In this document: piece after piece, positions 1 through 33,323 of the stretch
How the letters are laid out: the number at the start of each line of letters is the position of its first letter
Position numbering within the stretch: position 1 is the stretch's first letter
Virus record (IMG/VR): IMGVR_UViG_3300003971_000005
Span: 1-33,323 of that record
Length of the DNA: 33,323 bases
Origin: a virus
Lineage: Duplodnaviria; Caudoviricetes
Strand: one strand, 5' to 3'
The notes under the pieces: model-generated
Told to the model about the DNA's origin: nothing
Seen by the model: the letters and a program-made list of their open reading frames with translations, nothing else
Databases searched by the model: none
Made by a program: the position numbers and the translations under genes

Positions 1-243
1 TCATGACCCCATAATGACGAGCTTCAACAGCGCCCCGACCACGCCCGTGAGGATCAATCCGACAAGGCCGAACGCGACGATCCGGACCGGGTGAAACTCG
101 TGGTGACCGACTTTCCCGGCGAGTTCATCGGTGAGGGCATCGACCCGGCGATCAACGGCGCCGAGCTTCTCCAAAAGTAGGTCTTTGATGAAGTCTAGTT
201 TGGCCGAAATGACTTCGTTGGTCGGCGGTGTTTGTAGGGTCAT
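1..243 (-). CDS. Small membrane protein, holin-like candidate (N-terminal coiled segment, C-terminal TM helix)
   Basis: 80 aa; hydrophobic C-terminus IVAFGLVGLILTGVVGALLKLVI; last gene after the tail fibre; TAAATA 7 nt upstream. Confidence 0.45.
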   Translation of the reverse strand: MTLQTPPTNEVISAKLDFIKDLLLEKLGAVDRRVDALTDELAGKVGHHEFHPVRIVAFGLVGLILTGVVGALLKLVIMGS

Positions 244-272
244 AGCGTTCTATTTATCGCCAGGGTCGCTAT
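242..272 (-). promoter_or_regulatory. TAAATA element (251-256) within a start-occluding hairpin
   Basis: TAAATA-N7-ATG; AUAGCG/CGCUAU stem. Confidence 0.7.
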
Positions 273-589
273 TCGACGACCTCAACCGTGACGGTCAAAG
301 CCGTTGGGCGGCTGGCCAAAACGGTGATGAGAAGACGATCCGCACCCAGATCGTGATCGTCCGTGAGGACCGTGAGGGCTTCCTGAGCGTCGCGCGCCTG
401 GATCGTAACCCGACCGGCGGCAGCGCCCGCCGCGACCGTCACGAGGAAGGTCGGAAGAGTATTCGGCGGGAGCGTTTTGAACTCCGGCGTGACCCAAACG
501 ATGGGATCGCCGTTCTGATCAACAGCGGCGAGTCCGGAAGCTATCGCGGTCAAAATCCCATCATCATCCCAAAAGAACGGCGCTATCAT
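269..589 (-). CDS. Hypothetical protein, possible tail-fibre accessory/chaperone
   Basis: 106 aa beta-rich ORF; ATGA overlap with the fibre stop codon (586-589). Confidence 0.6.
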   Translation of the reverse strand: MIAPFFWDDDGILTAIASGLAAVDQNGDPIVWVTPEFKTLPPNTLPTFLVTVAAGAAAGRVTIQARDAQEALTVLTDDHDLGADRLLITVLASRPTALTVTVEVVE

Positions 590-3500
590 TGCTCGACGCT
601 CACGATACCGAGGCGTTGAGTGTTCTGATCATAGATCGTGTAGGGCGACGGCAGGAGGGTTCCGCCGGGCGTGAACGATCCCGACCTCGACAAGACCGCC
701 TTGTAGGTGAAATCGCCCGTGCTCGTGTTCGTATCGGTGAACGTGAAGGTGATCGATTTCGCACCCTCAAACGAATAGTCGAGGAAGCCGTTGTTCCCGC
801 CCAACGGGTTCGGAGCATCGACTGCATCACCATACTCTTCGACGGTCCAGGTCGCCCCGCCCGCCGAGACCGATTGTGTCGCGACCTGGGTATAGGCCGA
901 TCCGGCGATTGAACGGAAAAGCGTGACGGTCGCCGCTACGGTGTCGGTTCTGGTGCTCGGGTTCGTGTCTCGCGATCCATAGATAGTGTAGCGCCAGGAG
1001 ACCGTTACGGTCTTGGTGTCGCCGTTGGTGCCGAACGGGCCGAGAATGAATTCTTGCGTCGCCGAGAGGCCGGACGCTTCGCCGCCGTTGCGAAGGATAC
1101 CCGCGCTCAACGTCCCGCCGAAATAGGCCGAGCCGTCGTTTTTTAGGTGGAATGTCGAGTTCGCCGTCGTCATCGCGGATAGGGCCATGTTGGACCCAAA
1201 CCACATCACGAGATTGGACGATGTTCCGAAGTTCGGACCCAAAACGAGCTTGGATGATCCGACTTGGATTTCGACCGGAGTCGAGAACCGTGCGTTGCCG
1301 CCGATGATTTCCATGACCTTTTTCAGGCCACTTCCGCCGGTGTTGTAGAGGCCGATAGCCGAGGCGGCCAACATGATGTTTGAGCCGTATGAGGTGGCAT
1401 TCATCCGGAGATACGCGGGGTCGGCGCCAGCCGCCGCGACGATATCGAGATAGGCAGCGGTCTTTCCTTGCAACGTCGAGATCGCACCGGCCTGGGTTGT
1501 CAGCGAGGCGTTCGCCCCGGCGAGGTTGGCCGTGAGAGTCGTGAGCGAGAGGGCTTGAGCCGCCGCGTTCGATGTCCAAGCCGCCGTAACGGCGTTGATC
1601 GATGCCTGGAGGGCCGCGCCGTTTGCAATGGCGTTGGCCGCGTGGCTGGCCGCGACGTTTGACCAGTTTTGCGCCAAGGCGACGTTGGCGGCGGCGTAGG
1701 TGGCGCGCGTCTGCGAGAGGGTGGCGTTTGATGCGGCGAAAGCCGATGCATTGGAGGCGTTGGCCGCATGACCCGCCGCGAGCGCCACGTTGCTGAAGAC
1801 GAGGGCGGCGTTCGAAGTCGCGTATCCCGCCTGGGTCGTCGCCAGGGTCGCATTCGAATTCGAAAAGCCCGAGAAAGTCGCGGCCAAGGTGGCATTGGAG
1901 GCGGCGAAGGCGGCGTTGGCGCTGGCATATCCAGCCTGGGTCGTCGCCAGCGTTACGTTCGATTGGGCGTAGCCCGCGCGCGTAGCGGCCAAGGTGGCAT
2001 TCGAATTCGAGTATCCGGCGAAGGTCGCCGAGAGGGTCGCGTTCGAAGTCGCCAGGGCGGCGTTAGACGTGGCGAATCCAGCCTGGGTCTGGGCGACGGT
2101 GGCGTTGGTTTGGGCGAATCCGGCGCGTGTGGCCGATAGGGTTGCGTTGCTCGCCGCGAACGCCGCGTTCGAAGTCGAGTAACCGGCCTGGGTTGTGGCG
2201 ATTGTCGCATTGGCGGCGGAGTAACCGGCCTGAGTTTGAGAAGCCGTCGAGTTCGCCAAGGCATATCCGGCGAAGGTGGCCGCGAGGGATGCATTCGAAG
2301 TCGCCAGGGCGGCGTTGGACGTGGCGAATCCGGCCTGAGTTTGGGCGACCGTCGCGTTGGCCTCGGCGTAACCTGCGCGAGTGGCCGAGAGGGTGGCGTT
2401 CGATGCGGCGAAGGCGGCATTGGCGTTCGCATACCCTGCCTGCGTCGTCGCCAGGGCAGCGTTTGCGGCGGAGTATCCGGCCAGCGTCCCGGCCAGGGTA
2501 GCGTTGGAAACCGCGACGGCTGCGTTGTCGTTGGCATACCCGGCGAAGGTTGCGGCCAGCGTGGCGTTCGATGCCGCCATCGAGGCGTTGTCGTTGGCGA
2601 ATCCGGCTTGTGTGGTCGAGATCGTCGCGTTGCTGGCGCTGTATCCAGCCGCCGTCTGAGCCGTCGTCGCATTGGCGGCGGCATAGCCGGAGTAGGTCGC
2701 CGCGAGGGTGGCGTTGGACGTGGCCAGGGCCGCGTTGGAATTCGCGAACCCGGCTTGAGCCGTCGAGATCGTGGCATTTGCGGCGGAGTATCCAGCCTGG
2801 GTCGAAGCCGCCGCCGCGTTGGCCGCCGCGTAGCCTGCGAAGGTCGCCGAGAGGGTGGCGTTCGAAGTTGCCAGCGATGCATTCGCCGAGGCGAATCCGG
2901 CCTGAGTGGTCGATATCGTGGCGTTGCTCGCGCTGTATCCCGCCGAGGTCGCGGCGAGCCCGGCATTGGCTGCCGCGTACCCGGCGAACGTGGCCGAGAG
3001 GGTGGCATTCGAGGTCGCGAGGGCGGCGTTAGATGTTGCGAACCCGGCTTGTGTCGTCGAGATCGTGGCATTGGCGGCGGAGTATCCGGCCTGGGTTGAT
3101 GCCGCCGCAGCATTGGCTGCCGCGTACCCGGCGAACGTGGCCGAGAGGGTGGCGTTCGAACTCGCGAGGGCGGCGTTCGAACCGGCGAAACCGGCCTGGG
3201 TGGTCGAGATTGTGGCGTTGCTCGCGCTGTATCCCGCCGAGGTCGCGGCGAGCCCGGCATTGGCCGCCGCATACCCGCTGAAGGTCGCCGCGAGGGTCGC
3301 GTTCGATGTGGCCAGGGCCGCGTTGGAATTTGCGAACCCGGCCTGAGTGGTCGATATCGTGGCGTTGCTCGCGCTGTATCCCGCCGAGGTCGCGGCGAGC
3401 CCGGCATTGGCTGCCGCATAGCCCGCGAAGGTCGCGCTGAGAGTGGCGTTCGAGGTCGCGAGGGCGGCGTTGGCGTTGGCGTATCCGGCCTGCGTTGTCG

Positions 3501-6500
3501 CCAGGGTGACGGACGTATTGGCCGCCGTGGATTCGGTAACATCCTCGAATCGCAAGTAGGCGACTTCGAACGCGCCATCGCCATTCGTTGAGCCGTAGTT
3601 TCCGAAGATAACCGGGCGGAGATAGGCGGGAGGATCGTTGACGGTGACCGCCGTCGCACCCGTGGGAATGTAGGGCGAGGCGAAGGCGTTTTCTTCGACC
3701 TGAATTCCCCAAAGGAGGAAAGATCGTCCCGCGCCGACGACGTTGGCCCCGGCGGCAGCCGTGGGCGAAAGTTGCTGTTGCAAGTAGATTTCAGAGATAG
3801 CGATGGCGCTCGTGGCCGCCGCGCCGGTTAGGCTCCAGCGATACCAACCGTCACCAACGGCGGTAATCGAGTGCGAGGTGGCACCGGCGCCCTTCGATCC
3901 CACGACACCATTTGCGAGATCAAAATTAGCTGAGAACAGCGAAAAGCCATGACCGCCGTAGACTTGTAGGACCGGACAAGACTCATACTTCGCATAGCCG
4001 GAAATCGTGTAGGCCCGGCCCGCGTTCACGGTGAAGTTGTTGAGCCGGGTAATGTAGATATCGCCAGAACCCGCTGAGGTGTCGGTTAGCCGACACGCCG
4101 TCATCGTCCCGTCAGGAGCCGTCGCCGCCGCCGCCGACACCGTGCAAAGAAACTTTGTCCATTGGTCGAGGTCTTGCGAATACGGTTGTCGGTTCGTCCG
4201 CGAGAGCGTCTGGATCGTCTGTGTCGAGGCGGTTGCCGCGCTGATCAGGTACGGCGATGCGGTATCGCCGATCTCGAATTGAGGCCCGGCGATGTGACCG
4301 GTTTCGGTGCCGACGATATCCCCGGCCACGGCTGACTTGAGGTAGACGCGCGGCGTGACGGTTTGGGCCACGGTCGAGTAGCGCGTGATCCGAACGCGGT
4401 TGACGATTGAGGCGCTTGTCGAAGTCGGGACCGCCGCAACCGTCACGAGGCCGCCGCTAAGTGTTGGCGCGACAGTCCCGATATCGGTGTTGTGGAAGAT
4501 TAGATCGTCGTCGCCGAAGCCATCAACGCTGCCGTCGATGCCGAGAACGAACGTCGAGTTGGCCGCCGTGCCTCTCAGGTAGACCGTGAAAGTGACGGCT
4601 TCGCCAGCTTGGACCGCGATGCTATCGCCGGTTACATATCCGAGTGACCCCGCGCCCGAGACCGTGAATAGCCATGCGGCGTTTCCACCGATGGCGGTTG
4701 TCGCGGTTGGCGTGTTTAGCCCGGTCAGCGCCCATGACGTGCCAGTTGCCGAGTTGAGCCAATAGTTCGTTCGGGTCGCGGACTCGGCGAAACTCCCGCT
4801 GACTGTTTGCCAACCCTGGGCCGCCGCTAGGGCGACGACCGATGACGATCCGGCGGATGTCCTCGCCGGGATAATTGGCCCTTGCTGCCGAAAATCGGCA
4901 TCGAGCGGGATGAAGCCAAATCCGGCGATGCTTCCGCCGGTCGTCGGGTCGCTGAATTGTCGGAACTTCGCCGATAGCCGGTAGGAACGTCCCGACGTAA
5001 CGGGGACGACTCCCTTGGTGTGAAGCGGTTGATAGCCGGTCGCGCGCCACGTCTGGCCAATGGTCGTAACCGATTGGAGGGTTCCGTTCGCCATCGTGGC
5101 GACGCTCGCCGTCGATCCGCCCGGTGTTTCAGTCCAGAAGCCGAGTCCGCCCTCAAACGTCGAGGGAAGGGTAGTCGAGACGGTCGAAACCGCGTTCGCC
5201 GCGTAGCTCGCCGCGAGGGCGACATTCGAGAAAACGAGGGCGGCGTTCGCCGTGGCGTAACCGGCCTGGGTCGTCGCGATGTTGGCCGCGACATTGGAGT
5301 TCGCCGCATGGCTGGCGGCCAGGGTGGCGTTGGAAGTCGCCAGGGCGGCATTGGCCGAGGCGTATCCGGCCTGTGTGGTCGAGACCGTTGCGTTGGTCTG
5401 GGCGTACCCGGCGCGGGTGGCGCTGAGCGTGGCATTGCTCGCCGCGAAGGCCGCGTTCGAAGTCGAGTAACCGGCCTGCGTAGTCGCCAGGGTGGCGTTG
5501 GCGGCGGAATAACCGGCCTGTGTAGCGGCGGCGGTCGAATTCGAGTTGGCGTAACCGGCAAAGGTCGCCGCTAGCGTTGCGTTCGAAGTCGCCAGTGCGG
5601 CGTTCGCCGTCGCATATCCGGCCTGTGTTTGGGCGACGGTGGCGTTGGTCTGGGCGTAACCGGCGCGGGTGGCGCTGAGCGTGGCATTGCTCGCCGCGAA
5701 GGCCGCGTTCGAAGTCGAGTAACCGGCCTGCGTGGTCGAGATCGCGGCATTGGAGGCGGAATAACCGGCCTGTGTCGCGGCGGCGGTCGAGTTCGAATTG
5801 GCGTATCCGGCAAAGGTCGCCGAGAGCGTCGCGTTGCTCGCCGCATAGCTCGCATTCGATGAAGCGAACCCGGCCTGAGCCGTCGAGATCGTGGCATTGC
5901 TGGCGGAGTAACCGGCCTGGGTGGCGGCGGCTGAAGCGTTGGCGCCAGCATAGCCGGAATAGGTCGCGGCCAGCGTCGCCGAGGATTGGGCCGCCGCCGA
6001 GTTCGCACCCGCGTAACCGGCCTGTGTCGCCGCCGTGCTCGCCGATGTTTGAGCCGCCGCCGAGTTCGCGCTCGCATAGATCGCTTGGGTATTGGCGACG
6101 ATGGCGTTCGCGTTGGCCCATCCGGCTTTGACTTGAGCATCAACGGCGGAGGCGAGAGAGGCCGCCGCATTGGCTGCCGAGGCCGTCGCATTCGAAATCG
6201 CGAAGGTCGCCATAGCGGCGGCCAATGACGCATTGGAACCGGCCTGGGTCGCGGCGGCTTGCGCCGTGATGGCATTGGCCATCGCCTGGGAAGCTGCGGC
6301 TTGGGTCGCGGTCGCATTGGCCGCCGCGTAGTCGCGGAAGTCCTCGGCCTCGATCCGTGCGGCATCAATGAGGGCGGCGTTGGCGAAGGCCCATGAGGCG
6401 GCATCGGCGGCGCCGTTGGCCGAGTCCTGAGCCTCTTGATAGGCCGTGTTCACGCCCGACTCGATGTCGGCGATCATCCCGGCGATCTCAGAGACATCGA

Positions 6501-8577
6501 CGATCACATTGGCGAGCGCGAACTCAACCGTGACACCGTTCGCCGTGGCGACGTTGTTGGCCAGGAGTTGGCCAGATTCGTTCGTCGCCAAGCCGCCAGG
6601 GACGTTTGCGATTGTGTTCGCGGCCCAATCGATCCCGCCATCCGTGACGGCGGCGACGCGCTGTTCACCCGTGGTGATCGGGCCGAGGATGAGGCGTTGA
6701 GACTTAACGCCGATGACGGTCCGATAGCTGATGCCGACTTCGTAATCCGTCGCGGGCAAGAGGCCCGCCGTGATCTCGCCACGGGTCGCGCTGGCATCAA
6801 TGGCGACTTCGCCAAGCCATCCCATTTCGGCCTGCTCGTCAGCCGATGGGGCCTCGCCCTCAAAGACGAGCGGGCGGCGCCATTCCAGCAATACCTGGGT
6901 CGCGGTGGGTTCGTCGCTTTCGCCCTCGATGACGATGGCGGGTGACGTGACGGCGTTCGAACCCGAGCCCGTCGATATGCTCGTCTCGGTGACGACCCAG
7001 GCATCTTCGCCCGGCGGTTCGGGGTTGGAAGGGTCGAAGGTCTTCAGCGCGGGCGAGGCCGGAGCCTCGGCGGTTTGGCCGAGGGCGAAGGCGTGCTTGG
7101 CATCGGTCTCGGCGCGAAGGCTGAGTTTGACCGTCCAAGTCGCGGGATCGAAATCCCGAGCGACGACGATGAATTTCTGATCATCGAGGGCGAGATCAGG
7201 CAGGGTCACCGTGACGCAATCGCCAGCCCGGACCGCCATAAGTTCGGGCTTTGTCGTCAGGTCGAGTTGGAGGAATTCCCGCCCGTTGACGAGATCATAG
7301 GCCGCGAGTTGATGGGCCTGGGTCGCATCCTGGACGAAAGGATATTCGGCCTCTGTGGACCGGAGTTCGCCGCCATCTTCCTCGACATAGGTCGAAGCCG
7401 TTACGGGCTCGCCGTTCGTGATCTGCCAAAATTGCGATTCCGCACGATATCGCGGCGTGATGTGGTTCTTCCGATCACGGAAGGCGGTCGAGTTGATGAT
7501 CTCGGCGGAGCCGATGACGTGTTCCGGCGTGATGCTGAAGATCGACGACCGGGCCGTGTTGGTGACGCAACTGATCTGCGCCCCGCGCGCGACCGGAACG
7601 GCGCCGCCAGCCTGGAGGAGCGTGCCGAGAACGGCGAACTTGTCATCGGTGGTTTGAACGACACCGCCGACTTTCCAGCCGAGTTCGTCGGCGATGTTGG
7701 CCCCGGCGACGAACGCACTGAGATCGACCTCGGCGGGCGTTGCCCCGATGCCGTAAACGAGAACGTCGTTCTCAAACCGGCCAAGCGTCCAGTTGAGCGC
7801 GCAAAGGTGCGGGTTCTCGCTGAATTCCCAAGTGTCGGGATCATCAATGCGATGATCGCCTTCGCCGCCCGGATAGGTGTCGTCGAGGCGGGGATCGTAA
7901 ACCCGCTGGCCGCGAACGATGTGGACGACCTTCGGAACACCCTGCGGGAAGGTGTTCTGAGAGTAGTCCATGAGCATCACGGCGTGCGCGATGCCGGAGA
8001 GTTTGCCGGGTGATTTCGGGAGTGTGACCCCGGCGTATTGACTCGGCGTTTGGGTTTCAGGAGTCGCGCCGACGCGCCGCGCCATGCGGAACTTGCCGCC
8101 GTGCGTGAACATCTTCGATTTGTAGGTGTGACCGCTTACGGCGTTGACGGTCTGGACGCTGCCAACCGATCCCGAGAGGCCGAGCGTGTAATCGTTCGCC
8201 AGGACACCATCGAACCCGGCGATTGAACCGCCGACGCTCAGGGCGACGATCATCGCCAGCGTTTCGTTCGATTTCCCGAACGTCTCCCGGTAAACGATTG
8301 TCCCGCCCGTCGCGGTGCGGCCATAGACGACGGGAAGGGGATCGTTCCCCGTCAATTTCATATTGAGTTGGGTGCCGGTCGAGGATGGCTTCGGCATCAT
8401 CGAAGACATCGAGAGGCCGAGCGCGAGCGCACTCACGGCCATCCCGACCATACCGATGGCCGACCACGTCGCGACACTCAGGCCGAGGAAGCTCGTCACG
8501 CCGATAGCGGTTGCGACGGCGGCGCCCGCGCTGACTGCTCCGAAGACCGCCACGGCGGCGGCTGCTACCATTGGCAT
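586..8577 (-). CDS. Tail tip/host-specificity (gpJ-like) protein fused to a long Ala-rich heptad-repeat fibre with internal beta-sandwich domains (~2,660 aa)
   Basis: N-terminal gpJ-like motifs (PLPVVYGRTATGG, VRGQRVYDPR, TWEFSENP); likely start is ATG 8577 (TAATG overlap with upstream stop, GGAGGG SD) rather than 8610. Confidence 0.85.
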   Translation of the reverse strand: MPMVAAAAVAVFGAVSAGAAVATAIGVTSFLGLSVATWSAIGMVGMAVSALALGLSMSSMMPKPSSTGTQLNMKLTGNDPLPVVYGRTATGGTIVYRETFGKSNETLAMIVALSVGGSIAGFDGVLANDYTLGLSGSVGSVQTVNAVSGHTYKSKMFTHGGKFRMARRVGATPETQTPSQYAGVTLPKSPGKLSGIAHAVMLMDYSQNTFPQGVPKVVHIVRGQRVYDPRLDDTYPGGEGDHRIDDPDTWEFSENPHLCALNWTLGRFENDVLVYGIGATPAEVDLSAFVAGANIADELGWKVGGVVQTTDDKFAVLGTLLQAGGAVPVARGAQISCVTNTARSSIFSITPEHVIGSAEIINSTAFRDRKNHITPRYRAESQFWQITNGEPVTASTYVEEDGGELRSTEAEYPFVQDATQAHQLAAYDLVNGREFLQLDLTTKPELMAVRAGDCVTVTLPDLALDDQKFIVVARDFDPATWTVKLSLRAETDAKHAFALGQTAEAPASPALKTFDPSNPEPPGEDAWVVTETSISTGSGSNAVTSPAIVIEGESDEPTATQVLLEWRRPLVFEGEAPSADEQAEMGWLGEVAIDASATRGEITAGLLPATDYEVGISYRTVIGVKSQRLILGPITTGEQRVAAVTDGGIDWAANTIANVPGGLATNESGQLLANNVATANGVTVEFALANVIVDVSEIAGMIADIESGVNTAYQEAQDSANGAADAASWAFANAALIDAARIEAEDFRDYAAANATATQAAASQAMANAITAQAAATQAGSNASLAAAMATFAISNATASAANAAASLASAVDAQVKAGWANANAIVANTQAIYASANSAAAQTSASTAATQAGYAGANSAAAQSSATLAATYSGYAGANASAAATQAGYSASNATISTAQAGFASSNASYAASNATLSATFAGYANSNSTAAATQAGYSASNAAISTTQAGYSTSNAAFAASNATLSATRAGYAQTNATVAQTQAGYATANAALATSNATLAATFAGYANSNSTAAATQAGYSAANATLATTQAGYSTSNAAFAASNATLSATRAGYAQTNATVSTTQAGYASANAALATSNATLAASHAANSNVAANIATTQAGYATANAALVFSNVALAASYAANAVSTVSTTLPSTFEGGLGFWTETPGGSTASVATMANGTLQSVTTIGQTWRATGYQPLHTKGVVPVTSGRSYRLSAKFRQFSDPTTGGSIAGFGFIPLDADFRQQGPIIPARTSAGSSSVVALAAAQGWQTVSGSFAESATRTNYWLNSATGTSWALTGLNTPTATTAIGGNAAWLFTVSGAGSLGYVTGDSIAVQAGEAVTFTVYLRGTAANSTFVLGIDGSVDGFGDDDLIFHNTDIGTVAPTLSGGLVTVAAVPTSTSASIVNRVRITRYSTVAQTVTPRVYLKSAVAGDIVGTETGHIAGPQFEIGDTASPYLISAATASTQTIQTLSRTNRQPYSQDLDQWTKFLCTVSAAAATAPDGTMTACRLTDTSAGSGDIYITRLNNFTVNAGRAYTISGYAKYESCPVLQVYGGHGFSLFSANFDLANGVVGSKGAGATSHSITAVGDGWYRWSLTGAAATSAIAISEIYLQQQLSPTAAAGANVVGAGRSFLLWGIQVEENAFASPYIPTGATAVTVNDPPAYLRPVIFGNYGSTNGDGAFEVAYLRFEDVTESTAANTSVTLATTQAGYANANAALATSNATLSATFAGYAAANAGLAATSAGYSASNATISTTQAGFANSNAALATSNATLAATFSGYAAANAGLAATSAGYSASNATISTTQAGFAGSNAALASSNATLSATFAGYAAANAAAASTQAGYSAANATISTTQAGFATSNAALATSNATLSATFAGYAAANAGLAATSAGYSASNATISTTQAGFASANASLATSNATLSATFAGYAAANAAAASTQAGYSAANATISTAQAGFANSNAALATSNATLAATYSGYAAANATTAQTAAGYSASNATISTTQAGFANDNASMAASNATLAATFAGYANDNAAVAVSNATLAGTLAGYSAANAALATTQAGYANANAAFAASNATLSATRAGYAEANATVAQTQAGFATSNAALATSNASLAATFAGYALANSTASQTQAGYSAANATIATTQAGYSTSNAAFAASNATLSATRAGFAQTNATVAQTQAGFATSNAALATSNATLSATFAGYSNSNATLAATRAGYAQSNVTLATTQAGYASANAAFAASNATLAATFSGFSNSNATLATTQAGYATSNAALVFSNVALAAGHAANASNASAFAASNATLSQTRATYAAANVALAQNWSNVAASHAANAIANGAALQASINAVTAAWTSNAAAQALSLTTLTANLAGANASLTTQAGAISTLQGKTAAYLDIVAAAGADPAYLRMNATSYGSNIMLAASAIGLYNTGGSGLKKVMEIIGGNARFSTPVEIQVGSSKLVLGPNFGTSSNLVMWFGSNMALSAMTTANSTFHLKNDGSAYFGGTLSAGILRNGGEASGLSATQEFILGPFGTNGDTKTVTVSWRYTIYGSRDTNPSTRTDTVAATVTLFRSIAGSAYTQVATQSVSAGGATWTVEEYGDAVDAPNPLGGNNGFLDYSFEGAKSITFTFTDTNTSTGDFTYKAVLSRSGSFTPGGTLLPSPYTIYDQNTQRLGIVSVEQ
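1480..3530 (-). repeat. Heptad repeat block 2 of the fibre gene, with a 49-aa/147-bp super-repeat
   Basis: AALATSN-ATLSATF-AGYAAAN-AGLAATS-AGYSASN-ATISTTQ-AGFANSN repeated; near-identical DNA starting at 2904 and 3345 (441 bp = 3x147); boundaries approximate. Confidence 0.85.
5200..6440 (-). repeat. Heptad repeat block 1 of the fibre gene
   Basis: Same 7-aa periodicity (AGYSASN, ATLAATF, AAFAASN); boundaries approximate. Confidence 0.8.
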
Positions 8578-9029
8578 TAGGTGACCCTCCCGAGGGGAGG
8601 AGCCGACCAAGCCTTGGTCGCCGCATTCAACGATCCGAGTTCGCCACGAACACCGCAGCCGTAATCGACGAAGGCCAGGACGCGATCAGCATCAACGACC
8701 ACGCCCAGCGCGGTCCAATCACCCTCACCGGGCAGGCCAACGATGTCGCCAGGAAGGGCGCGAGCCGGAGGAATCCGAGAAAGGCCGACCGTGTTATCGA
8801 GGAAGTCCTCGATCCGCTCGTGACCGGATTTCAGGAGGGCGCGCTTCGCCCCGGATTCGGTCGAGTAGCGGCGAATCTTCGCCAGAGGATCGGGATAGCC
8901 AAGCGCGATGAGATTGGCCGCCGCGAGGTGAGCGCAATCGGCTTTGCCCCAGTCAAATGGGCAAAAGACAAAATCCTTGAACACGGATTGCGCCGCATTC
9001 ACTCGCTCGATCAACGGATTGGAACTCAT
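8577..9029 (-). CDS. Tail assembly protein, NlpC/P60-like (gpK/DUF6950-like)
   Basis: FDWGKADCAHLAA motif and ARALPGDIV; position immediately before the gpJ-like gene. Confidence 0.7.
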   Translation of the reverse strand: MSSNPLIERVNAAQSVFKDFVFCPFDWGKADCAHLAAANLIALGYPDPLAKIRRYSTESGAKRALLKSGHERIEDFLDNTVGLSRIPPARALPGDIVGLPGEGDWTALGVVVDADRVLAFVDYGCGVRGELGSLNAATKAWSAPPLGRVT

Positions 9030-9048
9030 CGAGTATTTAGCCTCGACG
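9027..9048 (-). promoter_or_regulatory. TAAATA element (9034-9039) in a hairpin loop
   Basis: CGUCGAG-GCUAAAUA-CUCGAUG; N4 to ATG. Confidence 0.8.
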
Positions 9049-9054
9049 GCGAAA

Positions 9055-9729
9055 TCACCCGTTGGGACGGAAGATCGAGTCGAGGATGTCGCGCGGCGTT
9101 GCCACTACTGGTCTTGGTGCGGTGTTTGTCGGCTGCGCCTTGGTCGCCGCCTCGGCTCCCCACATCGGATCGACAAGGCTATCGACGTTGAAATCGAGGC
9201 CGGTCTCACCCGCCCATATCGATTGATGCCAAGCGCGGTTTAGGCGGGCGGCCTCACTCGTGATGAAGAGCCGGTCGAAGGCCGAGGCGACATCGAGTTC
9301 AACGACGCGACCGGTATCGACAACGGTGGTCTTGGCGGTTTCGAGCCGACCCGACCAAACGAGTTCGGGCGTTCCGACGACAAGGCCAGTCGCTTCGCTC
9401 ACGATGCCGATCCAAACATAGACGCGGGAGCCCTGAGCGAGTGGAGCCGACAAGGCGCCGACCGCCGAATTCGACGGCGGGAGAAGCGAGACCTGGAGCC
9501 TGGGCGCCGATGTCGCGATGGATTCGTTGATCGAAGAGACCGCGTTGAGGGTGCCGAAGACGGCATCCTTTGACGTGAAGGTCACGGCGGTTCCGTTGAC
9601 GGGAAAGGTCACTTGGCCAGAGCCGCTGACGAGACAGATGGGGTCTTCGCCGATCTCGATCCTGACGGCGGTGAAGACGCGGATGAATGAGCCGCCGAGG
9701 GCGGTGGAAAGCGTCCCGTCCATCGTCAT
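9055..9729 (-). CDS. Minor tail/tail-tip protein (gpL-position)
   Basis: 224 aa; synteny; WHQSIWAGETGLDF C-terminal motif typical of this gene position; ATGA coupling with upstream gene. Confidence 0.65.
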   Translation of the reverse strand: MTMDGTLSTALGGSFIRVFTAVRIEIGEDPICLVSGSGQVTFPVNGTAVTFTSKDAVFGTLNAVSSINESIATSAPRLQVSLLPPSNSAVGALSAPLAQGSRVYVWIGIVSEATGLVVGTPELVWSGRLETAKTTVVDTGRVVELDVASAFDRLFITSEAARLNRAWHQSIWAGETGLDFNVDSLVDPMWGAEAATKAQPTNTAPRPVVATPRDILDSIFRPNG

Positions 9730-10322
9730 TGAGCCTCGACGATCCGGAACGTCAGCCCGACGTTTTCGAGGAAGCCGACCGTCCAGGAGGCGGAGTCGCC
9801 ATCGACGAAGCCCTCGATCTTCGGAGACGCGAATTCACAAACCGCGTTCGCCGCCGGGCTCACCTTCAACATCGGGAGGATCGGGACCGCGACGGCTCCG
9901 CCGCCGGTCGGCGCGGTCACATCGGCGCGGACTCTGTGGAGGTAGCGAACGCCGCCCTGGACGATGCTGAAGAATTGGCCGTTGCGGATTTCATAGCCGT
10001 CGCTGAAGCCGGAGATCGTGAGGCTCGATCCGGTTTGCCCGGCGCCGCTGACGATGGGCGATCCCGGCGATCCGACATCGAAGCCCGGTTGAGGGAAGGC
10101 GACTAAGAGTTTGTCGCTAAGCCCCTGGAGAAGGGCGGTAATCACCGCTCCGGCCTGGGCGACGCGCATCGGGCGACACACGACCTCCAATATCCAGCGG
10201 TCGCCGAGACGAGCGATCCGTTGATCCGGACCGCCCATGATCGGGGTGAGGGTGTTGGCGTTTGAGCGAAGCGCGAAGGTCGTCGAGGACCCGGCGGGCA
10301 AAGTTGGAAATGATGTGGTCAC
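9726..10322 (-). CDS. Distal tail protein (Dit/gpM-position)
   Basis: 198 aa directly after tape measure; QRIARLGDRW motif; GTG start 5 nt after TAAATA. Confidence 0.65.
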   Translation of the reverse strand: MTTSFPTLPAGSSTTFALRSNANTLTPIMGGPDQRIARLGDRWILEVVCRPMRVAQAGAVITALLQGLSDKLLVAFPQPGFDVGSPGSPIVSGAGQTGSSLTISGFSDGYEIRNGQFFSIVQGGVRYLHRVRADVTAPTGGGAVAVPILPMLKVSPAANAVCEFASPKIEGFVDGDSASWTVGFLENVGLTFRIVEAQ

Positions 10323-10344
10323 TTCGATATTTATCGAAGCGACC
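10317..10344 (-). promoter_or_regulatory. TAAATA element (10328-10333) at a hairpin apex
   Basis: GGUCGCUUCGAU-AAAU-AUCGAAGUGACC; 12 bp with one G-U; N5 to GTG. Confidence 0.85.
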
Positions 10345-10354
10345 TCAATCGGGA

Positions 10355-13300
10355 TTACCGGCCCAGGCGGTTCCTCGCCGAGGTCATGTTATCGCGGGCC
10401 ATTTGCTGTTTGGTCGCCATCATCCCCTGCAAGACACCCTCATTGATCCAGCCCTTCACGGTCTGAGTCAGGACCGCATCACGGGCCTCGACGATGATGT
10501 TGTTTGTGAATTGCTGGACCGGAGCCGCCCGCGATCCCGTGACCTTCATCGCCTGACGAACAACGCTGTGAGGGATGACTTGGGAGCCGGTCGGAAGAGT
10601 GATGATCTCATCGCCCTTTTCGTTGATCGTGGTCGGGCCGCCCCGCCAGAAACGGGTTCCCATGGCGTTCGAACCCATATGGGCCGACGCGCTCGATTTC
10701 GATCCGCCGGATTTCGATCCGCCGCCGCCCAGGCCGATCATCTTTAGGCCCCAGCCTGGACCGTTGCCGGTCGCGAGGCCGATGGCTTCCCACATCGCCC
10801 ATTGAATGAAGATTTTCAGAAGGCTTGCGACGACTTCCTTGGCCATGTTCGCCATAGCTTCAGAGAAAGATTCGGCGCCCATGATGGCGTTGACGAGACC
10901 ATCGGAGATCGCGCTCAGCCCTTGATTGGCGATGTCCATCATTGAGGCCGAGAAAGACTTTCCAGCCGTCTGAGCCGCCATGAATGCGTCGATCCATTCC
11001 TGGAGAGATTCCGGGCCGCGCTCGCCCTTCTGCTCATTGCCGAGCCCGGCGGTCTGCCCGGCTTTGATCCCGTCCCGGTTCCGTTGCCGTTCAGCTAGAG
11101 CGGCCTCGATATCGGCCTTGGCGTGGCCGTTCTTGATCCATTGGAGCCGCAAGGCTTCCTGTTCGGCGGCGAAGATGAGGTCATCGGCGGCCTGGGTCTT
11201 CGCCAGGGCTTGCCGCTCATATTCCTGCCGCTCATTGAGGGTCGTCGCGAGTTCGGCCTTCGCGCTTAGTTCATCGGCCTCGATCCGGAGGGCTTCAGCC
11301 GCCGTCTGGGTTCGGGTGTCGTTGATTTCAGCCTGGGCCGCCGCGATCTCTTCCGCCCGGCGGGCGGTCTCGGCCTCTTTCTTGGCGAGGTAGGTTTGCC
11401 CCTCCAGGCTGACGAGCTTTTCAGCCGCCGCCTGGGTGATCTCGCCATCAATGGCGCGTTGTTCGATTGCGCGGATGTTCGCATCACGCTCCTCGATCAG
11501 GGCTTCAAGGGCGACGCGGTGACGGTCTTCGCCGGTGGTCGCGAGAGCCCTAAGGGCCTCGGCTAATTCGCGCTCAGCGCGTTCAACCGCCTCGGCGGAC
11601 TCACGCTCGATATCGTCTGCTGACTTGCCGCCGCCTTTGCCTTTGCCGCCGCCCGTGGGTTTCGTAACCGCTGGCGGCGGGCCATAGCCTTCGACACCGC
11701 CGGGCTTTTTTGCGTCAGCCATGATTTTCGCGAGGTTGGCTTTCGCCTCGTTAAGGGCGCGAAGATTCACGGCCTCCTTTGCCGCTGCCGCCGACACTTT
11801 CGGGTCTGCCTCGACGACCCGACCAACGAGCGCGTCATAGCCACGCGGCTGGATTCGAGGGCCGTCCCCGCCGCCCATCGGGGCGCGCGTCGAGACCGTT
11901 GCCTTGGTCCGGGCTACCCGCGTTTCGCGTTGGGAATCCGCGTAGTCCGTCTTGCTCTGTTCCAGGCTTGCGGCGGCGGCGGCCCGCGCTGCCTCCCAAG
12001 CGGCGAGCGCCATGCGGCCATAAGCCGTCGTCAGCAGGTCAACACGACCGGTGAGATTCGCCGTCGCGGTGAGGGCGGCGAGTTCTTTCTCAGTCAGGTT
12101 GCCGGTCGCGATCCTCGCCTTCGATGCGGCCTTGTCGGCGGCCTCAAAAGCGATCCGCTTTTCCTCAGTCCGCTCGGCGAGATCATGGGAGCTTTCGGCG
12201 GCCTTTGCGGATTGAAGGGCGAACGCGCCCAGCGCAACCGTGATCGCCGTGATCGCAAGGCCGATGCCCGTCGCCGACATCAACGCCCGCATCGACATCG
12301 TTGCGACGACAGCCGCACGGCTCACGCCATGGATGGCTGCGGTCTTGGCCACGAGTTGTCCGGTGTGGGCAATGTTCGCGGCCATCGATCCGACCGTCGC
12401 GGCAGCATATCCACCCATTGCAATCGCCGCCCGACCGACCGCCGGAGCCATGGCAACCGACAACGCGACGACGATCACGCCGAGCGAGTTGGCGACGACA
12501 TCGAGATTGTTGGCCAGGAGCGCGAGGGCTTCGCTCAGGCGCCGCGTAACGCCAAGGCTCGCGTCTGTGTCACCCATGAACTTGATGAGCGAGGTCGAGA
12601 GGTTCGTATAGGACTGAGCGACCGTGAGAGGTGCGCGGGCCGCTTTGGCTTCAAGGCTGGCCGATCCCGCAATGATGAGGTCGAAGAACTCTTTCGAGGA
12701 CAGTTTCCCGGCCAGGACATCGGTCCGCATTTTCGCGACCGATCCGCCGTATTTCGCCGAGGCTCCCGCCGCCGCCTGGAGAAGCGGAAGCATCCCTTCT
12801 GTCATCGAGTTGAATTCTTCGGCGCGGACCGTTCCGGCGCCCAGCGCCTGGGCCATTTGGAGCATGGCGCCGGAGGATGATGCGGCGGTTCCGCCAGAGA
12901 CCCGGATCGCCGCCGAGACGGCATCGGTGACCCGGAGAATTTGCTCCTGACTTACGCCGAGTTCGGTCGATGCCGAGGCGACACGGCCATAGAGTTGGCC
13001 GAGGCTTTCAAGCTCAACGCCGTTCTTGATCGCGCCTTCGTAAAGCCGTTTCTGGACAGTTTCGAGCGCGGCGCCTTCAACGCCCGCGACCTTCAATGAG
13101 TTGGTGAACCGGGCGTAGGTGTCGGCGAGCGCGATGGCCGCCGCGATCCCGGCTCCCGACGCGATGGCGGCAATCGAGGCCATCAATTCGGTTCGGAGTG
13201 ACCCGAGGCCCGCGCCAAGACTCCGGTTTAGAGCCCCGCCGATATTCGAGTTCGCCCAGGCCCGATTTGCGCCGCGTGCAGCCTGTTGGTGTTGATTTGC

Positions 13301-13408
13301 GATGTTCTGCGCGGCCCGCGCGTTGAGGGCCTGGAGCCGCTTTAATTCGCGGTCAAAATCGACGATGTTTGCTTGGTAACGCGCTACAAGTGTTGCTGTG
13401 ACTGCCAT
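10355..13408 (-). CDS. Tail tape measure protein
   Basis: 1017 aa Ala-rich helical; tape-measure motif QMAQALGAGTVRAEEFNSM; C-terminal GGPTTINEKGDEII. Confidence 0.92.
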   Translation of the reverse strand: MAVTATLVARYQANIVDFDRELKRLQALNARAAQNIANQHQQAARGANRAWANSNIGGALNRSLGAGLGSLRTELMASIAAIASGAGIAAAIALADTYARFTNSLKVAGVEGAALETVQKRLYEGAIKNGVELESLGQLYGRVASASTELGVSQEQILRVTDAVSAAIRVSGGTAASSSGAMLQMAQALGAGTVRAEEFNSMTEGMLPLLQAAAGASAKYGGSVAKMRTDVLAGKLSSKEFFDLIIAGSASLEAKAARAPLTVAQSYTNLSTSLIKFMGDTDASLGVTRRLSEALALLANNLDVVANSLGVIVVALSVAMAPAVGRAAIAMGGYAAATVGSMAANIAHTGQLVAKTAAIHGVSRAAVVATMSMRALMSATGIGLAITAITVALGAFALQSAKAAESSHDLAERTEEKRIAFEAADKAASKARIATGNLTEKELAALTATANLTGRVDLLTTAYGRMALAAWEAARAAAAASLEQSKTDYADSQRETRVARTKATVSTRAPMGGGDGPRIQPRGYDALVGRVVEADPKVSAAAAKEAVNLRALNEAKANLAKIMADAKKPGGVEGYGPPPAVTKPTGGGKGKGGGKSADDIERESAEAVERAERELAEALRALATTGEDRHRVALEALIEERDANIRAIEQRAIDGEITQAAAEKLVSLEGQTYLAKKEAETARRAEEIAAAQAEINDTRTQTAAEALRIEADELSAKAELATTLNERQEYERQALAKTQAADDLIFAAEQEALRLQWIKNGHAKADIEAALAERQRNRDGIKAGQTAGLGNEQKGERGPESLQEWIDAFMAAQTAGKSFSASMMDIANQGLSAISDGLVNAIMGAESFSEAMANMAKEVVASLLKIFIQWAMWEAIGLATGNGPGWGLKMIGLGGGGSKSGGSKSSASAHMGSNAMGTRFWRGGPTTINEKGDEIITLPTGSQVIPHSVVRQAMKVTGSRAAPVQQFTNNIIVEARDAVLTQTVKGWINEGVLQGMMATKQQMARDNMTSARNRLGR

Positions 13409-13433
13409 CGACTATTTAGGCCGATGCAGTCAC
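13398..13433 (-). promoter_or_regulatory. TAAATA element (13413-13418) in a hairpin loop, tape measure
   Basis: GUGACUG-CAUCGGC-CUAAAUA-GUCGAUG-G-CAGUCAC; 14 bp; N4 to ATG. Confidence 0.85.
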
Positions 13434-13444
13434 TTGCTTGGTCG

Positions 13445-13684
13445 TCAGAGGAAATCAGAGAAGCGATCAAGGGCCGCTTCGTATTCTTTCTTAGTGGGTG
13501 GCTTTGGACCGGCGTCGCCGCCCTGCGCTTTCCGCCATCCGTTTTGGATGCATCGAAACTCCCAGAGGGACATCGCGTCGATATCCCTCGGCGAGAATCC
13601 AGCCGCCCCGCCAAACTCGAAATAGGTCGAGAACTTTATGAGTCCTCGCCCGTCGTCGGGTTCACCGGGGCCATCGACTCCCCC
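13445..13684 (-). CDS. Tail assembly chaperone gpT segment, reached by -1 frameshift (not in ORF track)
   Basis: -1 frame is open from GGGGGAG (13684-13678) to TGA 13445: ...KFSTYFEFGGAAGFSPRDIDAMSLWEFRCIQNGWRKAQ...DFL; classic G/GT position. Confidence 0.75.
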   Translation of the reverse strand, partial: GGVDGPGEPDDGRGLIKFSTYFEFGGAAGFSPRDIDAMSLWEFRCIQNGWRKAQGGDAGPKPPTKKEYEAALDRFSDFL

Positions 13685-14016
13685 AGGTCGGGTTGGTCCT
13701 CTTCGTTGCCTATCAGCGCGGCCAGGATCACCTTCAGGGCGACCGGCAGATATTGGAGAAGGGTGCCGCCGGTGATGTAGGTATCGACGAGCCGCTTGGC
13801 CGCCCGGTGTTCCATGCCCGCCCCGACCAGGCCGAGACGGATCGGTTCGATGATGTCATCGACGAACCACGCCCCATCCTGGAGGCGGCTCAGCATCACG
13901 GCGGGACCGCTGTTGATGCTGGCCTGGAGGGCGCGAAGCTCGCCGATCCTGAGTTCGAGCGGATAGTCGTTGTCGCCGACGAACTCCTCAATCCGCCCAG
14001 AGGTCACCGTGAGCAT
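13636..14016 (-). CDS. Tail assembly chaperone gpG (GTA-gp10-like)
   Basis: 126 aa between tail tube and tape measure; LRIGELRALQ and IRLGLVGAGM motifs. Confidence 0.8.
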   Translation of the reverse strand: MLTVTSGRIEEFVGDNDYPLELRIGELRALQASINSGPAVMLSRLQDGAWFVDDIIEPIRLGLVGAGMEHRAAKRLVDTYITGGTLLQYLPVALKVILAALIGNEEDQPDLGESMAPVNPTTGEDS

Positions 14017-14447
14017 TAGACCTCGGCGACGACGACGGGACCGGCCTGCTCAAGCGTGAGTTGGTTCTCGCCCGGCTTGGTCCGGTCGGCGGAGATTTGG
14101 AAGCTCGTCAGGACGAACGGGCCGGTGATGGTCCAATTTCCATCGGTGACGCGGGCGGTGAATTCCGATCCGGCTTCCCAGCGTTCGATCCATTCATAGG
14201 TCGAAGTCGCATCCATCATCCCGGCGCCGTCGATCTTCACGTCGAGGGATTTCACCCGGCGGAACTTCTGAGCCGGAGCGGATTGATCGGCGAGATCAAC
14301 GAGGTCGTCGGTTTCAACATCGGTCGAGAACGTAACGCCTCGCGTAGTGTTGACGACGTTTGTGTGAGCATAGACGACAGTGTTACCGGAAGGCGTGCCG
14401 ATCTGAACGAGAAGTTGGTGGCCGAGGACCGGCGTAATTGTTGACAT
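14016..14447 (-). CDS. Major tail tube protein
   Basis: 143 aa; synteny; GGAGA SD; TGPFVLTSFQISAD. Confidence 0.8.
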   Translation of the reverse strand: MSTITPVLGHQLLVQIGTPSGNTVVYAHTNVVNTTRGVTFSTDVETDDLVDLADQSAPAQKFRRVKSLDVKIDGAGMMDATSTYEWIERWEAGSEFTARVTDGNWTITGPFVLTSFQISADRTKPGENQLTLEQAGPVVVAEV

Positions 14448-14452
14448 ATTAT

Positions 14453-14484
14453 CTCCGAATTGAGTGGTGGTTCGGAGGTATTTA
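14453..14484 (-). promoter_or_regulatory. TAAATA element (14479-14484) plus SD-sequestering hairpin, tail tube
   Basis: TAAATA-C-CUCCGAA-N11-UUCGGAG(SD). Confidence 0.75.
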
Positions 14485-14507
14485 TCTTCAGGGCCGGGTT
14501 ATTCGGC

Positions 14508-14900
14508 TCAAGTCGCCTGGACGTGATATTCGAACTCGATGATTGCTTGTTCGAACTCATCGCTGCCGTCGATTTCACTTCGATAGAGGGTCGAGGTGTA
14601 ATGCCACTCATGGCAAGTGAAGCCGGTGAGGGTCGGCGCGACGTTCAACGCGGCATAGACGAGCCCGGCGATTGTCTTGGCCTCAGTGGTCGTGGCCGCG
14701 AACGCGCTGACCTCGACGTGACATTCGAAGAAATTCCCGGCCTCATCGTCGCCGATGATCTGATCGTTGCCGATTTCCAAGTAGGGCAGGGCGGCGCCAG
14801 CGGGAACGCGCGGATAGACCTTGGCCAGGACACCGGGGATCGCGGCGGCGACAAGCCGCGCATAGACCCATTTTTGGATTTCGAGGGACGGCTCCGCCAT
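14508..14900 (-). CDS. Tail terminator/completion protein (DUF3168-like)
   Basis: MAEPSLEIQKWVYARL...VYPRVP...PYLEIG; ATG 14900 in TGATG overlap. Confidence 0.8.
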   Translation of the reverse strand: MAEPSLEIQKWVYARLVAAAIPGVLAKVYPRVPAGAALPYLEIGNDQIIGDDEAGNFFECHVEVSAFAATTTEAKTIAGLVYAALNVAPTLTGFTCHEWHYTSTLYRSEIDGSDEFEQAIIEFEYHVQAT

Positions 14901-15286
14901 CACGTCCCCACTTTCAACGCCTTGCGGAACCACGCGAGGATTCGGCGCCGGTGTTTCTTGTTCATGATTTTGACGACCGGGAAAAAGAACTTCTTCGCCG
15001 GAACGCGGGAGCCGTCCGGGGCCTTGTGACCGAACTCCAGGGCGGCGGCGTATTCTTGCGAAGACGAGCCGACTTCGACCGTCCAGGTCGTCGCATTCGA
15101 TTGAAATACGTTGATCGTATCGGCGAGGTGGCCGTTGCGGGGATCGCCGCGACCAAGGGTCTTTTGGACCCGCTTCCCGAGTTCCCGAGCCGAGGTCTCA
15201 CACGCCCGCAAAGCCTCGGCCTCGGCGTTGGCGCGGTTGCTCCGGATGATTGCTTCGAATGCGCCTTGTCCGATGAAGTTAGCCAT
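14900..15286 (-). CDS. HK97 gp10-like tail component
   Basis: GHLADTI, YAAALEFG and PAKKFFFP motifs; likely start ATG 15286. Confidence 0.8.
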   Translation of the reverse strand: MANFIGQGAFEAIIRSNRANAEAEALRACETSARELGKRVQKTLGRGDPRNGHLADTINVFQSNATTWTVEVGSSSQEYAAALEFGHKAPDGSRVPAKKFFFPVVKIMNKKHRRRILAWFRKALKVGT

Positions 15287-15635
15287 GGGTGAGACCCCCG
15301 GCTTCCGCCGTGATCCAAACGAAGCGACCACGCCCGTCGAGATCACCGGTCCATTTCACGTTGAAGGTTCGGCCATCGCGGTCGATGAGCCGGTCGGCGG
15401 TCGTGATCGACCGTGTGGAGGCCGAGCTTCGAACAACGATATCGAACGGCTTGATGCCGGAGAGGCGTTGAGCGCGAACCGACTCTCCGCCTCGCGTCGA
15501 ATGGATCGAGGCCGCCACGGTCGCGACATTGGACCAAGAGCCGGTGAGATCACCGGCGGCGTTCGCCGTCGTCGATTGCCTCTGAATCGTTACAGCGTGG
15601 CGGAGATCGCCCGCCTCGATACGTGGGGCCGACAT
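15279..15635 (-). CDS. Head closure/head-tail adaptor (SPP1 gp16-like)
   Basis: AGDLRHAVTIQR...W...ATVAASI; synteny. Confidence 0.85.
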   Translation of the reverse strand: MSAPRIEAGDLRHAVTIQRQSTTANAAGDLTGSWSNVATVAASIHSTRGGESVRAQRLSGIKPFDIVVRSSASTRSITTADRLIDRDGRTFNVKWTGDLDGRGRFVWITAEAGGLTHG

Positions 15636-15637
15636 CG

Positions 15638-15868
15638 CTACTCGACCTCCTCGCCGTCGAGGTCGTCGTCGAGATCGGGATCGGAAAGGCGTTCGATGAA
15701 GTCGCCGAACTCATCATCGACTTCGATGGCGGCGTTGGCGGCCAGGGCGAGATCAGCGCATGCCTGATCGACTTCGCCCTCATATCCGGGGGGATATGCA
15801 ATCGTCACATAGCGGTTGTCGGAAGGCGTATATTCGAAGCGGCGGGTGAAGCGAATTAGGGTCTGCAT
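15638..15868 (-). CDS. Small acidic hypothetical head-region protein
   Basis: 76 aa; own TAAATA 4 nt upstream. Confidence 0.6.
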   Translation of the reverse strand: MQTLIRFTRRFEYTPSDNRYVTIAYPPGYEGEVDQACADLALAANAAIEVDDEFGDFIERLSDPDLDDDLDGEEVE

Positions 15869-15891
15869 CTCGTATTTAGCGAGATCGACCC
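15859..15891 (-). promoter_or_regulatory. TAAATA element (15873-15878) in a hairpin loop
   Basis: GGGUC-G-AUCUCG-CUAAAUA-CGAGAU-GCA-GACCC; N4 to ATG. Confidence 0.8.
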
Positions 15892-15901
15892 GTTGGCTTG
15901 A

Positions 15902-16498
15902 TCAGCCGAAGAACCCGACGCGATAGCGGGCCAAGACGGTTTCGACACCGAACGGAAGATCGATCAACTTGGCCTCAGTCGCCGCTTCCCGGTTCTCAAA
16001 ATAGTGGCCGACCAGCAGCAAGAGCGCATGGCGGAGATCGGCGGGAACGTCCTCGGGATCGTCGCCATAACCGGCGGTGAAGGTCACGCGAAGGGCGCCG
16101 GGTTGCAGCCTCATGGCGGGCCACGATTGGCCGTAAGCGGGATAGAGCCGCCCAGGCGCGATGTCGGGTTCGAAGCTCCAATCGGGTGAGGTCATCGTCT
16201 GAAGGTCGCCGTCTTCGTCGATGTAGGCGACGGCGGTAATTTCCTGGATCGGACCCAAGGGGAGCGTCACGCCTTCGCGAGCGCAAGGCCGGTCGAATGA
16301 CTGCCTCCAGGTCTGAGTCAGAAGCGCGATCCCGGCGCCGCTTGGCCCTTCAATGGTCGCCACGGCGGCCTCGATCAGGCCGTCGATCAAGTCGTCGTCT
16401 TCATCGTGAGTGACGCGAAGGTGAGCCTTCGCCTGGGCGAGGGTGATGGGGAGTTCGGTAGGCTGAATCGTTCTGACGAGGTTGTTCCAGTGTCGCAT
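15902..16498 (-). CDS. Head-tail connector (HK97 gp6/phiE125 gp8-like)
   Basis: PITLAQAKAHLRV, LLTQTW, FTAGYG, LLVGHYFENRE. Confidence 0.9.
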   Translation of the reverse strand: MRHWNNLVRTIQPTELPITLAQAKAHLRVTHDEDDDLIDGLIEAAVATIEGPSGAGIALLTQTWRQSFDRPCAREGVTLPLGPIQEITAVAYIDEDGDLQTMTSPDWSFEPDIAPGRLYPAYGQSWPAMRLQPGALRVTFTAGYGDDPEDVPADLRHALLLLVGHYFENREAATEAKLIDLPFGVETVLARYRVGFFG

Positions 16499-16516
16499 CG
16501 AGTATTTATCGATACG
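16494..16516 (-). promoter_or_regulatory. TAAATA element (16503-16508) in a hairpin loop
   Basis: CGUAUCGA-UAAAUAC-UCGAUGCG; N4 to ATG. Confidence 0.8.
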
Positions 16517-16537
16517 GTCTCGCCACCCCGTCTCAAA

Positions 16538-17059
16538 TTAGAATGCTAAGTCTGGGCGGATATTCTTAACTCGCGCTATTACCTGCGTTAGAAAGCAAGT
16601 TGCGACTCCAAAAACGCTAATGTTGGCTTCCTCCCTGAAGTCTGTTCGAATTCGCACGAACCCAACGCAGGTGTTGTCGCATGCGAGGAAGACCTTATTA
16701 CCATCCCATCCGATGTAGTTGATTACGTAACTTTGAGCATGAACAAGGCGATTGAGAGCGGCGATGAAATCCGTTTCCAAAGGATGATCAAGGCTTGTCA
16801 GATCGACAATGTACCGCATTGCGGAGCAATCAAATCTATCACTCTTCAGGCCGCAAAGCTCTACGACACGACGAGCGTGGAGGGAAAGATTGGCGAGGTC
16901 GTTAGTTATCAACTCGCTGATCTGAGGTCGGTAGGGGTCAGGAAATATCGTCCCTGAAGCCATCATTAGGCGAAGGGCGATGTCGCGCGCGTTGGTGATG
17001 TGCATCTCGATGAGACGCTTCATACTTGGATCGGTTGGGGCAGGGCGGATCGTTGGCAT
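16538..17059 (-). CDS. Moron, hypothetical protein
   Basis: 173 aa; visibly AT-richer; sits after the capsid terminator; TATGAT-N6-ATG upstream. Confidence 0.65.
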   Translation of the reverse strand: MPTIRPAPTDPSMKRLIEMHITNARDIALRLMMASGTIFPDPYRPQISELITNDLANLSLHARRVVELCGLKSDRFDCSAMRYIVDLTSLDHPLETDFIAALNRLVHAQSYVINYIGWDGNKVFLACDNTCVGFVRIRTDFREEANISVFGVATCFLTQVIARVKNIRPDLAF

Positions 17060-17065
17060 TGAGCG

Positions 17066-17071
17066 ATCATA
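17066..17071 (-). promoter_or_regulatory. Sigma70-like -10 (TATGAT) for a probable leaderless moron transcript
   Basis: TATGAT-CGCTCA-ATG, canonical 6-nt spacing. Confidence 0.45.
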
Positions 17072-17104
17072 AACAAAAAGCCCCGGAAGCGAACTTCCGG
17101 GGCC
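17072..17104 (-). terminator. Intrinsic terminator after the capsid gene
   Basis: GCCCCGGAAG-TTCG-CTTCCGGGGC followed by TTTTTGTTT. Confidence 0.9.
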
Positions 17105-17135
17105 TTCGCCTTATCCAATCGTGCGGCTGATCAGA

Positions 17136-18338
17136 TTAAGCCTTGATCGTGATCACCTTGATGGCCTTGGAATCCAGGAGTTCGGAGTCGTAACGGGCGA
17201 AGCCGATGAATCCGACGAGTCCTTGATCGGCGTAACGCTCATTGAGCCTCACGACGTTGATCCCCTTCACGGCGCGAACCGCGAAACGCTTGAAGTCGCC
17301 AAACAAGATCGGCTTTGCGCCCGCGCCAATGGAAGCCATGGCGGGGTTGATCACGTAGGAATGACCGAAGATCGTGCCGGGCTGGCCAGCGATCACGGAC
17401 GGCTGCCAGAGGTATTCGCCCGACGTTTCCGCCTTCAGCTTACGAAGAACCAGGGCGGTCGCATCGTTGAACATCATCGTCGCCGAGGCGCGATAGGCCG
17501 GATCAACACTGTGGATCAGGGTCAGGATTTCATCCGCCGTGACAGTGGTGTTGGCCGCCGTCGTGAAGGCCGAAGTCGCGGCGCCAACGATGCCTTGCGG
17601 CTTGTCGGAACCGTCGCCGGTCGTGAACGCGGCGTTGAGGGCGCGACCCAGGCGTTCGCCGATGGCCGAGTTGACGAAGCTAACGACATCGTAGCCCGAG
17701 TCCTGAAGCAACTCATCCGACACGGTGATCACGCCGGACTTATATTTGTGGGCGCCGAGGGACTTGGTGCCGAACGTCAGGCTTTCCGCGCTGACTACGG
17801 TGTTCTCGCTAATCAACGATCCAGAGTTTCCGGTGTCGTCGTTGGTCGCAACATTGAGTTGGCCGCCGCCCAGCGTCTCGATCAAGTTGACGAGGCCAGG
17901 GTTCAGCATCGGGCCGAAGGCGGCCATCGACTGAACGATCTGGGCATAGTGGGTCTGAGGGACGAGGTATCCGCCCTCGGCGCCGGTGCCGCCTACGGTC
18001 TGAGCACGGAATTCCGAACGCTCTTCACGAGACAGGGTGTCGCGGATGAAGCCGGTCCAGAGGGCGGCTTCGCGATCTTCCGCCGAGGCGGGCTTTGCGG
18101 TTTCGATCTGACGATCTTCGACCGGGCGGCGTGCGGCGAGTTCGGCCTCGGCGCGGGCTGCGTCGCGGGCTTCGAGATCGGCGAGACGGTCGGCGCGGGC
18201 GTTGAGGGCATCACTCTCGGCCAGCATGCGATCAAATTGGGCTTCGGTATCGGAGGCCAATTCGGTGTTGTCGGTGAGTAGAGCGCGGGCTTCGTGCTCG
18301 ATGCGGAGGGCTTTCTCCCTTAGTTCTTTGATATTCAT
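17136..18338 (-). CDS. Major capsid protein, HK97 fold with N-terminal delta domain
   Basis: EGGYLVP, VSDELLQDS, GDGSDKPQGI, YLWQPS, ILFGDF motifs. Confidence 0.97.
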   Translation of the reverse strand: MNIKELREKALRIEHEARALLTDNTELASDTEAQFDRMLAESDALNARADRLADLEARDAARAEAELAARRPVEDRQIETAKPASAEDREAALWTGFIRDTLSREERSEFRAQTVGGTGAEGGYLVPQTHYAQIVQSMAAFGPMLNPGLVNLIETLGGGQLNVATNDDTGNSGSLISENTVVSAESLTFGTKSLGAHKYKSGVITVSDELLQDSGYDVVSFVNSAIGERLGRALNAAFTTGDGSDKPQGIVGAATSAFTTAANTTVTADEILTLIHSVDPAYRASATMMFNDATALVLRKLKAETSGEYLWQPSVIAGQPGTIFGHSYVINPAMASIGAGAKPILFGDFKRFAVRAVKGINVVRLNERYADQGLVGFIGFARYDSELLDSKAIKVITIKA

Positions 18339-18403
18339 CGATAGTCCTAATCAATCATTTGGGTTTCTCCGTGCGATTGGCTAGGACTGAGGGGGATCGG
18401 CTT

Positions 18404-19012
18404 TTAAGACTTACGTTGGTGTAGCTTGAGCTTCATTCTCAGCCGAGCGCGAGCACTGGCCGAGTATTTATCTTCAGTGGTCCGTTCTTCTGTTTTCGCC
18501 CATTCTTCCATTGAGCGAAGGGCGGCTTCAGTTGCCGGATAGGCCGGGTTCACGACCGGGCTGATCTCGATCAGGTCAACGTCGATAAGGGTTCGGAGCG
18601 GAAGATCGCCGTCGCGACGCTCCCAAGTGTCGGCGATGACGCGGAAGCCGAAACTGACTTGGAGATCGCCGTCGCGGGCCGCGTCGAGTTGCGCGGGCGT
18701 GAACCGGGTCGTGTCCAGGGTGAAGCGAAGGCCGCGCTCATCGCTCGCCAGGGTGAGCTTTCCGCCCCGCGTCGATCCCAGCGGCTGGCGGCTATCGTGC
18801 GACCACAAGGCTTGGATAGAGACCTCACCGGCGGCGGCGGCCTGGAGGCTGCGATCAAACGCGGTCGGCGCGACCCGCTCGATGAATCCGCCGAGGTCGA
18901 GAGAGTCTGAATTGAAGACGCTCGCGTAGCCGCTAAGCGAGCGGCCTTCGTCGTCGGCGGCGGTGTTGTCCAGGATGAGGGCGAAGGCCCGTTGTTCGAT
19001 GATGTTCTTCAT
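18404..19012 (-). CDS. Prohead protease (HK97 family)
   Basis: GYASVFNS, ALWSHD, SFGFRV, EISPVVNPAYPAT. Confidence 0.95.
   Translation of the reverse strand: MKNIIEQRAFALILDNTAADDEGRSLSGYASVFNSDSLDLGGFIERVAPTAFDRSLQAAAAGEVSIQALWSHDSRQPLGSTRGGKLTLASDERGLRFTLDTTRFTPAQLDAARDGDLQVSFGFRVIADTWERRDGDLPLRTLIDVDLIEISPVVNPAYPATEAALRSMEEWAKTEERTTEDKYSASARARLRMKLKLHQRKS
18461..18472 (-). promoter_or_regulatory. TAAATA element embedded in the protease 3' end, upstream of capsid
   Basis: GATAAATACTCG, identical to the 12-mer before the connector gene; 126 nt upstream of capsid ATG. Confidence 0.65.
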
Positions 19013-19028
19013 CGACTATTTAGCGACG
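19010..19028 (-). promoter_or_regulatory. TAAATA element (19017-19022), protease
   Basis: CGUCG-CU-AAAU-AG-U-CGAUG; N4 to ATG. Confidence 0.75.
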
Positions 19029-19035
19029 CGGGCCG

Positions 19036-20280
19036 TTACGCCGCTTGTGCGGTCGGGCTGGCCTGGGGCTGGGAGCCGAGCGGCGTGGTCGCGCCTTGAA
19101 TGTGGAGCTTGTCCGCGTCGGGTTGATCGGACGGCGGAAGGTTATCGAGCGCGCGAACTTCGTTGGGCGTGCGAATGCCGTTCTGGATCGCGGTCGCGTA
19201 ACCGGCCATCCGCGTGGCGAAGTCGCCTCTCAACATGCCGTCGATGTTGAATTCGACGAAGAGCGAGCGATTGCGGTCGCTGAAGAGCTTCGCGTTTAGC
19301 TCTTGCTCGATGAGTTCGATCCAAGGCGCCAGGGTGTGCTTGGCGAAGCTGATATCGGCCTGTTCGGTGTTCGAATATGTCCCGTTGCTCAGGTCTTGGA
19401 GAAAGGTCGGGTTGATGCCGAAGACCCGCGCGATCTCCAGAATTTGGAACTGACGAAGCTCCAGAAGTTGAGCCTTAGAGGGTTCGAACCCGATGGGTTT
19501 GAGGTCGAAGCCGGTCGGCATCGTCAGGATGCCGCGACGCTCACGCTTGGCCGCCTTGACGGCTGCGGCGACATCGGTTGACGCGCGTTCCTGGGCGCCG
19601 GGCGACATCGCCGGGCCGCTCATGACCAGGGGGGGAACGCCGGAAGCGTCGAAGACCGTCGAAGCGTATCGCTCAGCCGCGATGGCGAGGCCGATGGCGT
19701 TCCGGTTGACGATAAGCGGATCGTGGTGACCAACGCCGTCGCCGGTCGGCATCCAAACGAGATCGACGATTTCCCCGGCGCCGTATACGACTTCGCGATC
19801 CGCGAGCCGGTAGCGATAGACGCGGCGACCGCCCTTGATCTCGATGACGACCCGATCCGGATCGAGCGGCCAAAGGTTCATCACCCGGCCAGCCTTGTTA
19901 CGCTCGATGTAGGTGAGTGCGCGGCCTCTCAGGAGAAGCCTGGAGACCATCCACTTTCGCCAAGCGAAGCTCGTCAGGTAGTCGGCGTTAACTTGGTCGT
20001 GGACGATCCGATAGAGCGGGTCGGAATCGGCCTTCGCCCGTCCGTCTTCGGTCCGGCGGAAGAGTTGAAGCGGAAGGCTCGCGATTGCGTCGGAGATTTT
20101 GTTGATCGCGGCGGCAACGGCGGGGACCGCGAGAGCGGTCTGTTCGGTTACGGGCTCGCCCGCGAACGATGATGCCGATCCGAAGATGGTCGCCCAGGCG
20201 CCAGGATCGCTGAGGCTGACGTTGGGATTTTCGAGGGAGGGCGAAGACCTTTGCTCGCCGAAGATGTTAAAGAAACTCAT
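19036..20280 (-). CDS. Portal protein (HK97 family)
   Basis: AIASLPLQLF, EIARVFGINP, YSNTEQ, TPNEVRALDNLPP. Confidence 0.96.
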   Translation of the reverse strand: MSFFNIFGEQRSSPSLENPNVSLSDPGAWATIFGSASSFAGEPVTEQTALAVPAVAAAINKISDAIASLPLQLFRRTEDGRAKADSDPLYRIVHDQVNADYLTSFAWRKWMVSRLLLRGRALTYIERNKAGRVMNLWPLDPDRVVIEIKGGRRVYRYRLADREVVYGAGEIVDLVWMPTGDGVGHHDPLIVNRNAIGLAIAAERYASTVFDASGVPPLVMSGPAMSPGAQERASTDVAAAVKAAKRERRGILTMPTGFDLKPIGFEPSKAQLLELRQFQILEIARVFGINPTFLQDLSNGTYSNTEQADISFAKHTLAPWIELIEQELNAKLFSDRNRSLFVEFNIDGMLRGDFATRMAGYATAIQNGIRTPNEVRALDNLPPSDQPDADKLHIQGATTPLGSQPQASPTAQAA

Positions 20281-20298
20281 CGAGTATTTAGCTCGATG
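20278..20298 (-). promoter_or_regulatory. TAAATA element (20285-20290) in a hairpin loop, portal
   Basis: CAUCGAG-CUAAAUA-CUCGAUG perfect 7-bp stem; N4 to ATG. Confidence 0.85.
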
Positions 20299-20357
20299 CG
20301 GGTCGCGGGCGGCTCACGGGCGGCTCACGGCGGTTCAAGCCGTTCTCGGCCCTGAAA

Positions 20358-21989
20358 TCAGGCCGCGCGAGGGCCGAGGATCGAGAACGAGCTATCTTCC
20401 CAAGGGCTCGATACAGGGGCCGTGAGGCGATCCTCGGCCTTCAAACCCAAAGCCATGGAGACCGCGACTGCACCGTCCATTCTCTTGCGGGCCGCGCTCT
20501 TATTGAATTTCCGGTTGCCTGAAGGATCGGTCACCGCGAGTGCGTTGCCGACGCTGAAGGTCAGGAGCGGATTGCCGTCACTGTGAAGTTCGGCCTGGAG
20601 AACGGCATGTTCGAAGGCGTTGATTGCCTTCCCCATGCTGACGAAGCCCTGCCCCCAAGGGACGATCCGAAGGCCGTCGCCTTCACCCTCCTGGGCCAAG
20701 AGACCGATATCGCCCATGCACCGCATGAGTTCGCCCGTGTAGGCCCTATCGAAAGCCAAGCCGATCACCGGGTTACGGTCATGGATCGTCTTGATCAGGT
20801 GGGCGACGAAGGCCGGATCGATTGAGCGGCCAGGGGTCGCGATCATCCATCCGTGACGCTCGTGAAGCTCGTAGTTCTGGCGGTCGCGGTCGCCATGATC
20901 GCGAAGGGCCTCACGGGGTTTGAAGAACCACGATTTGACCCGTGAACCATCATGGGCCGACACCGCGACCAAGGCCGTGAGGTCGGTTCGAAGGCTCATA
21001 TCGAGGCCGAGATAAACGGGCTCGCCGGGCTCGAATTCGAAAGCATCCTCGGCGGTGAAAGTCGGGGCCGGGAACACTCCGCCCGGAAGGCAGGCCATCC
21101 AATCGGCGCGGGAGATCAGGGCGGCCTCGGCGGCGACCCGTTGATTCAGCCGTAGCAAGCGGAACGATTGCTCCTCGGCGGGAAGGCGTTTCGCTCGCAT
21201 GGCATCGGCCCGGAAGGCATCGAGATCGAGGAAGTCGCCGAGGGCTGGATTGGCGGCCATCCATGCCGATTCATCGAGGAGATCGCAGCCATCGGGCGCC
21301 GCGAACAAGTGACAGACGGTCGAGGGGTCTTCGGCCCGAACGCCGTCGTCGATCATCTGACTGAGGACGTGTTCGGGATCGTCGGATTGGGTCGAGATCA
21401 CCATGAGGAGCGGTTCGGACCGCGCGCCTTGGGATGTCGCCAGGGTGTCGAAGAGTTCGCGGCTTCGCGCCTGGGCGAGTTCGTCAACGATCACGAGTGA
21501 GGGGTTGAGGCCATGTTGGCGGCCAGCGTCGGCGGACAAGGCGCGGAACTTCGAACCCGCCGCCCGGATGTCGGATCGGATGACGAAGATCGTCTTTGTG
21601 GAGTCGACGACCCGCAACAGGCGGCCAAGCGTCGGCGACGCCTCGATCATTCGCTTACAGGCGCCGAACACGATTGCGGCCTGCTGGCGGTCGTTGGCCG
21701 CACTGTAGATTTCGCCGTTCGGCTCCGCCTCAGGGCCGATGAGGTGAGCGAGGATGAGCGCGGCGGCGAGTTCGGTCTTACCGTTCTTCCTCGCTATCGA
21801 GAGGATTGCGCGGCGAACTGCCCGGCGACCATCGGCCCGAACGCCGGAATAGATGTCGCGGATAAAGGCTTTTTGCCATTCGCGAAGGCGGAGCGGCAGG
21901 CCAGCATCGTCGCCAATCGTCACCTTCAGCTTTTCGATGAAGGCTATGACGCGGTCGGCGCGTTCGGTGTTCTTAGTCGGGTTCTGCAC
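20358..21989 (-). CDS. terL: Terminase large subunit
   Basis: Walker A IARKNGKT, Walker B IVDEL, ISTQ, nuclease GLDMS and RMDGAVA. Confidence 0.97.
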   Translation of the reverse strand: MQNPTKNTERADRVIAFIEKLKVTIGDDAGLPLRLREWQKAFIRDIYSGVRADGRRAVRRAILSIARKNGKTELAAALILAHLIGPEAEPNGEIYSAANDRQQAAIVFGACKRMIEASPTLGRLLRVVDSTKTIFVIRSDIRAAGSKFRALSADAGRQHGLNPSLVIVDELAQARSRELFDTLATSQGARSEPLLMVISTQSDDPEHVLSQMIDDGVRAEDPSTVCHLFAAPDGCDLLDESAWMAANPALGDFLDLDAFRADAMRAKRLPAEEQSFRLLRLNQRVAAEAALISRADWMACLPGGVFPAPTFTAEDAFEFEPGEPVYLGLDMSLRTDLTALVAVSAHDGSRVKSWFFKPREALRDHGDRDRQNYELHERHGWMIATPGRSIDPAFVAHLIKTIHDRNPVIGLAFDRAYTGELMRCMGDIGLLAQEGEGDGLRIVPWGQGFVSMGKAINAFEHAVLQAELHSDGNPLLTFSVGNALAVTDPSGNRKFNKSAARKRMDGAVAVSMALGLKAEDRLTAPVSSPWEDSSFSILGPRAA

Positions 21990-22007
21990 CGACTATTTAG
22001 CCGGAGC
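21986..22007 (-). promoter_or_regulatory. TAAATA element (21994-21999), terL
   Basis: GC-U-CCGGCU-AAAU-AGUCGG-U-GC; N4 to GTG. Confidence 0.8.
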
Positions 22008-22072
22008 GGGAGTTCGCCCGGCTTAGTCGCGCCCAGGTAGGCAAAAGGCGCGGCGCCTGTTAGCCATTCTCA

Positions 22073-22537
22073 ATGATCGACTTGAATCTCTCGGCCCAGG
22101 ACACACGCGATCTCTTCATCGGGATCACTGGCGGACTCATCGTCGCGGCGTTGCTCGCATTGATCGCCGTGTTTCGGAAGTTTGGGGCCAAAGGCTTTCT
22201 TCACCTTCGACGGTCGGTAGCGAAGTTTGAGCTTCAGCTTGTCGAGAATTTGCCAGATGAAAATTCCGCGATTATCGCGCGGACCATCTACAACAATACA
22301 TTTCTCGTCTGCCAGTTTGTTCTAATTACAGCCTTGGCCGCGACAGTGTCTTTTGTTGTAGGCAATTCAGGTTCGAAGGGCGAAGTCGCTATCGGTTTCT
22401 TTCTTGGTGCGTTTAACGGGATCGTGGCGCCGTTCATCATGATCACGATGAGACTCAACGAACTCACCATGAGGGCGGTTACAGGTCGCGAGAGGCTGAC
22501 AGACGAGCTTCGCGCTAAGCTCGAAAGGCTCAGTTGA
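22073..22537 (+). CDS. Moron, membrane protein (about 3 TM segments)
   Basis: Antisense insertion between terS and terL; hydrophobic stretches; AT-richer. Confidence 0.7.
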   Translation: MIDLNLSAQDTRDLFIGITGGLIVAALLALIAVFRKFGAKGFLHLRRSVAKFELQLVENLPDENSAIIARTIYNNTFLVCQFVLITALAATVSFVVGNSGSKGEVAIGFFLGAFNGIVAPFIMITMRLNELTMRAVTGRERLTDELRAKLERLS

Positions 22538-22973
22538 TCAGGCCGTCGAACTCGTCACTCTGTGATTGTTCCGGCGCCGTGATCGCAGCGCGGGACACCG
22601 GATCGAAGCCGAGTTTGGTCGATAGCGTGACCATGAGCCGGGCCTGATCTGACTGAATCTTGACCCAAGGGCTCACGACCAATTGGCCCGTTGAACCCGT
22701 CGTCATCATCCCATGTTCGGCGATAGCGGCGGTCGCGGCTTGGTGACCCGCGTAGGCTTCAGCGAAGGCCACGAGCAACGCCTCATCGACGCTTTGATAG
22801 AGGCCGGGAGGCATGGCGCCGACAAGGCGTTTGAAGATCGCCAGGGCTTCCCGTGAGAGGGACTTCGGCGGGGCCAGGACACCCTTCGCCTTCGGCTCAT
22901 TGCGGTTGAGTTTTTTCTTGGATGGGTTGCCCGCGAGTTCGTGAAGGCGGGTCGGTTTGAGCGGCATAGGCAT
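22530..22973 (-). CDS. terS: Terminase small subunit (P27 family)
   Basis: KPTRLHELAGNPSKKKLN...EP and KLGFDPVSRA motifs. Confidence 0.92.
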   Translation of the reverse strand: MPMPLKPTRLHELAGNPSKKKLNRNEPKAKGVLAPPKSLSREALAIFKRLVGAMPPGLYQSVDEALLVAFAEAYAGHQAATAAIAEHGMMTTGSTGQLVVSPWVKIQSDQARLMVTLSTKLGFDPVSRAAITAPEQSQSDEFDGLIN

Positions 22974-22997
22974 CGGGTATTTAGGCCCGGCTCATGC
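22964..22997 (-). promoter_or_regulatory. TAAATA element (22978-22983), terS
   Basis: GCAUG..CGGG-CCUAAAUA-CCCG..UAUGC; N4 to ATG. Confidence 0.8.
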
Positions 22998-23492
22998 TTC
23001 GTTCGTCGAAGCCTTGCCGTCGAGGGTCTTGAACACCGGGCCTGTTTTGGGAAGAGCGACACCGGCGGGCCAACGGATGGCCGAACACCGCGACTTCGCG
23101 ATTTTGACCACGGAAACCGCATCGCCCTGATTACCGCCGAGGACGTGGTAATAGCTCGCGTCTTCGCTGACATAGAAACCGACGTGTCCGCCCCCTTGCC
23201 GCGTGAAGACCAGGACGGCGCCCGGCGAGGGTTTCGCCAAGGCCACTCCCCACTTTCCCCACTCAGAGGCCCGGATAGCGATGCCGGGAGGGATGAGGCC
23301 GTTCTCGACTACGCAATAGGCCGCGAAGAGACCGCACCACGGAACATGGTCGCCATCATATTTGATGCCGAGGAACTTAGCGGCGCGAGTTGCCCAGCGC
23401 ATAATCAGGGGATTGTTTTGAGCACCCGCATATTCCTTAACACCGATGCAGGCCCGTGCAGTCAGCATCCAGGCGGGAAGAGTCGTAGTCAT
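22992..23492 (-). CDS. TIGR02594-like NlpC/P60-type peptidoglycan hydrolase (endolysin candidate)
   Basis: PWCGLF, GGGHVGFY and LGGNQGDAV motifs. Confidence 0.8.
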   Translation of the reverse strand: MTTTLPAWMLTARACIGVKEYAGAQNNPLIMRWATRAAKFLGIKYDGDHVPWCGLFAAYCVVENGLIPPGIAIRASEWGKWGVALAKPSPGAVLVFTRQGGGHVGFYVSEDASYYHVLGGNQGDAVSVVKIAKSRCSAIRWPAGVALPKTGPVFKTLDGKASTNEA

Positions 23493-23497
23493 GACTC

Positions 23498-23540
23498 TAT
23501 TTATGCTCGCCGATATTGTGGCGTTCTGGCTATTTATTTA
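23498..23540 (-). promoter_or_regulatory. TAAATA elements before the hydrolase gene (23498-23503; overlapping pair 23531-23540)
   Basis: TAAATA-N5-ATG, and TAAATAAATA further upstream. Confidence 0.7.
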
Positions 23541-23559
23541 GTGAATTGAAATCAGAGCC

Positions 23560-23645
23560 GGGAACCCCGGAATCGCGCGTTGTGGGGCGGATCGGTCTCC
23601 AGGCCGGGCTTTCGGTCGTCTTCGACCCTCCCCCCAGGGGGAGCT
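23560..23645 (-). other. Putative cos/packaging-initiation region
   Basis: Non-coding; between HNH and terS; minus strand GGGGGGAGGGTCGAA...GAGACCG-ATCCGCCCCA-CAACGCGCG resembles cos neighbourhoods of HK97-like phages (recognition from memory). Confidence 0.45.
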
Positions 23646-23719
23646 ACCGGCGGCCCGGCCTTGGGAGAGAACGCCGGACCGCCATTTCTCACGAGCGTTA
23701 GGCGTGTCGCGCCTGAATC

Positions 23720-23725
23720 TATTTA
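23720..23725 (-). promoter_or_regulatory. TAAATA element pointing into the cos region
   Basis: GATAAATA with no convincing ORF directly downstream. Confidence 0.5.
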
Positions 23726-23765
23726 TCATTCGAGTTCGAAGAGCCGGGTGGATGGGGGCGAGCGC

Positions 23766-24695
23766 GTGTCGAAGCCGTTGGACCAATGGACCGAAGACGA
23801 TCTCAGGGGACTGATCGGCCAGGACGAAGGGCTAACCGTTGAGTTCAAACGGTCGGACTCGCTCCGGTTCAAGACCGATAGCGGGAAGCTCAAAGCCGAG
23901 CTTGCCAAGGATGTCTCAGCCATGGCGAACGCTGCCGGTGGCCGTATCTACTATGGGATTGTCGAAGAGAGAGGGACGGGCCGGGCGGTCTCAATAGACG
24001 ATGGCCTGACTGCCGATGAGGTGACCGCCGATCAAATCGGGAACCTTCTCACCGGCAACATCGAGCCCGCGATCACGGGCGTGAGAATCGGGCGGATCAA
24101 TCTCGCGAACGGCAACAGCGCGTTCGCTATCGATGTGCCTCAAGCGACCTCAATGGCGCCGCATCAATCGAGACCTGATCGAGTTTACTATCGCCGACAC
24201 GACCGCAAAGCCCTGCCGATGTATGACCATGAGATCAAAGACCTCATGCGCCGGGGCGATAGCCCTGAGATTGAGGTGTTCCTTAGGCATCAACAGTCTG
24301 CACCTGACCATTTTCAAATTGAACTAATGGCGAGGAATGTTTCAGCGGTTCCGGTCCTATATTATAGCGTTGATCTAATATTGTCGGACGGGATGTCTAA
24401 TCACGGACTCAATCCAAGCGGCGTGAGCGTTGAAAGGAAGTCGTTCAAGGTCGGCGGATTTGATGCTTCTGGATGGGCGTATTCAAAGAGCTTTGTAACG
24501 CCTCACGCACTGCCACTGTTCAAGCCGAGAACTCACACACTTTGGGTTCAAACACTTCAAATTCAACCCGGCGCAAAGCACCCGTGTGCAATTGTATTCA
24601 CTGCGCCCGATTTTGAGGGGTATTGGAGCGGCTATTTCAACCGCACCGGAACACGGAACGTGCTCATGTTGGAGCGCGAGCCCCTTACCGATTAG
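23766..24695 (+). CDS. Moron: Schlafen/AlbA_2-domain protein with beta-rich C-terminal domain
   Basis: EGLTVEFKR, ELAKDVSAMANAAGGRIYYGIVE, APHQ, YYRRH; likely GTG start 23766. Confidence 0.85.
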   Translation: MSKPLDQWTEDDLRGLIGQDEGLTVEFKRSDSLRFKTDSGKLKAELAKDVSAMANAAGGRIYYGIVEERGTGRAVSIDDGLTADEVTADQIGNLLTGNIEPAITGVRIGRINLANGNSAFAIDVPQATSMAPHQSRPDRVYYRRHDRKALPMYDHEIKDLMRRGDSPEIEVFLRHQQSAPDHFQIELMARNVSAVPVLYYSVDLILSDGMSNHGLNPSGVSVERKSFKVGGFDASGWAYSKSFVTPHALPLFKPRTHTLWVQTLQIQPGAKHPCAIVFTAPDFEGYWSGYFNRTGTRNVLMLEREPLTD

Positions 24696-25017
24696 CCGGG
24701 TGATCGGGATCGAGCGGCCAGCCGTGTTCGTCGCACGATCCGTGATAGCCGCGTCGCTCGATCTCGGCCTTGGTCGTGTCGTGACAGGTCGCGCACAAGC
24801 TCTGAAGGTTCTCGGCGTTGAAGAACAAATCACGGTCGCCACGGTGAGGCCGGATGTGATCGACGACCGTGGCCGCGACGACCCGATCCGACATCATGCA
24901 GAAACGACAGAAGGGTTCGCGGTGTAGCTGGCCGAGGCGGAGTCCCTTCGGACCTCTCCAGGCGCCGAGGCAATACCAACCGCGCCACGCCTGGGCCTCG
25001 CGTGACCGGCCCTTCAA
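24685..25017 (-). CDS. HNH endonuclease (terminase-associated, HK97 gp74-like)
   Basis: PFCRFC...ATVVDHIRPHRGD..LFF...NLQSLCATCHD. Confidence 0.92.
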   Translation of the reverse strand: MKGRSREAQAWRGWYCLGAWRGPKGLRLGQLHREPFCRFCMMSDRVVAATVVDHIRPHRGDRDLFFNAENLQSLCATCHDTTKAEIERRGYHGSCDEHGWPLDPDHPANR

Positions 25018-25268
25018 AGATCGGCTCCGGCCTCCAGGGCCTTGATACGCTTGAGGAGCATGATCGCCACGGCGGCGGCGTTGTTGAGTTCTTCCTCCAG
25101 GTCATCAACGCGGGCGGCCAGGGTCGAGATCGTGCTGAAGACAACGGTGAGGTCGTTGGCGTTGGCCTTGGGAGCGGCTTCGCCCGCGAGGTAGGTGAGG
25201 GCTTCGATTGCCAGCGCATCGACGCGGGCGGCTACCGCCTTCGCCGCATTGAATCCATCTTCCTTCAT
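25014..25268 (-). CDS. Hypothetical coiled-coil protein
   Basis: AAGGAG SD; stop overlaps the HNH start. Confidence 0.65.
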   Translation of the reverse strand: MKEDGFNAAKAVAARVDALAIEALTYLAGEAAPKANANDLTVVFSTISTLAARVDDLEEELNNAAAVAIMLLKRIKALEAGADL

Positions 25269-25308
25269 TCGTCTCCTTTGTGACGGACCTGGACGGTCCT
25301 GCCGGGGT

Positions 25309-25533
25309 TTAGGGTTGTTGTAGGGATTTCAGCCCCAGGCGGACGTTCGCACCCGCGACGATCCAGGCCAGAGTTGCGGTTGAGAACCCGAACGCGCCGA
25401 GGCTCCAGAGGCCAACGCGGACCAGCGCGGGGACATCCTCGACGCTGACGATGAGGGCCGAGAGAATGAACACGCCATTGGCCACGAGGGCGGCGATCCA
25501 GGCATCACGGAAGTAGGTCTGCGGCTCACTCAT
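25309..25533 (-). CDS. Small 2-TM membrane protein (alternative holin candidate)
   Basis: 74 aa with two hydrophobic segments; overlaps upstream ORF by 8 nt. Confidence 0.55.
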   Translation of the reverse strand: MSEPQTYFRDAWIAALVANGVFILSALIVSVEDVPALVRVGLWSLGAFGFSTATLAWIVAGANVRLGLKSLQQP

Positions 25534-25822
25534 CGCGCTTGGCCTTCATCCTCAAGCGGCTTTCGCGGCGTTGGCGAAGCACCTTCTCCCGGTTTGCGGC
25601 GTAGTATTCCCGAGCCCGCTCCCGGATCGCATCGGCGTTGCGTTCCCGGTAACGGTCCTGGGTTGCCTTAAACTTGTCCGGGTTGGCCTTGTTCCACTTC
25701 ATAGAGTTCTTCGAAGCATGAAGGGAGCAACACCGCTTACAACGGTGATCGTGTTTTCTTTGTCGGCTTGGAAACCAATTCTCTGACGTGAGTTCTACTG
25801 AACATCTAATGCAAATTACCAT
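25526..25822 (-). CDS. Zn-finger-like (CxxC...CxxC), Arg/Lys-rich hypothetical protein
   Basis: CIRC...CKRC then a basic helical tail; first gene of the leftward arm; TAAATA 5 nt upstream. Confidence 0.7.
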   Translation of the reverse strand: MVICIRCSVELTSENWFPSRQRKHDHRCKRCCSLHASKNSMKWNKANPDKFKATQDRYRERNADAIRERAREYYAANREKVLRQRRESRLRMKAKRDE

Positions 25823-25827
25823 GAATG

Positions 25828-25857
25828 TATTTATGCAGACACGTTCAGATTTCGCAA
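25828..25857 (-). promoter_or_regulatory. Leftward promoter TTGCGA-N18-TAAATA
   Basis: -35-like 25852-25857; TAAATA 25828-25833; N5 to ATG. Confidence 0.7.
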
Positions 25858-25879
25858 TATCTAAGTAAAGGCGTAGATG

Positions 25880-26275
25880 ATTAGGCCGTTCTAACCCGAC
25901 AAGTTAGGTTTTTCTAACTACATTTCGCGGCCATTTTTGCCTCCAGGGCCGAGCCGACAGAGGGGCGGAATCGACGCAAACCCTTTTCCCGTAACGGTTT
26001 CCGCTCCCGATGGCGGGCCACGCCCCGCCCAATAATTCGCCCGCCACGTCGCCAAGTTAGGAAAGTTAGGTAGTTAGGCAGGCAAACTTCTTTACACACG
26101 CACACAACACCCTGCGCACTACCCTATATATATATTCTATTATTATTATATAAAAAGACTAACTTACCTAACTTTGGGCAGCAAAGGCTTATGGGATAGG
26201 GTTTTGCGAGGTTAGGTTCGATCTAACTTCGACCTAACAAGTTAGAGTCCGAGCTAGGTTCTCTCTTTGGCTAAC
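25880..26275. repeat. Putative replication origin: GTTAG/CTAAC iterons flanking an AT-rich core
   Basis: AAGTTAGG 26054 and 26063, TAGTTAGG 26071; AT core ~26125-26156; inverted CTAACTT 26159 and CCTAACTT 26167; more copies at 25890-25920 and 26210-26275; directly upstream of primase. Confidence 0.75.
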
Positions 26276-26302
26276 GCCCCGGCTGATCGCGTGGCGCGAA
26301 TA

Positions 26303-26332
26303 TTGCGGCCAAGTCTCGTGTTATGCTAAATA
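26303..26332 (+). promoter_or_regulatory. Rightward promoter TTGCGG-N18-TAAATA
   Basis: Precedes the candidate sRNA. Confidence 0.65.
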
Positions 26333-26335
26333 GTA

Positions 26336-26421
26336 GTGGTCGAGGAATTCAGTCACCTCGATCAACTGTGTATTGATTACCTTGGCCCTTGCGAGTTTTG
26401 TCCCTCGCAGGGGCCTTTTTC
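26336..26421 (+). ncRNA. Candidate ~85-nt small RNA or attenuator
   Basis: Begins just after TAAATA 26327; hairpin TGGTCGAGG/CCTCGATCA; ends in an intrinsic terminator. Confidence 0.5.
26384..26421 (+). terminator. Intrinsic terminator
   Basis: GGCCCTTGCGAG-N8-CTCGCAGGGGCC-TTTTTC. Confidence 0.85.
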
Positions 26422-26439
26422 ATTTCATGACGAATCAAA

Positions 26440-26469
26440 TTGCAAGAAAAGAAATGAGAATGATAAATA
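26440..26469 (+). promoter_or_regulatory. Rightward promoter TTGCAA-N18-TAAATA
   Basis: 49 nt before primase ATG, just after the terminator. Confidence 0.65.
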
Positions 26470-26518
26470 ACTTCAGACGCAAGGTCCGTGACAGACAATA
26501 ACGGGCCGATAGGACAAA

Positions 26519-27610
26519 ATGACTGAATCGAATACACACATCGAAGTCTCTTATCTTCGACAAACATACTATTGCAAGCACCGCACTGAGACGGTTCTTC
26601 ATCAATCCCGCATTACGGACGTTGAGGGCTATGAGGATTTCGCCTCATTCGTTCACGGCTTCCTCGACTTGGCGACCTATCCCAGGCCGGTGACCTCCAA
26701 AATGGAAACCTACGGCTGGACCCCGGTCCTATTCGAACCCTCGATCAATCATCATGGCGAAGACGGCGTGTGGCGTGATGGCCAGTTCGCCAACGACGAA
26801 CTCACGCTCTTCGTCGCCGACCTCGATAATCAGAACGCCGACCGGACGATCATCGACCTCGGCGATGTCGCCGACACCCTCACCGATCTCGGCCTAAGCC
26901 ATCTCCTCTATACGTCGTTCACCTCCAGGCCGGAGCGACCCAAGTTCAGGATCGTGATCCCGGTCACTCGCCCGCTCACCTGTGACGAAGCCTTCACGGT
27001 CTTTGAGTGGTTCAACGCCGCTTTCGACCGGCAACTCGACGGCTCGATCTATGATCCGGGCGATCACCTCTATGGGCCGACCGCGACCTCAACCGTAGTG
27101 ATCAAGACGGACGGTCAATCTCTCGACGTTGATCGCTTCATCGCCATGACGGCGGAGTTGCCGGAGGAATTGCGGACCCGGCGTCGCCGTGACGCTCACC
27201 CGGTCGCCAGGGCCGAGGCTACGCCGGAAGAGCGGGAGGCCATGACCCGCTTGGCCGCCACGCTCACCCGGACCGATGGGGTCTCGATCCGCAATCCCCA
27301 GGTCTTCAACCCGGCATGGCTGGATTTGATGGCCGAGCGATACATTGAGCAATCGCACTCGCAAACCGCGTTTGGCCTTCTCACCAAGGCTTGGATGAAA
27401 TCGGGCGGAACGCTCAGCCGTGGTGATCTCGAATATCTCTATGAGGAGATCGACGCGGAATTCTACGGCTACCTGAGCCGCAATTACGGGCGCCATGAGC
27501 GCGACCGGGGAATCTCCTCGATCATGCGCCGACCGGTCCCGGTCCTCGACAAAACGACCGCCCTGGAGCGTCGAGTCAGTTCGCTGACACGTCGCCTGGG
27601 CCTGAACTAA
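26519..27610 (+). CDS. Primase-polymerase (AEP/PrimPol-like) replication protein
   Basis: ADLDN (DxD) and LLYTSFTS...PKFRIVIP motifs; adjacent to ori and helicase; AGGA SD. Confidence 0.75.
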   Translation: MTESNTHIEVSYLRQTYYCKHRTETVLHQSRITDVEGYEDFASFVHGFLDLATYPRPVTSKMETYGWTPVLFEPSINHHGEDGVWRDGQFANDELTLFVADLDNQNADRTIIDLGDVADTLTDLGLSHLLYTSFTSRPERPKFRIVIPVTRPLTCDEAFTVFEWFNAAFDRQLDGSIYDPGDHLYGPTATSTVVIKTDGQSLDVDRFIAMTAELPEELRTRRRRDAHPVARAEATPEEREAMTRLAATLTRTDGVSIRNPQVFNPAWLDLMAERYIEQSHSQTAFGLLTKAWMKSGGTLSRGDLEYLYEEIDAEFYGYLSRNYGRHERDRGISSIMRRPVPVLDKTTALERRVSSLTRRLGLN

Positions 27611-27635
27611 CTCCCTTCAACAGCAACAGGAAAAA

Positions 27636-29114
27636 ATGACGTTTTCAGAACTCCTCGACACGATTGAGAACAATCCGGCTCCGGCCACTACGGAAGAGAC
27701 CGTTCAACTCCTCTTGGCGGCTGAGACCGCCAGCGATGCCCAGCCTTGGGATTGGAGCCGCCTCGCCGAACTCCTCGTCACGAAATGCGGCGTTGACCGC
27801 AAAAAGGTCGCCAGGATCGTGACTTCGGCCAAGGTGAAAGCCGCCCTCGGCGATTATCCCTATGACGCGGCGAGCTTCATTCCGCTTTGGCTAAAGGCGT
27901 TCGGAATCACGATGAGCTTCGACGGCGTGTTCCGCGACCGGCGCGGCCATGAGCGCGATACTTCCTACATCCTCAATCAAATCGAGGATTGGTGTTCATC
28001 CTACGCCGGATCGCAGCGGTCGCCGTTCATGACCAAGAGCTTGGTCTTCGGAGCCCTCGATAATTGGGTATCGGATAACCGTGAGGCGAAGGTCGCGGCG
28101 GCCTATACCCGCGTCGCCTATGACGGCGGCGCCGACGCTTCAGAGCTTGGCCGCTTCGCCCGCTATGTCACGACCGTTCACGACGATCCGGCCTTCGATG
28201 CCATGAGGGTTCGGGCGACAGAGATCGCGTTGGCGAACTTCATCTTCAGGGTGAAAAACCACATGCGCCGCCGGTGGAAACACTCGTGTCACCTCATGCC
28301 GATCTTCCACGGTCCTCAGGGATCGTCGAAGACCACGGCTATCGATGCCTTGCTGGAGCCGCTGGCCGAAGTGACGACCAAGACCGATTTCGGCATCTTC
28401 AGCCATGACGCGAAAGAGTTCGAACTCACCGTTGTCCCCGTGATGTTCCTCGACGAAATGAGCGGGGCCTGCGCCGCCGATGTCTCCCGGATCAAGCAAA
28501 TCATGACCCAGGACCGGCGAGCCGTTCGCCAACTCTATCGGGCTCCGGCTATGCGGACGCTCGTCACGACCTTCATCGGCGCATCGAACAAAGATGTCTC
28601 GACGCTGATCAAAGACGAAACCGGGAATCGTCGCTTCCTCCAGGTCGAAACGCCCGCCCTGGATCGGAACTCGTTTGGCGGCTTCGATATGTTGGCGATC
28701 TGGCGGAGCGTCGATGAGGACGCGGCTGAGCCGCCCCTCTATGCGAGCCCCGAGGCGACCGCGTGTGTGAAGGCCGTCCAGGATGGCCAGCGGTATCGCG
28801 GGCCGGTTTATGATTGGGTCGCCGATGGCGTTGAGAAGCCCTGCGGGGCCATCGTCTACACCGATCTCTTCAATCAATATTACCTGCCTTGGCTTGAGCT
28901 AAACGATCCCGCTTCCCTTCGCTTCGCCTCGGCCAGGGCGATGAAGTCGGAACTCGAAAGGCTCATCGCCGCCGGTGACATCACCGGGATCAAAATGACC
29001 AACACGGGTAACCGCCGTCATTTCCGATTCTCCGAAAACGATGAGAAGACAAAGAATCCGCTCGATCTCATCGATCTCTTGAAAGCAAGAGAGAAGGCCG
29101 AGGCCCGCAATTAG
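27636..29114 (+). CDS. VirE/VapE-family P-loop ATPase (replicative helicase)
   Basis: HGPQGSSKTT Walker A, FLDEM Walker B, FIGASN, DETGNRRF signature. Confidence 0.88.
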   Translation: MTFSELLDTIENNPAPATTEETVQLLLAAETASDAQPWDWSRLAELLVTKCGVDRKKVARIVTSAKVKAALGDYPYDAASFIPLWLKAFGITMSFDGVFRDRRGHERDTSYILNQIEDWCSSYAGSQRSPFMTKSLVFGALDNWVSDNREAKVAAAYTRVAYDGGADASELGRFARYVTTVHDDPAFDAMRVRATEIALANFIFRVKNHMRRRWKHSCHLMPIFHGPQGSSKTTAIDALLEPLAEVTTKTDFGIFSHDAKEFELTVVPVMFLDEMSGACAADVSRIKQIMTQDRRAVRQLYRAPAMRTLVTTFIGASNKDVSTLIKDETGNRRFLQVETPALDRNSFGGFDMLAIWRSVDEDAAEPPLYASPEATACVKAVQDGQRYRGPVYDWVADGVEKPCGAIVYTDLFNQYYLPWLELNDPASLRFASARAMKSELERLIAAGDITGIKMTNTGNRRHFRFSENDEKTKNPLDLIDLLKAREKAEARN

Positions 29115-29136
29115 AGCTAAAGCGGCAAAATCGAAG

Positions 29137-29188
29137 CGTTTGCATAAATAGATTGGTCAACACCGAAAGGGCCTATCTTATGCAAACG
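29137..29188 (+). promoter_or_regulatory. TAAATA element (29145-29150) overlapping the 5' arm of a start-occluding hairpin
   Basis: CGTTTGCATAA/TTATGCAAACG perfect 11-bp inverted repeat containing ATG 29180. Confidence 0.8.
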
Positions 29189-29413
29189 ATCACCTTCGAA
29201 GCCTCTCACGTCATTTTCACTGCAATCCGGGATTGGTGGCGATCCGATCCCGGTCGAATGGCCGCCCTCGATTTGCGGTCATTGAATCCCGCCGAGGATC
29301 GCGACCGCTATTGGCATTGTCGCCAGTCCGGCCTTTGGCCTCGCGCGGTAGTCTTTGCGCCGGAGGATCGGGCGAAGGTCGCCGAACTCCTCGACATGAT
29401 CGGCCCGGCCTGA
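29180..29413 (+). CDS. Hypothetical protein
   Basis: Likely ATG 29180 (MQTITFEASH); start buried in an 11-bp inverted repeat. Confidence 0.55.
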   Translation: MQTITFEASHVIFTAIRDWWRSDPGRMAALDLRSLNPAEDRDRYWHCRQSGLWPRAVVFAPEDRAKVAELLDMIGPA

Positions 29414-29416
29414 AAC

Positions 29417-29440
29417 TCGATCTCGCCTAAATAGGATCGA
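29417..29440 (+). promoter_or_regulatory. TAAATA element (29428-29433), spanins
   Basis: TCGATC...CCTAAATAG-GATCGA(TG); N6 to ATG. Confidence 0.75.
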
Positions 29441-29871
29441 TGTCAGCCATACTCGCCAGGATCGGCTTCGCCTTCATCGACCCCAGAACGGCGTTGGTCG
29501 CCTGGGGTTCGGTCTTCGCCTTATGCGCGGTCGGATATGGCCTTTGGTCCTGGACCACGATTGGCGGCCTGCGGAAAGAACAAGCCGCCATCGTCGAGAG
29601 AAATGATCGGCTCGCCACGGCGAACAAAGACCTCATCGAGGATCAAGCCGATATCCTCAACCGGGTCGAGGCGATGAATGTTGAGGTCGAGGTTCTGAAT
29701 TCGAAGTTCGGCCAATCGATCACGCGGCGCCAACGGGCCTATGAATCCCTCACCACGCCGGACGTTCCGCCCGGTGTGAGGCCCGATACCCTCGATATGG
29801 AATCGCGGGCGAACGCGGGAATGAACCAACTCTTCGATGAGCTTCGATCTCTATCGGCGGTGTCGAAATGA
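29440..29871 (+). CDS. Inner-membrane spanin (Rz-like)
   Basis: N-terminal TM helix then coiled coil; ATGA-coupled to a lipoprotein gene. Confidence 0.75.
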   Translation: MSAILARIGFAFIDPRTALVAWGSVFALCAVGYGLWSWTTIGGLRKEQAAIVERNDRLATANKDLIEDQADILNRVEAMNVEVEVLNSKFGQSITRRQRAYESLTTPDVPPGVRPDTLDMESRANAGMNQLFDELRSLSAVSK

Positions 29872-30248
29872 GGCGGCTTCTCGTGGTCCTCAGCCTGTTA
29901 CTCCTCGGCGGCTGCGAAACCCTCGCCGATTTTCGCATCACGACGAACAAGCCGATTGCGGTTCCGGATATTCAGCCCGGACCGATGCAACTCAAGCCGG
30001 TCTCGTGGAAAGTCTACACGGTCGATGAACTCAAGGCGTTGGTCGCCAGCATGGAAGCGGCGGGCCAAACCACGACCGTCTTCTATGTATTGGACAAAGA
30101 GAATTTCGATTCTCTTGCGTTCAATCTCGTGGAAATGAAGCGATACATCGAGGACCAGAGAGCGACGAACCAATTCCTCATTGAGGCCATCGCGATCAAC
30201 AACGGCGAGGATCGCCCGCCACGGGCCACCCTGGAGCCCAGGCGCTAA
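29868..30248 (+). CDS. Outer-membrane lipoprotein spanin (Rz1-like)
   Basis: MRRLLVVLSLLLLGGC lipobox; Pro-rich N-region. Confidence 0.75.
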   Translation: MRRLLVVLSLLLLGGCETLADFRITTNKPIAVPDIQPGPMQLKPVSWKVYTVDELKALVASMEAAGQTTTVFYVLDKENFDSLAFNLVEMKRYIEDQRATNQFLIEAIAINNGEDRPPRATLEPRR

Positions 30249-30396
30249 GGCATCGAACTCGGCCTCTCGTGATCCCTTCGGCTTCTATTTCGCCACGCCC
30301 CAAGATGGCGAGCGCGGTTTGTTCGCCTGAAGAAATTGACACGCCCCGACACGCTGAAGAGATTGACCTGTGCGGCTTCAAGTCGGGGATTGTGAA

Positions 30397-30834
30397 ATGC
30401 GAATTGCTCTTAGTTTAGTTGTTTCCGTAGCGGTGTTCGCGTCGGCGTTTTCAGCAAACGCATTCGCCGATCCGAAAGTATTGCGGGACGCAAAGGCTTT
30501 CATTGAGAAAACACTGCGTGACCCCACCGGCGTTCTTTACCGCAATATCAAGGTCACTGCCGGGGTTGGTGTGTGTGGCGAGTTAAATCCTAAAAACGAA
30601 TACGGCGGATATTCCGGTTTTGAGGATTTCGCATATTTGGAAAAGGGCGGGCGTCTGTGGTCGGGTTCAGCGGGTGCCGGTTCCGAAAAGCTGATTCAAC
30701 GCGCGCTCGTGTTCGAAAAGCTCGGCTGCGATGCCGGTCTGAGTGTCTACGCAACACCGGCCTTTATCGATGCCATCAACAAAGGCCGCGCGGCGAAAGG
30801 CCAGCCTCCCGTCGATACGAGCTTCATCGACTGA
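30397..30834 (+). CDS. Moron, secreted/periplasmic protein
   Basis: Signal peptide ending ANAFA; LRDP...VCGELNPKNEYGGYSG; AT-richer; TTGACA upstream at ~30335. Confidence 0.7.
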   Translation: MRIALSLVVSVAVFASAFSANAFADPKVLRDAKAFIEKTLRDPTGVLYRNIKVTAGVGVCGELNPKNEYGGYSGFEDFAYLEKGGRLWSGSAGAGSEKLIQRALVFEKLGCDAGLSVYATPAFIDAINKGRAAKGQPPVDTSFID

Positions 30835-30964
30835 ATAGGCGGCCAGGGGAGGGGCGTGAGGCCCCGTTCCCGATCCTCGGCCACGGTAGCCCCTAGAGAT
30901 AAAACACCCGCCACGGGCCATCCTGGAGCTTTCCCGCTATGGCGCCGAAATCGACCTCTCCGGA

Positions 30965-30970
30965 TAAATA
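30965..30970 (+). promoter_or_regulatory. TAAATA element
   Basis: GATAAATA followed by a GC hairpin at 30977-31001. Confidence 0.55.
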
Positions 30971-31014
30971 AACAGAGGGGGCGGACGCGGTGTCCGTCCC
31001 CGTGGGTTCCCGGA

Positions 31015-31188
31015 ATGGCCAGCGACATCGATCTCAATCACGCGAGCTTTGCCGAGGCGTTGAACGCTCGCATCCAGAGCGTCATCGACGAAGCCCGCGA
31101 ACTCTTCGATCTCGAATGGTCGGGCCGAGATCGCCCCGATGATCTCGATCCCGATCTCGATGATCCGCGCCGTTCTTCGCTTCGATGA
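31015..31188 (+). CDS. Small acidic hypothetical protein
   Basis: ATG 31015 downstream of TAAATA 30965; weak SD. Confidence 0.4.
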   Translation: MASDIDLNHASFAEALNARIQSVIDEARELFDLEWSGRDRPDDLDPDLDDPRRSSLR

Positions 31189-31372
31189 TCCCGAGGATGG
31201 CCGCGACTTCCTGACCTGGGCCGTCGAGATCGGTCTCCAGGCCCGCGACCTCACGACTCCCGAGGCGCCGTTCCCCCGCTACCGCCTGATCGAAATCCAA
31301 GGGGACGAACTCGAATCCAAAATCGAGATCGAGAGTTGGTTCGCCTTCGTCGTCAGCCTCGGCGTGGTTTGA
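31160..31372 (+). CDS. Hypothetical protein
   Basis: Phage-like codon usage; start uncertain (31139 or 31160). Confidence 0.45.
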   Translation: MIRAVLRFDDPEDGRDFLTWAVEIGLQARDLTTPEAPFPRYRLIEIQGDELESKIEIESWFAFVVSLGVV

Positions 31373-31481
31373 ATGATCGCAATACTAAGCGAATTCAATA
31401 TAGGTGTCGCATAATGGCAACACTAACAAGAAAAGTAGACGAGTCCGCGATAGATATGGACGGCTCGTGTAGTGGTTTGCA

Positions 31482-31487
31482 TAAATA
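31482..31487 (+). promoter_or_regulatory. TAAATA element
   Basis: CATAAATA 56 nt before ATG 31544. Confidence 0.6.
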
Positions 31488-31543
31488 CTATTGAAGACGA
31501 ATTGAACAAAAGGGTTCACGAATTCAATGATTGGACAAAAGAA

Positions 31544-32062
31544 ATGACTGAATATGATTTAATGAAAGAGGTTGCCGCATTAGTGACCACGCTCCTCGAC
31601 TCCAGGGGTTGCCAGAGAGACACCGGCTCCAGTTTCGAAGATATGCACTTCGTTATCCACGCCGATGATGCCTTGGATTTACCGACGACATATTCATTCC
31701 TGCGCGATGATTGGCGCGAACTCGGAGATTTCTCCGGAGAAATCACGATCCGGGAAGTCACGCGGAAGAGGATCGAGGCCGCCGCGATGACGACATTCGG
31801 CCCGTTTATCCGGTTTCCGTTCCGCGTCACTGAGGGCCGGGTTGTGGTTCCGGGTCGCTACGCCACACGCGGCCATCGCTTCAGCCGCAAACGTCTTCGA
31901 CATTACGCGGAATGGGCCTCACGAGCCGCCGCGAGTTGGGAACCCGAGGCCAAGGATCGTCGGCTTTATGAGCATATCGTCGCGCACGGCGTTGCCGACG
32001 ACTACGCGCACGAAAAGAGCCTGCGGGTGATGTCGGAGGGCCTGTTGGCGCAGGCGCTCTGA
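31544..32062 (+). CDS. Hypothetical protein
   Basis: Likely ATG 31544 with GGA upstream; TAAATA at 31482. Confidence 0.65.
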   Translation: MTEYDLMKEVAALVTTLLDSRGCQRDTGSSFEDMHFVIHADDALDLPTTYSFLRDDWRELGDFSGEITIREVTRKRIEAAAMTTFGPFIRFPFRVTEGRVVVPGRYATRGHRFSRKRLRHYAEWASRAAASWEPEAKDRRLYEHIVAHGVADDYAHEKSLRVMSEGLLAQAL

Positions 32063-32079
32063 TCACGGCGAGGGCCATG

Positions 32080-32108
32080 GGGGCGCGATCATAAATAGCT
32101 CGTGCCCC
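32080..32108 (+). promoter_or_regulatory. TAAATA element (32092-32097) in a hairpin loop, methyltransferase
   Basis: GGGGCGCGA-UCAUAAAUAGC-UCGUGCCCC; 9 bp with one G-U; N4 to GTG. Confidence 0.8.
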
Positions 32109-32812
32109 TATCCCTTCACCAGGGCGACTGCCTCGCCCTACTCGCCGACATACCGACCGCCAGCGTTGATCTAATCCTCTGCGATCTCCCCTATGGATCG
32201 ACCCGAAATCCTTGGGATTCCGTGATCCCCATGGGGCCGCTTTGGTCTCACTATTGGCGGGTCGCCAAGCCGAACGCGGCGGTCGTCCTCACGGCGGCGC
32301 CGCCCTTCGATAAGGTTCTCGGCGCCTCTCAAATCCAGCATCTGAAATACGAATGGATATGGGAGAAGGGGATTGCGACCGGCCATCTAAACGCCAAGCG
32401 GCAGCCCCTGAGGGCGCATGAGAACGTGCTCGTCTTTTATCGTCGCCAGTGTCGCTATAACCCGGTCAAGACACCCGGCGAGCCCTACGCGGCGAGAGGC
32501 GGCCAGAGCCTCGGCCCGGTCACCTATGGGGCGTATGGCGGCCATCGCGAAGGCTCCTGTGATGGTTCCCGCTATCCCCGTTCGGTCTTGAAGTTTCCGG
32601 GCGAGCGCGGCCTTCACCCGACCCAGAAGCCCGTCGCCCTCATGGAATACATGATCGAGACCTATACCGATCCCGGCGACGTGGTTCTCGACTCCTGTAT
32701 GGGGAGCGGAACGACCGGCGTGGCCGCGAAGCGCCTGGGCCGATCATTCATCGGCATGGAACTCGACGCGGGCTATTTCGAGATCGCGAAGTCGAGGATC
32801 GAGGCGGCCTAA
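32102..32812 (+). CDS. DNA N6-adenine/N4-cytosine methyltransferase (beta class), orphan
   Basis: Motif IV DLPY precedes HPTQKP and motif I VLDSCMGSGTT. Confidence 0.93.
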   Translation: MPLSLHQGDCLALLADIPTASVDLILCDLPYGSTRNPWDSVIPMGPLWSHYWRVAKPNAAVVLTAAPPFDKVLGASQIQHLKYEWIWEKGIATGHLNAKRQPLRAHENVLVFYRRQCRYNPVKTPGEPYAARGGQSLGPVTYGAYGGHREGSCDGSRYPRSVLKFPGERGLHPTQKPVALMEYMIETYTDPGDVVLDSCMGSGTTGVAAKRLGRSFIGMELDAGYFEIAKSRIEAA

Positions 32813-32813
32813 G

Positions 32814-32841
32814 GCCGCCGGAAGGTAGTCCCTCCGGCGGC
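32814..32841. terminator. Hairpin between convergent genes, possible terminator
   Basis: GCCGCCGGA-N10-TCCGGCGGC; no clear U tract. Confidence 0.45.
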
Positions 32842-32849
32842 ACTCATGC

Positions 32850-33323
32850 CTATTTGATCCGCCGCGTGACATGAGCCTTCAACGCGGCCTTGGAGCGTTT
32901 CGAGAGGCCGGGGCGAACGTCAATGGCATCCTTGGCGGCCTGGGCCTGGGCGGCGGTCATCGGGGCGCCATGAGACGATTTCGCCGCGACCCGCGAAAGC
33001 TCGGCATAACCGGCCTGGGTGAGACCCAAACGATCCCAAGTCTCTTTGATCGGGTTTCGCACATCGGCAATCACTCCGAACCACAAGGCGGCGTTCGTGG
33101 GTTCGGCCATGCCGGAGTCGTAGCCATAGCGGCGCGCGAGCGTCTTCAGCGACCGGGCGCCCGGCTCCCAACGATTGAGAAGGTCGATGAAATCCACGCC
33201 GTCGCCGCGCTTGGTCTCCATTTCCGCAATAAGCCGCATAAGTTTAAGCGCGCCACTCGTGAGGCTAACCTTGCCGACAGGGATCGGAAGCGGAGTCCGC
33301 GTGTAGAAATCTTCGAGCTTCAT
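32850..33323 (-). CDS. Hypothetical protein, possibly winged-helix DNA-binding
   Basis: 157 aa; LTSGALKLMRLI...LGLTQAGYAEL pattern is only suggestive. Confidence 0.55.
   Translation of the reverse strand: MKLEDFYTRTPLPIPVGKVSLTSGALKLMRLIAEMETKRGDGVDFIDLLNRWEPGARSLKTLARRYGYDSGMAEPTNAALWFGVIADVRNPIKETWDRLGLTQAGYAELSRVAAKSSHGAPMTAAQAQAAKDAIDVRPGLSKRSKAALKAHVTRRIK

Follow-up and report, generated by a model that had tools for sequence, protein, structure and literature searches.

We asked what could read the TAAATA hexamer (the 'box') that stands ahead of gene after gene in the window, the whole 33,323-nucleotide stretch of viral DNA analysed here, which encodes an HK97-type phage. There are 24 copies, 17 on the minus strand at 251–25828 and seven on the plus strand at 26327–32092, each oriented outward from the origin region; every coordinate, strand and orientation in a preliminary description of this DNA was found again. 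Its estimate of about two copies by chance also held, as 100 dinucleotide shuffles gave a mean of 2.5 and a maximum of 7, with none (0/100) reaching 24. TAAATA is the most over-represented hexamer in the window (16.7-fold against a second-order Markov expectation; runner-up 4.2-fold). The gap between box and start codon is 4 nt in nine genes, 5 nt in three, 6 nt in one and 7 nt in one, which reproduces the 14 closely spaced boxes counted earlier, and the S-M-TAAATA form described then fits 22 of the 24 copies, the misfits being the tandem pair at 23531/23535. Most of the remaining boxes head genes with a leader, which measures 31 nt for the major tail gene, 126 nt for the major capsid gene, 49 nt for the primase-like gene and 29–56 nt for three small right-arm ORFs. 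Besides late modules, the genes headed by a box include replication, lysis and methylase genes; the four morons, as had been claimed, have none. An origin of the boxes as a stop-codon artefact was ruled out because the upstream genes end well away from them. Because the window of this provirus record holds no integrase, the record is probably cut short; its parent contig measures 82.6 kb. The features are collected in Table 1. The second gene of the spanin pair listed there has matches in the phage collection only in the jumbo phages Phosso and Atu_ph07.

Table 1. TAAATA boxes and associated features of the window.
Feature	Position	Strand	Remarks
Box, 7 nt ahead of holin-like gene (1-243)	251..256	-	Related family weakly matches PHROG holin in relatives
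Box, 4 nt ahead of tail gene 8577-9029 (coupled to central tail fibre)	9034..9039	-	Position kept in 14/14 elements
Box, 5 nt ahead of distal tail protein (GTG start)	10328..10333	-	Kept in 14/14 elements
Box, 4 nt ahead of tape measure protein	13413..13418	-	Kept in 14/14 elements
Box (14479-14484) and 31-nt leader, major tail protein	14448..14484	-	Bases directly after box predicted to pair with GGAG ribosome site
Box, 4 nt ahead of small gene heading head-closure/neck/terminator group	15873..15878	-	
Box, 4 nt ahead of head-tail adaptor	16503..16508	-	
Box within 3' end of protease gene, 126 nt ahead of major capsid gene	18465..18470	-	
Box, 4 nt ahead of prohead protease	19017..19022	-	
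Box, 4 nt ahead of portal	20285..20290	-	Kept in 13/14 elements; 14th record ends there
Box, 4 nt ahead of large terminase (GTG start)	21994..21999	-	
Box, 4 nt ahead of small terminase	22978..22983	-	
Three boxes (23498, 23531, 23535) ahead of CHAP-domain endolysin	23498..23540	-	Nearest box 5 nt from ATG
Box without an evident gene downstream	23720..23725	-	Found in nearest relative too
First box of left arm, 5 nt ahead of 98-aa cysteine-rich endonuclease-like gene	25828..25833	-	
Putative origin between divergent arms	25880..26270	.	AT-rich core, AAGTTAGG direct and inverted repeats, GC-skew turn
Two boxes (26327, 26464) ahead of primase-like gene (49-nt leader) and VapE-like helicase	26327..26469	+	
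Box ahead of small unknown ORF	29145..29150	+	
Box, 6 nt ahead of spanin pair	29428..29433	+	
Boxes 30965 and 31482 ahead of unknown ORFs (57 and 172 aa)	30965..31487	+	
Box, 4 nt ahead of DNA methyltransferase (GTG start)	32092..32097	+	
Complete set of HK97-type head, connector and long-tail genes	586..22973	-	

A search of related prophages, as the preliminary description had proposed, found the pattern conserved in roughly two dozen alphaproteobacterial prophages and contigs of HK97 type (from Peiella, Novosphingobium and uncultured members), at protein identities of 45–65%. In a quick tree all box-positive portals (17/17 rows) fall into one clade (SH-aLRT 99). Head and tail gene sets are full and in the same order in 14/14 elements, many members retain the replication module, and serine or tyrosine integrases are present in the Peiella element, both Novosphingobium elements and four others (G704, G705, G706 and G712). 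Box-negative sister prophages from Rhizobiales, like lambdoid and HK97 temperate phages, share head–tail gene families and order with the clade (portals ≤57% identical) but have almost no boxes, with a single gene carrying one 3–7 nt before its start in nine records. HTH_3 or S24 regulator domains, usual in those sisters (13/14 box-negative records), occur in 2/11 box-positive records, and S24 in none of the 11. Where a lambdoid temperate phage has a CI/Cro switch and a single Q-controlled late operon, the elements have boxes before each module. Within the three host genomes 11/12, 10/14 and 12/15 of the genome-wide pattern matches fall in the prophage, and the Peiella element has 23 boxes in 39 kb against 0 in 60 kb of its flank; surveys for further hosts recovered only the centre genomes. 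The hexamer is thus enriched in the element relative to both shuffled sequence and host DNA, and the possibility, raised at the outset, that it is equally common before host genes is contradicted.

The anatomy of the boxes was examined at 248 sites in 13 elements, 141 of which lie 4–5 nt before a start. A or C precedes the box in 87% of the 248 sites, there is no TTG −35 peak, and an extended −10 (TG) was not seen among them. The exact box was observed 258 times against 21 expected, while each one-mismatch variant is at most 2-fold enriched; when genes were called with no bonus for a motif, 101 of 551 had the exact box at gap 4–5 compared with 5 for all variants. Gap 4 is commonest (87 sites versus 54 at gap 5), and here the ATG is preceded by G, not a pyrimidine; at gap-5 sites it is preceded by a pyrimidine in 90% of cases. 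At the leadered sites (n=26) the sixth base after the box is a purine in 81%, and in 19/25 capsid and tail-tube leaders, against 4.5 expected, GGAG pairs with the five bases that directly follow the box. Together, the spacer bases and ribosome-site hairpins predict that transcription starts 4–5 nt past the box, and most mRNAs would therefore be leaderless, with the capsid and tail-tube genes retaining leaders. That the motif is instead a translation signal, or a protein-binding site on long transcripts, is hardly credible: the tightly fixed distance to the start codon would suit such a role, but in leadered genes the box lies 26–126 nt from the start and is followed by the pyrimidine-then-purine bases typical of a transcription start, and it matches the known promoter of phages infecting the same hosts.

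These properties suggest that the boxes are likely T4-type late promoters. The gp55-dependent late promoters (T4 TATAAATA, Aeh1 CTAAATA, S-PM2 NATAAATA) have the same core, no −35 and one box per gene group, a similar predicted start distance, and a hairpin that covers the ribosome site and has the box at its 5' arm (PMC1524935, PMC2984593, PMC3014915); T4 gene e has a comparable hairpin hiding its ribosome site (PMC3014915). The T4 late box spans −13 to −6 and the Aeh1 variant is CTAAATA (PMC1524935). The same box is found ahead of genes in phiM12 and Phosso, mostly preceded by A or C, and ahead of the capsid, gp22 and sheath genes in Cr30, which uses TAAGTA besides; the clade elements do not. 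Differences are also apparent. Here the promoters occur in unrelated 33–42 kb HK97-type prophages in which gp55 is undetected, and they head replication genes too. Leaders are 15–45 nt in phiM12 and Phosso but predicted to be mostly absent in the clade; in these two phages only 1/23 and 0/58 of the boxes lie within 7 nt of a start. A search of five T4-like genomes for the exact leaderless sequence SMTAAATASNNNATG found it in none. Genome-wide enrichment of TAAATA in T4-like phages is weak or negative (observed versus expected: phiM12, 65 vs 33; Phosso, 52 vs 34; Cr30, 26 vs 81; Atu_ph07, 42 vs 51). The preliminary proposal of a T4-late-type box for each module giving leaderless mRNA is supported as regards the invariant box, the lack of a −35, the shared box of T4-like alphaproteobacterial phages and the predicted start 4–5 nt downstream, but not for the leadered capsid and major tail genes. 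Its T4-like start about 5 nt past the box would agree with the gap-5 sites, whereas the commonest gap, 4 nt, is one base below the T4 consensus of 5 nt.

The box could alternatively be the −10 element of a host housekeeping or alternative sigma factor, silenced in the lysogen by a protein such as MucR. The Caulobacter −10 consensus is GCTANAWC, which GCTAAATA resembles, and MucR homologues are encoded by 3/14 elements. A −10 element is expected to be degenerate, yet no mismatch is tolerated in the box; the 4–5 nt gap is 1–2 nt short for sigma70 geometry; and repression would have to act at each of some 20 separate promoters. Host targets would also be expected, but in 300 other Caulobacterales genomes the pattern is close to its reversed control, and the three hosts are nearly box-free outside the prophage. 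Leaderless mRNAs are frequent in Caulobacter and leaderless host genes common (PMC4117421), which suits the predicted leaderless starts and would also fit a host factor, but Caulobacter RpoD promoters carry a TTG −35 (PMC4287350) and the boxes do not. Overall we consider recognition by a host sigma factor improbable.

We then looked for a reader encoded by the elements themselves. The gp55 profile phrog_234 matched 0/13 virus records and 0/3 hosts, against 4/4 T4-like alphaproteobacterial phages serving as positive control, in a search whose loose first look may miss weak matches; Cr30 gp55 used as a query gave nothing below E 5 in the elements. The non-core proteins scanned contain no match to sigma factors, CI, Cro or Q, and neither gp33 nor gp45 is among the PHROG matches of the scanned proteins. 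In T4, gp55 alone gives basal transcription, full late activation requires gp33 and the loaded clamp, and gp33 alone represses (PMC7892883). An autonomous phage with its own reader, either a very diverged sigma factor or a small RNA-polymerase-binding protein, is nevertheless a possibility, if an unlikely one. Such a factor could be missed because most records, including the window, are incomplete and many small ORFs belong to no family, and the clade makes complete virions, with a replication module in many members. On the other hand, an invariant box needs a conserved reader, but in a six-frame comparison no non-structural ORF family occurs in more than 6 of the 13 elements, which leaves no regulator common to the clade, and in the Peiella element, where both radC halves are present, no sigma-like gene was found. 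Sigma-sized candidate ORFs themselves sit behind a box. The 172-aa right-arm ORF, a candidate for a hidden sigma, gave no usable Atlas match and a single-sequence model with a pLDDT of 34, and a 218-aa Peiella ORF was rejected, as it resembles Pam3_Gp34/Gp3-like clusters and not sigma factors. Literature searches found no published report of a box-without-sigma pattern.

With no detectable reader and few repressor-type genes, the prophage likely remains silent as long as no invading T4-type phage provides the factor. Our preferred reading, to which we assign a probability of roughly 0.58 from sequence comparison, is that clade prophages supply the virion themselves and depend on a superinfecting T4-like phage for the gp55-type late sigma that switches on their replication, packaging, virion and lysis genes. 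In the lysogen, host RNA polymerase would be unable to read the boxes, and for that reason no repressor would be needed; the integrase and morons, which have no box, would be transcribed from host promoters. Arrival of gp55 from a T4-like phage would then fire about 20 promoters together, with starts 4–5 nt past the box. Most of the resulting mRNAs would be leaderless, and those for the capsid and tail tube would lose the hairpin arm that hides the ribosome site. The element would next assemble siphovirus particles of its own and escape from the dying cell. Against a helper stand the one-nucleotide shortfall of the commonest gap and the leadered boxes of the candidate helpers, and the element would have to outlast the helper's attack on host DNA. 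Gene sharing was rejected as proof of contact with T4-like phages, being no higher than in control prophages (20/632 vs 15/598); spanin and SegE-like matches are single cases each, and the best matches of the endolysin are not T4-like.

T4-type promoters might instead serve elements that are mainly defence or abortive devices, acting by early lysis, nucleases or assembly interference and seldom spreading as their own particles. Several elements have HNH or GIY-YIG nuclease genes and lysis genes behind boxes, and neither primase/helicase nor endolysin was found in the Peiella element. We regard this as very improbable, given the full, ordered head and tail sets of all 14 elements; integrases and insertion sites vary and the hosts span two orders, and the elements therefore appear to move. 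The methylase was the only defence gene that PADLOC identified in the window.

Borrowed transcription can be compared with several known systems. The Ogr protein of P2 is able to activate late promoters of P4, and T7 islands, reportedly described by Chen and Schneider in 2006, are said to be integrated elements that carry numerous promoters recognised by the transcription enzyme of a lytic phage and no complete virion gene set. Their promoters are those of T7 RNA polymerase, whereas the clade has gp55-type boxes. Like PICI, cf-PICI, P4-like and PLE satellites, several clade members integrate by their own integrase. These satellites are likewise integrated and switched on by another phage, as predicted here, with PLE responding to a lytic phage (PMC10085698); they are without tails and holins, which are forbidden components in the definition of PICI and cf-PICI, and hijack virion parts. 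The clade, in contrast, has head and tail genes of its own and, in most cases, lysis genes; transcription specificity is all that it would take from the other phage. Set against the satellite rule of no tail genes, 14/14 elements have a full tail set, and satellite finders are designed to leave out such elements, which have tails and holins.

If borrowing of a late sigma is correct, a prophage would need no sensor protein to detect infection by an entire family of lytic phages, its promoters being written in the invader's code, and a helper dependence resting on transcription alone would be added to those known. It would account for some intact prophages never responding to DNA damage, and would provide a simple sequence signature pairing prophages with helpers. 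Alphaproteobacteria would also gain a promoter part under tight control that is triggered by infection. The broader claim, of a new class of phage parasite comprising complete-virion prophages with neither repressor nor activator, for which an invading T4-like late sigma is the sole induction signal and which escape in their own particles, a strategy arisen several times (in the clade and in the unrelated lineages L311 and L445), seems to us evenly balanced. Cultured hosts exist (Peiella sedimenti XZ-24 and two Novosphingobium strains), as does a cultured T4-like phage, Cr30.

An exact count of the hexamer TAAATA (the box) in the window bore out, by position and strand, the 24 copies that the preliminary description had located by eye (17 on the minus strand, seven on the plus), and its estimate of about two by chance is close to the 2.5 expected from 100 shuffles (maximum 7). 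TAAATA is the most enriched hexamer of the window, at 16.7-fold, the runner-up reaching 4.2-fold. Fourteen boxes lie 4 nt (nine genes), 5 nt (three), 6 nt (one) or 7 nt (one) before a start codon, as had been described, a layout here termed leaderless; a survey of genes and gaps showed that the remaining boxes mostly precede leadered genes, in which the box lies well upstream, and that the four morons and the coupled genes indeed have no box. One conserved box is followed by no clear ORF; it might belong to a small RNA or to an endolysin gene with a long leader.

The pattern MTAAATA-N4-6-ATG (M, A or C) was located genome-wide in three host genomes, where 11/12, 10/14 and 12/15 matches fall inside the prophage. 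The 39-kb element of Peiella sedimenti XZ-24 contains 23 boxes versus none in 60 kb of flanking DNA, and in 300 other Caulobacterales genomes counts among the matches listed were of the same order as those of a reversed control. The pattern is not a host motif.

Relatives were gathered with capsid, portal and tape-measure queries and form a sample, so that clade counts are minima. Box enrichment reached p < 1e-4 in at least 34 of 413 scored sequences (next-ranked p 3.5e-3), which reduce to at least about 25 elements; named hosts are P. sedimenti, Novosphingobium silvae FGD1 and N. chloroacetimidivorans S00245, whose element is, by eye, flanked by cobB halves. The expectation that related prophages would share the pattern held in the 14 elements examined more fully: with a gene caller that gave a bonus to boxed starts, the box lies 3–7 nt before the distal-tail, tape-measure and 150-aa tail genes in 14/14 elements each, before 13/14 portals and before 10/13 small terminases. 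With the bonus removed, 101/551 genes have the exact box at a gap of 4–5 nt, and all one-mismatch variants together account for 5. In nine box-negative sister prophages one gene in total has a box 3–7 nt before its start. Of the portals, the 70 nearest to that of the window were placed in a quick tree, short and ambiguous loci excluded, and 17/17 box-positive rows fell into one clade (SH-aLRT 99). The clade is rare, a portal search of 400 further alphaproteobacterial genomes giving zero matches, and no cultured phage exceeds 41% terminase identity to it. Two other small-phage lineages (whole loci L311 and L445) also have TAAATA before most modules, mostly leadered and often preceded by G, and one of them has a different head gene set; these suggest that the box wiring arose repeatedly and independently. 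In the Peiella element neither a replication gene nor an endolysin was found, though MucR and SRAP genes are present; it may be decayed.

Coordinates and leaders of features in the window and related elements
Feature	Location	Observation
Major tail gene	window	leader 31 nt behind box
Capsid gene	window	leader 126 nt behind box
Primase-like gene	window	leader 49 nt behind box
Small ORFs	window	leaders 29–56 nt behind box
Box with no clear ORF	window 23720-23725	conserved
Likely origin	window 25880-26270	AT-rich core; AAGTTAGG direct and inverted repeats around it
Central tail fibre	window 586-8577	2,663 aa; long Ala/Asn/Thr/Ser-rich repeat tracts
Moron, Schlafen AlbA_2 domain	window 23580-24695	opposite strand; homologue in genome G706
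DNA methyltransferase	window 32102-32812	family in 6/14 elements, behind box
Peiella element	G002:C4 about 98,000-136,600	flanked by two radC halves
Boxed GIY-YIG/HNH nuclease	L169:14776-15201	
Boxed GIY-YIG/HNH nuclease	L460:17935-18342	
Boxed GIY-YIG/HNH nuclease	L174:7627-8163	
Boxed GIY-YIG/HNH nuclease	L182:15298-15855	
Boxed GIY-YIG/HNH nuclease	L465:2657-3142	
Boxed GIY-YIG/HNH nuclease	L006:5207-5725	
Boxed GIY-YIG/HNH nuclease	L170:9232-9852	
Unknown 239-aa ORF and short tandem repeats	L006:2900-4400	in place of primase-like and VapE-like genes

Across 248 sites in 13 elements the gap is 4 nt at 87 and 5 nt at 54, and A or C precedes the box in 87%. The same sites show no TTG peak in the -35 region, in agreement with the T4-late-type promoter, a lone box without a -35, that the earlier description had proposed, whereas Caulobacter RpoD promoters do carry a TTG -35 (PMC4287350, in part); that a host sigma reads the box is thus quite improbable. 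In T4 the late consensus, TATAAATA, occupies positions -13 to -6; its counterparts are CTAAATA in Aeh1 (excerpt of PMC1524935) and NATAAATA in S-PM2 (excerpt of PMC2984593). T4-like alphaproteobacterial phages share the core box with the elements: in phiM12 23 genes have it within 60 nt upstream, as do 58 in 460 kb of Phosso, nearly all at 15–45 nt, and in Caulobacter phage Cr30 it precedes the capsid, gp22 and sheath genes. The leaderless layout, in contrast, is confined to the prophage elements, the phiM12 and Phosso boxes being nearly all leadered. A role of the box other than as a promoter seems extremely unlikely. The string CTCCTGA follows the box both in the P23 oligonucleotide (PMC7892883, in part) and at the N. 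silvae major-tail gene, which may be chance.

Counted from the box, 26 leadered sites show mostly pyrimidines over the four bases that precede position six and a purine at that position in 81%, and at gap-5 sites a pyrimidine directly precedes the ATG in 90%; both patterns agree with a predicted start five bases downstream of the box. At gap-4 sites, where C precedes the box in 61% and G the ATG in 75%, transcription would have to begin one base sooner. Spacing and the base preceding the box vary together in 13 elements: C goes with a gap of 4 nt that ends in G, and A with a gap of 5 nt that ends in C. Capsid and major-tail leaders, which are mutually related and hence non-independent, give a further indication of the start position. 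With the window's own capsid leader excluded, 19/25 predicted folds (4.5 in shuffles) pair the GGAG site with the five bases that directly follow the box, and the predicted mean unpaired probability of that site rises from 0.05 in read-through RNA to 0.27 in RNA starting five bases after the box. T4 gene e works by the same ribosome-site hairpin logic (PMC3014915, in part), and in Caulobacter 9.6% of coding sequences have leaderless mRNAs, which are translated no less well than those with leaders (PMC4117421, in part).

A profile of gp55, the T4-type late sigma factor, matched 0/13 virus records and 0/3 hosts (4/4 T4-like phages as positive control), sigma70 region 2 matched 0/13 virus records, and Cr30 gp55 as query had no match below E 5 in 14 elements. 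Among the non-core proteins scanned (92 + 149 + 57, most of those called) there was no match to sigma, CI, Cro or Q, and a six-frame comparison of 2,536 non-core ORFs gave no family in more than 6/13 elements except the tail-chaperone frame. The regulators present are MucR (three elements), antitoxin-like HTH proteins, two excisionase-like genes and one PHROG 'transcriptional regulator'. That each element encodes its own unrecognised specificity factor is unlikely, as these searches yielded no shared candidate. HTH_3 or S24 domains occur in 2/11 box-positive versus 13/14 box-negative records (Fisher p 2e-4, overstated through relatedness and incomplete records). Replication genes have an upstream box in the window, N. 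silvae and genomes G705, G707, G709 and G712, but not in G704; an excisionase-like gene is boxed in G708, and no integrase in the elements surveyed is headed by a box.

The simplest account, to which we assign a probability of roughly 0.58 from sequence comparison, is that a foreign gp55 would act as the switch. A lysogen would need no repressor, host promoters would drive the integrase and morons, and infection by a T4-like phage would fire every module simultaneously. According to PMC7892883 (in part), the gp55 holoenzyme alone gives basal transcription, and gp33 represses when on its own but activates together with gp45, so clamp loading on element DNA would be a further putative step. Genes shared with T4-like phages are no more frequent than in the control (20/632 versus 15/598), which counts against a foreign gp55. 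Many late genes of Cr30 (L189/L190) have upstream TAAGTA, a late-promoter variant, in place of TAAATA; the elements do not use it, and therefore the helper may be a phage other than Cr30. Free-standing GIY-YIG/HNH nuclease genes, each behind its own box, occur at no fewer than seven places and might serve as homing endonucleases or as nucleases directed against a helper; a defence-only role of the elements is very improbable. The promoter type itself and helper-activated elements as such are already known. Having tails and lysis genes, the clade lies outside satellite definitions (PMC10085698, in part), and mostly open-access literature, searched by title and start of abstract, held no report of T4-late promoters in prophages or satellites.

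The window represents a long-tailed provirus of the HK97 type. Besides primase-like and VapE-like genes it encodes an endolysin, spanins and a methylase; integrase, repressor and sigma had no match in it. The record is probably trimmed, because its capsid protein was found on an 82.6-kb contig. Its two arms run outward from a region near 26 kb that is rich in AT, contains repeats and marks the turn in GC skew. Among named relatives the closest is found in Peiella, with 64% portal identity, and the endolysin is nearest to those of Brevundimonas, Rhodobacter and Caulobacter phages; a Caulobacterales host is therefore likely. Spanin matches, a single case, were to Phosso and Atu_ph07 only (31–32% identity). 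The Schlafen moron is a possible defence gene, with no PADLOC hit. The nearest relative, L006, has a capsid 93% identical to that of the window. In length the central tail fibre varies among clade members between about 1,000 and 2,600 aa. Other methylase families stand behind a box in G712 and G709, the G712 methyltransferase being 47% identical to a phiM12 protein.

Follow-up and report, generated by a model that had tools for sequence, protein, structure and literature searches.

The window, i.e. the whole stretch of 33 kb analysed here, is a trimmed provirus with a CheckV completeness of 38%, and its proteins were also found on an 82.6-kb contig. It is an HK97-type siphoviral provirus, P22-like and SPP1-like elements are among its relatives, and prophages of this kind span three virion types. 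The element carries head, tail and lysis genes together with those of a primase and a helicase, and family scans gave no integrase match in the window. The 80-aa ORF behind the TAAATA at 251-256 is presumably holin-like, the 157-aa ORF at 32850-33323 is, as far as its predicted fold goes, not sigma-like, and the predicted structure of a 196-aa ORF was unusable (pLDDT 34).

The hexamer TAAATA, which had been proposed as a recurrent motif in a preliminary description of this DNA, occurs 24 times in the window, one overlap included, compared with 1.4 copies expected under an order-2 model, and this part of the description is confirmed. Seven copies lie on the plus strand in the rightward block and the others on the minus strand in the leftward block, and the motif precedes virion and lysis genes on their sense strand (Table 1). 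Half of the copies (12 of 24; 0.47 expected, P 1.6e-13) sit 4-5 nt upstream of the ATG or GTG of an ORF, nine of them at N4 and three at N5. SD-like words were found at one of these 12 genes compared with 9 of 19 control genes, and the TAAATA-N4/5 genes would, judging from the sequence, be translated without a leader. To assume such an arrangement at nearly all structural and lysis genes went too far: of the 24 gene junctions of the leftward block, 11 show TAAATA no more than 14 nt from the start, nine overlap or abut the preceding stop and four show neither TAAATA nor overlap. Motif-less genes that overlap the preceding stop may be translated by coupling.

Table 1. Coordinates of TAAATA sites and of one candidate regulator gene in the window
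Position	Strand	Feature	Stem or other property
241..270	-	TAAATA (251-256), 7 nt upstream of ATG of 80-aa ORF	weak stem, p 0.28
9027..9048	-	TAAATA-N4-ATG, 150-aa tail-tip gene (DUF6950)	cross-loop stem, p 0.02; rerun p 0.11
10317..10344	-	TAAATA-N5-GTG, distal tail protein	12-bp stem, -20.2, p 0.002
13398..13433	-	TAAATA-N4-ATG, tape measure gene	14-bp stem, one bulge, -22.3, p 0.002
14445..14484	-	Leadered TAAATA, major tail protein	SD-masking stem from 4-nt spacer, -17.5 vs -3.8
15859..15891	-	TAAATA-N4-ATG, 76-aa head-tail region gene	cross-loop stem, p 0.002
16494..16516	-	TAAATA-N4-ATG, head-tail adaptor	8-bp stem, p 0.145
18336..18470	-	Leadered TAAATA (18465-18470, within protease gene), major capsid gene	SD-masking stem
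18995..19028	-	TAAATA-N4-ATG, prohead protease	spacer and AUG pair with coding region, p 0.07
20278..20298	-	TAAATA-N4-ATG, portal	perfect 7-bp stem, 7-nt loop, p 0.007
21975..22008	-	TAAATA-N4-GTG, large terminase	downstream-type stem preferred, p 0.07
22964..22997	-	TAAATA-N4-ATG, small terminase	interrupted stem, p 0.08
23479..23503	-	TAAATA-N5-ATG, CHAP-domain lysin	spacer pairs with coding region, p 0.04; no cross-loop stem
25820..25833	-	TAAATA-N5-ATG, first leftward gene (98 aa)	no stem, p 0.56
26464..26521	+	Leadered TAAATA ahead of primase and VapE helicase genes	
29137..29187	+	TAAATA (29145) in 5' arm	long stem covers ATG 29180, p 0.002
29417..29445	+	TAAATA-N6-ATG, first gene of probable spanin pair	7-bp stem, p 0.145
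32078..32111	+	TAAATA-N4-GTG, DNA methyltransferase	long stem, two G-U pairs, -25.0, p 0.012
32850..33323	-	157-aa ORF, candidate regulator	predicted winged-helix (MarR-like) fold, best E 3.7e-3

Stems at the start codons

Thirteen hairpins at TAAATA starts had been described before, each with the start codon wholly or partly in the 3' arm. We compared folding across TAAATA with shuffles of the 20 upstream bases at the 14 sites followed by a start codon at N4-N7, and six of them reached p<0.05 on the sense strand (TAAATA at 9039, 10333, 13418, 15878, 20290 and 32092; Fisher 7e-8), with borderline values for 9039 (p 0.11) and 22983 (p 0.05) in a smaller rerun. The stem at 29137 gave -20.0 compared with -8.1 in shuffles. 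Seven of the 13 hairpins, these six and 29137, beat the shuffles, but the remainder did not: the stems at 16494, 29417, 22964, 21986 and 19010 are short (p 0.08-0.16) and the one at 242 is weak. At 21999, 19022 and the lysin site 23503 a second type of stem is preferred, which was missed earlier and in which spacer and start codon form base pairs with the first part of the coding region (type 2, stems with an upstream arm being type 1).

At four of the 14 sites, folding of the antisense strand reaches significance as well. Promoters of the N4 type are DNA hairpin promoters, and palindromes acting as DNA hairpins or cruciforms would account for this antisense signal. However, strand-neutral counting of stems in the window gives six G-U and no A-C pairs (p 0.016), DNA-parameter energies are weak, many sites and nearly all jumbo phage sites have no stem, and family scans gave no match to a phage RNA polymerase, so that we attach next to no probability to a DNA structure. 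The G-U bias, taken earlier as a sign of selection on RNA, holds for the window but not for the relatives (4:3).

Masking of the start codon, analysed by constrained folding, gave a z of 2.25 in the window (10 of 12 positive), 1.07 in relatives (32 of 48) and -0.07 in jumbo phages (19 of 41), and cross-stems with p<0.05 were found at 15 of 68 sites in a second set of relatives (Fisher 2e-5). The window and both sets of relatives thus show an enrichment of masking, which the lytic jumbo phages do not. The cost of opening on read-through RNA is 7.2 compared with 5.3 kcal/mol in control genes (p 0.04), a modest excess in a comparison in which two control starts were mis-set by 3 nt. According to two studies, start-codon accessibility governs initiation in Caulobacter (PMC8459731; 10.1101/2022.10.10.510831). 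Between orthologues, stems are swapped between the two types with the AUG still covered, rebuilt, or lost, and single compensatory pair changes were seen. Covariation, suggested earlier as a check on the stems, did not go beyond these single cases: a fixed-register permutation test across all N4 sites was not significant, and a comparison of four DNA stretches brought up relatives but no usable covariation.

It could be argued that the promoter is correct but that the majority of stems arose by chance or have a role in pausing or in the stability of the RNA, and that masking is real at few genes, as fewer than half of the 14 sites are singly significant, a common register is missing and masking is weak in gp55-carrying elements. 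Against this stand the strand-neutral stems at 8 of 14 sites, compared with a null mean of 1.0 and a null maximum of 4 in 300, the enrichment in two sets of relatives and not in jumbo phages, and the exchange of stem types over a covered AUG. We consider incidental stems unlikely.

Identity of the TAAATA promoter

The base preceding TAAATA is C or A at 130 of 136 de-duplicated prophage sites, i.e. the core of a T4-type late promoter is present as (C/A)TAAATA, the form of the Aeh1 and CBB variants. Across these 136 sites no upstream signal exceeds 0.24 bit and matches to a -35 are not enriched; sigma70-like promoters number one between 8000 and 27000, compared with 4.5 in shuffles. The late promoter of T4, TATAAATA, spans -13 to -6 and that of Aeh1 has CTAAATA from -12 (PMC1524935; PMC2988020). 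T4 numbering puts +1 at N5, so that for the commoner N4 spacing transcription would have to begin one base sooner. Among 80 viral loci that carry a jumbo-type gp55, the distance from TAAATA to ATG peaks at N4 (21 vs 2.6) and N5 (25 vs 3.2), and after collapsing repeats 14 and 23 remain. The Caulobacter phage Cr30 encodes gp55 (E 1.5e-50), and TAAATA is the second most depleted of 4075 hexamers there (27 vs 60.8), with sense copies ahead of what we take to be capsid and sheath genes. In phiM12, (C/A)TAAATA precedes genes presumably of the capsid/sheath type, and TAAATA is not depleted (65 vs 44.7); the gp46 and gp47 genes of L071 are likewise our assignment from the sequence. As Cr30 has no and phiM12 two N4/5 starts, the motif is matched in these phages but leaderless use is not.

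The motif is frequently found in a 7-nt loop, which would suit an RNA operator or a cleavage site that opens the stem, and a Com-like operator had been considered earlier. That idea is not borne out, because the motif is kept in the loop, in an arm (29145, 14484) or away from any stem (23503, 25833), constantly at promoter distance. Furthermore, binding or cutting of the loop would leave type 2 stems in place, jumbo phages have the same spacing without stems, and TAAATA stands at the head of both divergent blocks. We hold an RNA operator to be very improbable; TAAATA is most likely a gp55-type promoter, because a -35 or activator site is missing, the spacing of 4-5 nt is equal in jumbo phages and the syntenic relative G308 encodes gp55.

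Another possibility is that TAAATA is the -10 hexamer of host sigma70 and is turned on by an activator that the phage encodes, for example the winged-helix ORF. The Caulobacter -10 consensus is GCTANAWC, which GCTAAATA resembles, and the ORF at least has a weak MarR-like fold match. In the Thermus phage Lalka27a, leaderless mRNA is reported from 16 late promoters, and no sigma was recognisable there (10.64898/2026.04.20.719267). But Lalka27a transcripts start 6 nt past the hexamer, and this position would fall inside the start codon here. Neither a -35 nor an activator motif is found at the 136 sites, no one-mismatch variant of TAAATA is used in the window, no activator gene common to the element types was seen, and host genes are not enriched for TAAATA (8 of the 16 matches in G006 lie inside its 32-kb prophage). 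We regard activated sigma70 as quite improbable. The idea that isolated host matches mark sigma-triggered defence genes was unsupported among the 20 of about 40 singletons read, which mostly lack a clear ORF and include one portal gene and one prophage piece.

Taken together, we consider it likely that TAAATA is a gp55-type late promoter for host RNA polymerase, with a start at or beside the start codon, and that the hairpins shut longer RNA. Host RNA polymerase with a gp55-type sigma would read TAAATA and start 4-5 nt downstream, a position that we infer from the spacing, and on longer read-through RNA the hairpins would close the start codons and thereby silence it. A transcript that begins with the AUG would lack both the upstream arm, so that the type 1 stem could not form, and the 4-5 nt spacer needed for the type 2 stem. 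At the major tail gene the late transcript would lack the arm that hides the SD: the stem at 14484 is lost if the transcript starts at N4 or N5, and the leader is built alike in L008 and L080. The SD stem of the capsid leader would survive such a start (18470). Stems that cover SD or AUG with such an upstream 5' arm were found at seven sites, at 14484 and at the type 2 sites. The analogy to T4 gene e drawn in the preliminary description stands in so far as TAAATA behaves like a gp55-type promoter and masking is enriched, but to call the read-through RNA untranslatable was overstated, since about half of the sites pass. As TAAATA also lies ahead of the primase and helicase genes, the sigma would be a master switch of the lytic programme. 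The element would thus be a gene-by-gene gp55 regulon, silent on read-through RNA, with its sigma coming from outside the window.

Source of the sigma factor

The more surprising point, which the preliminary description did not raise, is the source of the sigma factor. A gp55 profile model, whose leave-one-out runs recover all four prophage-borne genes (E<=3e-31), detected no gp55 in the 33-kb window (best E 1.6). G308, syntenic with the window from the HNH to the tail fibre gene (33-59% identity), has TAAATA-N4/5 throughout and encodes gp55 (E 9.2e-23 and 1.2e-63), and so do G146, G261 and G255. For gp33 and gp45 family scans gave no match. Helicase and primase scans of viral sequences yielded no confirmed relative, and a scan of 301 Alphaproteobacteria one distant helicase match, with no Caulobacteraceae host genome among the results.

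The lack of gp55 in the window suggests that the element is likely switched on only by a factor from elsewhere; the window ends are trimmed, so that the absence holds for these 33 kb and an own gp55 may sit outside. We see about an even chance that a T4-like jumbo phage provides the sigma in trans upon superinfection. The same promoter and hairpins could also work with no outside helper, if gp55 lies beyond the trimmed ends, comes from a co-resident prophage or was lost from a stranded prophage, a possibility that differs only in the sigma source and falls just short of even. It would agree with the gp55 genes of the four relatives, with a window that is incomplete, lacks an integrase match and has its proteins on a longer contig, and with searched genomes that are mostly drafts. 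On the other hand, six of the seven Sphingomonas genomes bearing motif clusters have no gp55 match anywhere, mostly as draft genomes, and G023 is nearly a single 3.38-Mb contig holding two such prophages. The G006 prophage is free of gp55 from its integrase through to the host genes, the four carried copies lie at differing locations on long, scattered branches (in a quick tree only), and gp55-less elements keep motifs and long ORFs intact.

For the helper-driven reading, it is possible, although we put it somewhat below even, that temperate phages of Sphingomonas- and Caulobacter-like hosts, with three virion types, have their whole lytic programme run by the late sigma of T4-like jumbo phages, lie silent behind unreadable promoters and folded start codons, wake once such a phage enters its late stage and escape from the dying cell packaged in virions of their own. 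Some lineages would have become autonomous by capture of gp55. Masking would then likely serve the silence of the lysogen rather than early-versus-late timing.

Comparison with known systems

Late transcription by gp55 has been described for large lytic T4-like phages, and its promoter as master control of small temperate elements would extend this range; the open-access literature searched listed no prior description of gp55 promoters in small prophages. T4 late promoters (TATAAATA with gp55, CTAAATA in Aeh1, ATAAATA in CBB) share with the sites here the core, the missing -35 and the position relative to the inferred start, and syntenic relatives of the window have a gp55-family gene. In contrast to T4, the elements here are small proviruses, predicted to be mostly leaderless at these sites, with replication genes included and usually without gp55. 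In T4 e, soc, 49 and I-TevI, the SD or AUG of long transcripts is concealed by a stem that the late-promoter transcript does not form (PMC3014915). The leader of the major tail gene at 14484 parallels this directly. Unlike in T4, the masking here would extend to many genes and to leaderless starts, and a second stem type uses the 4-5 nt spacer as 5' arm. Lalka27a (10.64898/2026.04.20.719267) is also temperate with gene-by-gene late promoters, leaderless mRNA and no recognisable sigma, but its hexamer TAGGGT conforms to TANNNT, a C is conserved at -25, and no link to gp55 is reported.

A promoter that the host does not read, together with stems that cancel read-through translation, would be a compact, tight switch, and the gp55 genes carried by four of the prophages are at hand as reagents. 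Mu C/Mor and P2 Ogr act on activator-dependent late promoters; here, a conserved activator site or -35 is missing, and family scans gave no match to an activator gene of these types.

If the gp55-less members are helper-driven, they would parasitise another phage by way of its sigma factor, with a single gene as the trigger, and would show in concrete terms how an element in the host chromosome can perceive a virulent phage. P4 and PLE are satellites of this integrated, helper-woken kind. The element would likewise wake on infection by a virulent helper, similar to the satellites MulchRoom and MiniFlayer (PMC10690885) and PICMI (PMC10803314); Mulch and Flayer carry their own encapsidation genes, and the helper's mode of activating PICMI is left open by the authors. 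Unlike these satellites, the element described here is equipped with genes for head, tail and lysis as well as for primase and helicase, and what it borrows would be the late sigma factor.

TAAATA elements and gene content of the provirus

TAAATA occurs 24 times in the window, a 33.3-kb provirus with a GC content of 61%, compared with 1.4 expected copies, and 12 of these copies are located 4-5 nt upstream of a start codon (0.47 expected). Within the leftward block of 24 junctions, TAAATA lies at most 14 nt from the start at 11, the start overlaps or abuts the previous stop codon at 9 and neither applies to 4, two of which have a leadered TAAATA (major capsid and major tail). SD-like words precede 1 of 12 genes with the 4-5 nt spacing and 9 of 19 controls, and in Caulobacter initiation is described as governed by accessibility (PMC8459731; 10.1101/2022.10.10.510831).

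T4 late promoters are described as TATAAATA at -13 to -6 without a -35 element and the late-promoter word of Aeh1 as CTAAATA (PMC1524935; PMC2988020), and the -10-like element is reported to be recognized directly by gp55 (PMC7892883). The jumbo phage CBB is reported to have ATAAATA and to encode gp55 while lacking homologues of gp33 and gp45 (PMC5259590). The base preceding the TAAATA core was C or A in 130 of 136 sites, and no other conserved upstream element was found among them. The Caulobacter phage Cr30 encodes gp55 and TAAATA is depleted across its genome except upstream of late genes; phiM12 also carries TAAATA upstream of late genes, yet without depletion, and both phages use leaders. 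At 80 jumbo-type gp55 loci (the best 80 of at least 596 confirmed, 73 of them adjoining gp46/gp47-like genes) the TAAATA-to-ATG spacing peaks at 4 and 5 nt, and stems are not enriched at the sites of these loci (1/41).

Family scans of the window revealed an HK97-type head, a siphoviral tail, a CHAP lysin, probable spanins, a primase, a VapE helicase and a DNA methyltransferase, and no match to integrase, repressor or sigma families. The named relatives of the helicase are from Brevundimonas (44%), which makes a Caulobacter-like alphaproteobacterium the probable host. A 157-aa ORF at the window edge with a weak winged-helix match may be a candidate regulator of the element. Where the two divergent blocks meet, an AT-rich core flanked by AAGTTAGG repeats, some direct and some inverted, is a likely replication origin. 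The proteins of the window lie on an 82.6-kb contig. The gp55 carrier G308 holds a 2800-aa gene similar to the tail fibre. The inserted genes lacking TAAATA encode one Schlafen AlbA_2 protein and two orphans, and the related locus L001 differs from the window at matching places.

Features of the window and of related loci
Feature	Location	Strand	Remark
Tail fibre	window 586-8577	-	2663 aa, very long Ala/Thr/Asn/Ser repeats
Inserted gene	window 16538-17059	-	without TAAATA
Inserted gene	window 22073-22537	+	without TAAATA
Inserted gene	window 23580-24695	+	without TAAATA
Capsid SD-masking stem	window 18336-18385	-	persists with a transcript start at 18470
Replaced segment	window 18339-18462		117 other letters in related contigs (runs X2, X3)
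Repeat region	window 25880-26260		likely origin
Downstream stem, lysin	window		
Downstream stem, large terminase	window		
Downstream stem, protease	window		
Word upstream of gp55	L080 5120-5245		
Word upstream of gp55	L216 near 6203		
Word upstream of gp55	G146 C122 near 38604		

Start-codon stems in the window and its relatives

Stems folding across TAAATA were better than shuffles at 6 of 14 sites using constrained folding (Fisher 7e-8), and the stem at 29137 passed in a separate test (p 0.002). The preliminary description had proposed 13 start-codon hairpins, of which 7 including the latter pass, but five short stems are within chance and the one at 242 is weak. In a strand-neutral count 8 of 14 window sites have stems, where the null gives 1.0 on average. 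The proposed bias toward G-U pairs is seen in the window (6 G-U, 0 A-C) but not in the relatives (4:3). A second stem type had been overlooked, in which the 4-5 nt spacer together with the start codon is paired to the beginning of the coding sequence. Only a transcript starting at the start codon itself would lack this stem, which argues against cleavage or binding at the loop. In the capsid leader of the window, the SD-masking stem persists in a transcript starting at 18470. The loop of this stem contains GGAG and an ORF of three codons (M-I-D-stop) with a stop that overlaps the SD of the capsid gene; translation of this putative ORF could open the stem.

Pattern scans recovered TAAATA with this spacing in proviruses of the HK97-type siphoviral, P22-like podoviral and SPP1-like kinds, most of them from Sphingomonas. 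Many scan matches with flanks not enriched in TAAATA were discarded as chance. In 301 Sphingomonas genomes the motif-plus-ATG pattern gave 78 matches and the reversed control far fewer; many of the 78 are singletons and most of 20 examined have no clear ORF. In G006, 8 of 16 motif-plus-start matches fall within one 32-kb prophage. Two other loci of this genome (L050, L051 on C7), which we take from their sequence to be 23S rRNA, contain GCCTAAATACTCGTATG, which resembles the prophage consensus, probably by chance.

Significant cross-stems were present at 8 and downstream stems at 10 of 48 relative sites, counted after excluding 8 sites chosen by the search patterns, and cross-stems at 15 of 68 sites in a second set (Fisher 2e-5). 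Orthologues keep the stem with a different sequence or change its type: the portal stem is rebuilt from GAG/CTC to GGG/CCC, the podoviral adaptor stem from CAGG/CCTG to CTGG/CCAG, and the tail-tip gene has a cross-type stem in the window where L035 and L010 have a downstream-type one. A pooled fixed-register covariation test was not significant. In L008 and L080, the leadered genes for capsid and tail carry long SD-masking stems whose 5' arm starts in the motif or spacer, which is the masking design described for T4 gene e (PMC3014915); the capsid leader of the window is an exception to this design. We are fairly confident that the window is a real gp55-type leaderless regulon in which hairpin masking is partial.

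Source of the sigma factor

Searches gave no gp55 match within the 33-kb trimmed window; the best E was 1.6, with a broad model that in leave-one-out runs picked up each of the four gp55 genes carried by prophages (E<=3e-31). Possible explanations are supply by a helper, a gp55 gene beyond the trimmed ends or loss. G308, whose virion module is syntenic with that of the window, does encode gp55; its gp55 gene has no upstream TAAATA, whereas its excisionase-like and replication-region genes have one. Among the 301 Sphingomonas genomes, gp55 is present in 3 and motif clusters in 7, both only in G146; a PHROG gp55 model agreed, with one weak match elsewhere in G293 (E 0.05). The genome G023, almost one single contig, carries two such prophages.

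The four prophage-carried copies occupy different positions and form long branches scattered among jumbo-type sequences in a quick tree. Three of these genes are preceded by similar words (GCGCATAGT or CATAGTC), a possible operator. In a post hoc comparison, mean masking strength (z) was 0.66-2.92 in all 14 gp55-less elements, several of them close kin, versus 0.28-0.43 in three gp55 carriers, leaving out the single site of G255 (z 2.21); stronger masking in gp55-less elements is only a hint. L071 and L196 (G307) belong to a fragment, 59% GC, from a T4-like jumbo phage; it encodes gp55 and has both leaderless and leadered TAAATA promoters. This phage and L115 are candidate helper types. That the window and its kin form a class of sigma-borrowing satellites is a tentative reading, to which we give slightly less than an even chance.

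Known parts in a new combination

None of the papers listed in our literature search describes gp55 promoters for small prophages. Dense leaderless late promoters are reported for Lalka27a, with no recognisable sigma factor (10.64898/2026.04.20.719267), and helper-dependent phages with their own virion genes for Streptomyces (PMC10690885); how a virulent helper activates PICMI is left unexplained in that report (PMC10803314). Both the promoter and the masking principle are already known from T4, and the window probably combines these known parts as a new variant.
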